From NCBI GenBank assembly GCA_041478735.1, contig JBGOWS010000001.1, positions 1-38,689 of the forward strand: a stretch of 38,689 nucleotides of DNA, read 5' to 3'. Made by a program: the position numbers and the translations under genes. The notes under the pieces are model-generated. The model was not told where the DNA came from. It saw nothing but the letters and a program-made list of their open reading frames with translations, and made no database searches. The stretch is from Thermodesulfovibrionia bacterium (GTDB lineage: Bacteria > Nitrospirota > Thermodesulfovibrionia > Thermodesulfovibrionales > SM23-35). Of this stretch, positions 1 to 38,689 are shown piece by piece (positions within the stretch are counted from its first letter, which is position 1; each line of letters begins with the position of its first letter).

Positions 1-1861
1 ACGGAAGTTCCCCCCTAAGAAATCATAAAATTCATATATTACGGGAAGTTAAATGAAATTTAGCCCTTAATGTAGCCACTAATAATATTATTTCAAAGTG
101 ATAATTATATTGACATATATGTAATAATAGATTATAAGTGTACTCACTATGTATGTCGATTCATCTACTGTTAAACAAGGCAACAAGTCATATACGCGAT
201 ATCTGCTGCGCGAATCTTATCGTGAGGGCAAAAAGGTCAGGCATCGCACGATAGCCAATCTCTCTAAATGCTCGGAGGAAGAAATTGCTGCTATCCGTCT
301 GGCGCTACGGCACAAGAAAAATCTTTCGGAATTGACAGATAAGGGAAAATCATTTTCACAAAAGCAGGGGTTATCCATAGGGGCAGTATGGCTGGTTTAT
401 GATATAGCCCGACAACTGGGTATCGTCAATGCCTTTGGGACAACCAGGCATGGCAAACTGGGACTGTGGCAGGTTATAGCCCGTGTGATTGATCAGGGCT
501 CACGGTTGTCGGCAGTGAGGCTGGCAGGATGCCAAGCTGCCTGTGATGTAGTTGGACTTGGGAAGTTTGACGAAGATGATTTATATGTCAATTTGGATTG
601 GCTTTGTGAAAACCAGGCAACGATTGAAGACCGTCTTTTTAGAAACCTTTATCGCACAGATAAACCGGGGCTGTTTCTTTATGATGTAACCAGTTCTTAT
701 TTTGAAGGCACCCATAATGAGCTGTCAGCCTTTGGATATAATAGAGACGGAAAGAAAGGCAAACAACAAATAGTTATAGGACTATTATGCAATGAAACCG
801 GAGTGCCTCTGTCAGTAGAGGTATTTACCGGCAATACGCAAGACCCCAAGACATTTGCCCCGCAAATCAAAAAGGTTGCTGAACGTTTTGGCAGCCAAGG
901 GGTGACATTTGTTGGGGATCGGGGGATGATTAAAAGTCAACAGATCGAACAATTGGGGTCTGCACAGTATGGCTTTCATTACATTACAGCAATCACAAAA
1001 CCACAGATAGAGAAGCTGCTTAAGGAAAAAGTAATACAGATGGATCTTTTCGAGCAGGAGCTTGCAGAAGTCAAAACTATTGAAGGGCTTCGGTATGTGC
1101 TTAGACGAAATCCTGCACGGGCACTGGAAATACAAAAATCAAGGCAAGACAAACTAAAAGCTTTGAAAAAGGAAATTGCCAAACAAAACCAATATCTCAA
1201 AGAGCATCCCCGTTCGGTTGTTGAAGTTTCGCTTCGCAGGGTCAATGACCGTAGTAAACAATTGAAGATTTCGGATTGGGCTTTGCTATCAGCATCTGAT
1301 AGGGAGATAAAACTAACTGTAGAGGATGATATTTTAACCGAGGAAGCAAAACTCGACGGATGTTATGTACTAAAGACTGACTTATCGGAGGCAGCCGCAA
1401 CGAAAGAGATTATCCATAACCGTTATAAAGATCTTGCATTAGTAGAATCCGCATTCCGTACCAGCAAGACAGTGGACTTGGAACTCCGCCCTATTCACGT
1501 CCGTCTGGCAACACGGACGCGTGGTCATGCATTTGTAGTGATGCTGGCATATCGAATCATACAGGAGCTTGCCATAAGATGGCAGCATCTGGATGTAACA
1601 ATTCAAGAAGGCATTAATGAACTTTCCACTTTATGTGCCACTGAATTGATAATTAACGGAGAAAAACAATGCAATCAGATACCACAGCCCCGAGGATCTG
1701 TAAGGAAGTTAATAGAAGCTGCAAATGTCAGAATGCCGGAAGCGATCCCATGCAGAGGAGTAATTGTAACCACTAAGAAGAAACTGACATCACGCCGTAA
1801 AATAAAATGATTTCAAATAGTTAGAGATGTTGGAGTGTTTTTTTTCAGGGGGAACATCCGA
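1..1861 (+). mobile_element. IS1634-family (IS4-like DDE) insertion sequence; left end coincides with window start
   Basis: One 553-aa transposase ORF bracketed by imperfect terminal inverted repeats: ACGGAAGTTCCCCC (1-14) versus GGGGGAACATCCGA (1848-1861), complementary at 12 of 14 positions. Subterminal copy ACGGGAAGTT at 41-50. Confidence 0.8.
149..1810 (+). CDS. IS1634-family DDE transposase
   Basis: N-terminus MYVDSSTVKQGNKSYTRYLLRESYREGKKVRHRTIANLSK is the characteristic IS1634-group start. 553 aa is a typical length, and the ORF lies between the IRs. Confidence 0.85.
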   Translation: MYVDSSTVKQGNKSYTRYLLRESYREGKKVRHRTIANLSKCSEEEIAAIRLALRHKKNLSELTDKGKSFSQKQGLSIGAVWLVYDIARQLGIVNAFGTTRHGKLGLWQVIARVIDQGSRLSAVRLAGCQAACDVVGLGKFDEDDLYVNLDWLCENQATIEDRLFRNLYRTDKPGLFLYDVTSSYFEGTHNELSAFGYNRDGKKGKQQIVIGLLCNETGVPLSVEVFTGNTQDPKTFAPQIKKVAERFGSQGVTFVGDRGMIKSQQIEQLGSAQYGFHYITAITKPQIEKLLKEKVIQMDLFEQELAEVKTIEGLRYVLRRNPARALEIQKSRQDKLKALKKEIAKQNQYLKEHPRSVVEVSLRRVNDRSKQLKISDWALLSASDREIKLTVEDDILTEEAKLDGCYVLKTDLSEAAATKEIIHNRYKDLALVESAFRTSKTVDLELRPIHVRLATRTRGHAFVVMLAYRIIQELAIRWQHLDVTIQEGINELSTLCATELIINGEKQCNQIPQPRGSVRKLIEAANVRMPEAIPCRGVIVTTKKKLTSRRKIK

Positions 1862-1884
1862 TTTAAACATACAACTATTATTTT

Positions 1885-1998
1885 ATATGGGTATCCCCTT
1901 AAGTGGTGTAACCACTATAAGTTGTAGTTGCTTTACCTCAGACCCATCAAGTGCTATACTATATCTTGGTGCTACACCAGTCAAGGGGATACCCATAT
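1885..1998. repeat. Perfect 16-bp inverted repeat flanking an 82-bp core (MITE-like or structured element)
   Basis: ATATGGGTATCCCCTT (1885-1900) and AAGGGGATACCCATAT (1983-1998) are exact reverse complements. The element sits directly after the IS right end and has no ORF. Confidence 0.6.
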
Positions 1999-2054
1999 TA
2001 TTTTAAATCAATGTGGTAGGTAAGATGCTCTTCCGCTAATACTTTGATTTTTGA

Positions 2055-2295
2055 TTATGGAGCATGGGCAAATTTAACAGTGAGGAGTTCTCTAAAAGTC
2101 CAGACATGGTCGGTTAATCCAGCAGCCATGCCTGGAGTTTTTTGCTTCCATATTTGTTAAAAGGGTTTGGTTTTTTCATTGACTTTTTCTCTGAGGCTCA
2201 TATGAGGCCGAGCAAAATTATAAAAGGCTTGAAAGAAAACAGTTTGTTTCTTGAGGTTTTCTCTATTCTTGCTAAAGCTCAAGGTTTTCCGGACC
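2055..2295 (-). pseudogene. IS1-family transposase C-terminal remnant with an in-frame stop
   Basis: Minus-strand translation reads ...[79 protein letters not shown]. RKxLSFSK, YNFxRPHxSL and [13 protein letters not shown] are typical IS1-family C-terminal motifs. There is no N-terminal part. Confidence 0.65.
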
Positions 2296-2298
2296 AAA

Positions 2299-2529
2299 GG
2301 ACTTCCTGATGATTGGCATCGAAGGTATAAATACCGTCCTGTCTTAATGGAAACCTTCGTTGAAATTCAGCGTTTTCATGGAACATATTACAAAGCAGCT
2401 AACTGGATTTATGTGGGACAAACTAAAGGAAGGGGAAAATGTGACGTATATAACACTGCAAAGCTCCCTGTAAAAAATATATGGCTATATCCTCTCAATA
2501 AGTCCTTTAGAAGCATACTTTGCAGCTAA
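2299..2529 (+). pseudogene. DUF4338 (DruA-like domain) C-terminal fragment
   Basis: LPDDWHRRYKYRPVLMETFVEIQRFHGTYYKAANWIYVGQTKGRGK matches the conserved DUF4338 C-terminal block. The first ~16 codons of track ORF 2251..2529 are only the antisense of the IS1 remnant. Confidence 0.6.
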
Positions 2530-2756
2530 CATTTCTTTTTTACTTTACAATATAACGGGGTTTACCGAATATTTACAAAGAAAGAATGTGCGCCTATCAA
2601 AACATCTGAAATACTTATTAAACTCGAAAAGTCATATTATTGACAGTTTTAGGATGTGAATCAGGATTATTGATAATTGGTTGTACATAGCATAACACAA
2701 AGAAATTAAATGATATTTATAAGGTGTAGTTACAGAAGTCTGATTAGGTTAGCAAC

Positions 2757-2772
2757 TGGCAGGAAAATTGCT
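2757..2772 (+). promoter_or_regulatory. Sigma-54 (RpoN) -24/-12 promoter candidate upstream of the sugar cassette
   Basis: TGGCAGGAAAATTGCT fits TGGCAC-N5-TTGCW with the correct GG-N10-GC spacing. It lies ~105 nt upstream of the ATG at 2877. Confidence 0.55.
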
Positions 2773-2876
2773 AATTTGCATATTATGAAAAAGTTATTGC
2801 TTTTTTTTCAGGTGTTCCAACATAAAGATGAGTAAAGGTTTAATAGCAGCACTATTAACGGGAGTGGAGCGCAATT

Positions 2877-4097
2877 ATGCCACAGTGTCTGGTCTGTAAA
2901 TACCATATAGCACCTTTCATGTCTTTTGGCAGGATGTCGCTGGCTAACGGCTTTCTCCCTGCAGATCGTTTTAGTGAGGAGTACTTCTTCGATCTGAGTG
3001 TTGCATTCTGCTCGAACTGTACGATGGTGCAATTGGTCGAACAGCCAGCACCTGAGAAGATGTTCCATGGTGAGTATGCTTTTTTTTCAGGAACATCATC
3101 AGGAATGGCCGCCCATTTCGAAAAGTTTGCTTCCCATGTTATTAAAGATTATCTTGGATCTGATGATCCATTTGTTGTTGAGATTGGATGTAATGACGGA
3201 ATAATGCTGAGACATTTCGCAGACACAGGAATAAGACATCTTGGCATTGAGCCCTCGGAGAATGTCGCAAAAGCTGCAAAGGCGCTGGGTGTGAAGACAA
3301 TTAGCCGTTTTTTTGATGAGGACCTATCGAGGGATATTGTTAGAGAGCATGGCAAGGCCGATGCATTTCTGGGTGCAAACGTTATGTGCCACATCGCGAG
3401 TATTAATTCTGTGATCCAGGGAATCAAAACGCTTCTGAAGCCGGATGGCGTTGCCATGTTTGAAGATCCATATCTTGGGGATGTTATCGAGAAGACTTCT
3501 TATGACCAGATATATGATGAGCACGTTTTCCTGTTTTCTGTCTCATCAATTCAATATGCCTTTAAACAGCACGGGATGGAATTGATCGATATCGAACCGC
3601 AGAGTACGCATGGGGGTTCTATGCGTTATGTGATCGCGCACAAGGGTGCCCGTAAAATCGCAGATTCCGTGTTTGAGCAGTTGGAAAAGGAGGCGGTACT
3701 TGGACTTAATCGGGCAACGACATATGATAGATTCAGGCGGAAGTGCGAGGAGTCGAGGGATGCGTTAAAGGCGATTTTGACAGGGCTCAATAGCGAGGGT
3801 AAGCGCGTTGTCGGGTATGCCGCGACATCGAAAAGTACGACGGTACTGAATTACTGCAACATCGACTCATCTCTTATTTCGTATATCAGCGATACAACAC
3901 CTATCAAACAGGGAAAGTATAGTCCGGGAGTGCATATTCCTGTGAGGCCTTATCAAGAATTTGTCTCAGACTATCCTGATTTTGCGCTTCTGCTTGCCTG
4001 GAATCATTCAGAAGAGATAATGGCCAAGGAGCAGAAATTCAGGGAAGCCGGTGGAAAGTGGATTGTCTTTGTGCCGGAGGTTAAGGTTCTGGAATGA
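2877..4097 (+). CDS. NDP-hexose C-methyltransferase (TylCIII-like; Zn-ribbon + class I SAM MTase + C-methyltransferase C-terminal domain)
   Basis: N-terminal CxxC...CxxC ribbon (MPQCLVCKY...[10 protein letters not shown]), SAM motif VVEIGCNDG, 406 aa, sugar-cluster context. RBS GGAG upstream. Confidence 0.75.
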
Positions 4098-5194
4098 TCT
4101 TGTGCGCAAATCCTTTAGCACAATATATTGCTCATAAAGAAGAAATTGATGCTTCTATTTCAAGGGTACTGAACAAGGGGTGGTATATTCTTGGTGAAGA
4201 GGTGAAGATGCTTGAGAAGGAGTTTGCTGAATACGTAGGCGTCTCATACGGAATCGGGGTGGGTAACGGGACTGATGCGCTTCATCTTGCGCTTGTGGCG
4301 TGCGGGATAGGCCCTGGCGATGAGGTGATAACTGTTTCTCATACGGCTGTTGCTACGGTATCTGCTATTGTAATGGCAGGGGCAACTCCGGTATTTGTGG
4401 ATATTGAACAAGATTATTATACTATGGATCCTTCCAGTCTTGAAGCTGCAATTACCTCGAAAACAAAGGCAATTATCCCTGTGCATCTCTATGGACAGCC
4501 TGCCGATATGGATCCGATTATGGCTATAGCAAAAAAACATGATTTATTAGTAATTGAAGACTGTGCACAGGCTCATGGGGCTATGTATAAGAATAAGCGC
4601 GTTGGTTCTTTCGGCTCAATGGCATGCTTCAGCTTTTACCCTACAAAGAATTTGGGGGCGCTCGGAGATGGTGGGATGGTTGTAACTAACGATGACTCCC
4701 TCGCCTCACGGTCCCGCTTACTTCGTGAATATGGATGGGTAGATCGTTATGTAAGCCATATAAAAGGGTGGAATACACGACTCGACGAAATCCAGGCGGC
4801 AGTGCTTAGGGTTAAATTACGGCATCTGGAGCAGGATAATAGCAAACGTATGCGGCTTGCTCAGATCTACGACAGAGGTTTATCCGAGATACCTGAAATC
4901 AGATTGCCCAAGAGACGGAAAGGTTCTATACACGTTTGCCATCTTTATGCAGTCAGATATAATAAAAGAAATGAACTAATCGCTTTTCTCAAAGAAAAAG
5001 ACATACAGGCACTTATACATTATCCGGAACCGGTGCATCTCCAGCCTGCATTTCTTGAATGTGTATGTGTTTCCAATTCACTCCGCGAGACCGAACATGT
5101 TGCGGAATCAGTGCTTTCGTTGCCTATTTATCCCGAGATAAATGATTCAGAAGTGCAAACGATTATTGATGTGCTGAGAGGATATTTTTCATGA
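4094..5194 (+). CDS. DegT/DnrJ/EryC1/StrS-family PLP-dependent sugar aminotransferase
   Basis: Motifs [21 protein letters not shown] and the PLP-lysine block [15 protein letters not shown]. The ATGA overlap with the upstream stop indicates translational coupling. Confidence 0.85.
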
Positions 5195-5937
5195 AAGGCC
5201 CCATATGGGAAGGGGTTTATGCTTCGTTTGTTGATGTCCCTGTAACTGGGCCGGGGTTTTCTGGAGAAATTTGGAGGAACAATTCACTAAAGAAGATTTC
5301 TCACTTTAGGGAGCTATCGGTAGCAGAACATTCTATACCACCTGTTACTATTAATCGTGACAGTCTTCTCCCAATCCTTACGGCGTTTGTAAGTGCGGAA
5401 GGCAGTTCTGTTGTCTTGCTCGATTATGGTGGAGGCATAGGATTCTCTTATTATCAGGTCCAGAGCTCTTTACCTGAAAGAGCAATCTTGAAGTTCCACA
5501 TAGTTGAACTTGAAGATGTTTGTCGAGTAGGCCGCGAGTTTTTTGTGGACACACCAAATATATTCTTTCATGAGTCTCTGCCAGATGTGTGGAGCCATTC
5601 CCTTCTGTTTAATGGAGTAATAAAGGCTTGGCATTTTCACCGTATACAGACTGACTGGTGGTATGTGGCAAGTGGGGTCCTGAGGGTTGGGTTATATGAC
5701 ATGCGGCCTGATTCGTCCACCTTTAAGAAGACCATGGATTTTCTTATGGGCGATTTGCAGCAGTCACAGGTCGTCAAGAAACCTCCGGGTGTAGCTCATG
5801 GATGTAAGACCATACAGGGACCTGTTAATTTGTTCTATGTTACCTCCCACGTCTATAATCCGGATGATGAGATTCGTATTGCTTACAATGATCCGGAGAT
5901 GAACTTTGACTGGCTCAAAGGGCCGGAAATCAAGTAA
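5191..5937 (+). CDS. Chimeric ORF: N-terminal part of a TIGR04325/LIC12133-type methyltransferase fused in frame to the C-terminal part of an RmlC-like cupin (dTDP-4-dehydrorhamnose 3,5-epimerase family)
   Basis: Residues 1-~132 ([10 protein letters not shown]...[13 protein letters not shown]...) resemble the methyltransferase N-terminus. Residues ~140-248 ([32 protein letters not shown]...PGVAHGC...[20 protein letters not shown]) resemble the RmlC C-terminal two thirds. ATGA overlap with the upstream gene. Confidence 0.6.
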
Positions 5938-6624
5938 ATGGTATCCAGGAATAAGCCGGATAACCTGCCACCTTCAATGCTCTTATGGGGTGGTACGGGA
6001 CAGGCCAAGGTTTTACGGCCACTCATAGAATATTACGGCTCAAAGGTTGTCGTGGTAATTGACGATACACCGGATATTCCCCCGCCTTTCCCTGACGTCC
6101 CGGTGTACTTCGGGTGGGATGGGTTTTATCAGTGGATAAAGGATCAGGACCGAAAAAAAATCGGTTTTTGTATAGCAATCGGGAATCCTCATGGGAGGGT
6201 AAGAATCTCGCTGCATGATTCGCTGAATGCTGAGGGGCTTTCACCTGTGACATTGGTTCATCCGGCTGCCTGGGTTGCCAAGAATGCGTTTATTGGAGAT
6301 GGATCGCAAGTTCTTGCCGGAGCAATTGTTGAGGCTGAAGCAAGCATCGGACGACAATGCATCATTAATACTAAGGCAAGCGTTGATCACGAGTGTATCC
6401 TTCATGATGGAGTGGAACTTGCACCTGGTGCAACGCTTTGTGGAATCGTCACAGCAGGAATAAATGCCTGGATATGTGCGGGTGCGATAGTGCTTCCGCG
6501 AATCAATATAGGTGCTGATGCGGTTATAGGTGCGGGTGCTGTTGTGACAAGGGATGTGCCGGAGGCAACAACGGTCGTAGGCGTTCCGGCAAGACCGTTG
6601 AATGCAGGAAAAAAGAAGGATTAG
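5938..6624 (+). CDS. NeuD/PglD/VioB-family sugar N-acetyltransferase (left-handed beta-helix)
   Basis: N-terminal Rossmann-like [11 protein letters not shown] followed by hexapeptide repeats ([13 protein letters not shown]...[13 protein letters not shown]). Starts 1 nt after the upstream stop (TAAATG). Confidence 0.8.
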
Positions 6625-6626
6625 AC

Positions 6627-7742
6627 ATGAAAAAGATTTTTATGGCAGGACCCTGGATAACTGAACACGAGATAAAAGTAGTCGAAGATGCCATGAAAAA
6701 TGGCTGGTACGAAAATGCTTACTACTATGTTGAAACGTTCCAGCGCGAGTTTGCGGAATATCATAGCCGAAGGTATGGCATTATGACCCCCAATTGCACC
6801 ACGGCAATCCATCTTCTTCTTACTGCCATGGGCATTAAGAAGGGAGACGAAGTCATTGTCCCTGAGTGCACATGGATTGCAACTGCCGCACCTATTACTT
6901 ATCTTAGGGCTACACCAGTTTTTTGCGATATTGATCCCGAACACTGGTGTCTCGATCCTCTTTCCGTTGAGAGGAATATTACAGAAAAGACGAAGGCTAT
7001 TATTGTTGTTGATCTTTACGGCAATATGCCGCTGATGGATGAGCTCTTGGAGATATCACACAAATATCGAATACCGCTTGTCGAAGATGCAGCTGAGGCC
7101 ATTGGATCGATTTATAAGGGAACACGCGCAGGAAAGTTCGGCATCGGATCTGTTTTTAGCTTTCACCGGACAAAGACTATCACCACAGGTGAAGGTGGGA
7201 TGTTGCTTCTTGATGATGCCACCTTGTATGAAAGATGTATGTTTTTGCGGGACCATGGGCGGGTCAAGGATATACCATACTACAATTCAGAAGTTACCTA
7301 TAAATATATGCCATTCAATCTGCAGGCTGCTCTTGGATATGCTCAGTTTCAGCGAATAGAGGAACTTGTTGGCAGGAAACGAGAACTCCTGAAAATGTAT
7401 AAAGAACGGCTGTCTGATATTGAAGACCTGCAGTTTAACTCTGAACCTGAGCATGTGCAAAATGGGGCATGGACCACGGCCCTCGTATTTGGGAAATCTC
7501 ATTGTATTACGAAGAAAGAAGCTATGAGACAGATAGAAGCTATGGGAATGCTAACCCGACCTTTTTTTTATCCGCTGTCTTCACTCCCAGCCTATCCCGG
7601 TTGCGGCCCAAAATATGAAGAACGTAATCCAATTGCATATGATATCTCAGACCGCGGAATCAATCTGTCCTGTGCTATGAACCTTACTGAAGACCAGATT
7701 CATGCTCAGTGTGACGCAATTAGAAAAATACTCGGCAGATAA
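6627..7742 (+). CDS. Second DegT/DnrJ/EryC1/StrS-family sugar aminotransferase
   Basis: PNCTTAIHLLL, EDAAEAIGS and the PLP-lysine block FSFHRTKTITTGEGG. RBS GAAGGA upstream. Confidence 0.85.
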   Translation: MKKIFMAGPWITEHEIKVVEDAMKNGWYENAYYYVETFQREFAEYHSRRYGIMTPNCTTAIHLLLTAMGIKKGDEVIVPECTWIATAAPITYLRATPVFCDIDPEHWCLDPLSVERNITEKTKAIIVVDLYGNMPLMDELLEISHKYRIPLVEDAAEAIGSIYKGTRAGKFGIGSVFSFHRTKTITTGEGGMLLLDDATLYERCMFLRDHGRVKDIPYYNSEVTYKYMPFNLQAALGYAQFQRIEELVGRKRELLKMYKERLSDIEDLQFNSEPEHVQNGAWTTALVFGKSHCITKKEAMRQIEAMGMLTRPFFYPLSSLPAYPGCGPKYEERNPIAYDISDRGINLSCAMNLTEDQIHAQCDAIRKILGR

Positions 7743-7762
7743 TACTTTTAGAAAGGAATGAT

Positions 7763-8773
7763 ATGAGTGAGCTTACATATATGAAATTGCCGGATCTTAA
7801 GGGAGCAAAAATACTGATAACCGGAGGGCTTGGCTTTATCGGGAGCAATCTTGCACATGCTTGCCTACAGCAGGGGGCAGAAGTATCGATTTTCGATTGC
7901 CTGGACCCCCATTCAGGGGGAAAGATTTATAATGTAATGGATATAAAGGACTCAGTTACTCTTTGCTTCCATGACATACTAAACTTCGATCAGGTGTCTC
8001 ATCATGTAAGCAGAAACGATATTATTATTAATTGTGCTGCTTCGACATCTCATCCTTTTTCAATGAGGGAGCCCTGGATCGATCTTGATGTTAACAGCAG
8101 AGGAGTTATCAACATATTGGAGGCCATTCGTAGATTCAATCGCAGGGGAAAGTTCATTCATATCGGCACGAGTACTCAGTTGGGAAGGTTACAATATCAA
8201 CCTGCTGACGAGAACCATCCCGAGTTCCCGACTGATATCTATTCAGCTAATAAGAGTGTTTCAGAAAAATATGTGCTTATATATGCGAATGCTTTTCAAT
8301 TGAGGGCGTCTGTTGTAAGATTGTCAAATGTCTTTGGCCCGAGAGCCAGCATACATAGTCCCGAATTTACTTTCAATAATTATTTCATCGGCCTTGCCCT
8401 GCAGGGAAAGGACATAACCGTATTCGGAGACGGGGCCCAAAAAAGAAACGCAATCTATGTCGACGATGTGGTCTCAGCTATTCTGATGGCGGCAAAGAGC
8501 GACTTGGTCGACGGTGAGACCCTCTTTGCAGTTAGCGATTACCATTATAGCGTTGCTAAGATTGCTGAGGAAACGGTTCGACATATGGGTTCAGGTAACG
8601 TCAAGTTCATAGAGTGGCCAAAAAGCAGAAAATCCATTGAAGTTGGCGACGCGATTCTAAGCAATAAGAAAGTCAGGAAGCTGCTGAACTGGTCGCCCGA
8701 GCATGACTTGGAAGCAGGTCTTTTAAAGACAAAGGCATTCTATGAGACATGTCTTGATGAATATCTGAGGTGA
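7763..8773 (+). CDS. NAD-dependent sugar epimerase/dehydratase (extended SDR)
   Basis: GGLGFIGSNL Rossmann motif and YSANK (YxxxK) catalytic motif. Confidence 0.8.
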   Translation: MSELTYMKLPDLKGAKILITGGLGFIGSNLAHACLQQGAEVSIFDCLDPHSGGKIYNVMDIKDSVTLCFHDILNFDQVSHHVSRNDIIINCAASTSHPFSMREPWIDLDVNSRGVINILEAIRRFNRRGKFIHIGTSTQLGRLQYQPADENHPEFPTDIYSANKSVSEKYVLIYANAFQLRASVVRLSNVFGPRASIHSPEFTFNNYFIGLALQGKDITVFGDGAQKRNAIYVDDVVSAILMAAKSDLVDGETLFAVSDYHYSVAKIAEETVRHMGSGNVKFIEWPKSRKSIEVGDAILSNKKVRKLLNWSPEHDLEAGLLKTKAFYETCLDEYLR

Positions 8774-8777
8774 AGAA

Positions 8778-9725
8778 ATGAAAATATTGATTACCGGGGC
8801 GCTTGGACATATAGGATCACGGCTGCTTCGTGACATTCCGAAGCTTCAGCCATGCGTCGAGATTATCATGATAGACAATATGATGACTCAGCGATATTCA
8901 TCTCTTTTTGACCTTCCGGAAGGGGGCACATATCATTTCATTGAAGATGATATTTTGACAGCCGATATATGGGCAGTGATGAATGGAGTCAATGTGGTTA
9001 TTCACCTCGCAGCTGTAACTGATGCGGCCAATAGCTTCAGGAACAAGGAACAGGTTGAGCATGTAAATTATAATGCTACTGCGAGAGTTGCTGAGGCCTG
9101 TTGTACTGCGGGAATACCTATGATCCATATTTCGTCTACAAGCGTATATGGAACTCAAAAAGAACTTGTAGATGAGACCTGCTCGCATGACGAACTCCAA
9201 CCACAGAGCCCTTATGCGGAGACAAAGCTGAAGGAGGAAAATCTGCTGAGAAATCTTGGTTTGTCGAAAGGGCTCCGGTTTATCTCGTGCCGGTTCGGGA
9301 CAATTGCCGGTACCTCGACTGGCATGCGCTTCCATACTGCTGTCAACAAGTTTTGCTGGCAGGCAGTTATGGGGCAGCCGCTTACTGTCTGGAGAACTGC
9401 CATGCACCAAAAGCGGCCTTATCTTTCTCTTGATGATGCAGTGAGGGCATTGATGTTTATAATTGATAGAGAGCTCTTTGATAACAGAGTCTACAACGTG
9501 CTGACTGAGAACCTGACGGTGCACGATATAGTCGAGTCTATAAAGCAGAGGGCCCCTGAACTTTTGGTTGGTTTTGTCGATGCCCAGATTATGAATCAGT
9601 TATCCTATGAAGTATCGAATAAGCGATTTAAAGACAAAGGTTTTAATTTTACCGGCAGTATCGACAGATGTATCGCTGATACTATCAGATTGATTGGTAA
9701 AGCAGGAGGAAACCGTGTCAGATAA
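8778..9725 (+). CDS. NAD-dependent sugar epimerase/reductase (extended SDR)
   Basis: GALGHIGSRL Rossmann motif and YAETK (YxxxK). RBS GAGGTG upstream. Confidence 0.8.
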   Translation: MKILITGALGHIGSRLLRDIPKLQPCVEIIMIDNMMTQRYSSLFDLPEGGTYHFIEDDILTADIWAVMNGVNVVIHLAAVTDAANSFRNKEQVEHVNYNATARVAEACCTAGIPMIHISSTSVYGTQKELVDETCSHDELQPQSPYAETKLKEENLLRNLGLSKGLRFISCRFGTIAGTSTGMRFHTAVNKFCWQAVMGQPLTVWRTAMHQKRPYLSLDDAVRALMFIIDRELFDNRVYNVLTENLTVHDIVESIKQRAPELLVGFVDAQIMNQLSYEVSNKRFKDKGFNFTGSIDRCIADTIRLIGKAGGNRVR

Positions 9726-10464
9726 GAAAATGTATACCCGCGAAGAGTTTGAGAACTTGCGCAAAGAGTCTGCACTGGCTATGGACGGGGATCAATCCAT
9801 TAGGGAAGAAGCGCTTAAAGTGCTGGTAAAGGCAGATCAATACCGGTGGATCCATCAAACCACCTGGCTTGGTGAGCCAATCCTCAATCTCCCCCAAGAT
9901 ATGTTTGCGATTCAGGAAATTATTTTCAGGACCAGGCCGAAATTTATTATAGAAGTTGGAGTTGCATGGGGAGGTTCTCTGTTATTCTACTCCACGCTTA
10001 TGGAGGCGCTCGGCGGTGAAAGAATTGTCGGCGTAGACCTATACATCCCTGAGGATCTGAAAGCCAGGCTCCTTTCGCACGGGAAACTGTCGGAGAGGAT
10101 TACCTTGATAAACGGATCATCAGTTGAAGAGGATACGCTCAGCAGAATTCAATCCATCATCGGTAATTCGCGCGATGTCATGATAATGCTGGACTCCTAT
10201 CATACCCACCAACACGTTCTCATGGAACTTAGGATGTATTCACCTCTAATCGGTATAGGGCACTATCTGATTTGCGGGGATACCATCCTTGAAGATATTC
10301 CACAGCAGGTGCACCGCCCACGGCCATGGGGACCGGGCAATAACCCAAAAACAGCCCTCAATGCGTTTCTGAAGGAGTCGGATCGCTTTGTCGTTGACGA
10401 AAGCATAGGTACAAAATTATTGTTCACCTGTAACCCGGGCGGGTATCTTCGGTGCGTACGATGA
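9715..10464 (+). CDS. CmcI/cephalosporin-hydroxylase-family SAM methyltransferase (sugar O-methyltransferase type)
   Basis: WIHQTTWLGEPILNLPQDMFAIQEIIF...IIEVGVAWGGS is the CmcI-family signature. GTG at 9715 lies 6 nt after AGGAGG (9703-9708). The track start at 9694 (TTG) and the ATG at 9730 are alternatives. Confidence 0.75.
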   Translation: MSDKKMYTREEFENLRKESALAMDGDQSIREEALKVLVKADQYRWIHQTTWLGEPILNLPQDMFAIQEIIFRTRPKFIIEVGVAWGGSLLFYSTLMEALGGERIVGVDLYIPEDLKARLLSHGKLSERITLINGSSVEEDTLSRIQSIIGNSRDVMIMLDSYHTHQHVLMELRMYSPLIGIGHYLICGDTILEDIPQQVHRPRPWGPGNNPKTALNAFLKESDRFVVDESIGTKLLFTCNPGGYLRCVR

Positions 10465-13400
10465 ATAAAGCGCTGGTGAGCATCGGGATTCCTGTCTATA
10501 ATGATGAAACTTGGGTGAGCAAGACATTGAAATCTGTTATCAATCAGGATTATAATAATCTTGAGATAATAGTTGTAGATGATTTTTCCAACGATAAGAC
10601 CCGCGAAATATGTAAATCATTTCAAACCACAGATCACAGAATTATCTTCCATGAAAATCCTTTTACTATAGGTGCTATAGAAAACCATAAACTTGTTTTC
10701 AACTTAAGTCACGGTGAATATTTTATTTGGTGTAATGGTCACGACTATTTTGATCCATCTTACATCTCGAAATGTGTAGAATCTTTAGAACAGGATAAAA
10801 GCTTGCAGCTATGTTGCGGTAAAACCGATCTCATTAGCATGGACGGAGTAACTTTCAAAACGTTATTCCAATCACTTGATACCCGTGGAATGAGTGCTGT
10901 TGACCGCTTCCATGCAGTTTATTGGGCGTCAACAAAAAATGCATGTATCTTTTATGGTGTGTTCAGATCGGAGAGCATAAAAAATGCAAACCCTTTTCGT
11001 AAAACATTGGGTGGAGATTTAATCTTTCTTGCTGAAGTATCATTAAAAGGAAATTTCCTACAACGAGATGACATTACATTCTACCGTCAGCGAGTAAGAC
11101 CAGAACTTACTGTCGAACAGGCTACTCAACGCTGGATTGAGAATATTGTTCAACCAGAAGGTCATCGCCTTGAAGCTGTCACTCCTTGGCTAAACATGGC
11201 ATATGAGTATCTTAATATGATTGTTAATTTAAGAAGACCCGCCACTGAACAGGAAGTTCTATTATCGACAGCAATTGATCTAGTAAAGATAATATATGGC
11301 GATCGGATACAATCAGACATTGAGAAACTTATCTCTATCAATGTTGAGGAAATAACAGGTCCTTTTAATCGCAATACTTATCTGACAGAACTCATCCCCA
11401 ACTTAATCAAAGCCAAGTTTTTTTATCGTGATATTAGCAAATTAGACAATATGTTGCATAAATGTATTGGAATGACAGGACAAGTTGATTCATTGATGTC
11501 TGTACCTTATCGGCCGATGTCAATAGTGACAGACTTAACCAAAATGAAGTTACCAAAAATGGCAATTGAGCAATATAATAAATCTCAAGAGTATATAACA
11601 TCGGGAAACTTTAATGAAGCCATAAACGAACTGGAAGTACTCATTGACGGGTATCCCGATTTCGCCATCGCCTATAATGACCTTGGAGTTATTTATTACA
11701 ACAAGGGGGATAAGGAAAGGGCGCTGAAATATTACGAGAAGGCAGTGGCATTAAATCCAGAAAATATTAACTTCCAGAAAAACCTCGCCGATTTTTATTT
11801 TGTAGAATTGGGTCATACCGAAGATGCTATCAGGATTTACCTCAAGGTTCTGGCTACACATCCCGAGGATATTGAAGCATTGCTTACTATTGGTAATTTT
11901 TGTGTTACTGTGGAAAAGATCGAGCAGGCAAAAGTCTTTTTCAATAGAGTGCTTAAAATTAACCCAATAAATGCAGAAGCCATGAAAATCATTGATCTTC
12001 TAAACAAGCAACATAGGGCAATTACGCCTGCGCAGACTGATGCGACCACAAATGGCGTTGAATGCCCTATATGTGACGGAAGATTTCAGGCATTTTTACC
12101 CTTTGGAGTAAGGCCGAGACCCAACGCTTTGTGCCCTGTTTGCGACAGCTTAGAGCGCCACCGCCTGCTGTGGCTGTATCTCCAAATAAAAACGGACTTT
12201 TTAAAAGAAAATTTAAAGGTTCTTGACATCGCTCCGACAAGGGTTCTTTCACGAAAAATCGCAGAGCTGCCGAACATTGACTACATAAGCATTGATTTAA
12301 ATTCACCGTTGGCTATGCAATTTATGGATATAACATCACTAACTTTCCCCGACAATCATTTCGATTGCATATTCTGCTACCATGTTCTCGAACACATCCC
12401 TGACGACAACAAAGCGATTAGCGAATTGTTTCGCGTTCTGAAACCTTCAGGATGGGCAATTATACAAGTACCCGTTAATGAAGATATCGAGAAAACATTA
12501 GAGGACACCAAGGTTACCGACCCTAAAGAACGAGAGAAACTATATGGACAGAATGACCATGTCCGCCTTTATGGAAGGGACTTTAAAGAACGGCTTGAGA
12601 AGGGCAAGTTCTATGTCACTGTAGATGATTTTGTATCGACATTACCCCTGAATCAGATTAAAACTTACGCGCTCGATCCTAATGAAAACATCTATTTTTG
12701 CAGAAAGAAATCAAAGTCGCAAAATTTAAGCGTACCTGATATCAAAAGGAACAAAATAAAAGTTGTCTTTGCGGTTACCGAAACAGGAGAAATGAGCGCT
12801 GCGGGCGATTATTTCACGGCGATGGAACTCGGCCTTGCCTGTCGGGAACAATTCGGTTGGGATGTCGAATTGGTACCTACGGAAAGATGGTACGATGTTG
12901 CTGATGCTGATGTCCTTGTTGCCATGACCCACCGCTATAATCTCAATCGATTGGTCCCCTTGGCCACGAGTATCATAAAAATTTGCTGGATGCGGAATTG
13001 GTTTGACGGCTGGGCCGGGCAACCTTTCTTTCACCTTTGGGATATTTATCTCTGCTCTTCCCTAAAGGCACTTGACTATATTAAGGGGAAATACCATGTA
13101 AACCCGCATCTTTTGAGACTCGCGACAAACCCAAAAAGGTTCAATCCACTTGGACAGGAGCGAAAAATTGACTACTGTTTTACCGGAAACTATTGGAACG
13201 ATCCCAGGGATATTGAGAAGATAAACCCGGAAAAAATCGGTTTGAATTTCGCCCTGTTCGGTAAAAACTGGGAACAACATGCTCAATTCAAACAATATTA
13301 TAGAGGATTCATTCCATATTCTGATCTGCCGAGTATTTATAATCAGGCAAAGATACTGGTTGATGACGCCAATAGAGTGACAAAACAGTGGGGCTCCGTA

Positions 13401-16400
13401 AACAGTCGGGTTTTTGATGCTTTGGCCGCAGGTACGTTAGTAATAACTAATAGCATGGAGAGTTCCAAGGATGCTTTTCAGGGCAAGTTGCCGGTCTATA
13501 ACACACCCGCCGAATTACGGAAATTGCTTCATCTATTCACAGGTGATTCCCAAGCATACGAAAGCAAGGTCAATATACTCCGCAAAATGGTCATGGACTA
13601 TCACACGTATGAGGTCAGAGCTCTAGAGTTTGGGGAGATTCTATCAAATTATGGCAACATAAGGCAGGGTATTGACACTGGATTGAGCAAAAATAGATCT
13701 CTTAAGGCGATTCCCCGCATTTCCATTATTATCCCGGTTTTTAACAAACTTGACTTTACGAAGAAGTGTTTGTCGGCGCTGAAAGTAAACACCAATCCGG
13801 ACATTTATGAAATCATTGTTGTTGATAACGCGTCAACGGACGGCACTGCACGTTTTCTCGCGTCTCTTAACAGCCTATCAATAAAAATCATCACGAACGA
13901 AAAAAACGAGGGTTTTGCAAAGGCCTGCAATCAAGGGGCAAAAGCCGCATCAACTGACTACCTGCTCTTCCTCAACAACGACACTGAGCCGCAGCAGGGA
14001 TGGCTTGAACCGCTCTTGAATATTATCAGTCATGATGATTCGGTTGCTGCCGTTGGCAGCAAGTTGCTCTATCCCGATGGGACGATCCAGCACGGGGGCA
14101 TATTGATCGTCGATGACCGGAAAAACAACGATCCGCTGCTGGCGAGAAACAACCATGTAAACAAACCAGCAACCGCACCCGAAGCAAATGAGCCTGCCAC
14201 CTATCAGGCGCTGACCGCAGCTTGCCTCCTAATTCGCAAGGCCGCATTTCAAAAAGCAGGCGCCTTTGATGAAGAGTACTGGAACGGCTATGAGGATGTC
14301 GACTTGTGCTTCACGCTTCGGGAGCAGGGTGGAAAACTCGTCTATCAGCCGGAAAGCGTCGTGATCCACCATGAATCCAAGAGCGGTCCCGAACGCTTCA
14401 GCAAGGCAAGGGAGAACATCGCCCGCCTGCACAAAAAATGGCTGGGCAAAATCAAGCCGGATGCTGTTCTGAACAAAGACGGGAGCGTGGCAATGACCGA
14501 TGCAGGAACAATACAGCCGTACCGCGCTCTGGAGTGGGACAACCAGCCGCTCGTCACTGCGCCTGCAGCGATCAAGCCGAACATTACCTCCATCGTCATT
14601 CTCACCTTTAACCAGCTTAAGTATACAAAGGAGTGTGTCGAGAGCATCAGTAAACATACACCTGAGCCGCACGAGATCATCTTTGTGGATAATGGTTCAA
14701 CAGACGGGACTGTAAAATGGCTGAAAAAGCTTGTGGAGGAGAATCCTTCTTATCGGCGTATTGAGAACGGTACAAACCTTGGGTTTGCAAGAGGCTGTAA
14801 TCAGGGTATTACTGCGTCGAAGGGTGAGTATATACTGCTGCTTAACAATGATGTGGTTGTGACGGAAAACTGGCTTTCAGGCATGCTTGAATGTCTTAAC
14901 AGTGACCCCGGCATAGGCATTGTGGGGCCGATGACAAATAACATCAGCGGCACACAGAAGGACTCCAATGCCACATATAAGACCATTAAGGACATGCACA
15001 CCTATGCAAAGTCGTTCAGGGAAAAGAACCAGCATCGCAGGATACCATTGAGGAGGATCGTCGGCTTTTGCATGCTGTTTAGACGCTCGCTGGTAGAAAA
15101 AATCGGGTTACTGGATGACAGTTTTGGTACAGGCAATTTTGAGGATGACGATTATTGCCTGAGATCTTCATTGGCAGGATACAGGAATATTATTGCAGGG
15201 GATGTCTTTATTCATCATTACGGAAGCAGGAGTTTTATCGGTAACAGGATAGACTATGGTTCAGCAATGGCGGGCAACCGTAAGATATTTAATGAGAAAT
15301 GGAGCGGGATAAATTCTCAGAGCGAACTTGGGCAGAAGCTGGTTATTACAAGTGCGTTGGAGAATGCGACCGAACTGCATGAAAGGGGGATGACCGATAA
15401 GGCGGTGGAGAGACTTATCGAAGGCATAAAATATTCACCGGAAAACAAGGCGATCTATTATGCCCTTGCTATGATATTGATCGACGCTAAGCGGTATCAG
15501 GATGCATTTGATGCACTCAACTCCTTGCCGGAGGAAGCAAAAAATGATGCTAAGAGTTTGGAACTGATAGGTTACTGCAAGGAAGGCATTGCGCATTACG
15601 AAGAGGCAGAGGAGTATGCTGACAAAGCGCTTTCAATGAACTCTACCCGAGCCCCGGCTCTCAATCTTAGAGGGATATTGGCGTACAGACAGGGCGATAG
15701 AAAAACAGCAGAAGATCTCTTTAAAAGAGCGATTGCTTCTGATCCTGGATATGGCGAGCCATATACAAACCTTGGTGTTCTGAGCTGGGCTGAAGGAAAT
15801 AAGGATGAGGCTTTGAATATGCTTGAGAGGGGATTCATCCTGTCACCGGCTATCATGGATATAGCCACTACATACCATTCAGCAATTACCGGGATGAACG
15901 AATTCGGGAGGGCTGAGAGGGTATTCCATGAGGCCCAGGCGCTTTATCCATTGAGACGCAGGATTGCCTTTCTTCTTATCGATGTGCTGTTACAGCAAGG
16001 CAAAAATAAGGAAGCAATGCAGGAAATAGAAGAAGCGATGGTTTCATTCGGAATAGATGATGACCTTCTCTCCGCTGCCCTTGCGGTCAGGGATAAAGTC
16101 GGCTCTAAAGAGATAAATAAGACCTTAAAAAACAGAGGAACCCTTTCCTTATGCATGATCGTGAAGAATGAGGAACAACATATCGCGAAATGCCTTATGA
16201 GCGTGAAGCCTGTTGTCGACGAGATGATAGTGGCTGATACAGGTTCGACGGACAGGACGAAGGAGATAGCAAAGGCGTTAGGCGCAAAGGTATATGATTT
16301 TGAATGGACAGGGGATTTCTCTGAGGCGAGGAACTATTCACTGTCAAAGGCTTCAGGTAAGTGGATTCTTGTGCTCGATGCCGATGAGGTGATCTCTTTA

Positions 16401-19400
16401 TTGGATCATGAGAAGATAAGGACTATCGCAGATAACAATGAAGATAAGAAGATGGCCCGCCAGTTTACTACAAGGAACTATGTTGATTTTGTGGGAATAC
16501 ATAGCTGGAGAAAAAACGACGATTTCTATAATGAACAGGCTGGTGTTGGGTGGATAGCTAGCAGAAAGGTAAGATTTTTCCCGCGCAATGACAAAATATA
16601 TTTTGTAAACCCTGTTCACGAAATTCTGGAGCCTTCTATAGAAAAACTTAGCATGGAGATAGTGGAATGTGATGTTCCCATACACCATTATGGCAAATTG
16701 GATAAAGACAAGGGTAAAAAGAAGGGTAGTATATATTTAGAACTGGGAGAGAAAAAGCTTGCCGAATCTGGTGGTGGAGATCCAAAGGCGCTCTGGGAAC
16801 TGGGAATTCAGAATTTTGTGAACGGAAATTATCAGGATGCCTTGGAAAGATTCCGTGAGATCATAGCCCTCGAGCCAGAACTCCTGCAGGCCGGTACTGA
16901 ATTGTCAAAGGTCCATATGCAAGTCGGTATTTGTTACATGTGTCTCCATAACTATTCAGATGCATTAGCTTCACTTGGGAAGTCTATTGAGCTGGCTCCT
17001 GACCTGAAGGAGGCGAACCTTAATTATGCTGTAACGCTTATCTTTCTTGGACGGGCAGCAGAGGCAATTATTTCGATCGAAACATTTTGCAGAATGGACC
17101 CGAACCACCTTCATGGGAAATACATACTTGCCATTGCACAATTCTGTGCAGGGAAGAAGGAAGAAGGCTTTTCGACAGTTAGTTCACTCAACGGCAGTAT
17201 GATGCCATTCATGCAATTTGTGGCGCTTTTTGTGAAAGATCTTAAGTTGTCAGGCCAATCAGACTATATTCCGGCAATCCTCAGGCCACTTGAGGAACTT
17301 AACAGCATCACTCCTGAACTGTCTGTGATGCTCAAAGAATGTTGCCGGGAGGAGAAATCTAAAGGAGTTATTGACGAAAAATCTATTAATGTCTTTGAAA
17401 AACCTTGTGAAGATACGAACCAGGATAAGCACAGAATCGATTCAGATGAAGGGATTAAAACTTTTACACAGAAAGAAGCAAAGACAGGTCTGACTTCTAT
17501 TGTGATATTGACCTTTAACCAACTCAAATACACGCAGGAATGCGTAGATAGTATCAGGAGATATACCCCTGAGATACATGAGATCATCTTTGTGGATAAT
17601 GGTTCAACTGATAGAACCGTGAAGTGGCTGAGGGAGCTCATCAATGAAAACCCGAACTATAAACTCATCGAGAATGAAAAGGATCTTGGTTTTGCGAAAG
17701 GATGCAATCAGGGGATAAGCGCATCATCAGGAGAATATATTCTCCTGATGAATAATGAAGTTGTTGTTACAGAAGGCTGGCTTTCAGGAATGCTCGAATG
17801 CCTGAACAGTGCACTGGATATCGGCATCGTAGGCCCCATGACAAATAATATCAGCGGTCCCCAGAAGGTTGCGGATGCTGGTTATAAGGCAATGCACAAG
17901 ATGCATGAATATGCCAGGCTTTTCAGGGAAAGGCACAGGCACAGGAGAATATCGCTCAAAAGAATAGCCAGGTTCTGCATGCTTTTCAGGCGTGAACTGG
18001 TTAAAAAGATCGGGATGCTTGACGAGAGTTTCGGATCTATAAATTTTGAGGACGATGATTTCTGTCTTAGGGCAATTATTGAAGGATATAGGAACCTTGT
18101 TGCAGGTGATGTTTTTATTCACTATCACGGCAGTAGGAGCTTTATCGGCAACAGGATTGACTATAGTGCAGCCATGTCTGGCAACAGGAAGATTTTCAAT
18201 GAGAAATGGAACGGGATTGACCGAAACAGCGCGTTGGGAAAAGCGCTGGTGATGGTTACCGCGCTTGAACAGGCAGATGAACTGAAACAGCAAGGCCTTG
18301 TTAATGAAGCTGTAAAGGTTTTGATCGACTCTATCAGCTTCGCTCCGGACGACAAGAGGAGCTACCTGAATCTTGCGGAACTGCTTATTGAAGACAAAAG
18401 GTTCACAGACGCGCTTGAGGCGCTTCAGAACCTACCTGTTGGATCAGAAGTGGATGCGCGGGTAATGGAATTGACAGGTTATTGCAAGGAAGGTATGAAG
18501 TTGTATGATGAAGCGATGGCTTGTGCTGAAAATGCCCTTGCAATAAATCCACACTCTGCATCAGCGCTAAACCTTAGGGGAGTGCTGGCAATCAGAAAGG
18601 GGGATAAAAGCACTGCAGAAGATTTCTTTAAGAAGGCTATAGATTCTGACCCTGGATATGGCGAGCCATATACAAACCTTGGGGTCATGAAGTGGGTCGA
18701 AGGGAAAAGGGAAAAAGGTTTCGAACTGCTCGAAAGGGGGTTCATGCTAGCTCCGTCCATTGCGGATATTGTTACAACATACCACTCTGCTGTTAGTGAA
18801 ATGAAAGCATTTGAGAGGGCTGAACGCGCCTTCAGGGAGGCAAAGGAACTTTATCCACAGAATAAGAGAATTATCTTTCTGTTAATAGATATTTTCTTGC
18901 AGCAGGACAGATTTGAGAATGCTATGCAGGAAATTGAACATGCAATGATAGTCTTTGGAATAGACGACGGCATGCTTTCTGCATCTCTTGATATCAGAGG
19001 TAAGATGGGCCCCAAGGAAATAAAAGAGACCATAAAGAAAAAAGGTACACTTTCTTTGTCAATGATCGTAAAAAACGAAGAGCAGCATATAGCGAAATGT
19101 CTTATGAGTGTAAAGCCTGTGGTGGACGAGATAATCGTGGTTGATACCGGTTCAACAGACAGGACAAAGGAAATTGCACTGGTTTTTGGTGCAAAGGTAT
19201 ATGATTTTGAATGGGCTGAGGATTTTTCTGCAGCGAGGAACTACGCTCTCGAAAAGGCTTCCGGACAGTGGATTCTCTCGCTCGATGCAGATGAGGTTAT
19301 ATCGCCCTCGGATTATGCTTCACTGTCCGCTCTTATAAAAAAGGATCATTCCAGGCCAACGGCTTATTCCTTCATAACCAGAAACTATTCAAATGAGATA

Positions 19401-20273
19401 GTTTCGCAGGGATGGACACCAAATGACGGAAGATATCCAAATGAAGAAGCTGCAGCTGGATGGTTTCCTAGTGAAAAGGTGAGACTTTTCTTTAATGATA
19501 AACGCATCAGGTTCGAAAATCCAGTGCATGAGTTTGTTGAGGGATCAGTGCAAAGGGCCGGAATGGCGATCAAGCCTTGCAGTATCCCAGTGCACCATTA
19601 CGGAAGGCTTAATATTGAAAAAGTGGCTGCCAAAGGTGAGGCTTACTATATTCTCGGCAAGAAAAAACTGGTGGAAAAGGGGAATGATTTAAAAGCTCTC
19701 TTCGAACTTGGGGTGCAGGCTGGGGAACTGAAGAAATACAAAGAAGCTGCCGAGTTATTTCAAAAAGTGGTTGATATTGACCCAAAGTATCCCTATGCCT
19801 TATTCAATCTGGGATTTAATTGTATGGAACTGGGCAGATATAATGATGCCTTTGCATTTACTAAGAAGGCCTATGAATTTGATCCAAAACACAAAGAAAC
19901 AGCAATAAACCTTGCCTATTGCGAACTTGTGGTCGGGGATATCAAGAATGCTACTGCTCTTCTTGAAGTCACTGTCAGGAGAGTATCAGAATATCCTCCC
20001 GCAATGGGCACTCTTGCGGCTGCATATTATATTAATGGGAAAAAAGAAGAAGCGTTAACCATACTCGAGAAACTTAACAGGAAAGGGTTCGATTGTTCTG
20101 TCTGTCTTTACGATATAGCGAGTGGACTTTTCTCCACAGGCAGGCTTAAACAGGCCATGGATGTGCTTGAGGCAGCTGTTCAGAGCAAGAACATCCACAA
20201 AGACACAGGTGATCTTCTTCAGAAATGTTACAGGGCAATAATTAATGGGGAGCGAAACCCTGATTCAAAATAA
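10461..20273 (+). CDS. Giant (~3270 aa) multidomain glycosyltransferase/methyltransferase/TPR protein
   Basis: Approximate domain order by motif:
- GT2 at 10470-11150 (IPVYND...VVDDFSND)
- TPR at 11590-12010
- Zn-ribbon + SAM MTase at 12060-12700 (CPICDG...CPVCDS...VLDIAP...VLEH)
- CgeB/GT1-like at 12760-13650
- GT2 at 13719-14440
- then [GT2-TPR-GT2-TPR] twice, at 14586-17492 and 17493-20273
No obvious signal peptide or TM segment. ATG 10461 overlaps the upstream stop (ATGA). Confidence 0.85.
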   Translation: MNKALVSIGIPVYNDETWVSKTLKSVINQDYNNLEIIVVDDFSNDKTREICKSFQTTDHRIIFHENPFTIGAIENHKLVFNLSHGEYFIWCNGHDYFDPSYISKCVESLEQDKSLQLCCGKTDLISMDGVTFKTLFQSLDTRGMSAVDRFHAVYWASTKNACIFYGVFRSESIKNANPFRKTLGGDLIFLAEVSLKGNFLQRDDITFYRQRVRPELTVEQATQRWIENIVQPEGHRLEAVTPWLNMAYEYLNMIVNLRRPATEQEVLLSTAIDLVKIIYGDRIQSDIEKLISINVEEITGPFNRNTYLTELIPNLIKAKFFYRDISKLDNMLHKCIGMTGQVDSLMSVPYRPMSIVTDLTKMKLPKMAIEQYNKSQEYITSGNFNEAINELEVLIDGYPDFAIAYNDLGVIYYNKGDKERALKYYEKAVALNPENINFQKNLADFYFVELGHTEDAIRIYLKVLATHPEDIEALLTIGNFCVTVEKIEQAKVFFNRVLKINPINAEAMKIIDLLNKQHRAITPAQTDATTNGVECPICDGRFQAFLPFGVRPRPNALCPVCDSLERHRLLWLYLQIKTDFLKENLKVLDIAPTRVLSRKIAELPNIDYISIDLNSPLAMQFMDITSLTFPDNHFDCIFCYHVLEHIPDDNKAISELFRVLKPSGWAIIQVPVNEDIEKTLEDTKVTDPKEREKLYGQNDHVRLYGRDFKERLEKGKFYVTVDDFVSTLPLNQIKTYALDPNENIYFCRKKSKSQNLSVPDIKRNKIKVVFAVTETGEMSAAGDYFTAMELGLACREQFGWDVELVPTERWYDVADADVLVAMTHRYNLNRLVPLATSIIKICWMRNWFDGWAGQPFFHLWDIYLCSSLKALDYIKGKYHVNPHLLRLATNPKRFNPLGQERKIDYCFTGNYWNDPRDIEKINPEKIGLNFALFGKNWEQHAQFKQYYRGFIPYSDLPSIYNQAKILVDDANRVTKQWGSVNSRVFDALAAGTLVITNSMESSKDAFQGKLPVYNTPAELRKLLHLFTGDSQAYESKVNILRKMVMDYHTYEVRALEFGEILSNYGNIRQGIDTGLSKNRSLKAIPRISIIIPVFNKLDFTKKCLSALKVNTNPDIYEIIVVDNASTDGTARFLASLNSLSIKIITNEKNEGFAKACNQGAKAASTDYLLFLNNDTEPQQGWLEPLLNIISHDDSVAAVGSKLLYPDGTIQHGGILIVDDRKNNDPLLARNNHVNKPATAPEANEPATYQALTAACLLIRKAAFQKAGAFDEEYWNGYEDVDLCFTLREQGGKLVYQPESVVIHHESKSGPERFSKARENIARLHKKWLGKIKPDAVLNKDGSVAMTDAGTIQPYRALEWDNQPLVTAPAAIKPNITSIVILTFNQLKYTKECVESISKHTPEPHEIIFVDNGSTDGTVKWLKKLVEENPSYRRIENGTNLGFARGCNQGITASKGEYILLLNNDVVVTENWLSGMLECLNSDPGIGIVGPMTNNISGTQKDSNATYKTIKDMHTYAKSFREKNQHRRIPLRRIVGFCMLFRRSLVEKIGLLDDSFGTGNFEDDDYCLRSSLAGYRNIIAGDVFIHHYGSRSFIGNRIDYGSAMAGNRKIFNEKWSGINSQSELGQKLVITSALENATELHERGMTDKAVERLIEGIKYSPENKAIYYALAMILIDAKRYQDAFDALNSLPEEAKNDAKSLELIGYCKEGIAHYEEAEEYADKALSMNSTRAPALNLRGILAYRQGDRKTAEDLFKRAIASDPGYGEPYTNLGVLSWAEGNKDEALNMLERGFILSPAIMDIATTYHSAITGMNEFGRAERVFHEAQALYPLRRRIAFLLIDVLLQQGKNKEAMQEIEEAMVSFGIDDDLLSAALAVRDKVGSKEINKTLKNRGTLSLCMIVKNEEQHIAKCLMSVKPVVDEMIVADTGSTDRTKEIAKALGAKVYDFEWTGDFSEARNYSLSKASGKWILVLDADEVISLLDHEKIRTIADNNEDKKMARQFTTRNYVDFVGIHSWRKNDDFYNEQAGVGWIASRKVRFFPRNDKIYFVNPVHEILEPSIEKLSMEIVECDVPIHHYGKLDKDKGKKKGSIYLELGEKKLAESGGGDPKALWELGIQNFVNGNYQDALERFREIIALEPELLQAGTELSKVHMQVGICYMCLHNYSDALASLGKSIELAPDLKEANLNYAVTLIFLGRAAEAIISIETFCRMDPNHLHGKYILAIAQFCAGKKEEGFSTVSSLNGSMMPFMQFVALFVKDLKLSGQSDYIPAILRPLEELNSITPELSVMLKECCREEKSKGVIDEKSINVFEKPCEDTNQDKHRIDSDEGIKTFTQKEAKTGLTSIVILTFNQLKYTQECVDSIRRYTPEIHEIIFVDNGSTDRTVKWLRELINENPNYKLIENEKDLGFAKGCNQGISASSGEYILLMNNEVVVTEGWLSGMLECLNSALDIGIVGPMTNNISGPQKVADAGYKAMHKMHEYARLFRERHRHRRISLKRIARFCMLFRRELVKKIGMLDESFGSINFEDDDFCLRAIIEGYRNLVAGDVFIHYHGSRSFIGNRIDYSAAMSGNRKIFNEKWNGIDRNSALGKALVMVTALEQADELKQQGLVNEAVKVLIDSISFAPDDKRSYLNLAELLIEDKRFTDALEALQNLPVGSEVDARVMELTGYCKEGMKLYDEAMACAENALAINPHSASALNLRGVLAIRKGDKSTAEDFFKKAIDSDPGYGEPYTNLGVMKWVEGKREKGFELLERGFMLAPSIADIVTTYHSAVSEMKAFERAERAFREAKELYPQNKRIIFLLIDIFLQQDRFENAMQEIEHAMIVFGIDDGMLSASLDIRGKMGPKEIKETIKKKGTLSLSMIVKNEEQHIAKCLMSVKPVVDEIIVVDTGSTDRTKEIALVFGAKVYDFEWAEDFSAARNYALEKASGQWILSLDADEVISPSDYASLSALIKKDHSRPTAYSFITRNYSNEIVSQGWTPNDGRYPNEEAAAGWFPSEKVRLFFNDKRIRFENPVHEFVEGSVQRAGMAIKPCSIPVHHYGRLNIEKVAAKGEAYYILGKKKLVEKGNDLKALFELGVQAGELKKYKEAAELFQKVVDIDPKYPYALFNLGFNCMELGRYNDAFAFTKKAYEFDPKHKETAINLAYCELVVGDIKNATALLEVTVRRVSEYPPAMGTLAAAYYINGKKEEALTILEKLNRKGFDCSVCLYDIASGLFSTGRLKQAMDVLEAAVQSKNIHKDTGDLLQKCYRAIINGERNPDSK
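14586..17492 (+). repeat. Copy A of the intragenic tandem duplication (GT2-TPR-GT2-TPR module)
   Basis: Starts TSIVILTFNQLKYTKECVESI. It is collinear with copy B at an offset of exactly 2907 nt (969 codons) at the anchor. Identical patches reach ~30 nt (e.g. GAGATCATCTTTGTGGATAATGGTTCAAC, CCTGGATATGGCGAGCCATATACAAACCTTGG). Confidence 0.9.
17493..20273 (+). repeat. Copy B of the intragenic tandem duplication
   Basis: Starts TSIVILTFNQLKYTQECVDSI. The same domain order continues to the stop codon. The copies have diverged at both the nucleotide and protein level. Confidence 0.9.
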
Positions 20274-20293
20274 GACAGAAACTGCCTTGATAA

Positions 20294-20450
20294 TGCAAAT
20301 ATAGAAAAATAGTAATAGTTCACCCCCACCCCTACCCTCCCCCATCAAGGGGGAGGGCAATTATTATTAGATTTGCTGATAAATATTCCCCCTCCACTGG
20401 CGGGAGGGGGTTAGGGGGAGGGGTGCTGAACTATTACGAAAAATATTTGC
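20294..20450. repeat. G/C-rich palindromic REP-like element: two inverted units between convergent genes
   Basis: GCAAATAT...GTAATAGTTCACCCCCACCCCTACCCTCCCCCATCAAGGGGGAGGG plus an inverted second unit (CCCCCTCCACTGGCGGGAGGGGGTTAGGGGGAGGGGTGCTGAACTATTAC...ATATTTGC). Contains local hairpins CCCTCCCCC/GGGGGAGGG and CCCCCTCC/GGGAGGGGG. Confidence 0.8.
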
Positions 20451-20478
20451 TCTTGTCATACATCAAGGATTGGGTTGT

Positions 20479-20859
20479 CTAGTCTGCAATCGAGCTTCTT
20501 AAACCTGCTGCAAGGTTCAGGTTGATATTAATGATAATGTTGAGTTTTCCCGGATCAGGATAAGCCATAACATTAATTATCCGCTTGTCGATAAAAAGAC
20601 TTAAGCTGAGTATATCATCCCGCAGTTTTTTGGGTAGCGGATTATCCGGTTTTGCGAGTTCTGACTGGAATATGCTCCAGATCTGCTGATTGAATCTGAG
20701 GGCTTCGTTAAGCTTTGCGTCACGGTCTTTAGCATCCCATTTGCCCTGGCAATCTTTCAGCAGATGAGCTGCTTTTGTGAGGACCATGGCCTCCAGTTCA
20801 CGGCCTGAAATCGTGGTCTTCTGGACATCCCTATATGCCTGTAGTTGATTTGCGTACAC
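20479..20859 (-). CDS. flaF: Flagellin synthesis regulator FlaF
   Basis: AYRDVQKTTISGRELEAMVLTKAAHLL...LRFNQQIWSIFQSELAKPDNPLPKKLRDDILSLSLFIDKR matches the FlaF family pattern. Sits next to flbT and the flagellin gene. Confidence 0.8.
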   Translation of the reverse strand: MYANQLQAYRDVQKTTISGRELEAMVLTKAAHLLKDCQGKWDAKDRDAKLNEALRFNQQIWSIFQSELAKPDNPLPKKLRDDILSLSLFIDKRIINVMAYPDPGKLNIIININLNLAAGLRSSIAD

Positions 20860-21238
20860 TATTAATTACCTCCTGTTCATAGTCTATCAGTTTTCTGGTC
20901 AGTTTAAGTGCCTGATAATATCTGCTCTGCAATATATGGCCGCTGATCTCGTGGAGCAGCGGTTTTGTGCTGGGTGCAGCCTCGACAATATCCTTTACCA
21001 GTTCCCAGTAAGTCTTGTGATGATCTGCCAGGTTTTTTTCATTAATATACATCAACTGTATCACGAGATAAATCCTTTTGCATGGGGAATCGGCATCCTT
21101 TAAGGTCATTATGTCCTTTTCACGAAGGATCGGGACATTGTTTTCAACCACCAGATTGGCCTTGGCAGCGCCGTTCACAACTACAGCGCCGCCGATGATC
21201 AGTTTTTCATGTGGTTTGAGCGTTATTTTTAGTGCCAT
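20831..21238 (-). CDS. flbT: Flagellar biosynthesis repressor FlbT
   Basis: MALKITLKPHEKLIIGGAVVVNG...NVPILREKDIM matches the FlbT N-terminal signature. Overlaps the flaF start by 29 nt. Confidence 0.8.
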   Translation of the reverse strand: MALKITLKPHEKLIIGGAVVVNGAAKANLVVENNVPILREKDIMTLKDADSPCKRIYLVIQLMYINEKNLADHHKTYWELVKDIVEAAPSTKPLLHEISGHILQSRYYQALKLTRKLIDYEQEVINSVRKSTTGI

Positions 21239-21244
21239 CAGCGT

Positions 21245-21730
21245 TCAGATCTTTATGTTAAGGATCGATCCCGGCTGCGCTTTATCCGTGAATTCGGTAT
21301 TGTCCTGCTTCAGTTTATCCCTCAACCCGAAAAGTTTATCAAGCGCCAGGGATATATCTTTGTCAGTTGAGTCCTCAGATAGCATCTTCCCTGAGAACAT
21401 CTTCTTCAGATTGGCATCAATTGCCGACTTCTCAACTTCTTCCTGTATCCCCTTGATTTTCTTGATAAGGTCAAGTCTCTGGTAAGTGCCCGGGGGGAAG
21501 AAAGGGGGATAATGTGTCAGGATTATGTCAAGTTCTTCCTGCAGGTAATTTACCGAGATGGTTATCCCTTGTGCCTGCATCTGCGGAGTACTGATCTCAT
21601 TCTCTGACATACCGGTACTGACCTGACTGGCGGAAAAGCCGGACCTGATCTCAACATTCGAATTGCTTTTATCCACAAGGCGACTCGCATTCTGCGTGAC
21701 CTGATTTGTATAAATACTATTAATATTCAT
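21245..21730 (-). CDS. Hypothetical 161-aa protein in the flagellin operon
   Basis: Clean ORF with RBS AGAGGG, lying between flagellin and flbT. I recognise no family; it does not look like FlaG, FliS or FliW by eye. Confidence 0.55.
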   Translation of the reverse strand: MNINSIYTNQVTQNASRLVDKSNSNVEIRSGFSASQVSTGMSENEISTPQMQAQGITISVNYLQEELDIILTHYPPFFPPGTYQRLDLIKKIKGIQEEVEKSAIDANLKKMFSGKMLSEDSTDKDISLALDKLFGLRDKLKQDNTEFTDKAQPGSILNIKI

Positions 21731-21747
21731 AAGTGCCCTCTTATGTG

Positions 21748-21780
21748 AAAGACAGGGAGGATTTCTTCCTCCCTGTCTTT
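21748..21780 (-). terminator. 14-bp perfect hairpin between flagellin and the downstream ORF (partial terminator or attenuator)
   Basis: AAAGACAGGGAGGA-TTTCT-TCCTCCCTGTCTTT. On the minus-strand RNA the stem is followed by only UUU, so read-through into ORF161-flbT-flaF is plausible. Confidence 0.55.
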
Positions 21781-21796
21781 ACCCCGTGGCTTCTAT

Positions 21797-22969
21797 TTAT
21801 CCGAACAACCTCAGGACCGACTGTGCTGCCTGTGATGACAGACTCAGAGCTGTTGTGCTTAGAGCCTGACGTGTCTGGAGCATCAGCATATTTGCCCCTT
21901 CTTCGTTCATGTCTGCGAGCGTTAGTTTGTCCGCGCCCTCTGTAAGTGTCGCAACTAAGTTAGCAGTGAAATTGTCCTGTATTTCTATTATACTAAGGTT
22001 GGTGGCCAGCTTTGAGGCCTCTGATCTCAATAATGGGATTGCTGTTTCCAGTTTGCCGAGGTCCGTGCTGATTTCCGTATTCACACTCCATGCCCAGTTT
22101 TGGCCCGATGTAGTATCTGTGGCTGTCGAGCTCAGTGATAAATCACTTGCTGTTGCGCTGAATCCTTTAACTGATATTGCGCTGTTTTCAAAGGATACAT
22201 TCAGGTCTTCGTTCATCAAGAGATTTACGCCTTTGTATCCGGAAGAATTGGCAACAGCATCGATCTGATGCATGAGGCTGTTATACTGCTCTGACAGCGC
22301 CCTTCTCTCTGAAAAGACTGAATAGCCGTCAGTATCAGTTAGAACAGTTGCCTGCGCGCCGCTTTCATCATAAAAGCTGGTGTAATTCCCTTGCGTAATA
22401 GCTGTGTTGCTTGATTTTGCCTCGAGAACAAGTGTTGTCCCTGTAGCAGTTGCAACCATATCAGTAACCTCTGCTTGAGCGTTAATTAATGCTGCAAGGT
22501 TCGAAAGAGTAGTTTCAATGTCATTGGAATCAGCAACAAACTGTGTCGTAGGAGATGTAATAGCACCGGTTGTTGCAACAGCAGTATAAAGAGTGCCGCC
22601 TACGGTAACTGTGTTGGTGGATGATATAGACGTAAACTGAACCTTTATTTGGTTCTTGGCTGCTCCCTTTGCAGCTTGTGACAGAGCTTTTGCTGATTCA
22701 ATCAGGTCTGTGATGGATGAAATGCCTTTATCTGCAGCCTTGATGGTCTGGACCGACTCACCCATGCCTTCCTTGAGGGATGTGATATCATTTGCACGGC
22801 TCAGATGCGCGCGGGATGCAAAATAAGCAATCGGGTTATCAAGAGCAGAGTTGACCTTTTTGCCGGTTGCAAGGCGTCCCTGCGTTTTGTTTAAAAGATC
22901 AGATGTCTGCTGAAGATTTAATAGATTGGCCCGCATGCCAGTGGTTAAGGTAATATTATTGATAGCCAT
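21797..22969 (-). CDS. Flagellin
   Basis: Conserved N-terminus MAINNITLTTGMRANLLNLQQTSDLLNKTQGRLATGKKVNSALDNP and C-terminus ANMLMLQTRQALSTTALSLSSQAAQSVLRLFG. The central domain is Ser/Thr-rich. RBS AGGAG. Confidence 0.9.
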   Translation of the reverse strand: MAINNITLTTGMRANLLNLQQTSDLLNKTQGRLATGKKVNSALDNPIAYFASRAHLSRANDITSLKEGMGESVQTIKAADKGISSITDLIESAKALSQAAKGAAKNQIKVQFTSISSTNTVTVGGTLYTAVATTGAITSPTTQFVADSNDIETTLSNLAALINAQAEVTDMVATATGTTLVLEAKSSNTAITQGNYTSFYDESGAQATVLTDTDGYSVFSERRALSEQYNSLMHQIDAVANSSGYKGVNLLMNEDLNVSFENSAISVKGFSATASDLSLSSTATDTTSGQNWAWSVNTEISTDLGKLETAIPLLRSEASKLATNLSIIEIQDNFTANLVATLTEGADKLTLADMNEEGANMLMLQTRQALSTTALSLSSQAAQSVLRLFG

Positions 22970-23148
22970 GGTAATTCTCCTTTTCTATGAATATTTTTGG
23001 CAATTCTTGCCAAATTGTTTTTACTTTGCCGATAAAATCGGCGATTTTTCAATCAGTTACCATATCCTTATTCTTTGCCACCTCCTTTACCATATCCTTA
23101 TTCTTTGCCACCTCCTTTTGGACCTTAATCTTTTTTCATTTAACTTTT
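22970..23148 (-). promoter_or_regulatory. Flagellin 5' leader (~170 nt) with two hairpins and repeated GGA motifs
   Basis: Hairpins TTGGCAA-TTC-TTGCCAA (22997-23013) and GCCGAT-AAA-ATCGGC (23028-23042). The mRNA strand carries AAGGAGG/AAGGAU motifs in each 30-nt repeat unit and again at the SD. Confidence 0.5.
23057..23116. repeat. Perfect 30-bp tandem duplication inside the flagellin leader
   Basis: TTACCATATCCTTATTCTTTGCCACCTCCT at 23057-23086 is repeated exactly at 23087-23116. Confidence 0.95.
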
Positions 23149-23175
23149 ATATCGGACATTTTTCTTAAAACTTTA
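23149..23175 (-). promoter_or_regulatory. Sigma-28 (FliA) promoter for flagellin
   Basis: The minus strand reads TAAAGTTT-N11-TCCGATAT against the consensus TAAAGTTT-N11-GCCGATAA. Confidence 0.7.
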
Positions 23176-23212
23176 GGCCTTTGTGCAAAAATATTAGTCA
23201 TTCAGTAGAGGA

Positions 23213-23358
23213 TCTTGCAAAAGTATCAAATGTTCACCCTCCCCAACCCCTCCCATCAAGGGAGGGGGACACACCCCTACACCCCTCTCAAGAGGGGATT
23301 TACCCTCTCCCCTTGTGGGAGAGGGCAAGAGTGAGGGGTAAAATAGACTTTTGCAAGA
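23213..23358. repeat. Second copy of the G/C-rich palindromic REP-like element family
   Basis: Terminal inverted repeat CTTGCAAAAGT / ACTTTTGCAAG. The core TTCACCCTCCCCAACCCCTCCCATCAAGGGAGGGGG is homologous to the 20321-20358 unit. Extra hairpins CCCCTC/GAGGGG and CCCTCTCCC/GGGAGAGGG. Confidence 0.8.
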
Positions 23359-23440
23359 GCCTCAGTATATATATACATATTCTGACTCCAAAGGTTTGTA
23401 GATAATCATGCAGTATATTTTTACACTTATAAAAGTACCT

Positions 23441-23467
23441 TAAAGTTTTTTTGAAATATTCCGATAA
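23441..23467 (+). promoter_or_regulatory. Sigma-28 (FliA) promoter for the small-ORF / c-di-GMP / motAB operon
   Basis: TAAAGTTT-N11-TCCGATAA, 15 of 16 consensus positions. It is divergent from the flagellin promoter. Confidence 0.7.
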
Positions 23468-23508
23468 ATAAATTAGAATGTATTGCTTTGGGCATGGAGG
23501 TAGATAAA

Positions 23509-23706
23509 ATGAGTATATTTCCTTTTCAGATTAATGAGGTAGTGCGCCTCTATGACAGGGTCTCCAAATTGAACCCTTCTACCATCCTTGAGAAAGAACA
23601 GGGAGAACCACAGGATATCGTAAACATCTCAGCAGAAGCAAGGAAGAAACAGATCCTCGAAAAGGCCAGGAGTGAGGTGATTGAAAGGATAAGGAAGACA
23701 GAATAG
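23509..23706 (+). CDS. Small 65-aa protein, weakly FlgM-like (possible anti-sigma-28 factor)
   Basis: GGAGG lies 8 nt upstream of ATG 23509, directly downstream of a sigma-28 promoter. DIVNISAEARKKQ resembles the D-x-V/I-x-IS-x-EA block of FlgM, but the C-terminal G-x-Y-x-VD block is absent. Confidence 0.35.
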   Translation: MSIFPFQINEVVRLYDRVSKLNPSTILEKEQGEPQDIVNISAEARKKQILEKARSEVIERIRKTE

Positions 23707-23778
23707 GAAGCCCAATTTACCAGAATCTATTATAATAACGAAGGGAAAAATAATTATAATATTTCATGGTCACCTTTT

Positions 23779-24357
23779 GTGGATAAAAAAGACTTTAAGA
23801 TACTTGTTGCAGACGATGATGAGATAGTGCGTGATGTTATAAGTTCCCTTCTTTCAAGGGAAGGGTACTCTGTTGTGGCAGCGAGGGATGGGTTTGATGC
23901 CATAAGGATCCTCAGGGTTGAAGATATAAGCCTTGTTATAACCGATCTTAGAATGCCAGGCACCGACGGCCTTGAAGTGCTCAGGTATGCTGTAAGAAAC
24001 AACCCTGACATTACGGTTGTTCTGCTTACAGCATACGGAACCCTGGATACTGCACTTGAAGCAATAACAGAGGGAGCATATGATTACCTGACAAAACCAT
24101 TCAAGGTTCAGGAGATAATTATCCTCGCAGAAAAGATATTTAAAAGGTCTGAATTGATATATGAAAACAGGGAGTTGAAGAAACATCTCAGGGATACCTA
24201 TCGTGACATTAATCTTATAAAGACAGTCGCCGGGAGCAACAATCCCGAGATAACAACAGCCTGTATAGAGAGAATAGAAAGGTTAAAGACGATGAATATC
24301 CTGACAAACCAGGAAGCAGATATCTTAAAGGAAAGGCTGGTTAAAGGAAATGGTTAA
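23779..24357 (+). CDS. Response-regulator receiver protein (REC + ~70-aa helical tail)
   Basis: ILVADDDE...LVITDLRMPGTDG...LLTAYG...YDYLTKPF are canonical CheY-like motifs. GTG start without a clear SD, so the start is uncertain. Confidence 0.8.
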   Translation: MDKKDFKILVADDDEIVRDVISSLLSREGYSVVAARDGFDAIRILRVEDISLVITDLRMPGTDGLEVLRYAVRNNPDITVVLLTAYGTLDTALEAITEGAYDYLTKPFKVQEIIILAEKIFKRSELIYENRELKKHLRDTYRDINLIKTVAGSNNPEITTACIERIERLKTMNILTNQEADILKERLVKGNG

Positions 24358-25834
24358 GGGAAAGATATTAATAGTTGATGATGACCCTACGGTCAGAGAT
24401 ATCCTCTCAGATATCCTCTCCGATATCGGCGGCTATAAGATAGATTTTGCCCTCAATGGTCTTGATGGGATGGAAAAGATCAAAAACAATGAATTCGATA
24501 TTATCTTTACAGACCTGACAATGCCGAAGATGAACGGCATGGACCTTTTAAGAGAGACCAAAGGTATTAGCCCCCTCACTCCTGTAGTTGTGATAACCGG
24601 CTTTTCATCTGTGGAAACTGCGATAAACGCAATGAAAGAAGGCGCCTGTGATTTTATAACAAAGCCATTTAAGCTTGATAAGGTAATCTCCGTAGCAGAC
24701 AGAATAATTGGCGAGAGAAGGCTTTTAAGCAACATTGCAATAAAAGGCGATTATGAAGCTTCCATAGGAAAGCTGAATGCAGCGCTTTATAAAAAACTCC
24801 AGGAGATAAGTATTCTTCAGTCCATAAGCACTGAGCTTGACGGATTATATGACAATAAAGAGATATACGAGCGGATTGTGGAGATGACATCAAGACTCCT
24901 TATGGTGAAGGAGTCATCCTTTGGCATCATCGAAAATGGCTATCTAAAAATAAAAAGTTCAATAGGGGTTAGTGGAAAAAATATTCCCATTGCTAACAGT
25001 ATTTTTGAGAATGTAATGAAAAGCAAAAATTATTACACAGCCTCATTTGGGGAAATTAACCCCCTCAATGGAATCCCCCTTACCTCTTCCTTTCTTTCAA
25101 TTCCCCTTGCTATAAATAACGAGGTTTTCGGAATTTTGAACGTCTCAAACAAGGCAGATGGAACCACATTTATGGATGATGAGATATACCTTGCACTCAC
25201 CTTTGCTAAAAAGGCAGCCCTGAGGATAGAAAACAATGCCCTCTATGAGGTCCTTTACTCTAATCTGATGGATACATTGAAATCGCTGGTCATCAGTATC
25301 GAGGCCCGAGATATTTATATAAAACATCATTCAGAAAGGGGCACTTCATATTCCCTTGAGATTGCAGATGTAATGAACCTCAGCGAGTATGACAGGGATG
25401 CCATAAAGTTCGGCGGTTATCTCCACGACATAGGCAAGATAGGTGTGAGAGACACTGTTTTACTAAAGCCTGACAGGCTTTCCGATGAGGAAATGACTGA
25501 GATAATGCAGCACCCTGTTATTGGAGATAATATAATGAAGCCCATAAAGTTTTTCTCGAAGGAAAAGGGACTTATCCGGCACCACCATGAGAGGTTTGAC
25601 GGCAAAGGGTATCCCGATGGGATTGCAGGCAATGATATCCCTCTCATAGTGCGGATTCTCACTGTCGCTGATGCCTATGATGCCATGACCTCGTCAAGAC
25701 CGTATAGAGCTTCAAGAACTCACGCTTATGCAATAGAAGAATTGAAAAGATACTCTAATTCTCAGTTTGACGGAGAAGTTGTCCGCGCCTTTTTACAAAC
25801 ACCTTCAGGAATGGGCAAAAAATATGGGGCTTAA
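24350..25834 (+). CDS. REC-GAF-HD-GYP response regulator (RpfG-type c-di-GMP phosphodiesterase)
   Basis: REC motifs (ILIVDDDP, IIFTDLTMPKMNG, FITKPF), a central GAF-like region, HD (YLHDIGKIG) and HHERFDGKGYPDG (GYP) motifs. Confidence 0.85.
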   Translation: MVKGKILIVDDDPTVRDILSDILSDIGGYKIDFALNGLDGMEKIKNNEFDIIFTDLTMPKMNGMDLLRETKGISPLTPVVVITGFSSVETAINAMKEGACDFITKPFKLDKVISVADRIIGERRLLSNIAIKGDYEASIGKLNAALYKKLQEISILQSISTELDGLYDNKEIYERIVEMTSRLLMVKESSFGIIENGYLKIKSSIGVSGKNIPIANSIFENVMKSKNYYTASFGEINPLNGIPLTSSFLSIPLAINNEVFGILNVSNKADGTTFMDDEIYLALTFAKKAALRIENNALYEVLYSNLMDTLKSLVISIEARDIYIKHHSERGTSYSLEIADVMNLSEYDRDAIKFGGYLHDIGKIGVRDTVLLKPDRLSDEEMTEIMQHPVIGDNIMKPIKFFSKEKGLIRHHHERFDGKGYPDGIAGNDIPLIVRILTVADAYDAMTSSRPYRASRTHAYAIEELKRYSNSQFDGEVVRAFLQTPSGMGKKYGA

Positions 25835-26585
25835 ATCGGGAGAGGATATTTATTACAGGACAATGTCATCGCTGGAACGGCATGTTGCAACGGTAGTCTC
25901 TATAACTGATGAAGACATCCTCCTTCGAGTTCATCCTGGTCTGCCGACCGGTATTTCGAAGGGACAACGTATAGTAATCTCATGTAAAGACCTTGATTGC
26001 CATACCGAGGTTATCGGCATAGAAGGAAATATCCTAACCTTTAAAAGGATATGGTCAGGAAAACGTGAATATTTTCGTGCGGATGACTTCCTTCCTGTGC
26101 TAGCAACAAAGGCAATGTATGATCCATCTTGCAGGAAATCAAAGGTCTTTCTCGGATATAATATGGAGATAACTGATATGGAAGCGCCTGATGAGACAAT
26201 AAATCCACGCCTGTGGAAGATGCTCGTCGAGATCAACACCAAATTAGGATTGATACTGGAAAGGCTTCAGCTGGAGAGCGAGGGATTCACAAAGGGTGAA
26301 AATAAACAGGTGAATATCAGCGAATCAGGAATGAGATTTATAATGAACGAAAGGGTCGAGGCAGGAGATGTTCTTGAGATAAAATTACTTTTGTCCTCAT
26401 CTCCTCCTTTGGGAATACTCACATATGGAAATGTTGTAAGGGTAAATAATATTGGAGATGGTAAATATGAGGTTGCTTTACATTTTTCTGATATGGATGA
26501 TGAGGTGAGGGAAGAGATAAGCAAGCATATCCTTAAGCGCCAGAGAGGGATTATAAAGAAGCAGTTGCAGCAGATTGAACGGTGA
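25824..26585 (+). CDS. PilZ-domain c-di-GMP receptor with an N-terminal beta-barrel (YcgR-like architecture)
   Basis: RxxxR (REYFR) and (D/N)xSxxG (NISESG) c-di-GMP-binding motifs in the correct order. The start is ambiguous among 25767, 25824 and 25863. Confidence 0.7.
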   Translation: MGLKSGEDIYYRTMSSLERHVATVVSITDEDILLRVHPGLPTGISKGQRIVISCKDLDCHTEVIGIEGNILTFKRIWSGKREYFRADDFLPVLATKAMYDPSCRKSKVFLGYNMEITDMEAPDETINPRLWKMLVEINTKLGLILERLQLESEGFTKGENKQVNISESGMRFIMNERVEAGDVLEIKLLLSSSPPLGILTYGNVVRVNNIGDGKYEVALHFSDMDDEVREEISKHILKRQRGIIKKQLQQIER

Positions 26586-26638
26586 GGATAGGAATTTACA
26601 CGCATAAGGGAGGAAAAGAGAAGTGAGGTCTGAGGAGT

Positions 26639-28114
26639 ATGGCAGAGGCGATGAAAAATAAGATACTATTCATTGATGATAACCTTTCTAACCATGAACT
26701 TATAAACACGGCCTTCATGAGGCACGGGAACAATTCCCTTCTGCTATTCCTGACATCTGCAGAGGCTGGACTTGGTATCCTAAAAAAGGAAGCAGTAAAG
26801 GCCGTTTTTGTCAACCAGTACCTTCCCGGTAAAGATGGCTTTGATTTCCTGAAAGAATTAAAGAGCCTGAAGATACAGGTACCTGTGATTATGCTGATAT
26901 CAGGCGAAGATAAAACTGTTGTTCAAAAGGCAATCAGGGAAGGCGCAAATGATTGGGTAATAAATGATGCCAGATATTTTGATAGCCTTCCTTTCGTTCT
27001 CGATTGTGCTATTGCCAGATACGATCTCGATAGGGAAAGGACAGAGAGTGGAAGGTTAATAATTGAAAGCCATCATCAGTGGATGGCTCTTATAGACGGC
27101 ATAACAGATTTCGTATTTATAACGGACGAAGAATTAAGAATATTCAAGGCAAATCGTGCGCTGGCAACGGCATTTGGTAAGAACCCTAAAGATATTTTAG
27201 GCATTAAATGTCATGAGTTATTGGGTATAGATTTATCAAAGGCGCTAAGCCCCTCTATAGAGAATAGTCTTCCACATGCAGAAGAGAGAACCATAAATAA
27301 TGAGACATATCTGATAAGCTCGTTCCCTTTGCATTACAACAATATGCCTTTGACCATTCATCTGATGAAAAATATCACAGAGATAAGAAGAATGAAAGAG
27401 CAGCTCTACCATTCTTATAAACTTGCATCGCTCGGCCTTCTTGTTTCTGGTGTTGCCCATGAGATTAACAACCCGCTTACAGGAGTAATTACCTACACAG
27501 AGCTTCTCAGGATGAAGGTCATGAACGAAGAGATTAAATGGGGATTGAAAAAGATACTTGAGAGCGCTGAAAGATGTAAAAAGGTTGTTGAAAACCTGCT
27601 TACATTTTCCAGACAGAGGATGCCTTCAAAGAGTCTTGAGTCAATAAATGATCTTATTGATAGGACTATAGACCTCAGGATTTACTGGCTGAGGAAAAAT
27701 AATATCGAGATTGTGAAGGAATACGGGGAACTTCCTACTCTTTTAGTCGACTCTCAACAGTTACAACTGGCTATACTCAATGTCCTTCTCAATGCCGAAC
27801 AGGCGATCGGCTCAAATATAAATAACGGCATGGTTACATTTAGCACAAGGTATGACAAGGAAAAGCATAAGGTAATAATAAAGATTTCTGACAATGGCCC
27901 CGGAATTCCACAAGATATAATCTCAAAGATATTCGACCCATTCTTTACCACAAAGCCTGTGGGTACTGGAACAGGGCTTGGACTTTCCATATCCCACGGC
28001 ATAATTGCCGAACATGAAGGCAACATAAGAGTCGAAAGCTCTGAGGGAAAGGGCGCCACCTTCTTCATAGAACTCCCCCAGAAACCTAAGAATGTCACTG
28101 AAATAGGCTATTAA
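26639..28114 (+). CDS. Histidine kinase: receiver-like domain lacking the acceptor Asp + PAS + HisKA + HATPase
   Basis: H-box VAHEINNPLTG, N-box LLNAEQA, G1 DNGPGI, G2 GTGLGLS. The N-terminal REC-like domain has FVNQYLPGKDG where receivers have xxD. Confidence 0.8.
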   Translation: MAEAMKNKILFIDDNLSNHELINTAFMRHGNNSLLLFLTSAEAGLGILKKEAVKAVFVNQYLPGKDGFDFLKELKSLKIQVPVIMLISGEDKTVVQKAIREGANDWVINDARYFDSLPFVLDCAIARYDLDRERTESGRLIIESHHQWMALIDGITDFVFITDEELRIFKANRALATAFGKNPKDILGIKCHELLGIDLSKALSPSIENSLPHAEERTINNETYLISSFPLHYNNMPLTIHLMKNITEIRRMKEQLYHSYKLASLGLLVSGVAHEINNPLTGVITYTELLRMKVMNEEIKWGLKKILESAERCKKVVENLLTFSRQRMPSKSLESINDLIDRTIDLRIYWLRKNNIEIVKEYGELPTLLVDSQQLQLAILNVLLNAEQAIGSNINNGMVTFSTRYDKEKHKVIIKISDNGPGIPQDIISKIFDPFFTTKPVGTGTGLGLSISHGIIAEHEGNIRVESSEGKGATFFIELPQKPKNVTEIGY

Positions 28115-28115
28115 T

Positions 28116-28973
28116 ATGTTCGTTATTATAGGTATACTTGTAGTTATAGGCTCTGTCGTATTCGGTTTCTTAATGGAGAAGGGCAACCTTTATGTTCTTT
28201 TCCAGCCTGCAGAGTTTGTTATCATATTCGGCGCTGCAATCGGCTCTTTTCTCATATCCTCTCCACCAAAGGTTATGGGCGCTGTTATCAAGGACATTAC
28301 CTCAATTATGAACTCGAAGAATCAGAACAAGGAAAAATATCTTGAACTTCTCACGCTCCTCTACCAGTTATTCTCAAAGATACGGAAGGGGGGCCTTATA
28401 TCAATAGAATCCGACATCGAGAATCCTGATAAGAGCGCTATCTTTAACAGGTATAGCAGTGTCATGACAAATCATCATATCGTTAACTTTATATGTGATA
28501 CCCTTAAGGTGATTATAACAACAAATGTCCCTCCACATGAACTCGATAACTTAATGGAACTCGAGATCGAAACCAATTACCAGGATGCTATGGTCCCATC
28601 CAATAGCATCGCAAAGGTAGCGGATGCACTGCCGGGACTCGGTATTGTTGCGGCGGTTCTGGGTGTTGTCCTCACTATGGGCAAGATTGACCAGCCTCCT
28701 GCTGTACTCGGCCATAGCATAGGGGCTGCCCTTGTGGGAACATTTATTGGGGTATTAATGTGCTATGGCTTTGTAGGCCCAATAGCAACAAATCTTGAAC
28801 ATAGGGTACAGGAAGGTAGCGTATGTTTTCAGATCATAAAAATAGCGTTGGTAGCGTTTGTTGGAGGTTCACCACCCCAGATGGCAGTTGAGTTCGCTAG
28901 AAGGGCGATACCGGGGAAAGAGAGACCGACCTTTGATGAACTGGAAAACGCTGTGATGGGAAGGGCAAAATGA
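28116..28973 (+). CDS. motA: Flagellar stator protein MotA
   Basis: Four TM segments, the MotA/TolQ/ExbB channel region (LPGLGIVAAVLGVVLTMG...ALVGTFIGVLMCYGF), and a position immediately upstream of motB. Confidence 0.85.
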   Translation: MFVIIGILVVIGSVVFGFLMEKGNLYVLFQPAEFVIIFGAAIGSFLISSPPKVMGAVIKDITSIMNSKNQNKEKYLELLTLLYQLFSKIRKGGLISIESDIENPDKSAIFNRYSSVMTNHHIVNFICDTLKVIITTNVPPHELDNLMELEIETNYQDAMVPSNSIAKVADALPGLGIVAAVLGVVLTMGKIDQPPAVLGHSIGAALVGTFIGVLMCYGFVGPIATNLEHRVQEGSVCFQIIKIALVAFVGGSPPQMAVEFARRAIPGKERPTFDELENAVMGRAK

Positions 28974-29743
28974 AGGAAACCAAGATCATTATTAAAAAGG
29001 TTAAAAAACGGAGCGAAAAAGGTAGTCATGGTGGGCAATGGAAGGTTGCATATGCAGACTTTGTTACAGCCTTGATGGCATTCTTCCTGCTTCTGTGGCT
29101 CATATCAATGATCGCGCCGGAAAAGAGGGCAAGGGTTGCTCACTATTTTAAGCACTTTACCATATTCGAACGGAGCGGCCAATCCTTCATGGATAAATCA
29201 AGTGAAGTCTTTAATGAGGCAGGCGAAGCAGCCAAAAAGGTCCCTCATGAATTACAAGGGACATATAATGTAAAACCCGAGGAATTTAAAGAGTCAATAA
29301 GGAAGGCTATAGAAGAGAAACTCGGAGACATAAAGGATCAGATAATTGTGGATATGTTTGAAGGCGGGGTTCGTATTCAACTTGTAGACATAGAAGGCAG
29401 GCCTATGTTTGACCTTGGTTCATCAAAACCAACACCCCTTGCCATAAGAATATTGCAGGTAATTGGAGATAACATCAAACCCCTCCCTAATCCTGTCGCC
29501 ATAGAGGGTCATACTGATTCATTAATATATAGACACACAAGTTATAGCAACTGGGAACTCTCCACAGAGCGCGCACTAACAGCAAGAAAGGAACTGGAAA
29601 GATATGGGCTTGACCCGGCTCGCCTCACAAGGGTTGCAGGCTATGCAGATACAGTGCCCTTTATAAAGGAAGACCCGAGAGACCCAAGGAATAGAAGGAT
29701 AAGCATAATACTCATGTTTCAAATGCGTGAAGGAGAACCCTGA
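28970..29743 (+). CDS. motB: Flagellar stator protein MotB (OmpA-like peptidoglycan-binding C-terminus)
   Basis: WKVAYADFVTALMAFFLLLW plug/TM region with the conserved Asp. C-terminal IEGHTDS...SNWELSTERA...R OmpA-like motif. ATGA overlap with motA. Confidence 0.85.
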   Translation: MKETKIIIKKVKKRSEKGSHGGQWKVAYADFVTALMAFFLLLWLISMIAPEKRARVAHYFKHFTIFERSGQSFMDKSSEVFNEAGEAAKKVPHELQGTYNVKPEEFKESIRKAIEEKLGDIKDQIIVDMFEGGVRIQLVDIEGRPMFDLGSSKPTPLAIRILQVIGDNIKPLPNPVAIEGHTDSLIYRHTSYSNWELSTERALTARKELERYGLDPARLTRVAGYADTVPFIKEDPRDPRNRRISIILMFQMREGEP

Positions 29744-29748
29744 AAATA

Positions 29749-29961
29749 TTACCTATAGCCCTCCCTCTGCTCCATTCTTATCTGGATATTGTTTGTTCTA
29801 ACTATATACCTATGGGCAAGCCCGTGGAACTCTGCTGATGGATTAGAGACAAAGTCTAAGCTGGTAAATTGTGAACCCTGATCAGAGTTAAAGATGTCCG
29901 GCATTCCTATGGCAAATGCCTTCTGTAGAGCACTTATACAGAAATCCAACCTCAAGGCCAA
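29749..29961 (-). pseudogene. IS3-family transposase (integrase core) fragment
   Basis: PDIFNSDQGSQFTSLDF is the DDE-core HSDxGSQYTS block. There is no N- or C-terminal remainder. Confidence 0.6.
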
Positions 29962-30051
29962 TCATCTTTGCTACATCTGATTGGGATAACTTAAATCAAG
30001 CCTTTTCTTTCTAATGTGTTAACCGATTGTTAAGGTAAAAACAGATAACCT

Positions 30052-30502
30052 TTGCATCAGTGCACATGCACACCTGGCCAGATACATCATTACAGGCACA
30101 GGGTCTCAGGCCCGCTTCTTGACAGGATTGATATCTATATAGAGGTGCCAGCAGTGCCATATAAAGAACTGTCTAATGAATATTCAGGTGAGAAATCAGA
30201 AGACATAATGAAACGGGTTGGCGCTGCAAGGGGCATTCAGCTGGAGCGTTTTAAGAACGACAAGAAAATATTCAAATGGCCAGATGAAGACAAGGCATAT
30301 AAAGAAGTATTGCAGTCTCCGGGCGGATGCACAGGTACTTATCGAGACTGCTATGCACAAACTCGGCCTTTCTGCAAGGGCGTATACGAGAATATTGAAA
30401 TTATCACGGACTATTGCTGACCTTGAGGCTTCAGAGGAAATACAGTCCCACCATGTCTCAGAGGCTATTCAGTACAGGACGCTGGATAGAGGGGTGTTTT
30501 AG
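30052..30502 (+). pseudogene. comM: comM/yifB (Mg-chelatase-like AAA+ ATPase) 3' fragment, frameshifted
   Basis: CTCTPGQIHHYRHRVSGPLLDRIDIYIEVP in one frame continues as [15 protein letters not shown]...[21 protein letters not shown]...AIQYR in another. The frameshift lies near 30262-30272, and the N-terminal two thirds are missing. Confidence 0.7.
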
Positions 30503-30568
30503 GATTTTTTTGAAAATAAATAAGTTATTATATACTTCATTTAAAGATATGCAGCAAGGAGGTTTATT

Positions 30569-30811
30569 ATGACGCACCCGCTTCTCAATCGTATCTCCGT
30601 TGATCGAAATGTTTGCTTTGGCAAACCTTGTATTCGGGGCACTAGAATCTGGGTATCCCTTATTCTCGATTTCCTTGCCAGCGGGATGACGATTAAGGAG
30701 ATAATTGAAGAATATCCTCAACTGACAGAAGATGATATCCGAGCTGCCATAGCTTACGGTGCAGAAATGTCACGTGAACGATATGTTGAAGTCCCAGCCA
30801 AAACGACTTGA
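30569..30811 (+). CDS. DUF433-domain protein (antitoxin-like partner of DUF5615)
   Basis: ISVDRNVCFGKPCIRGTRIWVSLILDFLASGMTIKEIIEEYPQLTEDDIRAAIAY is the DUF433 signature. Confidence 0.75.
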   Translation: MTHPLLNRISVDRNVCFGKPCIRGTRIWVSLILDFLASGMTIKEIIEEYPQLTEDDIRAAIAYGAEMSRERYVEVPAKTT

Positions 30812-30817
30812 TAATTA

Positions 30818-31092
30818 ATGAAGTTCAAACTTGACGAGAATTTTGGAACGCGGACCAACAATTATTTCATGCTGCTGGGCACGAAGTTGAAACAATCAGA
30901 AGCCAAGAGTTACAGGGATGTTCAGACTTTCATCTTTTTGAAATATGTTGTACTGAACAGCGCTGTCTTGTTACATTGGATCTGGATTTTTCAGATGTTA
31001 CACGTTTTCCGCCTGCCAAAGCCGCTGGTATAGTTGTTACTCGAGTCCTCAACTTGATTGGCAGCGAGTCATGCCCTGTTTCTCTGAGTTAA
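30818..31092 (+). pseudogene. DUF5615 (PIN-like/Mut7-C toxin) gene with a frameshift near 30850
   Basis: MKFKLDENFGTR in frame 1 continues as ADQQLFHAAGHEVETIRSQELQG...RCLVTLDLDFSDVTRFPPAKAAGIVV in a second frame. Confidence 0.65.
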
Positions 31093-31714
31093 AAAAATTG
31101 ACGAGAAAACAATCGACTTTATCGTTTTATTGTTAAAGCCGTGGCCATTCACTAATGAGTTCACCCGTGGAGATCCAAACTTGAATTACTTGTTCAGTCA
31201 ACGTGCGCTGAAATAAACAACGTAATAAAAAAGCTTTCACCTTTAGCAGTACAATTTAATAATATTCAATTCCCATATTCTGACTTATTACCTAATGTAG
31301 AATTCGACCACATTCAATGTAACTATTACTTGAGCTTATGTCACAAGATAGTTCAAATAGGTCATAAAATTCCAACCATGCACTTTAAGCATTTTAGAAT
31401 AGAGAAAAGTAAATATAGATCTCCTCAGAAACACACTTTCTGGAAATATGCTGTTACCGGTGCGGTTCATGAGCTTAATAAATATTGCCATGATAATAGC
31501 TGCGACCGGAAATGCAATATCTTTCATCTCCAAGCGTTCCGAGTGGTAGCCCGCCTCCTCAAGATATTATACCCATCCATCTGGCGAGAAAGGCTTGATG
31601 CGATTACCAAAAAGATAAAGGCCAAATGTTATAAGCTTTATTACTTCACTCCCTCATAGGTATATGTTCACTCATCGAAGAGTGTCTAAGAGCGGTTTAG
31701 TATTTTTTCTCACG

Positions 31715-32047
31715 TCACGCGTAACTGTTAAAAAATACTTTCCATTTCAACTCTTCCATTTTTTCAGGCAAAATGAGATTGCATTGAAAGAGATTTATGA
31801 TGGTTGATATTGCAGACTTTATGGCAGAAGGTTTAAGCAGTCCAGCCTCTTTCCAGTTCTTGATGAGGCATTAACCGATCTCGAAGGACTTCCCTGTCTG
31901 GCTGGTGACAGCCATGATAACAGTGTCCTGCGAAACTGCATTATAGCGTGAGGAACTGATTACTACTGCTGGGCGTTTCTTGGTGGTTGTTTGATCGCTG
32001 AAGGGGAAAGGTACGAGGACGATATCCCCTCGCTTATAGGCTGTCAT
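31715..32047 (-). pseudogene. MazF/PemK-family toxin with an in-frame TAA (plus-strand 31871-31873)
   Basis: The minus strand reads MTAYKRGDIVLVPFPFSDQTTTKKRPAVVISSSRYNAVSQDTVIMAVTSQTGKSFEIG*CLIKNWKEAGLLKPSAIKSAISTI.... Its ATG overlaps the antitoxin stop (ATGACAGCCTATAA). Confidence 0.7.
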
Positions 32048-32230
32048 AGACAGCGTCCTCTTCGTTATCCCAGACCTTATCGAAAGACGCTTTGGATAAT
32101 TCCTGAGAGGCTTTCACGAGAGGCACTTTTTCTCTTTTGTTTCAAGAAACTGAATAAAATCGAAAACCTCTTGGAGAAGATTTTCTGGTAGCTTCTCTAT
32201 TTCGCTTTTGATCATCTCTTTTACTGACAT
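32034..32230 (-). pseudogene. DUF2281-type antitoxin, frameshifted in an A-run
   Basis: MSVKEMIKSEIEKLPENLLQEVFDFIQFLETKEKK then shifts to PLVKASQELSKASFDKVWDNEEDAVYDSL*. GGAGG lies 6 nt upstream of the ATG, with a perfect TATAAT further upstream on the minus strand. Confidence 0.65.
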
Positions 32231-32289
32231 CGTTGACCTCCTTCTTAAATAAGATTATACCTGAACCGGCTGATTCTTTTCACTTCTAT

Positions 32290-32588
32290 TTTTTCCAGGG
32301 GCTTGGCCGAGACTTGCCGAAGTATTGCAAGGAGAAGGACAAGCTTGGAGGAGCGAAGTATGGGCTTGTCCCTGGCATGAGCTTGAAGATAGAGAGGAGC
32401 GGAAGCTTGAAGCTGACCCTTGCCGTGCCGCAATGTTCCGTGCGAAGTCAAAGGATCATAAGGGCACTATTTGCAAGGGGGATGACAGGACCGCAATCCC
32501 GAAAGCTTTCGGGACTGAGCGAAGGGGGCTATGGATAAACCTGGTGGCTGTGAGTGGCGGGCGGGAGTAGCAGGCACTCCTTTTTTGG
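32290..32588 (+). other. GC-rich, helix-rich non-coding segment (candidate structured RNA or decayed sequence)
   Basis: Noticeably more GC-rich than its flanks. Helices GGACAAGC/GCTTGTCC (separated by 19 nt) and the 16-nt palindrome CCCGAAAGCTTTCGGG. GAGCGRAAG recurs three times, and the segment ends in a hairpin plus a T6 run. No convincing ORF. Confidence 0.3.
32563..32586 (+). terminator. Weak rho-independent terminator candidate
   Basis: GGAGT-AGCAGGC-ACTCC followed by TTTTTT. The stem is only 5-6 bp. Confidence 0.35.
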
Positions 32589-32602
32589 ACTTTTAACAGT
32601 AG

Positions 32603-32618
32603 CGTGATAAAATCGTGA
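32603..32618 (+). repeat. Left copy of a 16-bp direct repeat, CGTGATAAAATCGTGA
   Basis: An exact copy recurs at 32835-32850. Together the two copies bracket the tRNA-Ala 3' fragment. Confidence 0.9.
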
Positions 32619-32739
32619 CAAAATACGGCTAAAATGGTATAACTCTATCGAGCTATGTAGCTGAAGGAAACTCCGTCAAACCTTTTATTGGCAAGGCTTT
32701 TCTGGTATTTTCAAGCACTTGTCATAATCCCCTGGCTAA

Positions 32740-32786
32740 GAATGGCATTCAAGAGGTCGTCGGTTCGATCCCGATCAGCTCCACCA
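32740..32786 (+). pseudogene. Orphan 3' half of tRNA-Ala(GGC): anticodon loop through encoded CCA
   Basis: GA-AUGGCAU-UCAAG-AGGUC-GUCGG-UUCGAUC-CCGAU-CAGCUCC-A-CCA. This comprises an anticodon loop with U33/GGC/A37, variable loop AGGUC, a 5-bp T-stem with a UUCGAUC loop, and an Ala-type acceptor 3' strand. The upstream sequence cannot form a D-arm, a 5' acceptor strand or a full anticodon stem. Confidence 0.6.
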
Positions 32787-32792
32787 ATAATT

Positions 32793-33101
32793 TCAATAAG
32801 TTACGCAAAGCTGTTTCTCCCTCTTTTTAGCCACCGTGATAAAATCGTGATAATTGCCTGTCAGAGTCTTGTCTAATACATCAACTTCTGGATATATTTC
32901 AGTGCTCTCAGCGAAATGCTGTTGTATTTCACTAAAATATCTCTTTTTAAATTCCTCTGGTGATATTTCAACAGAACGATAAGCAAGATACCGCGGAAGT
33001 GTTTCATAAACAGATAATCTATTTTCGTCAGTATTGATATCAATCAATGTTCCATAAAGATTAAAAAACAGTGCTTTTTCGTCTGAGTCTGAGGCCCCAT
33101 T
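32793..33101 (-). pseudogene. HAD-superfamily hydrolase N-terminal fragment with a degenerate motif I
   Basis: ALFFNLYGTLIDINTDE aligns to the HAD motif I hhhhDxDGTLhD, but both Asp are replaced (N and Y). There is no ATG, and the frame ends ~100 codons in, inside the direct repeat next to the tRNA fragment. Confidence 0.45.
32835..32850 (+). repeat. Right copy of the 16-bp direct repeat, CGTGATAAAATCGTGA
   Basis: Exact match to 32603-32618. Confidence 0.9.
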
Positions 33102-33138
33102 TCAGACATTGCATTGCCTCATTGGCAAGCCTTTTCCT

Positions 33139-34080
33139 CTAATTCCATTCAAGATAATTATTCCTCGCAATCCTCAACTCTGTAAGCGCCATATAAAAAG
33201 GATTCCTAAAAGTAATTTCTCTAAATGTTGCCTTACGATCACAGAAATGACTAGCGTAGCTTTTAAGAAAATGCTTGATAAATGGTTCTGCCTCGTAAGG
33301 ATTCCCCGTCCTCCACAAAAATGCATGTTTTAATTCTCCACATACCATCCCTATATCGACTACCCTATCAGTAGTTCTCATTCTTTCCAGGTCTATGGCA
33401 ACCACGCTGCCACTTTCAGTAAATATAAAATTAGTTGGAGTGGCATCACCATGAACAATGACACTTTTTGTCTCATTAAGTAAATGCCTGTTCAACCATT
33501 TATCCATCAGTTTTAAATATATCCTCCTATCACAATCTGATAGTATGCCTTGTTTATATAATTTATTAAGGATCCTCTGAAAATATGTACTCACTAAATC
33601 GAGCTCAACATTTCCATTCTTAACTGTTCTTGAATGTAATACATAGAGGAAGCAGGCAAGTTTCGCAAGTTGTTTTTTAAAAGACCTGCTGTCTCCTTCA
33701 TAAATGGACTTCTTCAAATAATAGTCAAGGTCCTTACCATGAATAAATTCCTCTATGAGGGCAAGACCAATTCTCTCTTTCCTGCTGATGGGTCGAACAA
33801 CATAATAAGGGAAAGAATCAAATCCGTATCTTCTTATCTTCTGGAGATTATCATATTCACCTTTTATCCTCAGAATCTTGTCGGGTTTCGTATCATTCAG
33901 TTTGAAAAATTTACCAATAACGGCCATTTGAGTTTTTTCTTCAGTATACTTATACACCCTTTTAAAGGACATTCTGGTTACATTGAAAAATGGATTTTTA
34001 ACATCAGGATAAATCTCTGAGCAAAGTATATCGTAAAGAGGGTCAGTACAGTCTAATTTCCCAAGGTATAATTTATCCAT
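33139..34080 (-). CDS. Aminoglycoside-phosphotransferase/choline-kinase-family (protein-kinase-like fold) kinase
   Basis: Brenner-type catalytic motif VIVHGDATPTNFIF followed by VVAIDLERM (DxE/D metal site). Lys-containing N-lobe. 313 aa. Confidence 0.7.
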   Translation of the reverse strand: MDKLYLGKLDCTDPLYDILCSEIYPDVKNPFFNVTRMSFKRVYKYTEEKTQMAVIGKFFKLNDTKPDKILRIKGEYDNLQKIRRYGFDSFPYYVVRPISRKERIGLALIEEFIHGKDLDYYLKKSIYEGDSRSFKKQLAKLACFLYVLHSRTVKNGNVELDLVSTYFQRILNKLYKQGILSDCDRRIYLKLMDKWLNRHLLNETKSVIVHGDATPTNFIFTESGSVVAIDLERMRTTDRVVDIGMVCGELKHAFLWRTGNPYEAEPFIKHFLKSYASHFCDRKATFREITFRNPFYMALTELRIARNNYLEWN

Positions 34081-34143
34081 GATTTATCCTATTTCTTTTA
34101 GCGCCATATTTTACTTGAATCTCTTTTTTTAACATTCATAAGC

Positions 34144-34260
34144 TTAGGGACAGTAGTTCCAACCCTGTCCTCCCCACATCATGCCAGGGCCCTGTGAATA
34201 AGCAATAGCAACGATTGTAAGTACTGATACAAGAGTTAATATTATTGTTAACCTTTTCAT
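34144..34260 (-). CDS. 38-aa predicted secreted peptide (not in the ORF track)
   Basis: GGAGG lies 6 nt upstream. MKRLTIILTLVSVLTIVAIA-YSQGPGMMWGGQGWNYCP is a Sec-type signal followed by an 18-aa Gly/Trp/Met-rich tail with a penultimate Cys. Confidence 0.4.
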   Translation of the reverse strand: MKRLTIILTLVSVLTIVAIAYSQGPGMMWGGQGWNYCP

Positions 34261-34311
34261 ACTATACCTCCTTAGCTTCTCGAGTATTTTTAAATCTTAT
34301 TTCAAGGTTCT

Positions 34312-34455
34312 TTACATATCTGATATGTTGCAATCAGGAAGGATTCTCACCCGGCAGTCACCGTCTGTGTCTAATGACTTGTAGTCAGCATAATTGACAA
34401 GATAGCCTTCGTTATCTAATTCAATTTTAAAATCTCCAATTTCAATTACTGACAT
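34312..34455 (-). pseudogene. DsrC/TusE-like N-terminal fragment (47 aa)
   Basis: GGAGG upstream. MSVIEIGDFKIELDNEGYLVNYADY resembles the TusE/DsrC N-terminus (xxGKxIExDxEGYLxxxxxW). The remainder, including the C-terminal Cys arm, is missing. Confidence 0.35.
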
Positions 34456-34958
34456 ATTTACCTCCTTTTAAGTTTTTAATCTTACTTATTTACCTAAAGC
34501 AAACTTAATGCCACCAATATAACCTATTGATTCTTTTAAATTTTTGAATATAAAACTGGGAATACCATAGGACATTTTGCCTTGTTAACAGGGAATATTG
34601 CCCGAAGGGATAATAAAAAATAACTTTATCTTATCGATTTACAGATGAAAATGTTGTATTACAGCCCTATACCAAAAAATCACTCTCCCAGAAAGAAGTC
34701 GAATTTCAGAATTTTTTGCTTTGTTCGTTCCATCTACTAGTCTTCATTTTTGATAAGAATAAGAAATTAATGATTATCGGTTGAAAGTGAGCATAAGAAA
34801 AGGCAAGATATATTATTTCACCTTCTCTGAATTTATTCTTTGTTATACTGCCGCTATCTTGTCCAAGGAAACCAGATAAGATACAATAAGTTAGAATTTA
34901 CTTTATTAAAACCACCCAAAGAGGTGAAACTAATTTTTCAGTGTGAGGTAAGCATGCC

Positions 34959-35900
34959 ATGGATAAATCCAAGTTTGAACAGTGTAAAATCGTAATAGAA
35001 AAATCCAAAAAGTTCCGTGAAGAAATACCTGGAATTGTGGAACGTCTTGTATTGTCTTGTAATACAGAGGATTGTTTTGATCATGTGGATTTAGAACCTC
35101 TCCCATCGAAAGAATCCATCATAGAGATCACCCATATGGCTTGTCGAATTCTATATCCTGGTTATTTTTCTCGTACACGTATTGATAAGGTCAACCTGAT
35201 TTATTATTTTGGACAGGAAGTAACAGCGTTTTTTGAAGCATTATCCGAACAAATCACATTCGCAATACGACATGAATGCCGTCGTCATAACCTGCCTTGC
35301 ATTAACTGCGAGGAACTGGGTCAGGAAATCGCTGTAAATTTTATGAAAGAGCTTCCTCGTCTCAGAACTCTTCTCGCTAAGGATATTCGTTGTGCCTATG
35401 AGGGTGATCCAGCAGCTAAGAGTTATGATGAAATCATATTCAGTTATCCTGGTCCTTTTGCCATTACCGTATATCGGATAGCACATCAGCTTTATGAACA
35501 AAATGTGCCATTAATTCCTCGAAGCATGTCTGAATATGCACACAACATGACAGGTATCGACATCCACCCAGGGGCTCAGATTGGTGAGAGCTTTTTCATT
35601 GATCATGGAACAGGTGTGGTTATTGGTGAAACGACAAAGATAGGTAATCGCGTAAGGATATATCAAGGAGTCACTCTTGGAGCCCTGTCTCTTTCAAAAG
35701 AAGAAGTAGAACAGCTCAGAAATGAAAAACGTCATCCAACAATTGAAGATGACGTGATAATCTATGCCGGGGTAACCATATTAGGTGGTGAGGCCGTGAT
35801 AGGTGCTCGTTCAGTAATCGGAGGAAATGTATGGATTACAACTTCCATACCACCTGATACAAAAGTGTTCATAAAAAAACCTGAACTTGTTTTTAAATAG
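34959..35900 (+). CDS. cysE: Serine O-acetyltransferase
   Basis: N-terminal SATase helical domain and hexapeptide core GIDIHPGAQIGESFFIDHGTGVVIGETTKIGNRVRIYQGVTLG. Confidence 0.85.
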   Translation: MDKSKFEQCKIVIEKSKKFREEIPGIVERLVLSCNTEDCFDHVDLEPLPSKESIIEITHMACRILYPGYFSRTRIDKVNLIYYFGQEVTAFFEALSEQITFAIRHECRRHNLPCINCEELGQEIAVNFMKELPRLRTLLAKDIRCAYEGDPAAKSYDEIIFSYPGPFAITVYRIAHQLYEQNVPLIPRSMSEYAHNMTGIDIHPGAQIGESFFIDHGTGVVIGETTKIGNRVRIYQGVTLGALSLSKEEVEQLRNEKRHPTIEDDVIIYAGVTILGGEAVIGARSVIGGNVWITTSIPPDTKVFIKKPELVFK

Positions 35901-36002
35901 GACGTCACTTTATTTGTTGAAAAGCTCTTTACCTTATCTTTCTGTGAAAGCTGATAGATCACATGAAACGACTTTTAATATCTTAAGAAAAAGGGAACAA
36001 AC

Positions 36003-36929
36003 ATGTCAGAGATATACTATGATATTACCCAGACGATAGGAAATACCCCCATTGTCAGGCTAAATTTGATTTCAAAAGGGCTTAATGCTAGCATTTTGGC
36101 CAAACTGGAATTTAAAAACCCCCTGGGAAGCGTAAAAGATCGTATAGGCCTTGCTATGATAAATGAAGCAGAAAAGCAGGGCCTTATTAACAAAGATACA
36201 TTGATTGTGGAACCAACAAGCGGAAATACCGGGATTGCCCTTGCTTTTGTATGTGCAACCAGGAAATACCGTGTAATCCTTACCATGCCTGAGACCATGA
36301 GTATCGAAAGAAGAAAACTCCTTAAGCACCTTGGTGCGGAGCTGGTCCTCACACCGGCAAGCGAAGGGATGAAAGGGGCTATCAACAAAGCAAGTGAAAT
36401 ACTCTCACAGCACCCAAATGCTTATATGCCAGACCAGTTCAGTAATTCAGCAAACCCTGAAATTCATCGCAGGACGACTGCAGAAGAGATTTGGCAAGAT
36501 ACAAACGGAAGTGTTGATATACTTGTTTCAGGAGTAGGAACGGGCGGGACTATTACGGGAGTTTCAGAAGTGATAAAAAAGCGAAAACCTTCCTTTAAAG
36601 CTGTTGCGGTTGAACCATCTGATTCACCTGTACTATCAGGGGATAAACCAGGCCCGCATAAGATTCAAGGAATCGGAGCAGGCTTTATCCCAAAAGTGCT
36701 TAACACCAAAATCATCGACGAGATCATTACTGTAACTAACGAACAAGCCTTTGAAATGGCAAGATCAGTGGCTAAAATTGAAGGCATTCTATGTGGCATT
36801 TCCTCCGGTGCTGCTGTCTGGGCTGCTCTTGAAATAGCTAAACGGCCAGAAAATAAAGGAAAACAAATAGTGGTGATTTTGCCCAGCACTGGTGAACGAT
36901 ATTTGAGTACAGAGTTGTTCAAAGACTAA
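36003..36929 (+). CDS. cysK: Cysteine synthase A (O-acetylserine sulfhydrylase)
   Basis: PLP-lysine motif [21 protein letters not shown] and [10 protein letters not shown]. 308 aa. Confidence 0.9.
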
Positions 36930-37099
36930 TGGTAATCAATTATCAGATCAATGATTCACTCAAAAAGGAGTAGACTAACTATGTAATGTTGATTCATAAA
37001 ATAAAACATGGAAATAAATTATTTTAAGTTAACCTTTCAGGATGTTATCGACAATTTTTTGGAAATTTTATGCCTCGTAGATAACCCAAAGGAACAAGT

Positions 37100-37475
37100 T
37101 TAATAAAGTGGAAGAACAATAAGCGGCTCAATGCTGCTTATCTCTTAAAGGAATCCTTTGGTCAGTTATGGAGTTATCAGACAGAGGGATGGGCACGGCG
37201 GTTCTTCGATAACTGGAAGAATGCACTTAAATGGCAGCGGTTGGAGCCCTATGAGAAGTTTGCAAAAATGATCGAGCGTCACTGGGATGGTATTGCCGCT
37301 TATAGCAGACCAGAGAATAAAGTTCCATTGGGGTTCGTCGAAGGGATGAACAACAAGATCAGGGTCATCCAGAGACGGGCTTACGGCTTAAGAGATGAAG
37401 AATATCTTCGACTGAAAATCCTTACCTGTATGCTCACGGAGATATAAATTGACCCACACTCTTACGCGAAGACCC
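37100..37475 (+). pseudogene. ISL3-family transposase 3' fragment plus putative right terminal repeat
   Basis: The open frame reads WKNNKRLNAAYLLKESFGQLWSYQTEGWARRFFDNWKNALKWQRLEPYEKFAKMIERHWDGIAAYSRPENKVPLGFVEGMNNKIRVIQRRAYGLRDEEYLRLKIL. A GGGTCTTCGCGTAAGAG-type end (reverse complement) lies at ~37459-37475. There is no 5' part. Confidence 0.7.
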
Positions 37476-37484
37476 GATTAATGT

Positions 37485-37646
37485 TTACTCATGCATAGAT
37501 GGTTGCATACTCAAGCGGTCATATTCCGCCTCGGTGAATTTGCCGAAAAAATTTTCGGCCACCTTATTGCCGTTCTCATCAATTATCTGGCCCATCACAT
37601 CCCCGTTTGCACGGCGGTAAAGATTTATGCTTGCACTACTTTTCAT
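37485..37646 (-). CDS. Hypothetical small protein (53 aa from the internal ATG)
   Basis: MKSSASINLYRRANGDVMGQIIDENGNKVAENFFGKFTEAEYDRLSMQPSMHE with a weak AGAGAG RBS. No family recognised. Confidence 0.3.
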   Translation of the reverse strand: MKSSASINLYRRANGDVMGQIIDENGNKVAENFFGKFTEAEYDRLSMQPSMHE

Positions 37647-37794
37647 TGTCGCTCTCTTTTGCGTGCCTATGGTAATAATTCCTGTAATCGCAGGTGCATG
37701 TATCCTATAAGGTCCTGACAATTAAGGATCATCGCCGCAAGCGATGAAATAGTAGAATATCAGTATGACTGGCAGATTTCATCTTAAACGCCGC

Positions 37795-38689
37795 TCAATG
37801 ATGCGTAAAATAAATCTTATATATCCCCATGACCCATGCTATCAGTCCTTCTCTGGCAATATTGATATCCGTCAGTTCCTTTTCCTGATGAGCGATATAA
37901 TTATTTCTGAAATCAGTTATGGCTTCTACTGTATCGAACAGGCCGGTTTCATTGAATTTTGCAAAGTTTTTCTTGATGGCCTCAAACACACCACCCACCT
38001 CATATTTTGCCATTTGGCAATAGTCTAAACAGAATAACAAGAGACCTGACGGCCACAGTCCGTTTTTAAAAACAAGCGTTCTCCTTAAATTGCTGGCATG
38101 CCTGTTCAGCCATTCAATATCCCCTTTTTTCAATGTCCCGTAATACGGCTCAAAAAAGGCTTTTTGCTCTGCCGGTGTACTCGGCATTAGAGGCAAGAGA
38201 AGTTCATTTATGAGTCCTTTTGCTGACTCGTCAAGCGGGCCGAGCAAGGGAGTAAATACCGGGGCTAAGGACATGCCCTCTTTCTTCTCAAAGAACTGGT
38301 ACAACGTTACTGCCTGCTCTATCGCTTTTTTATATCTCGAAGGCAATTTTTCAAGATCTGTTGATTTTATAAACTCCTCTATACCTGTGACTTTCCCCTC
38401 AGCATATTCTCCCAGCGGTAAGAATAATTGTGGCTGAACTTTTTCCCTTATGATCTCTTCCAGAGATGGCGCACATGTCCTTGCCAGATCATCTATTCTG
38501 TTAGAAGTAATACCGCTGAATACTGCCTGCGTTACATAAAGATATTGCCATTTCACTTTTTTTGAGGATGCCGCCTTGCACCATGAAATGGCAGCCGTTG
38601 CCTTCAAAGGCACATCAATGTCTTCACGCCCTTTCGTTTCTACAAGCATATAATTACCATCTTTTTTCTTCACCATAAAATCAGGGGTA
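37795..38689 (-). CDS. C-terminal part of a restriction-type (Res-like) nuclease fused to a HEPN-like domain; 5' end lies outside the window
   Basis: The frame is open to the window edge (..TPDFMVKKKDGNYMLVETKGREDIDVPLKATAAISWC). This matches the PDFxV...VExKG nuclease core of type III restriction Res / DEAD-helicase C-termini. The C-terminus carries DFRNNYIAHQ, which fits the HEPN Rx4-6H motif. Confidence 0.55.
   Translation of the reverse strand, partial: TPDFMVKKKDGNYMLVETKGREDIDVPLKATAAISWCKAASSKKVKWQYLYVTQAVFSGITSNRIDDLARTCAPSLEEIIREKVQPQLFLPLGEYAEGKVTGIEEFIKSTDLEKLPSRYKKAIEQAVTLYQFFEKKEGMSLAPVFTPLLGPLDESAKGLINELLLPLMPSTPAEQKAFFEPYYGTLKKGDIEWLNRHASNLRRTLVFKNGLWPSGLLLFCLDYCQMAKYEVGGVFEAIKKNFAKFNETGLFDTVEAITDFRNNYIAHQEKELTDINIAREGLIAWVMGIYKIYFTHH

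Follow-up and report, generated by a model that had tools for sequence, protein, structure and literature searches.

Gene content of the region

The window analysed here is a stretch of 38,689 nucleotides from a Thermodesulfovibrionia bacterium (GCA_041478735.1, JBGOWS010000001.1:1-38689). Its positions 2757-29743 form a 27-kb region that encodes the filament protein, sugar-decorating enzymes, regulators of translation, c-di-GMP signalling proteins and the motor stator. The genes are arranged in three units: sugar genes and a giant glycosyltransferase (GT) behind a sigma-54-type motif (unit 1), flagellin-orf161-flbT-flaF behind a sigma-28 motif (unit 2), and small ORF-REC-HD-GYP-PilZ-HK-motAB behind another sigma-28 motif (unit 3). 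An earlier note had listed seven items in order: a sigma-54-type promoter, eight sugar-tailoring genes, the giant GT, a REP-like element, the convergent flagellin genes, divergent sigma-28 promoters with a second REP-like element, and the signalling/stator genes. All seven were found where it had placed them, and profile searches confirmed every gene. The features are as follows.

2-1860 (+): complete IS1634-family element, transposase at 149-1810 (NCBIfam NF033559; Pfam DDE_Tnp_1)
1885-2529: left-flank debris
1885-1998: palindrome with 26-nt arms
about 2055-2135 (-): transposase-like C-terminal remnant, 33 aa
2251-2529 (+): DruA/DUF4338 fragment (Pfam)
2757-2772 (+): sigma-54-type -24/-12 promoter motif, TGGCAG-N5-TTGCT (motif search)
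2877-10464 (+): eight-gene NDP-sugar tailoring cassette (Pfam, NCBIfam)
10452-20273 (+): modular glycosyltransferase, one ORF of 3273 aa (domain map)
20312-20437: REP-like element 1, two GC-rich hairpins (CCCTCCCCC..GGGGGAGGG), between the convergent operons
20479-20859 (-): flaF (Pfam FlaF, 114 bits; NCBIfam PRK12794, 129, cutoff 91)
20831-21238 (-): flbT (Pfam FlbT, 151 bits)
21245-21730 (-): orf161, new family
21797-22969 (-): flagellin (Pfam Flagellin_N and Flagellin_C, above cutoffs)
22970-23141 (-): flagellin 5'UTR, about 170 nt
23149-23175 (-): predicted sigma-28 promoter of the flagellin operon, TAAAGTTT-N12-CCGATAT (motif search)
23213-23358: REP-like cluster 2, three CCCTCCC..GGGAGGG hairpins, between the sigma-28 promoters
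23441-23467 (+): predicted sigma-28 promoter of the signalling/stator operon, TAAAGTTT-N11-TCCGATAA (motif search)
23509-23706 (+): small ORF, DVU0524-like
23779-24357 (+): REC (Pfam)
24350-25834 (+): REC-GAF-HD-GYP (Pfam)
25767-26585 (+): PilZ (Pfam)
26639-28114 (+): REC-PAS-HK, i.e. REC-PAS-HisKA-HATPase (Pfam)
28116-28973 (+): motA (NCBIfam TIGR03818, 393, cutoff 303.8)
28970-29743 (+): motB (Pfam)
29749-33047: right-flank debris
30052-30502: comM C-terminus, frameshifted
30569-30811: DUF433, followed by a truncated partner ORF
32478-32786 (+): degenerate full-length tmRNA-like sequence (15 bits, cutoff 47)

The IS1634 transposase scored 293.7 bits against NF033559 (cutoff 100), and the element has terminal inverted repeats at 2-22 and 1840-1860, the window beginning at the left one. 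An independent assembly (JGI Ga0534152_0000097) begins at window position 2095. Besides the IS1634 element and the DUF4338 fragment, both present, the left flank had been said to hold an IS1 fragment; all that was found of such a fragment is the 33-aa C-terminal remnant, whose matches are multi-copy hypothetical ORFs on plasmids. In the right flank, the reported IS3 and comM fragments are there, the former as a weak IS3/rve match, as is a broken DUF433 pair; a DUF2281-like ORF and an ISL3 fragment were also found. What had been taken for an orphan tRNA half belongs to the tmRNA-like sequence, being its 3' end, and ARAGORN made no call on the window. The right flank is collinear at 99.9% in an NCBI MAG contig (L121) and a JGI contig (L120), and the same locus with its debris occurs in at least six samples.

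For synteny, 31 metagenomic loci were compared, 16 of them informative for the GT and 14 for adjacency of the signalling/stator operon.

Sugar cassette and giant glycosyltransferase

The sigma-54 motif lies 105 nt ahead of the first sugar gene and is one of just two matches in the whole window. It occurred only twice in 348 kb of related loci (L107 and L089), in both cases 5' of the GT operon's first gene, and is predicted to act as a promoter. The co-directional sugar genes, whose stops and starts mostly overlap or abut, encode a C-methyltransferase, a DegT aminotransferase, an RmlC-like cupin/isomerase, a NeuD/PglB/VioB-type N-acetyltransferase, a second DegT aminotransferase, two SDR dehydratase/epimerases and a CmcI-type O-methyltransferase. 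TIGR03570 matched in the cassette with 188 bits (cutoff 160.8); TIGR04325/rmlC gave partial matches only. Neither a nonulosonic-acid synthase nor a nucleotidyltransferase was found among the eight genes, and, unlike in Caulobacter, there is no pseudaminic-acid pathway. Judging from the enzyme families, the product would be a modified amino-deoxyhexose donor that is aminated, N-acetylated, and C- and O-methylated.

The giant GT combines six GT2 domains, one GT-B-like domain, one SAM-methyltransferase and five TPR blocks. The N-terminal part runs GT2 (10-121), TPR (375-510), SAM-methyltransferase (about 610-710), GT-B-like (925-1060) and GT2 (1091-1310). The remainder consists of a unit [GT2, TPR, GmaR-like GT2, TPR] present twice (aa 1376-2345 and 2346-3273), with 57% identity over 871 aa and 71% at the DNA level. 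The GT domain of GmaR (PDB 22ao) aligned with aa 2867-3063 (E = 1.4e-32) and about aa 1896-2085 (E = 5.5e-30), and both GmaR-like domains keep the DxD motif. The deviant GC (0.368) of the N-terminal GT2 module hints at a mosaic construction.

Two known systems are related to this enzyme. GmaR of Listeria monocytogenes is a GT2 flagellin O-GlcNAc transferase with TPR repeats (PMC9638930); here too, each GmaR-like domain (E 1e-30 to 1e-32) is followed by TPR repeats. Unlike GmaR, these domains are embedded in the repeated GT2-TPR-GT2-TPR unit, and the donor is likely a modified deoxy-amino-hexose rather than GlcNAc. Domain assignment showed no anti-repressor domain outside the GT and TPR regions, nor did the window show a mogR-like gene. 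Caulobacter crescentus likewise encodes a TPR-bearing cytoplasmic glycosyltransferase, FlmG, alongside its flagellin genes. FlmG is a GT-B enzyme, whereas the GT domains here are GmaR-like GT2 of the GT-A fold, and the giant GT is more than five times larger, with eight catalytic domains.

The giant GT may be pictured as working like an assembly line. Flagellin would be docked by the enzyme's TPR blocks, a role that such repeats have in FlmG and are proposed to have in GmaR (PMC9638930, PMC7591256), the two GmaR-like domains would attach the first sugar to Ser/Thr, and the remaining GT2, GT-B-like and methyltransferase domains may lengthen and methylate the glycan. These roles follow from domain homology.

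GT2, SDR, DegT and NeuD-type genes are generic polysaccharide genes, and of the six GT2 domains four are similar to enzymes that build polymers, such as chondroitin synthase, GalT1 and SpsA. The cassette and the giant GT could make another glycoconjugate (LPS O-antigen, EPS or S-layer), and their position beside the flagellin operon would then be functionally meaningless. However, the operon has no flippase, polymerase, initiating phosphoglycosyltransferase or membrane domain. Two of its domains are specifically of the GmaR type, i.e. that of a flagellin protein O-glycosyltransferase, and FlmG and GmaR likewise combine TPR repeats with a GT domain. Moreover, a giant TPR-GT2 gene (1262-2813 aa) faces the flagellin unit in 14 of the 16 informative loci, kept beside flaF while the remaining neighbours vary, so the co-location is not a chance of one genome. 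In a Syntrophorhabdus locus (L018), a flagellin-specific Maf enzyme occupies the equivalent position. We therefore consider a role in another glycoconjugate improbable.

As a flagellin glycosylation system, unit 1 would be expressed one tier before its substrate, since its promoter is of the sigma-54 type and that of flagellin of the sigma-28 type. Such an order would be similar to that in Caulobacter, where FlmG accumulates ahead of FlaF (PMC7591256).

Flagellin and signalling/stator operons

The flagellin operon (20479-22969, minus strand) is convergent with the giant GT, and its gene order is constant across the 31 metagenomic loci. The nearest NCBIfam families of the flagellin are PRK12688 and PRK14708. 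The motif TAAAGTTT-N11-12-CCGATAx has two matches only in the window, the two divergent promoters listed above, against 0.10 expected by chance. In about 19 related loci an equivalent sigma-28 promoter lies 130-180 nt 5' of flagellin.

Besides an AAGGAGG motif, the flagellin 5'UTR has two hairpins. One, at 23026-23044, is variable; the other, UUUGGCAAGAAUUGCCAAA at 22996-23014, is conserved and lies about 20 nt ahead of the Shine-Dalgarno sequence. At 23057-23116 a 30-nt stretch is perfectly duplicated in tandem, which is specific to the strain. The conserved hairpin is 95.4% paired with 7 compensatory cells, which none of 500 shuffles reached, and was independently predicted by RNAalifold. 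Each of 20 loci has a single copy of the motif GGCAAGAA(N)TGCC, invariably 5' of the flagellin ATG. No Rfam match was found for the 5'UTR.

FlaF and FlbT homologues beside an alphaproteobacterial-type flagellin resemble the arrangement in Caulobacter, although the present host is not an alphaproteobacterium. FlbT is known to bind the flagellin 5'UTR (PMC4347634). By analogy with Caulobacter, FlaF would be a flagellin secretion chaperone and FlbT, acting through the 5'UTR, would keep flagellin from being translated as long as the export apparatus is not ready, with the conserved hairpin as the candidate operator. Unlike in Caulobacter, the locus has a single flagellin gene without an FljJ-like paralog, its promoters are of sigma-28/sigma-54 type instead of being under CtrA/FlbD cell-cycle control, and an extra conserved gene, orf161, separates flagellin and flbT. 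The protein encoded by orf161 has a helical core and a disordered N-terminus. As the fourth partner, specific to this lineage, it may, speculatively, be an exported co-regulator. The 5'UTR also bears a formal resemblance to two-site CsrA operators (PMC4894983), having, in addition to a hairpin, GGA-containing motifs (AAGGAGG) at the Shine-Dalgarno sequence and upstream of it, as in the CsrA-FliW systems of Bacillus hag and Campylobacter flaA. However, the locus encodes FlbT and FlaF, not csrA or fliW, and the invariant hairpin loop is AGAA(U) rather than GGA.

The signalling/stator operon is kept at 50-73% identity in seven loci (L013, L004, L005, L101, L105, L092 and L110), with 70%, 58% and 51% in the Nitrospirota MAGs L013, L004 and L005, respectively. 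A sigma-28 motif is likewise found 5' of the small ORF or fliS in L005, L092 and L101. NCBIfam NF041863 gave 29.9 bits with the operon proteins, under its cutoff. The REC-GAF-HD-GYP protein is of the RpfG type and its translation has intact motifs (HD at residue 359, HHE at 412, GYP at 420). The PilZ protein has both RxxxR and NxSxxG and is predicted to be co-transcribed with MotAB, similar to YcgR/MotI. It differs from YcgR by an insertion of about 65 aa and by having no N-domain recognisable with Pfam. In enterics, ycgR is sigma-28 dependent, and the same is predicted for this operon. In contrast to the YcgR/MotI and RpfG systems, a kinase, two REC proteins, phosphodiesterase, effector and stator are here encoded in one operon. 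A second stator pair lies within the operon of L013, L101 and L105 and is absent from the window. From the domain set and the YcgR/MotI precedents, the REC proteins would receive phosphate from the REC-PAS histidine kinase, a signal that would switch the HD-GYP phosphodiesterase so that c-di-GMP falls. Sensing c-di-GMP, the PilZ protein may act on MotAB as a brake or clutch.

Two REP-like elements border the flagellin operon. Element 1 looks like a bidirectional terminator; L084, a 90%-identical relative, lacks it, with 15 nt replacing 139 nt, and two Logan contigs (L002 and L003) terminate within it. Cluster 2 has a 12-nt inverted repeat at each end (23213-23224 and 23347-23358). Assemblies with at least 99.9% identity differ in the orientation of its inner 122 bp: three have orientation A and three orientation B, which is also that of the relative L084. 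Several runs show unitig breaks there, and the cluster sits 38 nt upstream of the -35 element of the flagellin promoter, as might be expected of a dedicated phase-variation switch whose orientation sets how strongly the filament and stator operons are expressed relative to each other. Such a switch is nevertheless unlikely. Both sigma-28 promoters are outside the 122-bp segment, in which reading by eye showed no promoter motif, and there is no invertase gene nearby. Inversion alters little sequence because the hairpins are quasi-palindromic, and comparable REP units are inserted or absent at other places. Orientation co-segregates with a difference in TA-repeat length and with nested insertions, which makes fixed haplotypes more likely than fast switching.

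Conservation in relatives and origin of the region

The three units are less tightly linked in relatives. The signalling/stator operon is adjacent to the flagellin unit, divergently, in 4 of 14 loci (L092, L101, L105 and L110), and L013 has it without flagellin nearby. The Nitrospirae MAG L004 carries GT2, Glf, flagellin-flaG-fliD-fliS and a matching signalling/stator operon. In Syntrophorhabdus L018 the overall layout is similar (sugar genes, Maf glycosyltransferase, flagellin-flbT-flaF, REC, HD-GYP, PilZ, motAB), set between sugar genes and mutS2/dnaG. Selected flanking ORFs in relatives, searched with profiles, were housekeeping genes; neither these searches nor tblastn with the IS proteins of the window found IS at the compared positions. 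The IS and REP debris is limited to this population and its closest relative, L084. In L084 the sequence departs from that of the window 20 nt ahead of the small-ORF promoter and gives way to an IS66-like fragment. Rearrangement therefore does occur at the junction of units 2 and 3.

The earlier note had proposed that the functions are packaged as one unit, which the synteny supports, and that this unit may have moved or been rearranged as a block, which modules recurring apart and native composition speak against. An island or composite mobile unit, acquired or transposed whole with IS and TA debris marking its ends, would fit the intact IS1634 at left and the IS3, comM and TA fragments and degenerate tmRNA-like sequence at right. 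tmRNA genes are classical integration sites. The similar functional layout in two phyla (Nitrospirota-like and Syntrophorhabdus L018) is compatible with ancient lateral transfer, and this flagellin/FlaF/FlbT type is elsewhere alphaproteobacterial (PMC4347634). However, the two borders carry different IS families and no shared direct or inverted repeats, att-like duplication, integrase or recombinase. The low-GC candidate stretch right of the tmRNA-like sequence (33000-35000) is outside the block. GC is 0.436 in the block and 0.40 in the flanks, and composition is indistinct from the cysE-cysK flank, with tetranucleotide correlations of 0.82-0.91 for the sugar, GT and signalling segments and 0.67 for the short flagellin segment. 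Across loci, the proteins are 30-75% identical, which indicates long vertical residence of each module. With housekeeping neighbours, native composition, no shared border repeats and no integrase, movement as a block is therefore unsupported, whereas packaging is supported; we regard whole-block acquisition as a poor explanation.

Since the parts are conserved in distant relatives, we interpret the region as a native chromosomal "late flagellar" supercluster of three conserved transcription units, with strain-specific IS and REP debris around and inside it (probability roughly 0.75). The native composition and later, lineage-specific IS debris are largely what the earlier note had said would mark an ordinary core locus. 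Syntenic core positions of the units within the lineage have already been seen in part, and chromosomal context varies among distant relatives.

Three aspects of this locus appear moderately new: FlaF/FlbT control outside Alphaproteobacteria, with orf161 as a new partner family; giant flagellin glycosyltransferases of modular build; and a REP-like segment between promoters that is found in both orientations in near-identical strains.

Flagellin unit and its leader hairpin

The gene order that the earlier note had read from this DNA was confirmed in full by the ORF listing and profile searches. At its centre, a flagellin operon and a signalling/stator operon are read from divergent promoters, and the flagellin operon converges on the gene of a giant glycosyltransferase (GT).

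20312-20437: REP-like GC-rich hairpins (element 1), between the stop codons of the giant GT gene and flaF
22969 down to 20479, minus strand: flagellin operon (flagellin, orf161, flbT, flaF), convergent with the giant GT ORF
23149-23175, minus strand: sigma-28 promoter on the flagellin side, a consensus match
23213-23224 and 23347-23358: 12-nt inverted repeats bracketing the REP cluster
23235-23330: REP-like GC-rich hairpins (element 2), between the divergent sigma-28 promoters
23441-23467, plus strand: sigma-28 promoter on the signalling/stator side, a consensus match

FlaF matched Pfam PF07309 at profile positions 3-113 of 113 (114.2 bits, cutoff 23.6) and NCBIfam PRK12794 (129, cutoff 91). 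FlbT matched PF07378 over positions 1-125 of 125 (151.3 bits, cutoff 27) and scored 136.5 with NCBIfam PRK12791, under the equivalog cutoff of 153. The flagellin showed both terminal Pfam domains (Flagellin_N, 34.2 with cutoff 26.6; Flagellin_C, 24.9 with cutoff 23), and its nearest NCBIfam models were PRK12688 and PRK14708 (E 3.6e-55). According to the ORF listing, flbT overlaps flaF and sits after the flagellin gene and orf161. The profile matches, together with flbT adjoining flaF and a flagellin gene, place the three proteins in the FlaF, FlbT and flagellin families. An assignment of the 390-aa flagellin as FlgL was ruled out, as FlgL models gave 1e-4 versus 1e-55 for flagellin models.

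The fourth gene, orf161, had no Pfam or NCBIfam match in profile searches, and only 75 representatives of its family, from clusters at the 50% level, were found among 1.84 billion proteins. A profile comparison of orf161 with FlaG and FliS of a Nitrospirota metagenome-assembled genome (MAG), L004, was negative (probability 0.1), and a PDB sequence search gave no match below E 0.19. The AlphaFold model (pLDDT 64) has a four-helix core, for which Foldseek returned no match at E <0.07; the top entry, four-helix Bpa, was judged uninformative. The N-terminal 46 residues are predicted to be disordered, which is typical of flagellar export substrates. Metagenome contigs were scanned with a 14-sequence orf161 alignment, a 44-sequence alignment being too diverse for this purpose. 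The scan gave 31 metagenome loci with orf161 at 29-96% identity, and all window proteins were compared with them by tblastn. The order flagellin-orf161-flbT-flaF was found in every one of these loci long enough to show it.

The sigma-28 consensus, TAAAGTTT-N11-12-CCGATAx, has exactly two matches in the window (chance expectation 0.10), the two divergent promoters. A sigma-28 promoter lies 130-180 nt upstream of every flagellin gene in this lineage. Common to all flagellin UTRs of the lineage are an AAGGAGG motif and two hairpins, one variable and the other, NNGGCAAGAA(U)UGCCNN, almost invariant; the latter lies about 20 nt 5' of the Shine-Dalgarno sequence. The invariant hairpin is 95.4% paired, and its two outer pairs alternate between C-G and U-A in 7 cells. 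None of 500 shuffles reached the observed values, slid controls gave 43% at most, and RNAalifold independently recovered the same structure. Across 116 loci, its core motif was found in 20, once in each and at no other place, and the hairpin is absent in the Syntrophorhabdus locus L018, which is without orf161. An Rfam search of the UTR found no counterpart, sub-threshold matches included. For FlbT and/or orf161, the hairpin is the obvious candidate operator. The window UTR also contains a perfect 30-nt tandem duplication (23057-23116, minus strand), by which the conserved AAGGAGG motif is doubled. Contig L001 has this duplication as well, and L084, the nearest relative (90% nucleotide identity), lacks it.

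To our knowledge, FlaF and FlbT have been studied experimentally in Alphaproteobacteria only, and a literature search found nothing on this cluster in Thermodesulfovibrio or Nitrospirae. In Caulobacter, FlaF acts as a secretion chaperone, and FlbT, together with a flagellin paralog, represses translation in a manner that depends on the 5'UTR (PMC7591256, PMC4347634). Here orf161 would take the place of this co-repressor, the putative counterpart being orf161 rather than a flagellin paralog. The flagellin-orf161-flbT-flaF unit and the invariant hairpin may represent an undescribed, non-alphaproteobacterial form of export-coupled translational control of flagellin.

REP-like elements between the transcription units

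The two hairpin elements belong to a family of the form CCCTCCC..GGGAGGG, with copies at 20330, 23241 and 23298 and further copies in L084. They are GC-rich intergenic palindromes that are repeated and polymorphic for insertion, as expected of REP/MITE-like elements. When the window is compared with L084, element 1 is an insertion, 15 nt (L084 3367-3382) corresponding to 139 nt in the window, and the Logan contigs L002 and L003 stop within it. In view of its absence from L084 and of the contigs ending inside it, the palindromic units are mobile or unstable. No Rfam family reached its gathering score, and the REP cluster gave a sub-threshold engA RNA match (28.6 bits versus 46).

Among assemblies with 99.9% identity in the rest of their sequence, the inner 122 bp of the REP cluster, between the 12-nt inverted repeats, are found in either orientation. 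One orientation was found in the window, in L001/L120 (JGI contig) and in L118 (one Logan run), and the other in L117/L121 (NCBI MAG), in L119 and L122 (Logan runs) and in the relative L084. The 3.3 kb flanking the cluster have zero mismatches between assemblies. Orientation is linked to the length of a TA repeat (GTATATATATAC vs GTATATATAC) and to nested hairpin insertions. Because of this covariation, the two forms look like haplotypes, not like demonstrated fast switching. The invertible cluster, which lies between the two sigma-28 promoters, might provide strain-level tuning of both operons.

Giant glycosyltransferase and signalling/stator operon

On the other side of element 1, the glycosylation genes are arranged as follows.

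2757-2772: sigma-54 motif TGGCAG-N5-TTGCT, preceding the eight sugar genes and the giant GT
2877-10464: eight tightly packed sugar genes, after the sigma-54 motif
10452-20273: giant GT, a single ORF of 3273 aa

The giant GT was split into ten pieces for searching. Its domain order is GT2, TPR, SAM-methyltransferase, a GT-B-like piece, GT2, and then two units of GT2, TPR, GT2, TPR, which share 57% identity over 871 residues and 71% in their DNA. Residues 2867-3063 (E 1.4e-32) and about 1896-2085 (E 5.5e-30) match the catalytic domain of Listeria GmaR (PDB 22ao). In both, the DxD motif is conserved, DADE being aligned with DADE of GmaR, and TPR blocks follow each domain. The protein thus has the GmaR-type architecture of a GmaR-homologous GT2 with DxD followed by TPR repeats. 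The same domains also match the peptide S-glycosyltransferase SunS, more weakly. The N-terminal GT2, searched alone, resembles chain-extending enzymes, and the three other non-GmaR GT2 domains gave generic GT2 matches only. The sole GT-B-like piece is Glyco_trans_1_2 at residues 925-1060. No MptE-like match was found in the giant GT, which by its domain content is of neither the FlmG nor the Maf type, and a nonulosonic-acid synthase is absent from the sugar cassette. An FlbT Pfam match in one TPR block (7e-5) was weak and was treated as spurious. The N-terminal GT2 module (10452-11561) has a clearly lower GC content (0.368, with a GC3 of 0.324) than the remaining gene (0.42-0.48), suggesting assembly of the enzyme by module accretion.

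GmaR O-GlcNAcylates flagellin, and docking of flagellin has been proposed as the role of the TPR repeats that follow it (PMC9638930). Caulobacter FlmG needs its TPR domain to bind flagellin, and this domain alone suffices for binding (PMC7591256). The GmaR-like matches, these two precedents and the chain-extender-like N-terminal GT2 lead us to infer an assembly-line enzyme. Its TPR blocks would hold flagellin, the GmaR-like domains would initiate the glycan, and the other GT and methyltransferase domains would elaborate it. The cassette would supply a C- and O-methylated, N-acetylated amino-deoxyhexose donor. Among the metagenome loci with at least 1.9 kb downstream of flaF, 14 of 16 have a convergent TPR-GT2 giant there (single ORFs of 1262 to 2813 aa). 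From homology and this kept adjacency, we infer sugar transfer to flagellin Ser/Thr by the giant GT. Giant TPR-GT2 proteins may be single-polypeptide lines for assembling a methylated O-glycan of several sugars directly on flagellin.

In relatives, the sigma-54 motif has its only matches where the GT operon begins (L107 and L089), which suggests that the glycosylation genes are expressed one tier earlier than the sigma-28 flagellin. A second sigma-54-type motif of the window, TGGCATTAAGTTTGCT (34498-34513, minus strand), lies in a low-GC stretch, 418 nt upstream of an APH-like kinase gene.

The other sigma-28 promoter precedes the third transcription unit.

23509-29743, plus strand: signalling/stator operon, encoding a small ORF and then REC, REC-GAF-HD-GYP, PilZ, REC-PAS-HK, motA and motB

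The first ORF (65 aa) resembles the DVU0524 'FlgM-associated' family, with a score under the cutoff. The HD-GYP protein (HD_5, 110.8 bits) has intact phosphodiesterase motifs, namely HD at residue 359 and HHERFDGKGYP (HHExxDGxGYP) at 412-422. The PilZ domain (residues 181-255; 40.8 bits, cutoff 22.5) carries KREYFR (RxxxR) and NISESG (NxSxxG), read in the sequence about 75 aa apart. The PilZ protein had no Pfam match to the YcgR domain and no sequence match in the PDB; in view of the missing YcgR N-domain, we do not claim membership in the YcgR family. MotA matched TIGR03818 (393, cutoff 303.8), and MotB matched MotB_plug and OmpA and scored 239 with PRK09041, under the cutoff of 277. By their profile domains, the two proteins are a MotA/MotB stator pair.

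The predicted products of the operon add up to a complete circuit, with a sensor kinase, two receivers of which one is fused to GAF-HD-GYP, a PilZ protein as the reader, and the stator. If the PilZ protein works as YcgR and MotI do, it would brake or disengage MotAB when bound to c-di-GMP, and the brake would be lifted by the HD-GYP protein in its phosphorylated form. A second, divergent stator pair, motA2/motB2, lies between the PilZ and kinase genes in the Nitrospirota MAG L013 (12762-14210) and in the loci L101 (4156-5746) and L105 (1534-2982). The window has at this position only a 53-nt gap (26586-26638).

Composition, borders and synteny of the block

The earlier note proposed that the block (2757-29743) might have moved or been rearranged as a unit, mobile-element debris being present on both sides.

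2-1860: complete IS1634-family element (transposase 293.7 bits, cutoff 100; terminal inverted repeats 2-22 and 1840-1860)
1885-1998: 114-bp palindrome directly right of IS1634 (26-nt arms, 92% complementary, 62-nt spacer)
2055-2135: short transposase-like remnant, after the palindrome
Left flank, after this remnant: DruA/DUF4338 fragment
Right flank: weak IS3 fragment, comM C-terminus with a frameshift, DUF433 and a truncated partner ORF
32478-32786, plus strand: degenerate tmRNA-like sequence (RF00023, 15.1 bits, threshold 47)
Right flank, farther: low-GC kinase-like gene, cysE, cysK and an ISL3 fragment

The remnant at 2055-2135 had been named IS1; its tblastn matches are unannotated multi-copy ORFs. 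The orphan tRNA half of the earlier note belongs to the tmRNA-like region. This region aligns well only at its 5' end and at its 3' T-arm/acceptor-CCA end, it has no tag frame and does not qualify as a tmRNA, and ARAGORN called no tRNA or tmRNA. The direct repeat CGTGATAAAATCGTGA (about 32604 and 32836) borders its 3' part on either side. A low-GC stretch (0.33-0.35, 33000-35000) holding the APH-like kinase gene follows.

In the searched collections, all long contigs came from the same population, and none from a close but distinct relative. Window DNA, which is metagenomic, recurs at 99.9% identity in assemblies of JGI, Logan and the NCBI MAG that stem from at least six samples and share its right-flank debris. 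Exact-protein look-ups of cysK and motB returned no record. The JGI contig covers window 2095-32590; this independent assembly breaks about 100 nt past the palindrome at one end and inside the tmRNA-like sequence at the other.

The GC content is 0.436 in the block versus 0.40 in both flanks. Tetranucleotide correlations with the cysE-cysK flank were 0.82-0.91 for the sugar, GT and signalling segments, as high as those among the block's own parts, and 0.67 for the short flagellin segment. Composition deviates only in the first GT2 module and in the 33-35 kb stretch outside the block. A repeat search found no direct or inverted repeat common to both borders, the IS families at the borders differ (IS1634 left, an IS3 fragment right), and profile searches of the window ORFs found no integrase. 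In its border repeats, integrase content and composition, the block does not look like a genomic island or a composite transposon. Movement as a block is therefore not supported, the composition being native and the borders unlinked. As this case shows, a locus cannot be taken to have moved merely because IS and REP debris surrounds it.

Comparison with relatives showed that the parts of the block are conserved to different extents. The best genome matches of the HD-GYP gene were three Nitrospirota MAGs (70%, Thermodesulfovibrionales; 58%; 51% identity), in which the signalling/stator operon is kept at 50-70% identity; the window lineage is thus probably Nitrospirota. In L013, the neighbours of the operon are defence genes, a sigma-54 activator and a TPR protein at one end, and tauE, ileS and lspA at the opposite end, and there is no flagellin within 10 kb. 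In L004, it directly follows GT2, UDP-galactopyranose mutase, canonical flagellin, flaG, fliD and fliS. L018 has the order radical-SAM gene, nucleotidyltransferase, Maf (MptE-like) plus TPR glycosyltransferase, flagellin, flbT, flaF, FliD-like gene, unknown ORF, REC, REC-GAF-HD-GYP, PilZ, motA and motB, followed by mutS2 and dnaG. Its 921-aa Maf-TPR enzyme (3748-6513) stands where the window lineage has the GT2-TPR giant; judged by gene content, the glycosyltransferase type is swapped and the locus layout kept.

Among the metagenome loci with at least 2 kb upstream, only 4 of 14 (L092, L101, L105 and L110) have the divergent signalling/stator operon. The others have housekeeping neighbours instead: UPF0182, an OYE-type oxidoreductase, alanine dehydrogenase and a transglycosylase; greA, pyrD and mlaEF; or an SLT-LysM transglycosylase. 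A profile search of selected flanking ORFs detected no IS at these positions. The sugar genes beyond the GT differ among loci, and only CmcI-like and DegT-like homologues recur. L084 is collinear with the window from 20236 to 23420 and then continues into REP units and an IS66-like fragment, so in that genome the flagellin unit and the signalling/stator operon may be disrupted or lie apart. The departure, in L084 1-420, comes 20 nt short of the -35 element in the small-ORF promoter; this segment holds more REP units and an apparent N-terminal fragment of an IS66-family transposase, recognized by motif only.

These data fit an old modular late-flagellar locus in which IS and REP debris accumulated in this population. 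The packaging of the functions together, as also claimed in the earlier note, is supported by conservation across distant lineages. The locus is a variant of FlaF/FlbT control, GmaR/FlmG-type flagellin glycosylation and PilZ/HD-GYP motor control, not a new kind of system. Its notable points are a non-alphaproteobacterial FlaF/FlbT unit with a new partner and an RNA hairpin, giant modular glycosyltransferases and an invertible REP cluster. A joint reading, in which export-coupled flagellin control outside Alphaproteobacteria is combined with TPR-GT2 glycan assembly lines and strain-level tuning by the REP cluster, is tentative, and we put its probability at roughly 0.3.

The locus suggests that there is a class of very large modular flagellin glycosyltransferases, made of GmaR-like units and with lengths of 1.3 to 3.3 thousand residues, and it shows a recurrent wiring in which a complete c-di-GMP circuit (kinase, phosphodiesterase and PilZ) lies within a stator operon. 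It extends the FlaF/FlbT system beyond Alphaproteobacteria to Nitrospirota-like and Syntrophorhabdus lineages, and yields a concrete candidate RNA operator and a new protein partner for testing.

Follow-up and report, generated by a model that had tools for sequence, protein, structure and literature searches.

The analysed stretch (the window) comprises 38,689 nucleotides of contig JBGOWS010000001.1 from a Thermodesulfovibrionia bacterium. Eight tightly packed, co-directional sugar genes (2877-10464) lie upstream of a giant gene for a multi-domain glycosyltransferase (GT), methyltransferase and TPR protein (10461..20273, + strand), which converges on a FlaF-FlbT-unknown-flagellin unit. The first sugar gene (2877..4097, +) encodes an NDP-hexose C-methyltransferase-type protein (PF08484, 1e-53; PF08421, 7.6e-16) with a Zn-binding N-terminus, a SAM methyltransferase and a Methyltransf_14 C-terminal domain. 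It is followed by a DegT/DnrJ/EryC1 sugar aminotransferase (4094..5194, +; PF01041, 1e-126; PseC/ArnB/WecE-like below equivalog cut-offs), an RmlC/FdtA-like cupin (5191..5937, +; cupin at aa 136-244, preceded by an N-terminal partial TIGR04325 methyltransferase-like region) and a NeuD/PglB/VioB-family sugar N-acetyltransferase (5938..6624, +; TIGR03570, 188 bits against a cut-off of 160.8; Hexapep). The fifth gene encodes a second DegT-family aminotransferase (6627..7742, +; LegC-like, sub-threshold), the sixth an SDR NDP-sugar 4,6-dehydratase-like protein (7763..8773, +; Epimerase and GDP_Man_Dehyd, with sub-threshold RmlB/LegB-like matches) and the seventh an SDR epimerase/reductase (8778..9725, +). 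The eighth product is of the CmcI/rhamnosyl O-methyltransferase type (9694..10464, +; PF04989, 2e-62); the JGI annotation places the start of this gene at window position 9715.

The cassette has no nucleotidyltransferase, and the donor pathway is therefore incomplete within the window. Export, flippase and polymerase genes were not found in the window. The initial annotation had listed neither a Maf-type flagellin glycosyltransferase nor nonulosonic-acid synthase genes; Pfam and NCBIfam searches of all window ORFs of at least 100 aa likewise returned no match for Maf or NeuB/CMP-transferase. A weak candidate sigma-54-like -24/-12 site, TGGCAG-N5-TTGCT (2757..2772, +), precedes the first sugar gene by ∼105 bp. 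It has 1 mismatch to the consensus, a level at which chance alone would give 1.3 matches in the window, and is a possible operon promoter suggested by its position alone.

On the opposite strand, FlaF (20479..20859, −; PF07309, 3.9e-33) and FlbT (20831..21238, −; PF07378, 1.6e-44) are separated from the 390-aa flagellin (21797..22969, −; Flagellin_N and Flagellin_C) by a gene for a conserved 161-aa protein of unknown family (21245..21730, −). This protein gave no match in either Pfam or NCBIfam, and positional homologues of its gene were found in loci L015, L019, L022, L001 and L007. A sigma-28 (FliA)-type promoter of the flagellin unit is predicted at 23149..23175 (−), with 2 mismatches to TAAAGTTT-N11-GCCGATAA; 0.02 such matches are expected in the window. 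A hairpin scan located two G+C-rich terminator-like hairpins between the convergent units (20335..20410; 20335-20357 on the + strand and 20410-20388 on the − strand), and 3 terminator-like sites were found against 0.4 expected. The flagellin is the presumed acceptor substrate. Its central domain had been described as Ser/Thr-rich; enrichment was found but is modest. S+T makes up 28% of aa 101-300, compared with 19-21% of the ends, and reaches 43% in a patch at aa 271-300.

The giant gene was described from the outset as one uninterrupted ORF of ∼9.8 kb, translationally coupled to the sugar cassette and ending ∼200 bp from the flagellin unit, and each of these points was reproduced. The frame is open over 10452/10461..20273 (+) and encodes 3270 aa counted from the ATG at 10461; this ATG overlaps the TGA of the CmcI-type methyltransferase gene in an ATGA read directly from the sequence. 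The end of the ORF is 205 bp from the stop of the convergent unit. Chimeric contigs are possible among MAGs, and GC3 ranges from 0.32 to 0.60 across the domains of the giant ORF (highest in the second GT2 domain), as might be expected if the ORF were an artefact of chimeric assembly or of sequencing errors joining separate genes. The likelihood of such an artefact is nevertheless vanishingly small. A second, separately assembled JGI metagenome contig (L086, 30,496 bp) aligns with window positions 2095-30273 at 99.965% identity, differing over these 28 kb by 10 SNPs but by no gap or indel; its counterpart protein is also 3270 aa and is identical at 3269/3270 positions, so the ORF is not an assembly join. 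Duplicated modules within the protein share 55-72% protein-level identity and are thus too diverged for assembly collapse. The reading frame continues through all 9.8 kb without a stop codon or a shift. Relatives 1800-4637 aa long number more than 100, mostly from Desulfobacterota and Nitrospirota MAGs; they come from many separate assemblies, some of them on contigs of 0.5-2.6 Mb.

Domain calls were made by running Pfam on ten overlapping pieces of the giant protein. The content was identical to that first proposed: six GT2 domains and five TPR arrays, together with a single CgeB-like GT-B domain and a single SAM methyltransferase. GT2 domain 1 (10461..11540, +; aa 1-360, Pfam match at aa 7-118) carries a GHD motif where 5/7 relatives have DHD, and is followed by TPR array 1 (11568..11975, +; aa 370-505). 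A CxxC...CxxC pair at aa 535-562 precedes the class I SAM methyltransferase domain (12021..12740, +; aa 521-760), which was matched by PF08241 (Methyltransf_11) at 2.5e-14 over aa 618-668. The CgeB-like GT-B-type domain (12741..13700, +; aa 761-1080) was assigned by PF13524 (Glyco_trans_1_2, 2.4e-19, aa 924-1056); NCBIfam and PDB sequence searches gave no match for it. GT2 domain 2 (13722..14399, +; aa 1088-1313) has an LNND motif, and its top PDB matches are chondroitin synthase and ppGalNAc-T.

The remainder of the protein consists of a core module present twice. The first copy opens with GT2 domain 3 (14589..15233, +; aa 1377-1591; LNND), of the E-type, i.e. sugar-elongating type, followed by TPR array 2 (15363..16082, +; aa 1635-1874), the GmaR/SunS-like GT2 domain 4 (16131..16745, +; aa 1891-2095, Pfam aa 1896-1993; DTGSTD, DADE and HHYG motifs) and TPR array 3 (16782..17165, +; aa 2108-2235). 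In the second copy, E-type GT2 domain 5 (17481..18230, +; aa 2341-2590, Pfam aa 2346-2518) is 72% identical to domain 3, TPR array 4 (18258..18941, +; aa 2600-2827) is 55% identical to array 2, and the second GmaR/SunS-like domain, GT2 domain 6 (19041..19670, +; aa 2861-3070, Pfam aa 2867-2980), is 58% identical to domain 4; TPR array 5 (19692..20090, +; aa 3078-3210) completes the module. The five TPR arrays differ in sequence type. No hydrophobic segment was detected in the giant protein (maximum Kyte-Doolittle 19-residue mean of 1.41) and the N-terminus has nothing signal-like about it, in agreement with the cytoplasmic location assumed earlier.

GT2 domain 4 aligned with the GT domain of Listeria GmaR (PDB 22ao_A) at an E value of 8e-29, with 48 identities in the first 86 aligned residues by our own count, and with SunS at 1e-11. 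Both GT2 domain 4 and GT2 domain 6 are homologous to GmaR and to the SunS/ThuS peptide glycosyltransferases, and each retains every residue that is invariant in an alignment of 20 family sequences, DTGS.D and DxDE among them. An AF2 model of GT2 domain 6 had a pLDDT of 91.6, and a Foldseek search with it returned the peptide-glycosylating SunS/ThuS on top (TMq 0.71-0.76). The residues at the metal-binding motif are unusual in 2/6 GT2 domains, namely domain 1 (GHD) and domain 5, where NNE replaces NND (NNE in 2/82 and NND in 74/82 relatives). These atypical residues suggest that some GT2 domains may be weakened or purely structural.

GmaR is the flagellin O-GlcNAc transferase of Listeria; its N-terminal GT domain of ∼180 residues moves GlcNAc onto flagellin, a TPR domain C-terminal to it is proposed to recognise flagellin, and the protein moonlights as an anti-repressor (PMC9638930). 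A TPR array likewise follows each of GT2 domains 4 and 6. The initial annotation had taken FlmG, whose TPR domains bind flagellin (PMC7591256), as the model. This choice did not hold: FlmG is arranged as TPR then GT-B, whereas the GmaR-like parts of the giant protein are GT-A/GT2 then TPR, and the closest known enzyme is of the GmaR type. The combination of GT2 and TPR is already a predictor of Clostridium flagellin glycosyltransferases (PMC13317340).

Seven homologue loci were fetched by exact protein look-up, and in 7/7 the giant GT/TPR gene converges on FlaF-FlbT-(small gene)-flagellin. Among the closest GTDB loci, this adjacency was present in 12/15 for which the sequence continues for 2.5 kb or more downstream. 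Counted over the 20 closest loci, FlaF and/or FlbT plus flagellin were found in 12, among which the sequence of L016 stops short of the flagellin position and L023 has no FlaF match. Of the 8 others, 5 have less than 2.4 kb downstream; L013, L020 and L025 have adequate room and lack flaF/flagellin. Of 60 loci that are more distant but encode the same domain, 27 have a flagellin-N match within 10 kb. The adjacency is maintained across Desulfobacterota and Nitrospirota, and no capsule or O-antigen export genes were found at the inspected homologue loci (the seven fetched and the closest GTDB loci).

These loci bear on whether the protein could instead be a soluble multi-domain polysaccharide polymerase (capsule, teichoic-acid-like or sheath), with the TPRs serving oligomerisation and the flagellar vicinity incidental. 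TagF-like capsule polymerases do combine GT-A/GT-B with TPR domains that mediate oligomerisation (PMC5974469), and GT2 domains 2, 3 and 5 are closest to the chondroitin polymerase K4CP, heparosan synthase and EPS-type GT2 enzymes. Such a role is unlikely given the retained flagellin linkage and a core that holds a homologue of protein- and peptide-modifying GT2 enzymes; moreover, Pfam detected no TagF-like/Glyphos_transf domain in the giant protein, and neither the window nor the seven homologue loci contain an ABC transporter, Wzx/Wzy, an initiating phosphoglycosyltransferase or an export gene.

Similarly improbable is a cytoplasmic protein glycosyltransferase with other or broader targets (hook-associated proteins, pilins, S-layer or regulatory proteins), which would count flagellin as no more than one of its substrates. 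The GmaR-like domain also has relatives in Woesearchaeota and other archaea without flagellin, so the domain class is not limited to flagellin, and it is found in non-flagellar contexts; SunS/ThuS act on small peptides, and five TPR arrays of differing types could bind different partners. The tight, widespread linkage is nonetheless specific to flagellin-FlaF-FlbT and does not extend to other flagellar or pilus genes, and flagellin is the substrate of GmaR, the nearest characterised homologue.

The anti-repressor activity of GmaR, the two atypical metal sites and the position of the giant gene, which in the fetched loci always adjoins FlaF and FlbT, the translational regulators of flagellin, would also fit a GmaR-like regulator or scaffold. 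Its TPRs and part-degenerate GTs would sequester flagellin, FlaF/FlbT or a repressor, coupling flagellin synthesis to assembly, and glycosyl transfer would be secondary. We consider this highly unlikely. No PDB sequence match at E <= 1e-3 corresponded to the C-terminal linker/anti-repressor part of GmaR, the catalytic and invariant residues are all retained in the GmaR-like domains, and translational coupling to a dedicated sugar-synthesis operon is ill-suited to a non-catalytic scaffold. A weak Pfam FlbT match inside the giant protein was not reproduced on re-test.

The preferred reading, with a probability of roughly 0.7 including the mechanism proposed below, is a soluble cytoplasmic megasynthase for flagellin O-glycosylation. 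The conserved synteny and the GmaR homology, two independent lines of evidence, support the cytoplasmic multi-domain flagellin-glycosylation enzyme first suggested, and the giant family most likely builds sugar chains directly on flagellin, as judged from sequence comparison. The ATGA overlap with the sugar operon, the lack of membrane and signal segments and the lack of export genes also speak for this reading; the modest Ser/Thr enrichment of the flagellin, the two atypical metal sites, the three close loci without flaF/flagellin, the archaeal relatives of the GmaR-like domain and the incomplete donor pathway speak against it. The eight upstream genes would supply an unusual activated sugar. 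This is probably a 6-deoxyhexose that is aminated, N-acetylated and C- and/or O-methylated, and no nonulosonic acid. The two GmaR/SunS-like domains (aa 1891-2095 and 2861-3070), each with a TPR array behind it, would recognise unfolded or chaperone-bound flagellin and place the first sugar on Ser/Thr of its central variable region, the TPR arrays presumably holding the flagellin during sequential glycan building. The E-type GT2s (one upstream of each GmaR-like domain), GT2 domains 1 and 2 and the CgeB-like GT-B domain would then extend an oligosaccharide, probably a chain rather than several single sugars, grown on the protein itself without a lipid carrier. The SAM methyltransferase domain would tailor the glycan, and the finished flagellin would pass to FlaF and the flagellar export apparatus.

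The giant protein is genuine and adds a fused form to the GT2-TPR flagellin glycosyltransferases already known. No description of a giant GT/TPR family was found in the literature, in line with the earlier remark that no flagellin-modifying enzyme with so many fused catalytic domains is known to have been described, and the family, which is large, is apparently undescribed; with its many relatives, all from MAGs or unstudied isolates, the protein is not a one-off. In 67/70 giant homologues examined the GmaR-like GT2 lies close to the C-terminus, and it is usually part of the core [E-type GT2 - TPR - GmaR-like GT2 - TPR]. The N-terminal parts ahead of it vary and contribute additional domains of the GT2, GT1/GT4, methyltransferase, radical SAM and sulfotransferase kinds. 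This C-terminal block may be the conserved engine of the family, with exchangeable N-terminal add-on domains diversifying the glycan, and would have undergone tandem duplication in the window protein. Unfused forms of 491-930 aa also adjoin FlaF (e.g., L021); the occurrence of both fused and unfused architectures is the pattern expected from pathway fusion.

In a six-frame ORF list of the window, the giant open reading frame (ORF) runs on the + strand from 10452 (GTG) or 10461 (ATG) to 20273, and translation from the ATG at 10461 gave an unbroken 3270-residue product. This start codon shares the sequence ATGA with the TGA stop of the gene before it. The translated protein was scanned against Pfam in ten overlapping pieces of 520 aa each. 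Glycos_transf_2 (GT2) domains were located at aa 7-118, 1088-1313, 1377-1591, 1896-1993, 2346-2518 and 2867-2980 (GT2-1 to GT2-6, numbered from the N terminus), a CgeB-type Glyco_trans_1_2 domain at aa 924-1056, a Methyltransf_11 domain at aa 618-668 and TPR arrays at ∼aa 370-505, 1635-1874, 2108-2235, 2600-2827 and 3078-3210 (TPR-1 to TPR-5), giving 13 domain segments across the 3270 aa. The six GT2 regions were separate and matched PF00535 (CAZy/Pfam GT2, GT-A) at 68-205 bits against a gathering threshold of 23.3. No hydrophobic stretch was found in the protein (maximum 19-residue Kyte-Doolittle mean 1.41) and its N terminus is not signal-like. The initial annotation had described a single uninterrupted ORF with six GT2 domains, a CgeB/GT1-like domain, a SAM methyltransferase and five TPR arrays, coupled by ATGA to a sugar cassette and free of signal peptide or transmembrane segment; the Pfam count is exactly equal and the remaining features were recovered. 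A sub-threshold FlbT-like Pfam match at aa 1811-1891 (24 bits) was taken as TPR noise because six FlbT proteins of homologue loci, combined into a profile, gave no match there.

Self-BLAST of the giant protein returned the identity match only, and its internal duplication was obtained from domain-against-domain BLAST. A module of ∼950 aa is duplicated in tandem, with GT2-3 and GT2-5 72% identical, TPR-2 and TPR-4 55%, GT2-4 and GT2-6 58%, and TPR-3 and TPR-5 31%. The order of the protein is therefore GT2-1, TPR-1, methyltransferase, CgeB-like GT-B, GT2-2 and two copies of GT2(E)-TPR-GT2(G)-TPR, where G denotes a GmaR/SunS-like and E a sugar-elongating-type GT2; the CgeB-like domain is split from TPR-1 by the methyltransferase. 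GC3 spans 0.32 (GT2-1) to 0.60 (GT2-2) across the domains of the ORF, and this strong spread suggests that the N-terminal domains were acquired from differing sources.

That the ORF is an assembly artefact is excluded for practical purposes. A 30,496-bp contig from JGI metagenome 3300052989 (L086) encodes a protein matching the giant protein at 3269/3270 positions. The alignment of this contig with window 2095-30273 is 99.965% identical and free of gaps; three of the 10 substitutions lie inside the giant ORF. The check for an assembly join that the initial annotation had proposed was thus negative. Divergence between the internal repeats is too great to confuse an assembler, and more than 100 homologues (1800-4637 aa) come from many independent assemblies, some on contigs of 0.5-2.6 Mb. 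L086 starts just past a DDE transposase gene (PF01609) at the left end of the window (149-1810, + strand), as would fit an assembly that broke at a repeated IS element. When the window was scanned for Rfam families, tRNAs and tandem repeats, nothing attributable to the giant gene was returned.

The G-type domains occupy aa 1891-2095 and 2861-3070. With phmmer, aa 1891-2080 matched the GT domain of Listeria GmaR (PDB 22ao_A) at E 8e-29, and the G-type domain also matched SunS (E 1e-11). Its best NCBIfam model was the SunS peptide S-glycosyltransferase family, below cut-off; no catalytic domain of the giant protein received a curated NCBIfam name. An AlphaFold2 model generated with 20 family members (pLDDT 91.6, pTM 0.88) was GT-A-like with high confidence, and its top PDB structure matches were the GT-A enzymes SunS and ThuS (TMq 0.71-0.76). 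The alignment of the 20 sequences was 66% identical per column, with DTGS.D, D-x-D-E (D-A-D-E), TRNY and HH.G invariant and all kept in GT2-4 and GT2-6. TPR arrays at aa 2108-2235 and 3078-3210 sit immediately C-terminal of the two domains. When aa 1891-2340 were used as query, only the 204-residue GmaR GT-domain chain and then generic TPR proteins were matched; at E <= 1e-3 GmaR was represented by no further chain. This bears on a mainly regulatory role, a moonlighting function of the GmaR kind. Such a role is considered very improbable: the PDB matches at that threshold did not include the anti-repressor part of GmaR, the catalytic residues are conserved and the giant gene is coupled to a sugar operon.

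The E-type domains (aa 1377-1591 and 2346-2590) resemble chondroitin polymerase, GalT1, EpsD, rhamnosyltransferases and MftF; G and E types are different enzymes within the core module. GT2-2 resembles chondroitin synthase and polypeptide GalNAc-transferases. The metal-site motif of the E type was NND in 74/82 sequences and is kept in GT2-3; GT2-5 carries NNE, found in 2/82 only. GT2-1 carries GHD, the motif being DHD in 5/7 relatives. Judged by these atypical motifs, one or two of the GT2 domains (GT2-1, GT2-5) may be weakened. The CgeB-like domain had no NCBIfam or PDB match. A 930-aa model of the core module was likewise confident, with a pLDDT of 87.7 and a pTM of 0.77. No solved structure spanned the whole module when this model was searched with Foldseek (TMq <= 0.27), and its partial matches were confined to SunS/ThuS and the TPR scaffolds OGT, SPINDLY and Ctr9.

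Homologues were sought with a word-indexed search of 5.8 billion proteins. Besides the self match, at least 119 proteins of 1841-4637 aa with many GT2 and TPR Pfam domains were returned, frequently with methyltransferase, radical SAM/B12-binding, sulfotransferase, GT1/GT4, GT9 or FkbM domains in addition. The few named sources were Desulfobacterales, Syntrophales, Nitrospinales and Geotalea, and the sole non-MAG strain named among the matches listed was Geotalea sp. SG265 (homologue P0040, 3835 aa). Window domains were mapped by phmmer onto the first 70 of these homologues. A GmaR-like domain lies near the C terminus in 67/70, usually as E-type GT2 - TPR - GmaR-like GT2 - TPR, and the region N-terminal of this core is freely variable. 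The core occurs twice in the window protein, the gene for which is convergent on flaF-flbT-flagellin; two GmaR-like domains were also present in six other proteins among the first 70.

In a search of 1.84 billion cluster representatives, 7269 proteins matched a GmaR-like domain profile at E <= 1e-30. Among the best 150 of the 7269, 58 were at least 1800 aa and 7 at least 3000 aa long, with a maximum of 4437 aa. Two homologues from this search, P0134 (2742 aa, 1175 bits) and P0136 (4061 aa), matched the profile in 6-8 separate stretches, indicating several domain copies and module multiplication beyond that of the window protein. A scan of GTDB, using one genome per species, yielded 596 relatives. 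The closest 20 (48-65% identity, all MAGs) comprised one group of Desulfobacteraceae, Desulfobacterales, Desulfatiglandales, Geobacteraceae, Syntrophales and Smithella and a second of Nitrospiraceae, Nitrospirota and Thermodesulfovibrionales; relatives at 35-48% include Latescibacterota, Ignavibacteria, Paenibacillus, Clostridium, Caldanaerobacter and Woesearchaeota. ORFs carrying the GmaR-like domain in the GTDB loci were 491-2714 aa long, and unfused, GmaR-sized forms exist, for example one of 680 aa directly abutting FlaF in locus L021. This is the pattern expected from repeated fusion of separate pathway enzymes.

GmaR-like GT2 relatives at 40-46% identity were also found in MAGs of Woesearchaeota, Nanoarchaeota and Methanosarcinales (loci L032, L033, L035-L037, L040, L042, L072). 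Bacterial flagellin is absent from these archaea, so the target there must be something else. Occurrence of the domain class in such hosts favors a broader or different set of protein targets for the giant protein too, a reading considered unlikely.

Seven homologue loci were retrieved by exact-protein look-up (P0006, P0022, P0013, P0026, P0044, P0066 and P0019). Each of the seven shows the giant gene convergent on a downstream unit of FlaF, FlbT and one to three flagellin genes, commonly with a small unknown gene between FlbT and flagellin. An eighth locus, that of homologue P0002, comes without DNA; its last gene is small, on the minus strand and placed where FlaF lies in the others. To scan the GTDB loci, HMMs were built from the homologue loci for FlaF, FlbT and both flagellin domains (N and C) and run on six-frame ORFs. 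FlaF and/or FlbT together with flagellin adjoin the match in 12 of the 20 closest loci, counting L016, where the sequence stops before the flagellin position, and L023, which had no FlaF match. Five of the remaining eight had <2.4 kb of sequence past the ORF; the other three (L013, L020 and L025) had room downstream, yet no FlaF, FlbT or flagellin was matched by the HMMs. A flagellin-N match lay within 10 kb in 27/60 more distant loci. Co-occurrence with flagellin genes was a check named in the initial annotation; capsule or O-antigen export genes, the other linkage it had considered, were found in no locus examined.

FlaF and FlbT are known from Alphaproteobacteria. Downstream of the flagellin unit, Desulfobacterota-type loci (L003, L004, L005, L087, L088) carry a small conserved gene and genes for an HDOD-HD protein, sigma-54 activators and a PAS histidine kinase; at this place the window has response regulators, HD-GYP, PilZ and MotAB. 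The FlaF/FlbT set is therefore placed in different regulatory neighborhoods in these phyla.

Upstream of the giant gene and co-directional with it, eight sugar-modifying genes occupy 2877-10464. They encode a C-methyltransferase, two DegT aminotransferases, an RmlC/FdtA-like cupin, two SDR dehydratase/epimerases, a CmcI-type O-methyltransferase and an N-acetyltransferase of the NeuD/PglB/VioB family, the last scoring above its NCBIfam cut-off. The gene content of the cassette suggests a pathway to an amino-, N-acetyl-, methyl-deoxyhexose. The product of 5191-5937 (+) combines a TIGR04325-type methyltransferase fragment (aa 5-133, below cut-off) with the RmlC/FdtA-like cupin (aa 136-244) and may be a fusion or fusion remnant. 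Neither NeuB nor a CMP-sugar synthetase (CTP_transf_3) was found by Pfam or NCBIfam in any window ORF of at least 100 aa, and MAF_flag10 had no Pfam match in the giant protein or in those ORFs. NeuB and CMP-transferase genes lie upstream in several homologue loci (L003, L005, L087), so the sugars differ among members of the family.

The convergent unit on the - strand comprises FlaF (20479-20859), FlbT (20831-21238), a 161-aa protein without Pfam or NCBIfam family (21245-21730) and a 390-aa flagellin (21797-22969). The stops of the giant gene and FlaF are 205 bp apart, and this gap holds G+C-rich terminator-like hairpins on both strands. Ser plus Thr make up 28% of flagellin aa 101-300, rising to 43% in a patch at aa 271-300; the figure for the termini is 19-21%. 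The eight-gene sugar-tailoring cassette, the flagellin-flbT-flaF operon ending ∼200 bp from the giant ORF and the lack of Maf and nonulosonic-acid synthase genes had all been noted from the sequence and agree with these data; the Ser/Thr-rich central domain of flagellin described with them is present, the enrichment being only moderate.

On this evidence the giant protein is considered a dedicated flagellin glycosylation enzyme, with a probability of about 0.7; any detailed order of glycosylation events is held with much less confidence. The first reading as a flagellin glycosylation enzyme was largely right, given the GmaR homology (E 8e-29) and the conserved flaF-flbT-flagellin linkage. Putative transfer of sugar to flagellin Ser/Thr is indicated only indirectly, by the conserved linkage to flagellin genes. 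A polysaccharide polymerase of the TagF-like capsule type was weighed against this, as enzymes of that type likewise fuse GT domains with TPRs (PMC5974469). It is held to be unlikely, because PF04464 (Glyphos_transf/TagF-like) had no match in the giant protein, there are no export genes and flagellin is the partner conserved across phyla; the window contains no transporter genes. Glyphos_transf is present as an add-on in homologue P0044.

A scheme for flagellin glycosylation was drawn from the domain anatomy, the family and the flagellin linkage. The upstream operon would supply an unusual activated sugar. The TPR-flanked GmaR-like domains would dock flagellin before export and place the first sugar on Ser/Thr of its variable region. 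E-type GT2 domains, always ahead of a GmaR-like domain, would with the extra GT2 and GT-B domains extend this sugar to an oligosaccharide directly on the protein, and decoration of the glycan may fall to the methyltransferase domain together with the CmcI-type enzyme encoded separately. Flagellin would then pass to FlaF and the export gate. A more speculative and rather doubtful proposal is that the giant proteins work as colinear assembly lines for glycans, without a carrier. Flagellin would be primed by the conserved C-terminal GmaR-like/TPR unit. Which GT, methyltransferase, radical-SAM and sulfotransferase domains lie upstream, and in what order, would set the sequence and decoration of the oligosaccharide, assembled on the protein itself, and the TPR arrays would hand flagellin between active sites. 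Such proteins would follow NRPS/PKS-like logic for glycans, in which module swapping and duplication, the latter seen in the window protein, could generate flagellar surface diversity.

By descent the core of the giant protein is GmaR/SunS-type; in function, as a probable flagellin glycosylation enzyme, it would work like GmaR, FlmG or Maf. GmaR of Listeria monocytogenes acts on flagellin in the cytoplasm; its GT domain adds GlcNAc and its TPR is proposed to recognize flagellin (PMC9638930). GmaR and the window protein share a GT2 (GT-A) catalytic domain of ∼180-200 aa with TPRs directly after it, and the sequence homology to GT2-4 and GT2-6 is clear. GmaR is a 637-aa protein with a single catalytic domain and, at its C terminus, a linker and a MogR-binding anti-repressor domain; it adds one GlcNAc, whereas the window protein has 3270 aa and two GmaR-like domains together with five other GT domains and a methyltransferase. 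Linkage of the window gene is to FlaF/FlbT instead of MogR. SunS and ThuS also place a helical repeat domain after the GT2 and modify a polypeptide directly, but are single-domain, non-flagellar enzymes that add one sugar to Cys of a small bacteriocin precursor.

FlmG had served as the model in the initial annotation. The precedent stands: its TPR domain binds flagellins and is needed for their modification, in a host, Caulobacter crescentus, that also uses FlaF (PMC7591256). It is likewise cytoplasmic and of modular TPR plus GT design, with FlaF/FlbT in its host. The model did not hold for the anchor, which is GmaR-type. FlmG has 596 aa, an N-terminal TPR and a C-terminal GT-B domain (PMC7591256), and transfers pseudaminic or legionaminic acid. 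The window protein does not have this two-domain ∼600-aa layout; its flagellin-type catalytic domains are GT-A/GT2, placed ahead of the TPRs, and NeuB/CMP-sugar genes are lacking from the window. Maf proteins (Campylobacter, Aeromonas, Shewanella, Clostridium) are dedicated flagellin O-glycosyltransferases of flagellin glycosylation islands that differ in their MAF_flag10 domain and nonulosonic acid transfer, neither domain nor pathway being present in the window; some carry a TPR domain for acceptor recognition, and 'GT2 plus TPR' nominates flagellin glycosyltransferases in Clostridium (PMC13317340).

TagF-like polymerases (Cps1B, Cps3D, Cps7D, CslB) resemble the window protein in joining several catalytic domains and TPR on one soluble polypeptide, the domains acting independently (PMC5974469). 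They differ in having two catalytic domains in ∼900-1300 aa, a lipid-primed polymer, ABC transporter export and a TPR for oligomerization; the window protein has no TagF domain or export genes and is partnered by flagellin. In eukaryotic and bacterial OGT and SPINDLY a long TPR superhelix brings protein substrates to the GT domain, and the window TPR arrays match both, but their catalytic domain is a GT41 GT-B that adds one sugar.

The literature on related enzymes covers FlmG, GmaR, Maf and the Clostridium GT2-TPR predictions. The full-text literature searched, in which subscription journals are largely uncovered, yielded neither a report on giant GT/TPR fusion proteins at flagellar loci nor an account of flagellin glycosylation in Desulfobacterota or Nitrospirota. 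Within that coverage the opinion that no flagellin-modifying enzyme with so many fused catalytic domains has been described was borne out. To our knowledge, flagellin modification in anaerobic Desulfobacterota and Nitrospirota is essentially unstudied; the giant family is widespread in both. Known flagellin glycosyltransferases (Maf, FlmG, GmaR, Fgt-type) have a single catalytic domain, with partners separately encoded. Here a whole glycan-building pathway appears to be fused in one polypeptide of 2000-4600 aa around a conserved GmaR-like core. We regard the giant protein as a GT2-TPR flagellin glycosyltransferase in modular, fused form, with a duplicated core in the window member. The first reading is thereby refined in three respects: a GmaR- rather than FlmG-type anchor, a conserved core architecture and a large, phylogenetically broad family. 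The finding extends a known principle and does not found a new one. If the function holds, the family would be a natural system for lipid-carrier-free oligosaccharide assembly on protein in the cytoplasm and would give glyco-engineering a set of soluble, modular GT domains that bring their own substrate-docking TPRs. E-TPR-GmaR-TPR beside flaF-flbT would be a genomic marker predicting flagellar glycan diversity in uncultured bacteria, and the FlaF/FlbT flagellin control module would be tied to glycosylation genes in distant phyla.

The 161-aa protein between flbT and flagellin has positional homologues in L015 (Nitrospirae, 50% identity, E 3e-48), L019, L022, L001 and L007; it is a conserved part, as yet unnamed, of the flaF-flbT-flagellin unit. 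In L087 a 225-aa unknown protein takes its position. The window FlbT and the 161-aa protein are nearest to Nitrospirota loci, and the CysK encoded in the window shares 82-83% identity with proteins of Thermodesulfovibrionales MAGs. Taken as indirect evidence, these similarities place the source organism probably in that order of the Nitrospirota.

Past the flagellin unit, 30052-30420 encodes only the C-terminal tip of a Mg-chelatase/ComM-like protein. The following ∼2.7 kb (to 33139) contain no ORF >110 aa and no Pfam, Rfam or tRNA match, and between 33 and 35 kb the GC content drops to 0.33-0.36.

Two sigma-28 (FliA) promoters, divergent and close to the consensus, were located at 23149-23175 (-) and 23441-23467 (+), with 2 and 1 mismatches, respectively, to TAAAGTTT-N11-GCCGATAA (0.02 expected by chance). 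The former faces the flagellin gene and the latter the response-regulator/HD-GYP/PilZ/histidine-kinase/MotA/MotB operon at 23779-29743. The sugar/giant operon had no sigma-28 match at <=2 mismatches, and a sigma-54-like match ahead of it (2757-2772) was not above chance. The flagellin 5′ leader contains a perfect 30-nt tandem duplication of 2.1 copies (23057-23118), 90-150 nt upstream of the flagellin ATG at 22969. The unit on the mRNA strand is AAGGAGGTGGCAAAGAATAAGGATATGGTA, which places a Shine-Dalgarno-like AGGAGG in each copy, and the duplication may be a binding or decoy site for translational control of the FlbT/FlaF or CsrA type.

Follow-up and report, generated by a model that had tools for sequence, protein, structure and literature searches.

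Positions 14586–20273 of the window (the whole stretch of Thermodesulfovibrionia bacterium DNA that was analysed, 38,689 nucleotides in length) encode two tandem paralogous GT2a-TPR1-GT2b-TPR2 modules of ∼920–970 residues each, which together account for the last 1900 residues of a giant protein of 3270 residues. Both modules are ancient, open and constrained, and the arrangement is probably best explained as a two-module flagellin O-glycosyltransferase with an old, shared doubling and a division of labour between its modules. Comparison with relatives indicates that the repeat is not a young, private duplication, and that related uncultured bacteria appear to gain, lose and recombine such modules freely.

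The giant open reading frame spans 3270 aa from an ATG at 10461, or 3273 aa from a GTG at 10452, from which all protein residue numbers given here are counted. The gene call of the genome collection is likewise 3270 aa, and an independent JGI assembly encodes a protein of equal length that differs at a single residue. Pfam scans, run on the full-length protein and on segments of it, determined the domain order GT2n, TPR, Zn-ribbon and SAM methyltransferase, Glyco_trans_1_2, GT2m, module A and module B; in NCBIfam searches with all domains of the protein, no family scored above its cut-off. The protein is predicted to be soluble, since hydropathy scanning identified no N-terminal signal-like segment and no membrane segment (Kyte-Doolittle maximum of 1.41 over 19-residue windows). 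The gene and the domains of its C-terminal part are as follows.

10461–20273, forward strand: giant multi-glycosyltransferase gene (open reading frame list, translation, Pfam scans)
13707–14585, forward strand: GT2m, a third and more distant GT2a relative, just 5' of module A (PF00535, E=2e-30)
14586–15326, forward strand: module A GT2a, aa 1379–1625, GT-A fold (PF00535, E=6e-33)
15327–16106, forward strand: module A TPR1, aa 1626–1885 (several TPR Pfam families, e.g. TPR_19, E=1.7e-23)
16107–16826, forward strand: module A GT2b, aa 1886–2125, GmaR-like (PDB 22ao_A, GmaR, E=7.6e-30, then SunS and ThuS)
16827–17492, forward strand: module A TPR2, aa 2126 to ∼2300, with a charged linker of ∼47 residues to module B (TPR_2, E=5e-12)
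17493–18233, forward strand: module B GT2a, aa 2348–2594 (PF00535, E=3.8e-30)
18234–19013, forward strand: module B TPR1, aa 2595–2854 (TPR Pfam families)
19014–19733, forward strand: module B GT2b, aa 2855–3094, GmaR-like (PDB 22ao_A, GmaR, E=2.5e-32)
19734–20273, forward strand: module B TPR2, aa 3095–3273, the protein C-terminus, including the stop codon (TPR_2, E=9e-19)

Self-comparison of the giant protein by blastp, in which 200-residue segments were taken in sliding fashion and searched against the self-masked sequence, aligned aa 1375–2247 (in module A) with aa 2344–3209 (in module B) along a single unbroken diagonal shifted by 969 residues (2907 nt), as an earlier note on this DNA had claimed for the segments starting at 14586 and 17493; a repeat search of the window returned the same 2907-nt spacing. 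At the nucleotide level, blastn matched 14586–15310 with 17493–18217 (71.1% identity) and 15559–16396 with 18466–19303 (71.9%). Domain order does not differ between the two modules, their register is free of indels for ∼630 residues, and their global alignment contains 503 identical residues in 921, so that the earlier estimate of well over half holds as above half, but only just (55%). Identity is distributed unevenly: 71% in GT2a, 55% in TPR1, 57% in GT2b (70% in its N-terminal half, 48% in its C-terminal half) and 24–26% in TPR2, the fastest-evolving part of the repeat. Low-complexity TPR similarity was considered as the source of the repeat and ruled out, with the highest identity found in the two catalytic domains, both of which lie within the collinear alignment. 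The GT2 domain that the earlier note placed at 13719–14440 as a more distant third relative is GT2m, which is 42–44% identical to GT2a_A and GT2a_B over ∼110 aa and 30–31% over 192 aa, and which groups with the GT2a pair in a tree of the six GT2 domains; many relatives likewise have GT2m ahead of the module, ‘ma1b2’ being the commonest architecture (17/119).

Synonymous sites between the modules are saturated (pS 0.65–0.84), and pN (0.17–0.53) is much lower than pS in every domain; since most domains have a pS above the Jukes-Cantor limit, a dN/dS ratio between A and B is incomputable. Codons at same-residue sites are identical in 213 cases against 178 expected at saturation, and with codon identity near saturation, saturated synonymous sites and pN far below pS, the copies are taken to be old and under purifying selection, in line with the earlier view of an old duplication with both copies open. 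The exact islands of ∼30 nt noticed earlier correspond to in-register runs of 32 nt at 15744 (in TPR1), 29 nt at 14673 and 24 nt at 16284. As the 24- and 29-nt islands have near-matches (1–3 mismatches) in genes of other organisms, they are attributed to conserved motifs and codons. Exact islands were also considered as proof of gene conversion in this window and found to be weak, only the 32-nt island being private and the excess of codon identity being confined to three segments (z=2.3–2.7).

The genome containing the window is the sole species of its genus in the collection, such that comparisons are made at family level and beyond. A search for proteins of comparable length (E<=1e-50) identified 728 homologues of the giant fused enzyme. 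Among relatives the number of units varies widely, as the comparison of module copy number proposed in the earlier note brought out, and many unit orders occur; the actual repeating units are GT2a-TPR1 and GT2b-TPR2, which relatives shuffle. A syntenic orthologue is present in another Nitrospiraceae MAG (protein P0026, locus L124), with a repeat period of 2892 nt compared with 2907 nt here. Reciprocal best identities pair module A with the first unit of L124 (48%) and module B with the second (48%), whereas the cross pairs reach 36–41%. In the GT2b-TPR2 tree, module A forms a clade with the internal P0026 unit (P0026_b1) at 100/100 support and module B one with P0059 and P0011_b1 at 99/98, while the backbones of the unit trees are poorly resolved. 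The TPR2 of module A has orthologues in P0026 (42%) and P0128 (40%), and that of module B has its nearest matches in the TPR2 at the C-terminus of relatives (38–42%). An exclusive A+B clade is rejected by the AU test for the GT2b-TPR2 half (p=0.002) and not rejected for the GT2a-TPR1 half (p=0.45); on the first sampling the AU test had favoured an A+B clade, a sampling artefact that was reversed for GT2b-TPR2 once P0026 was added. Because the GT2b-TPR2 halves form separate orthologous lineages, the doubling appears to be older than the divergence from at least one other lineage of Nitrospiraceae. The GT2a-TPR1 halves may be sisters by later duplication, or may have been homogenised by gene conversion.

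An alternative origin, possible but rather unlikely, is that two already distinct paralogous genes, one A-type like P0128 and one B-type like P0059, came together by recombination or fusion, with no duplication in place and with the likeness of the GT2a-TPR1 halves produced by later gene conversion. Such an origin accords with the rejected A+B clade for GT2b-TPR2, with the many shuffled unit orders and with the structure of P0128, a single-module protein in which an A-type GT2b-TPR2 is the terminal unit; P0059 itself is mixed, its GT2a-TPR1 being nearest to module A and its GT2b-TPR2 nearest to module B. A 379-nt tract of 100% identity between the two units of L124 moreover shows intragenic recombination to be active in the giant-gene family. 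However, independent joining does not readily account for the common domain order and indel-free register of the modules, or for the nearly equal period in L124; P0128 could equally have arisen from a double-module ancestor that lost one module, and a clade of module A, P0026_b1 and module B is only marginally disfavoured by the AU test for GT2b-TPR2 (p=0.05).

Under the preferred reading of an old, shared doubling, the modules appear to have diverged in a complementary manner, with the outer parts (GT2a-TPR1 of module A and GT2b-TPR2 of module B) ancestral-like and the inner parts (GT2b-TPR2 of module A and GT2a-TPR1 of module B) faster, a pattern expected if two modules split ancestral work. 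GT2a_A is 77% identical to single-module orthologues, and GT2b_B 58–64% identical to the terminal GT2b of such proteins. Rate comparisons with ten outgroups found B to be faster in GT2a+TPR1 and A to be faster in GT2b+TPR2 (Fisher p 8e-5 to 0.035), in tests that assume outgroups lying outside A+B, an assumption partly violated for GT2b-TPR2, and for which the ten outgroups are not independent. As A and B are older paralogues, the asymmetry in GT2b-TPR2 would represent a faster A-type lineage and not only post-duplication change in this genome. The earlier proposal of module duplication followed by subfunctionalisation thus stands insofar as there are two constrained paralogous modules with complementary divergence, and subfunctionalisation is plausible, but the AU result for GT2b-TPR2 speaks against one clean duplication of 2907 nt within this lineage.

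In metal-dependent inverting GT-A enzymes of the GT2 type, xED supplies the catalytic base and the DNGSTD block binds the nucleotide (PMC7185993); the DxD motif coordinates the metal and the nucleotide sugar. In GT2a_A the DNGSTD, NND (DxD-equivalent) and FEDDD (xED) motifs are all intact, with Asp1467 encoded at 14850–14852; HMMER aligned its NND with the DCD/DSD of chondroitin polymerase (2z86/2z87), placing the Asp on the second Asp. Codons read directly bear out the substitution reported in the earlier note, LLLNNDVVV (GAT, 14850–14852) in GT2a_A being replaced by LLMNNEVVV (GAA, 17757–17759; Glu2436) in GT2a_B, and the NNE is also present in the second assembly. Both copies retain FEDDD(Y/F)CLR, again as reported, together with VDNGSTDG/RT, and GT2a_B also keeps the HxxGS block, leaving Asp-to-Glu as its sole motif change. 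In GT2b, both copies keep MIVKNEE, DTGSTD, W..DFS.ARN, LDADE, VHE and HHYG, such that neither module has inactivating changes across its catalytic motifs. By its DxD and xED motifs GT2a would be a generic glycan-extending GT-A enzyme, and its PDB matches comprise chondroitin polymerase and other GT2s.

The Asp-to-Glu substitution falls at the putative metal-binding Asp of the DxD motif and could cripple GT2a_B. An unlikely alternative to two working modules is accordingly a partial pseudo-enzyme, in which the inner GT2b-TPR2 of module A and GT2a_B are kept mainly as scaffold or flagellin-binding spacers and the protein is effectively single-module. The faster evolution of the inner parts would fit such a loss of activity, as would the NNE motif, unique among 49 GT2a-TPR1 units in the motif table, and the plainly degenerate second-module GT2a of some relatives, which is without DNGSTD and DxD, as in P0007 and P0011 and in the ‘VP...S..P’ variants of the motif table; pseudo-glycosyltransferase scaffolds are also known, for example COSMC (PMC7185993). 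Conversely, GT2b_A has every GmaR-type motif, and the same holds for its long-diverged orthologues P0026_b1 and P0128; in GT2a_B the retained DNGSTD, xED and HxxGS and the conservative nature of Glu for Asp argue for function, and pN remains far below pS in every domain. A different donor or acceptor for each module, suggested in the earlier note, has nothing to show for it, the Asp-to-Glu change being the sole catalytic-site difference, and the comparison with assembly-line enzymes is an analogy only, the GT2a-TPR1 and GT2b-TPR2 units being shuffled in relatives and no carrier-tethered intermediate being implied.

Among the nearest known systems is GmaR, which in Listeria monocytogenes serves both as a flagellin beta-O-GlcNAc transferase and as the MogR anti-repressor and has a GT+TPR architecture (PMC9638930). 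Both GT2b domains match PDB 22ao_A at about 4e-29 to 2.5e-32 over chain residues ∼8–190. Within the first ∼100 residues of the printed alignment they agree with GmaR at most positions, and the DTGSTD, W..DFS.ARN, DADE, HE and HYG blocks are common to both. TPR Pfam families follow directly after each GT2b (16812–17492 and 19719–20270), as a TPR array follows the GT domain of GmaR, and the giant gene, like gmaR, lies in a flagellar gene neighbourhood. A PDB sequence search with GT2b+TPR2 (E<=1e-3) matched only the 204-residue GT chain and not the C-terminal linker/anti-repressor part with which GmaR binds MogR, and module B ends directly after TPR2. Further differences from GmaR are that the GT2b unit is here one among at least seven catalytic domains in a single 3270-aa chain and is present twice, that the upstream deoxy-amino-sugar cassette makes UDP-GlcNAc unlikely to be the only donor, and that the host is an uncultured Nitrospirota-type bacterium with FlaF/FlbT regulation.

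In Caulobacter crescentus, flagellins are O-glycosylated in the cytoplasm by the modular enzyme FlmG, whose TPR binds them while sugar transfer is left to a separate domain; FlaF and FlbT also belong to that system (PMC7591256). Compared by description, the modular cytoplasmic TPR and GT plan is similar; however, FlmG has an N-terminal TPR and a C-terminal GT-B-type domain that transfers pseudaminic acid (PMC7591256), whereas the giant enzyme has GT then TPR, with GT-A (GT2) domains and several of them per chain. Clostridioides difficile type B flagellin carries a stepwise glycan built by sequential GT1 then GT2 with methylation (enzymes GT1/GT2/GT3), in which an initiating transferase is followed by GT2-type transferases adding deoxyhexoses, and by methylation (PMC5207246). 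The initiating-type GT2b, the extending-type GT2a and GT2m, and the methyltransferases of the window resemble this set, although the enzymes are separate in C. difficile and fused in one chain here, with the initiating/extending pair duplicated. The best NCBIfam family for GT2b is SunS (TIGR04195), for which the two copies score 56.5 and 57.7 bits and the cut-off is 350; SunS/ThuS (PDB 7msn, 7msp, 7msk) similarly combine a GT-A domain of the GT2b subfamily with a following helical-repeat substrate-binding domain and glycosylate a polypeptide directly, but differ in S-linkage, in a bacteriocin precursor as substrate, in the lack of flagellar context and in the GT2b score of 57 compared with 350 bits.

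A link to flagellin is provided by the genes on either side of the giant gene.

2877–10464, forward strand: sugar-nucleotide tailoring cassette, 5' of the giant gene (Pfam scans)
20479–22969, reverse strand, convergent: flaF (E=3.9e-33), flbT (E=1.6e-44), a conserved 161-aa gene of unknown function and a 390-aa flagellin at 21797–22969 (Flagellin_N/C)

The upstream cassette comprises a C-methyltransferase, two DegT aminotransferases, a dTDP-sugar isomerase-like protein, a hexapeptide acyltransferase, two SDR epimerase/dehydratases and a CmcI-type O-methyltransferase, and residue counts place a Ser/Thr-rich middle in the flagellin. The same flaF-flbT-flagellin gene order recurs in both syntenic loci, L124 and L125. 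On the basis of homology to one characterised enzyme and of gene linkage, the neighbouring flagellin is the presumed substrate, and the giant enzyme is most likely a soluble, cytoplasmic protein that O-glycosylates it.

In the proposed mechanism, the TPR arrays would hold flagellin ahead of export, each GmaR-like GT2b would place the first sugar on Ser/Thr of flagellin, and GT2a, with the upstream GT2n, GT2m, GT1-like and methyltransferase domains, would extend and methylate the glycan, using as substrates unusual deoxy-amino sugars from the upstream cassette. Division of labour would then involve two modules that are both still working, with GT2a_B changed at the metal site (Asp to Glu). A more elaborate proposal, regarded as doubtful, treats GT2a-TPR1 and GT2b-TPR2 as exchangeable cassettes whose number and order would set the kinds of flagellin glycan or classes of site, with intragenic recombination diversifying the flagellar surface, for example against phages or grazers; here, the two GmaR-like units would start two glycans or serve two sets of sites. 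A role outside flagellin, in polysaccharide synthesis or on another protein (pilin, S-layer) with the flagellar neighbourhood incidental, is very unlikely: the family-level likeness of GT2a, GT2m and GT2n to exopolysaccharide and O-antigen GT2s (NCBIfam) and the source annotations of relatives as ‘O-antigen biosynthesis protein’ or ‘involved in cell wall biosynthesis’ are outweighed by linkage to flaF, flbT and flagellin in 27 of 32 loci of full-module relatives from several phyla as well as in both syntenic orthologues, by a flagellin glycosyltransferase as the top structural homologue of GT2b, and by a protein with no membrane segment and Pfam scans of its neighbourhood that found no flippase, polymerase or initiating phosphotransferase.

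Flagellin O-glycosylation is, to our knowledge, known from a handful of model bacteria, with small separate enzymes, and no paper describing the giant fused-enzyme family was found in the literature. Duplication of a domain or module followed by divergence is an ordinary evolutionary process, of which the doubled module is a well-documented case in a little-studied enzyme family, the duplication itself opening no long-standing question. It also constitutes a natural experiment in one protein, in which two initiating-type and two extending-type domains appear to have diverged in complementary fashion. If both modules are active, module number may encode the complexity of filament glycans, and the protein would be useful for understanding site choice by protein glycosyltransferases and for engineering cytoplasmic protein glycosylation.

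The giant multi-glycosyltransferase gene occupies a very long open reading frame at 10452–20273 on the plus strand, with 3273 codons counted from a GTG (10452), from which residues are numbered here; in the public gene call, as in an independent JGI assembly, it starts at ATG 10461 (3270 aa), and the two proteins differ at one residue. Pfam scans, run on the full-length protein and on separate pieces, gave the following domain order:

aa 1–370, plus strand: GT2n, a GT2 domain and the first domain of the protein
after GT2n, plus strand: TPR
after the TPR and before Glyco_trans_1_2, plus strand: Zn-ribbon and class I SAM methyltransferase
between the methyltransferase and GT2m, plus strand: Glyco_trans_1_2
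aa 1086–1378, plus strand: GT2m, a GT2 domain
aa 1379–2347, plus strand: module A (GT2a-TPR1-GT2b-TPR2)
aa 2348–3273, plus strand: module B (GT2a-TPR1-GT2b-TPR2)

The gene lies between sugar-nucleotide and flagellar genes:

upstream, same (plus) strand: sugar-nucleotide tailoring cassette (Pfam), comprising a C-methyltransferase, two DegT aminotransferases, an isomerase-like protein, an acyltransferase, two SDR enzymes and a CmcI-type O-methyltransferase
downstream, convergent (minus) strand: flaF, flbT, a 161-aa gene and flagellin (390 aa, with a Ser/Thr-rich core)
beyond flagellin: a c-di-GMP/response-regulator set, then motAB

At 10461–10464 the ATG of the giant gene overlaps the stop of the CmcI-type methyltransferase ORF (9694–10464), which suggests translational coupling of cassette and giant transferase. 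A DDE_Tnp_1 transposase gene (149–1810, plus strand) lies directly upstream of the cassette, which would fit a glycosylation island that is mobile or undergoes rearrangement. The 161-aa ORF between flagellin and flbT (21245–21730, minus strand) matched nothing in Pfam or NCBIfam; its position is conserved, and its counterpart in the related locus L124 shares 51% identity, whereas its place in another locus, L125, is taken by an unrelated-looking 275-aa ORF (23% identity). About 3.4 kb past motB (29750–33130) holds short ORFs only, among them a 122-aa fragment that aligns with the Mg_chelatase (ChlI) profile over its final 38 positions alone, and may be the remains of decayed genes. A further Flagellin_N-containing ORF of 365 aa is found elsewhere in the window's genome, on a separate contig (G000:C228:3582-3989, minus strand), and may encode either FlgL or a second flagellin.

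Among 32 loci from other genomes with a full-length relative of the module, flaF, flbT or flagellin was present in the fetched flanks of 27, the remaining five being on short contigs, and clear synteny with the window is seen at L124 and L125. By homology and gene linkage, the giant protein is most likely a flagellin glycosylation enzyme. The best solved relative of GT2b in both modules is the glycosyltransferase domain of Listeria GmaR (22ao_A; E = 7.6e-30 for A and 2.5e-32 for B), followed by the S-glycosyltransferases SunS and ThuS, and the blocks shared with GmaR (MIVKNEE, DTGSTD, W..DFS.ARN, LDADE, VHE and HHYG) are intact in GT2b of A, of B and of 54 related units. GmaR is a flagellin O-GlcNAc transferase in which a GT domain is followed by TPR, a linker and an anti-repressor domain (PMC9638930); this GT-then-TPR core is what the giant protein repeats, and a PDB sequence search with the GT2b unit matched no counterpart of the anti-repressor part. 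A hydrophobicity scan of the giant protein found no segment of membrane-spanning length and no signal-like stretch at the N-terminus, and the enzyme is predicted to be cytoplasmic, a location common to GmaR and to FlmG, in which flagellin binding by the TPR domain has been demonstrated (PMC7591256).

Sliding queries against the self-masked protein align the two modules along one diagonal (aa 1375–2247 against 2344–3209, offset 969 residues), and blastn and a repeat search return the same 2907-nt spacing at ∼71% nucleotide identity, bearing out the collinear GT2-TPR-GT2-TPR doubling described in the earlier note. Its sole observation in need of correction is that well over half of the residues are identical: global alignment gives 55% overall (503/921), with 71% in GT2a, 55% in TPR1, 70% and 48% in the N- and C-terminal halves of GT2b, and 26% in TPR2. 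The exact nucleotide islands of ∼30 nt seen within a diverged alignment correspond to in-register runs of 32, 29 and 24 nt, and saturated synonymous differences (proportion 0.65–0.84), with a non-synonymous proportion of 0.17–0.53, agree with an old duplication in which both copies have stayed open. Where both modules hold the same residue, 213 codons are identical against 178 expected under full saturation, an excess confined to three conserved segments. GT2m is, as proposed, a more distant relative of the GT2a pair, both by self-comparison and in the domain tree.

In a first sampling of relatives, A and B lay in a backbone without resolution and the likelihood even rose when they were forced together; enlarged sampling, with proteins found by searches with both modules, reversed this picture for the GT2b-TPR2 half. 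The positional orthologue P0026, encoded in L124 (Nitrospiraceae MAG GCA_021811105.1), shares the locus order of the window (giant gene, flaF, flbT, 161-aa gene, flagellin, response regulators, PilZ, motAB), with neighbouring proteins 42–78% identical, and comprises a methyltransferase, a TPR1 tail, an ‘A-type’ GT2b-TPR2 and a complete module. In the GT2b-TPR2 unit tree, module A joins the internal unit of P0026 at 100/100, and module B joins P0059, a syntenic orthologue with a single module, and one unit (P0011_b1) of the homologous giant P0011 at 99/98; forcing A and B into a clade of their own lowers the log-likelihood by 73.8 units (AU p = 0.002), and a clade of A, B and the internal P0026 unit is marginal (p = 0.05). 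Outside a converted tract in L124, reciprocal-best identities pair A with its first unit and B with its second (48% each; cross pairs 36–41%), and P0128, a single-module protein, ends in a third A-type unit. These trees, the AU test and the reciprocal-best identities thus indicate that the back halves of A and B are older paralogues common to other genomes. For GT2a-TPR1, A and B are 64% identical, each being less similar to the L124 unit (59–60%), and the test leaves an A+B clade standing (p = 0.45); the front halves would be either younger duplicates or homogenised. L124 contains a 379-nt direct repeat between its GT2b units (11305–11683 and 14197–14575; 2892-nt offset), 100% identical and beginning exactly where the N-terminal methyltransferase joins, with downstream identity falling to 0.84 and then 0.48. 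This pattern suggests that the gene has recently undergone internal gene conversion or unequal recombination, an assembly artefact being a possible alternative; judged by this tract, intragenic recombination is probably real in the giant-transferase family. Of the earlier interpretation, real paralogous modules, both maintained and diverging in complementary fashion, are retained, and one simple doubling gives way to an ancient, mosaic history.

That divergence is evident in P0059, whose GT2a-TPR1 sits nearest to module A (67%; 97/79) and whose GT2b-TPR2 sits nearest to module B (60%), and in all relatives GT2a best matches module A while GT2b and TPR2 best match module B. In Tajima-type counts with ten outgroups, which are not mutually independent, the odd copy is always B for GT2a and always A for GT2b and TPR2; for TPR1 it is B, yet near-equal with four of the ten. 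Contrasting front and back halves in 2×2 tables yields p values between 8e-5 and 0.035, the back-half contrast partly reflecting an older, faster A-type lineage. The outer parts therefore stayed ancestral-like and the inner parts moved, a pattern that would fit a division of labour, of which a separate donor or acceptor for each module, as the earlier note proposed, would be a hypothetical form.

Matches of GT2a in the PDB are generic sugar-to-sugar GT2 enzymes, for example chondroitin polymerase and GalT1, and its NCBIfam matches (EpsD, PgaC, MftF, rhamnosyltransferase) all score below their cut-offs. HMMER places LLLNNDVVV opposite DCD and DSD of chondroitin polymerase, which identifies Asp1467 as the second Asp of DxD, the one that binds the metal; FEDDD corresponds to the xED catalytic-base motif (roles of both motifs: PMC7185993). 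The GAT codon of module A and the GAA of module B lie exactly at 14850–14852 and 17757–17759, as first reported, and the Glu is confirmed by the second assembly; NNE occurs in one of 49 GT2a-TPR1 units, every canonical unit having Asp, which P0026 retains at the equivalent of module B. Extra-module GT2a domains without the DNGSTD nucleotide-binding block and DxD occur in P0007 (aa 1420–1665), P0011 (aa 2753–2990) and units of L116–L122 (for example ‘VEETAGP...LMDDKVRV’ or ‘VP..S..P’), and look like pseudo-glycosyltransferases retained within active giants. Drift of module B GT2a alone to a non-catalytic role is a realistic alternative, since the second-module GT2a of some relatives has lost both DNGSTD and DxD, although every motif of the window's domain apart from NNE is intact, leaving it far from that degenerate state.

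Module copy number, which the earlier note had singled out for comparison, varies widely. Of 36 genomes of relatives, all GTDB species representatives from the same family as the window's genome, 21 carry the module, and fetched full ORFs show unit orders a1b2, a1b2b2, a1b2b2a1b2 and others (a, GT2a; 1, TPR1; b, GT2b; 2, TPR2). Among the 119 best giant homologues, a C-terminal a1b2 is nearly universal and roughly a quarter have extra a1b(2), b2 or 1b2 units; a Smithella MAG has a separate young doubling, its two modules being sister at 100/100. Given these many orders and counts, the real repeating units are half-modules of highly variable number. A literature search found no publication on such giant GmaR-like flagellin glycosyltransferases, and the doubling in the window would be one case of widespread unit shuffling within this uncharacterised family.

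Follow-up and report, generated by a model that had tools for sequence, protein, structure and literature searches.

The window, that is, the whole stretch of 38,689 nucleotides that was analysed, belongs to a metagenome-assembled genome (MAG) of a Nitrospirota bacterium (316 contigs, 2.27 Mb, 91% complete, 40.6% G+C), and carries on its minus strand a cassette in which flagellin is followed by an ORF of 161 aa, flbT and flaF. Flagellin is present in a single copy in the genome, as judged by tblastn, and its nearest relatives are found in MAGs of Nitrospirota, Thermodesulfovibrionales and Desulfobacterota, and not in Alphaproteobacteria. In nearly all related loci flbT and flaF lie directly downstream of flagellin, and the 161-aa ORF, for which a Pfam search returned no match, is kept at the same position in loci L009, L018, L055 and L071. 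Upstream of the flagellin start codon lies a leader with three hairpins (HP1, HP2 and HP3) and a 30-nt tandem repeat. Two covariance models were built in this analysis, R1 for HP3 together with the Shine-Dalgarno (SD) region and R2 for HP1, and matches to them are given with the features below.

23150 to 23175, minus strand: sigma-28 (FliA) promoter, with the -35 element TAAAGTTT (23175-23168), an 11-nt spacer and the -10 element TCCGATAT (23157-23150); exact pattern match
22970 to 23142, minus strand: flagellin 5' leader of ~173 nt, with homologous leaders in loci L005-L166; predicted transcription start ~23142
23120 to 23124, minus strand: HP1 5' arm, GGUCC, within the R2 match at 23090-23127 (42.2 bits)
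23089 to 23118, minus strand: repeat copy 1 (TRF, R2 match), comprising the HP1 loop with its GGAGGUG box (23115-23109), the HP1 3' arm GGAU (23097-23094) and 5 further bases
23059 to 23088, minus strand: repeat copy 2 (TRF, 100% identity), the insertion relative to all relatives, with a second GGAGGUG box (23085-23079) and a second GGAU arm (23067-23064)
23028 to 23042, minus strand: HP2, GCCGAU-UUU-AUCGGC, followed by AAA; a GCCG...CGGC hairpin recurs at the same position in relatives
22996 to 23014, minus strand: HP3, UUUGGCAA-GAA-UUGCCAAA (as DNA TTTGGCAA-GAA-TTGCCAAA), with the apex AAGAAU; R1 match
22975 to 22986, minus strand: SD region AGAAAAGGAGAA, with the invariant AGAA and the Shine-Dalgarno GGAG (22980-22977), 7 nt before the ATG (22969-22967)
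21797 to 22969, minus strand: flagellin gene, 390 aa, Pfam Flagellin_N and Flagellin_C
21245 to 21730, minus strand: ORF, 161 aa, between flagellin and flbT, function not assignable from Pfam
20831 to 21238, minus strand: flbT, 135 aa, PF07378, E = 1.6e-44
20479 to 20859, minus strand: flaF, 126 aa, PF07309, E = 3.9e-33, overlapping flbT by 29 nt

The sigma-28 pattern has two matches in the window, the flagellin promoter and a divergent twin (23441-23466), vs. 0.01 expected by chance, and an equivalent promoter is found at the equivalent position in ~40 related loci. FliA is encoded in the genome and scores 238 bits vs. the cut-off of 189.6 bits. The initial annotation had estimated a 5' UTR of ~170 nt on the assumption that the sigma-28 promoter is real, and the near-consensus promoter with the start predicted at ~23142 agrees well with this estimate, giving ~173 nt. 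The GCCGAT of HP2 was also considered as a second sigma-28 -10 element and was rejected by eye, with a -35 match of only 2/8.

The leader belongs to a family of more than 100 loci in Nitrospirota, Desulfobacterota and relatives, and the upstream regions of ~50 related loci share the same layout, in which the sigma-28 promoter is followed by HP1, HP2, HP3 and an AGAA next to the SD. HP1 lies 25–45 nt after the promoter in related loci, and its large, purine-rich loop of 20–30 nt opens with a strongly Shine-Dalgarno-like box, GAAAGGAGG(UG), the match to which is extended to GGAGGUGA in half of the family. The HP1 stem of this leader is weak and consists of GUCC/GGAU, 4 bp that include one G-U pair. 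HP3 has the general form NNGGCA-AGAA-UGCCNN and is followed by a spacer of ~10 nt, CYUAGAAAAGGAGAA and the ATG. The HP3 tip is AGAA or AGGA (AGAA in most loops) and lies 20–30 nt before the start codon; HP3 of this leader ends 26 nt before the ATG. In the HP3-SD module, the stem GG, the apex AAG-A and the AGAA directly 5' of GGAG do not vary; the AGAA and GGAG columns are invariant in the seed alignment (A4) and are included in R1.

RNAalifold detected no pairs on whole-leader MAFFT alignments, in which the variable loops were misaligned, and covariance-model alignments were therefore used instead. For HP3, 6 of the 8 pairs are compensatory (63 cells) in the R1 alignment and 87.8% of the cells are paired, with a covariation score of 0.423; shuffles gave 0.164, and sliding the partner gave no more than 0.118. 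The 27 matches of R2 revealed compensatory changes in all five pairs of HP1 across 24 distinct sequences, with 88.5% of the cells paired and a score of 0.629 vs. 0.231 in shuffles and at most 0.165 in slid controls. HP2 (GCCG...CGGC) is present in 39 of 99 leaders vs. 2% of shuffles, and its inner pairs vary among AU, GC, UA, GU and CG. On this comparative evidence, the hairpins are real conserved RNA structures, and this includes the two that had been noticed at the outset (23042..23028 and 23014..22996), both of which are conserved, the SD-proximal one with strong covariation.

R1 matches this leader at 22967-23019 (63.5 bits, E = 1.6e-16), and this is its sole match in the whole genome. R1 has 49 sites in the genome loci searched (534 kb) and 66 in the metagenome loci (283 kb), all of them on the coding strand and just 5' of flagellin starts. 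Each genome has a single occurrence of the motif, and it precedes no other type of flagellin gene than this one. With Rfam 15, neither the window nor ten related loci gave a match at the gathering threshold, and at a permissive threshold the leader gave chance-level matches only (E > 1). As far as these sequence comparisons go, the leader family is so far undescribed and travels with flagellin-flbT-flaF cassettes.

The repeat unit reads AAAGGAGGTGGCAAAGAATAAGGATATGGT in the mRNA sense (as RNA AAAGGAGGUGGCAAAGAAUAAGGAUAUGGU), and the tandem repeats finder TRF reports it as one array on the minus strand (23057-23118) with a period of 30, 2.1 copies, 100% matches and no indels. The perfect 30-nt x 2 repeat occupies 23059-23118, and two more matching bases (AA) follow copy 2. 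An exact 30-nt duplication with an AGGAGG and an AAGGAT (AAGGAU in the mRNA) in each unit had been described in the initial annotation, and this description holds; its reading of AAGGAU as a CsrA-type GGA site does not, as the motif is better understood as the 3' arm of the conserved HP1. The duplication took in the loop box of HP1, its 3' arm and a few bases beyond it, and left out the 5' arm. In keeping with this, copy 1 gives a full R2 match, and the match to copy 2 is partial and confined to the loop (23068-23088). The two GGAGGUG boxes are 30 nt apart, and the one 5' arm now has two alternative pairing partners. The 30-nt repeat is a recent tandem duplication of the slippage type with a 2-nt AA microhomology.

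The repeat unit was not found elsewhere in the 2.27-Mb genome; the 18 nt that it shares with contig C264 cover the RBS and start of an unrelated ORF there, probably by chance. The duplication also creates a 14-codon ORF, MVKEVAKNKDMVTD, without a usable SD. This upstream ORF was set aside, since the one-copy relative L087 has a different, unrelated short ORF and conservation is lacking.

Comparing repeat copy number and leader length among relatives, as proposed in the initial annotation, marks the duplication as recent. In a MAFFT alignment of 22 leaders, the 30-column insertion of this leader is absent from all 21 others, and the -10 box and the ATG are 125–155 nt apart in relatives vs. 179 nt here, which equals 149 + 30 nt. 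The closest relative found (locus L087, flagellin 88% identical) has exactly one unit (...GGUCCAAAAGGAGGUGGCAACAAAUAAGGAUCUGGUAAAUGAUUG...) and has the promoter, a flanking GC-rich repeat element, HP2 and HP3 in common with this leader. The single copy in L087 argues that the duplication is lineage-specific and young, as had been supposed from the perfect identity of its copies. An identical two-copy leader with an identical flagellin is present in L167 (JGI 3300052989), a 30.5-kb metagenome contig with a separate assembly record, and a Logan contig with the same flagellin (L168) stops 49 nt before the ATG, so that the repeat region is outside the contig.

A scan of 100 leaders for internal repeats revealed that the box has been multiplied elsewhere as well. 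In L090 (Ga0315273_10025068), the flagellin of which is 64% identical, a perfect 19-nt x 6.2 array of AAGGAGGTGAAGTAAATAT lies inside the HP1 loop, and L061 and L100 have two diverged boxes each. Furthermore, HP3 is affected by a 13-nt x 2.5 duplication in L017. The two independent and still perfect box amplifications hint, at the level of sequence, at either selection on box number or a slippage-prone site.

The distribution of the leader was followed in 301 evenly sampled Nitrospirota genomes, among which Flagellin_N was detected in 165, CsrA in 148, FlbT in 24 and R1 in 29. R1 is present in all 24 FlbT genomes, and CsrA in none of them. Strong R1 matches (E < 1e-6) are those of the 24 FlbT genomes and of one fragmented genome without either regulator, and the four weak matches are in CsrA genomes, all on contigs other than the flagellin contig. 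At the flagellin genes of CsrA-type flagellated Nitrospirota the motif is missing. Since R1 occurs in all FlbT genomes and is missing at CsrA-type flagellins, the leader is tied to the FlbT/FlaF-type flagellin and not to flagellin as such. Judged by their Flagellin_N E-values (1e-9 to 1e-21 vs. 1e-35 to 1e-47), the FlbT-type flagellins are a divergent clade, and in gene content the flagellated Nitrospirota split cleanly between a CsrA-type and an FlbT-type flagellin checkpoint. In the 91%-complete genome studied here, neither CsrA (PF02599), which was detected in control genomes, nor FliW (PF02623) was found, and CsrA is absent from 47 of the 49 genomes with related loci. CsrA was thus found neither in this genome nor in the FlbT-type genomes, and it was rejected as a partner on these grounds, while FlbT appears to be the best candidate partner of the leader. 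The initial annotation had named FlbT/FlaF or a CsrA encoded elsewhere as the factors acting on the leader; the tie to the FlbT/FlaF cassette strengthens the former half of this proposal, and the latter half falls. The coupling of motif and FlbT is circumstantial, since the two would also occur together if the cassette were simply inherited as a block, without any functional interaction between them. Not every FlbT locus has the motif: R1 has no match in the alphaproteobacterial FlbT loci (L019-L037, L039, L043-L047, L053, L059 and L065), where the flagellin leaders look different and have only a loose AGAA..GGAG context near the SD in common with this family.

Whether FlbT might be a relative of CsrA was addressed by several comparisons. 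BLASTP gave no alignment between the two proteins and hhalign gave E = 0.049 with a probability of 1%. A profile search of the PDB with FlbT returned nothing meaningful, and Foldseek searches of the PDB with single-sequence and MSA models of FlbT returned nothing with E < 1. No solved RNA-binding fold was detectably related to FlbT in these comparisons. The AlphaFold model of FlbT obtained from the alignment (pLDDT 93.6) is predicted to consist of five short strands and four helices. CsrA is an intertwined dimer and a monomer model may miss a kinship of this kind, therefore the fold result is not taken as disproof; on these models, a CsrA-like fold for FlbT appears to be without support rather than disproved. 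No papers linking FlbT with the Nitrospirota or Desulfobacterota phyla were found in the literature searched.

The flagellin promoter of Caulobacter is of the sigma-54 type; unlike it, the leader described here stands behind a sigma-28-type promoter in a Nitrospirota host, measures 125–180 nt across the family and has three conserved hairpins. In other respects the two systems are alike, as flbT and flaF lie beside flagellin, CsrA and FliW are absent, and post-transcriptional control through the leader is thought likely. According to the passages in which Anderson and Gober (2000) is cited (PMC4347634, PMC4894983), FlbT and FlaF control fljK mRNA via its 5' UTR in Caulobacter crescentus. The action of FlbT on flagellin leaders has thus been known since 2000, and its recognition element and mechanism are still listed as unresolved in reviews, for Caulobacter as well (PMC4347634).

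A second well-studied system is the partner switch of CsrA, FliW and flagellin on the leaders of Bacillus subtilis hag and Campylobacter jejuni flaA (PMC4894983, PMC6529632). Like these, the present leader belongs to a sigma-28-type flagellin message and has two purine or GGA motifs, one in the loop of an upstream hairpin and the other at the SD, and the regulatory logic, in which flagellin synthesis is coupled to export, is likely the same by analogy. In contrast to hag and flaA, neither CsrA nor FliW was found in this genome, most HP3 loops are AGAA and thus without the GGA that CsrA needs, FlbT has no detectable relationship to CsrA, and the two systems are mutually exclusive in the sampled Nitrospirota.

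The upstream box also invites comparison with the STAB-SD of Bacillus thuringiensis cry3A, a Shine-Dalgarno-like sequence that lies close to the transcript end at -129, binds 30S subunits and blocks RNase J1 (PMC4113751). In both cases an SD-like GAAAGGAGG that is complementary to the 3' end of 16S rRNA lies far upstream of the start codon and is not used to start translation. However, the STAB-SD adjoins the mature 5' end and counters RNase J1, whereas the box lies ~27 nt from the predicted start, in the loop of a covarying hairpin, in a genome in which RNase J was not found. Sponge RNAs of the CsrB/RsmZ type are separate small RNAs that titrate CsrA with tandem GGA hairpins. The leader resembles them in that a purine motif, putatively protein- or ribosome-binding here, has been multiplied by tandem duplication, up to 6.2 copies in L090, but it differs from them in that the array lies within an mRNA leader and in genomes without CsrA.

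On balance, we consider it probable, though by no means firmly so, that the locus carries a sigma-28-driven leader of a single flagellin mRNA, which belongs to a conserved family, offers purine motifs that are read by FlbT and has recently had its box doubled. In this reading, FlbT would act through the leader, together with FlaF and unexported flagellin, to set either the translation of flagellin or the stability of its message. It would bind at the purine motifs of the HP3 loop and next to the SD and would thereby occlude the SD, with the HP1 box as an auxiliary site further upstream. Binding at the purine motifs is favoured since the layout resembles the two-site arrangement of CsrA on the hag and flaA leaders. 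Our best guess for the extra box is that it might alter the capture of the regulator or of 30S subunits and might thus shift flagellin output. We can also envisage a bolder version, which we find doubtful, that box number is a slippage-driven dial for flagellin output. FlbT, a protein without detectable CsrA kinship, would in that case have converged on purine motifs in loops and at the SD (GGAGG, AGAA/AGGA), and lineages would retune the checkpoint by repeatedly gaining or losing perfect tandem copies of the box, of which there are 2 here and 6.2 in L090.

Several other explanations of the leader and its repeat have to be weighed. Against a regulatory role of the doubled box stands the explanation that the leader is functional but the duplication is a recent accident of replication slippage that has no regulatory consequence and will decay or be lost. 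A perfect and young duplication may be neutral, and the 100% identity of the copies, the 2-nt microhomology at the junction, the lack of an own 5' arm in the second copy and the restriction to one lineage among ~100 leaders, the closest relative of which has one copy, would all fit with such an accident. The explanation is nevertheless somewhat unlikely, though to be taken seriously, as the same box was multiplied independently in L090, where another unit, of 19 nt, occurs in 6.2 copies, older, diverged double boxes are present in L061 and L100, and it is the conserved modules that were duplicated (in this leader and L090 the HP1 box, in L017 HP3) and not the spacers. The main rival of FlbT binding, which is also rather unlikely in our estimate, is a ribosome-capture element such as a STAB-SD or a standby site, in which base pairing between the GGAGGUG boxes and the 16S rRNA 3' end holds a 30S subunit that does not initiate there. 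Parked in this way, the subunit would stabilise the abundant flagellin mRNA or feed the real start, a doubled box would raise stability or translation, and FlbT would act elsewhere or at least not on the box. The box, AAAGGAGGUG, is an 8–10-nt complement of the anti-SD, which is a stronger match than the real SD (AAGGAG) and rests on the near-universal CCUCC, as the 16S 3' end is outside this MAG; a box of this kind would bind 30S regardless of any protein. It is followed by no start codon within 4–12 nt and by no conserved upstream ORF, and it sits in a large single-stranded loop ~110–150 nt before the ATG, much like the cry3A STAB-SD; the extension of the match to GGAGGUGA in half of the family points in the same direction. 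However, RNase J (TIGR00649), the nuclease blocked by the STAB-SD, was not found in this genome, the box does not adjoin the predicted 5' end, and neither the covarying stem around the box nor the confinement of the leader to FlbT-type flagellin genes is explained by ribosome capture. Moreover, in the predicted folds the real SD is largely free, and there is thus no evident need for a standby site.

The repeat could also pair with the start region over a long distance (GGUGGC...UAUGGUAA with UUACCAUGGCUAUC) and mask the AUG, in which case the duplication would provide a second masking copy. Copy 1 is indeed paired with the start region in the MFE and centroid folds, with an unpaired probability of 0.01–0.02 for the AUG, and the duplex energy of -13.4 kcal/mol corresponds to z = -3.0 vs. 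shuffles. Across 79 leaders, though, z averages 0.09 and is lower than -1.64 in 5%, the share expected by chance, so this is no feature of the family, and L087 (z = -1.1) folds into HP1 instead; a self-inhibitory pairing is accordingly improbable. Far less credible is control of the CsrA type, whereby a CsrA dimer from a gene elsewhere would occupy the GGA motifs (AGGAGG, AAGGAU and the SD), as it does in Bacillus hag and Campylobacter flaA. GGA motifs do occur in a loop (the HP1 box) and at the SD, the HP3 loop is AGGA in some members of the family, and AAUAAGGAUAU resembles the CsrA SELEX consensus. These points are outweighed by the failure to find CsrA and FliW in this genome, by the scarcity of CsrA in FlbT-type Nitrospirota (0/24) and in genomes with related loci (2/49), and by the HP3 loops, most of which are AGAA and not AGGA, the apex of HP3 being GAA here. 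It is equally hard to believe that the two-copy form is an assembly artefact of a truly one-copy sequence. The genome is a MAG of 316 contigs and the Logan contig with the same flagellin ends before the repeat, but the separate JGI assembly record carries the identical two-copy form, and assemblers tend to collapse short tandem repeats, not to create them.

The leader family represents a compact RNA, supported by covariation, with three candidate recognition elements for FlbT. If the idea of box number as a dial read by FlbT were true, the leader would provide the first defined RNA target for FlbT. Copy number already varies among the leaders as a natural allelic series, with one copy in L087, two copies in this strain, which differs from it in little else, and six copies in the distant relative L090.

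The GGAGG box in the loop of hairpin HP1, which the 30-nt duplication copies in the window leader, has been amplified elsewhere in the leader family. The leader of a related flagellin locus has in its HP1 loop 6.2 perfect tandem copies of the 19-nt unit AAGGAGGTGAAGTAAATAT (L090:262-378); here the same box was amplified independently of the window leader. In the leader of another relative (L017:~2930-2970), the SD-proximal hairpin is duplicated in tandem, 13-nt x 2.5 (ccggtaagaattaccggtaagaattaccg). Within the window's own genome, an exact 17-18 nt match to the repeat (AATAAGGATATGGTAAA), of borderline significance, is present on another contig (C264:4086-4103), where it forms the ribosome-binding site and the start of an unrelated ORF (MVKSNDRLKEI...), and it is probably due to chance.

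Many members of the leader family, L013, L045, L062, L071, L075 and L081 among them, also carry a semi-conserved GAAGGCA motif just past the predicted transcription start (~+10 to +20), which is weak in the window leader (AAAUGAAAAAA).

The region 5' of the flagellin and the genes downstream of it contain the following features:

23213-23358, GC-rich palindromic element, flanked by two divergent sigma-28 promoters
20294-20450, further copy of this element
23441-23466, + strand, second sigma-28 promoter, consensus, directed opposite to the flagellin promoter
21245-21730, - strand, 161-aa ORF between flagellin and flbT
20831-20859, 29-nt overlap of flbT and flaF

The palindromic element belongs to a dispersed repeat family (142 BLAST segments on 85 contigs of the window's MAG), and likewise lies upstream of the flagellin of the closest relative, L087. 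The second promoter faces a small ORF and genes for REC, REC-GAF-HD-GYP, PilZ and PAS-kinase proteins and motAB. The 161-aa ORF had no match in a Pfam search, and is kept in the same place in L009, L018, L055 and L071 (39-47% identity).

Across a phylum-wide sample of 301 Nitrospirota genomes (handles G000-G367), FlbT (24 genomes) and CsrA (148) never co-occur. In the same genomes, the flagellins of the FlbT type have Pfam Flagellin_N scores far below those of the CsrA type, therefore, judged by these scores, FlbT-type flagellins are a divergent clade.

In the alphaproteobacterial loci L034-L065, the R1 motif, a covariance model of HP3 and the SD, is absent from the FlbT-type flagellin genes. 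Many of these genes carry YAGAA-N2-3-GGAGAA at their SD, or a neighbouring hairpin with AGAA in its loop, and this echoes the invariant AGAA motifs of the window's leader family.

Follow-up and report, generated by a model that had tools for sequence, protein, structure and literature searches.

What left the 3′ half of a tRNA gene, bracketed by two exact copies of a 16-bp repeat, between flagellar motor genes and a cysE-cysK pair? The fragment is located near the right end of the window, the whole stretch of 38,689 nucleotides analysed in this study, and an earlier note on this DNA had read it as the attR-type scar of a tyrosine-integrase island whose decayed remains lie to the left. The meaning of the two repeats had been left undecided between arm-type sites and a secondary rearrangement. 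The window is contig C41 of a MAG assembly that has 316 contigs and a total length of 2.27 Mb. Here, we compared the fragment and its flanks with the other contigs of this assembly, with 41 and then 57 related genomes, and with metagenome contigs. Based on this comparison, the segment from 32603 to about 32875 can be described as a complete module in the configuration of an attP site, and it probably represents a seam between islands that were stacked at tRNA-Ala(GGC). The features of the module and of the DNA to its left are listed in Table 1.

Table 1 Features of the att module and of the adjoining DNA in the window.
Feature	Position	Strand	Remarks
IS3-type integrase-core (rve) fragment	29749-29958	-	Pfam rve E=5e-4, below cut-off, fragmentary; just after motB
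Copy of the final 449 nt of comM, frameshifted	30054-30500	+	Pfam Mg_chelatase, Mg_chelatase_C
DUF433 gene and frameshifted DUF5615 partner, toxin-antitoxin-type cargo	30545-31092	+	Pfam 8e-27; 1e-11
Segment with N-terminal MazF/PemK fragment (31871-32113)	31799-32295	-	Pfam PemK_toxin 3e-10
GC-rich non-coding spacer, outside the conserved att module	32296-32602	.	Homology of relatives starts only at 32603
P-arm tandem motif (left 16-mer), CGTGATAAAAT-CGTGACAA	32603-32621	+	Outer limit of the module; putative arm-type integrase site
Rest of P arm, with conserved box GTATTTTCAAGCACTTGT (32705-32722)	32622-32739	+	72-77% identical to attR-type sites
Core	32740-32790	+	tRNA nt 30-76 (32740-32786) and 4 nt of trailer; identical to intact gene
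P′ arm (integrase-proximal), without integrase	32787-32875	+	About 80% identical to the arms of C18, G023, G015, G061 and G012
P′-arm tandem motif (right 16-mer), CGTGATAAAAT-CGTGATAA	32835-32853	+	Starts 49 nt after CCA

The tRNA fragment and its partner copies

The fragment corresponds to the 3′ part of a tRNA, as had been proposed. It begins with G30 of the anticodon stem and continues through the loop AUGGCAU, the variable loop, the T arm and the acceptor strand to CCA. Its 5′ side has neither a D arm nor a 5′ acceptor strand, and the anticodon stem is reduced to two Watson-Crick pairs and one G-U pair. ARAGORN found no tRNA or tmRNA gene in the whole window, and Rfam, used at its gathering thresholds, gave no match there. 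In the whole assembly, ARAGORN detected one intact tRNA-Ala(GGC) gene, which lies on the minus strand of contig C18 (33794-33869). This gene matches window positions 32740-32790 at 51 of 51 nucleotides (BLAST), with C18:33840-33790 as the partner coordinates, and the assignment of the fragment to tRNA-Ala(GGC) is thereby confirmed. Genome-wide, the BLAST search revealed a repeat of 51-53 nt that is common to three loci, namely the window, C18 and contig C272. The copy on C272 (15015-15067) is also partial, and it is identical to the window from 32741 onward at 53 of 53 positions. These partner copies sit on separate contigs and none is found on C41, while partners on the same molecule are present in the complete genome G023 and in L145, L151 and L156.

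A divergent tmRNA or tRNA-like RNA gene that extends over about 32478-32786 was considered as another source of the tRNA-like sequence. The tmRNA model of Rfam gives a full-length match in a 701-nt search, and a GGGGAUG at 32478 could pair with the 3′ acceptor strand at six of seven positions. However, this match is weak (15.1 bits, E=5.6e-4), far below the gathering score of 47, and ARAGORN was negative. In addition, the assembly has a normal tmRNA with the tag ANNELALAA on C115, the fragment retains the anticodon loop of tRNA-Ala, which is missing from tmRNA, and conservation in the relatives begins at 32603, not at 32478. An RNA gene of this type is thus extremely improbable.

The integrase locus on C18

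On C18, the intact tRNA gene is followed by 85 nt and then by the 3′ end of the gene for an intact tyrosine integrase of 350 aa (Phage_integrase, 2e-33), for which the closest solved structures are those of XerC-like and HP1-type integrases. Named matches to this integrase are mostly from MAGs of the Nitrospirota/Thermodesulfovibrionales. Beyond the integrase, there is an excisionase-like protein of the HTH_17/AlpA type, followed by a 133-aa ORF. The ancestral order of the family, found in G002, G013, G015, G020 and G021, consists of a SpmS-like gene, tRNA-Ala(GGC) and an NTPase_1 gene. In the genome that contains the window, this locus is split: SpmS, the tRNA and int are on C18, and a tRNA fragment with NTPase_1, RACo and PanC is on C272.

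Both flanks of the core are element arms

The left flank, hereafter referred to as the P arm (32603-32739), is 72-77% identical to the flank upstream of tRNA fragments in at least eight relatives and in 13 metagenome contigs, which were detected by a pattern of P arm and core. The eight relatives, G012, G009, G015 (contig C53), G036, G003, G068, G063 and G046, belong to the same family or order, with G036 coming from a different family. Of the 13 alignments with metagenome contigs, about 10 show homology that begins at the left 16-mer, at base 32603 or 32604. The right flank, or P′ arm, is 77-83% identical to the sequence directly downstream of the tRNA or of a tRNA fragment on C18 and in G023, G015 (C156), G061 and G012. 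Except in the window and in G012, the P′ arm always precedes genes for an integrase orthologous to that of C18 (65-74% amino acid identity) and for an orthologous AlpA-like protein (43-49%). Judged by sequence, the window therefore has element-specific arms on both sides of the core, which are conserved with the att sites of other members.

This arrangement bears directly on the reading as a plain attR, in which the fragment would be the distal repeat of the left-hand island, the right flank would be bacterial, and the second 16-mer would be incidental or the result of a later rearrangement. The left side agrees with such a site, as it behaves like the P arms of attR sites in relatives and has island-type debris beyond it. 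The right side does not: its sequence, in which the second 16-mer lies at +49, shows about 80% identity to the arms on C18 and in G023, G015 and G061, whereas genuine bacterial flanks downstream of the tRNA repeat (C272, G015 C53 and G009 C30) are unrelated to the P′ arm beyond about 14 nt. Host DNA is thus not found to the right of the core; the ancestral neighbour NTPase_1 lies on C272, as judged from G002, G013 and G015. Instead, P arm, core and P′ arm occur together within a single stretch of 270 bp, as in an internal chimeric site. Since the right flank is an integrase-proximal arm, the site is either configured as an attP or a chimeric junction between two islands, and not a simple attR. 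Of the earlier note's claim, the part that holds is that a tyrosine integrase left an att scar with the 3′ half of a tRNA; a plain attR is improbable because the right flank is a P′ arm.

Independent sites have the same structure. The two-armed module is also present on the metagenome contigs L146, L148, L150 and L156, and contig C110 of G012 (L016) provides, at 2370-2672, a second genome with a P-core-P′ module that lacks an integrase. In G012, AbiE and PIN genes lie beyond the P arm, and a B12-binding radical-SAM gene lies beyond the P′ arm. The G012 module and that of the window share about 25 nt beyond the point at which the integrase-bearing arms diverge. As a separate observation, L052 (contig C18 of G061), at 3010-3242, has a 3′-truncated copy of tRNA-Ala(GGC), then, 77 nt further on, a full copy, a P′-like arm and a frameshifted integrase.

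The same comparison speaks to the quality of the assembly. In a MAG of 316 contigs with three copies of a 51-53-nt repeat, a chimeric contig could have been joined across the repeat. However, the two-armed module is found in an independent genome (G012) and on at least four independent metagenome contigs. Moreover, the P′ arm of the window is 80%, not 100%, identical to the arm on C18, so that a mis-join of the known copies cannot yield it. An artefact of assembly is accordingly very improbable.

The 16-mers form a tandem motif at fixed distances from the core

The 16-mer CGTGATAAAATCGTGA occurs exactly at 32603-32618 and 32835-32850, as had been noticed earlier, and nowhere else in the window, even when two mismatches are allowed. 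The chance expectation is 0.01, and none of 100 shuffles gave two copies; a chance origin was rejected. Each 16-mer is composed of two CGTGAnAAAA units spaced by 11 bp. The motif has the same orientation in both arms and forms the outer ends of the conserved module. In its tandem GTGAYAAAATCGTGA form, it is present in only three copies in the whole 2.27-Mb assembly, all of which are at att sites. The third copy is located on C18, 49 nt downstream of the intact tRNA: CGTGACAAAATCGTGACAA lies within the 85-nt interval that separates the integrase from the tRNA, 49 nt after CCA, which is the distance seen for the right 16-mer of the window.

The spacing of the motif is well conserved. The left motif lies 137 nt before the core in the window, 136-138 nt in G012, G009 and G015, and 152 nt in G036; ten metagenome contigs were found to have this motif, at a distance of 135-136 nt. 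The right motif follows CCA after 49 nt in the window, on C18, and in G012 and G023, after 47 nt in G015, and after 50-52 nt in metagenome contigs. Four or five metagenome contigs have such a second motif 50-52 nt after CCA, i.e. they are configured as attP like the window. G015 is a clean case of a single island. One of its contigs has the order SpmS, tRNA, P′ arm (motif at +47), int and xis, while another has P arm (motif at -138), fragment and an NTPase remnant. As the element of G015 has the motif in both arms, its attP would consist of the motif, about 120 nt, the core, about 48 nt and the motif. This deduced order is exactly that of window 32603-32853.

In the lambda and HP1-type systems, the integrase binds the arm-type sites through its N-terminal domain. 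By analogy, the 16-mers are most likely arm-type sites for this domain, for which the Pfam arm-binding-domain match on the C18 integrase is below threshold (E=0.0028). The excisionase as the protein that binds the 16-mers is a live alternative, and a host factor is also conceivable. Of the two meanings that the earlier note had left side by side, the fixed distances in both arms favour the arm-type pattern and argue against a secondary rearrangement.

The motif was not found in the first 45 of 80 named loci, which hold the closest relatives of the integrase (up to 68% amino acid identity), and it thus appears to be specific to a close clade. The integrases at these named loci adjoin various tRNA genes. 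Within the present genome, the arm on C272 lacks the motif, so at least two types of element or an internal deletion must be assumed.

The DNA on either side of the module

To the left of the module, motA-motB is followed by about 2.9 kb of debris, and the proposal that this DNA is island-like is borne out by its content: the IS3 rve fragment, the comM duplicate, the DUF433/DUF5615 pair, the MazF fragment and a match to the end of an island in G023. This match, which comprises 31799-32295, has 79% identity over 498 nt to G023 L017:4813-5310 and lies about 310 nt upstream of the junction fragment of G023. In G023, this segment belongs to an island at tRNA-Ala(GGC) and is located at its distal end. 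Compared with the intact comM gene, whose 3′ end lies at C198:8752-9200, the duplicate shows 96.4% identity and ends exactly at the stop codon. Located beside the IS3 rve fragment, it resembles a second duplicate of the 3′ end of a target gene, and it is possibly the relic of an element that targeted comM. The spacer that separates the debris from the module has a hairpin and a T-run at 32563-32590, which is terminator-like. A palindrome in this spacer, ATCCCGAAAGCTTTCGGGACT (32496-32516), is repeated, in exact or nearly exact copies, on at least 15 contigs and has the appearance of a REP-like dispersed element.

To the right of the module, there is a stretch of 34% GC (32876-34900) with an APH-like kinase, which may be residual island cargo; the genome average is 40.6%. 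It is followed by cysE-cysK. These genes are core-like, with 80-83% identity to relatives, and taken together with the flagellar block the range is 80-87% at the amino acid level. A second att site was not found in the remaining 5.8 kb of C41 to the right of the module. A tblastn search of C41 with the C18 Int, Xis and orf133 sequences gave no integrase remnant. The 84-aa ORF on the minus strand (32793-33047) was considered as such a remnant and rejected, as it merely reflects the DNA homology of the P′ arm. An empty site was not recovered in the relatives because synteny is too poor for the comparison: the genes after motB differ in G020, G023 and G019, and the flanks of cysEK differ too.

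The flagellar block

Read away from the tRNA, C18 carries a sigma-54 regulator and then the flagellar block from FliF to FlhA, and the window has flagellin, FlaF/FlbT and motAB, after which come the debris and the junction. The segments C18:1-31090 and window 1-29743 are collinear, in order and orientation, with a single block of roughly 80 kb in G023. As a lead only, the flagellar block may be located between the attL module of C18 and the junction in the window, and the ~80-kb block might be excisable as part of an att array. We also considered the block as a mobile island in the relatives. This idea was not supported, since in G020 and G023 the block ends without integrase, tRNA or att homology.

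Origin of the module

The module has a P arm of 137 nt, a core made of the 47-nt tRNA 3′ half and a short trailer, and a P′ arm of about 85 nt. We propose that the integrase would connect the motifs of the arms with core sites at the anticodon stem-loop, with strand exchange taking place in or near the anticodon loop, and that each integration would duplicate about 47-51 nt. If another element then integrated into an att site that already existed, a P-core-P′ seam would result by tandem accretion. In this scheme, the left arm and the toxin-antitoxin debris would form the far end of one element. An older element, whose near end would be represented by the right arm, would have lost int and xis and could be described as a CIME-like, non-autonomous remnant. 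As both arms and the core are intact, the module should still serve the C18 integrase, and it is predicted to remain a substrate of the C18 Int and Xis acting in trans.

Two findings count against a seam, namely that the P′ arm is not followed by an integrase and that the partner sites are on separate contigs. In addition, the junction is found between the flagellar block and cysE-cysK, and not next to the genes that are conserved beside the tRNA; this position requires a rearrangement or a different route of entry. Such a route is part of a reading in which the module is an attP that never recombined: the element would have entered without its integrase, by IS3 cointegration or by homologous recombination at the 3′ end of comM, and then decayed. 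The intact module is indeed found between the core-like motAB and cysEK blocks, away from the tRNA locus, the insert begins on the left with an IS3 rve fragment and a comM 3′ duplicate of 96% identity, and G012 C110 has an equal two-armed module without integrase. However, the argument from location is weak, since this family shows little conservation of gene order, with different flanks of cysEK and motB in each relative, no integrase remnant is left, and tandem arrays with the same structure are directly seen in relatives. We therefore regard entry of an unrecombined attP as unlikely and favour the seam between stacked islands. A circular element was rejected as well, since the two ends of the G012 C110 contig do not overlap, nor do those of the window contig.

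Arrays and cassettes at tRNA-Ala(GGC)

In the complete genome G023, the order tRNA, int1, 9.5 kb, fragment, P′ arm, int2 and xis2 constitutes a tandem array. Many relatives have two to four copies of the fragment, which are 8-12 kb apart. Furthermore, L151:3557-5893 and L156:6466-8389 contain cassettes of 1.5-2.3 kb that have no integrase and lie between P′ and P arms plus a tRNA-Ala fragment. Their cargo consists of AbiEi/AbiEii or of a DUF4143 AAA ATPase. On L150, Gp49/HigB-like and PIN genes are located on opposite sides of one such module. These contigs contain arrays of mini-elements.

A tentative extension, which we consider possible but less likely than not to be correct, is that the tRNA-Ala(GGC) locus of this Nitrospirota family is an array of cassettes, in which attP-like modules of ~270 bp separate short integrase-less cassettes with toxin-antitoxin, defence or other genes that are moved in trans by Int and Xis. 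If this were true, the cassettes could be excised, reshuffled or captured by means of the single Int/Xis pair beside the tRNA, and the array would be integron-like in function, yet built from lambda-type sites.

Relation to known systems

The att sites of lambda and HP1 are well established and provide the closest frame for the module. As in the lambda-type integrases that target the anticodon-loop sublocation of tRNA genes (P4/CP4-57- and HP1-like), the element carries the 3′ half of the tRNA. The intact tRNA lies beside int, a direct repeat of 45-51 nt is found at the far end, the arms are asymmetric (137 nt for P and about 85 nt for P′) and delimited by repeated motifs, and an AlpA-type excisionase adjoins int. 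In contrast to these systems, the window has both arms at one chromosomal site without an adjoining integrase, and the CGTGAnAAAA motif and the hosts are new.

For integrative elements, accretion, CIMEs and chimeric internal att sites have been described (PMC5704250). Known cases are ICESt1 and its CIME in Streptococcus thermophilus, and the chimeric attI of a composite island at tRNA-Lys in S. agalactiae (PMC5704250). The proposed seam resembles these in that two elements at one tRNA 3′ end are joined by an internal chimeric att site. It resembles CIMEs in that one partner has lost the integration genes and kept its att arms, and decayed cargo is common to both. ICESt1/CIME and the S. agalactiae island differ from the window in that they form contiguous arrays whose excision was shown experimentally, whereas the partners of the window module are on other contigs and were recognised by sequence comparison. 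The related mini-cassettes (1.5-2.3 kb, with one set of toxin-antitoxin or ATPase genes) are smaller than typical CIMEs. Repeated insertion at the 3′ end of one small-RNA gene or other gene is described for the ssrA genomic islands of Dehalococcoides (PMC3146451) and for tandem arrays of SGI1 (PMC2297512). As in the present locus, the units of these systems are separated by a short target sequence in direct repeat; their target genes and integrase families are different.

The module in the window is thus an ordinary type of leftover recombination site that has been neatly preserved. Specialists in mobile elements will find no surprise in this att site, as its kind is known, while the motif and the hosts are new. 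For an uncharacterised family of islands, which uses tRNA-Ala(GGC) as a hot spot in genomes of the Nitrospirota/Thermodesulfovibrionales type, mostly MAGs, the comparison defines a minimal attP that comprises core, arms and motif within about 270 bp. It also points to small toxin-antitoxin or defence cassettes without integrase that are probably mobile by means of a shared integrase. Annotators should avoid labelling the fragment as a tRNA pseudogene with unknown origin. In assemblies of these genomes, the module flags break points. A separate repeat of about 250 nt, seen at C202:~2230-2480, has a GGGGGGATTAAGGGGGGTG-type palindrome and occurs on more than 40 contigs with 70-97% identity; it is MITE-like and is probably a main reason why the assembly is so fragmented.
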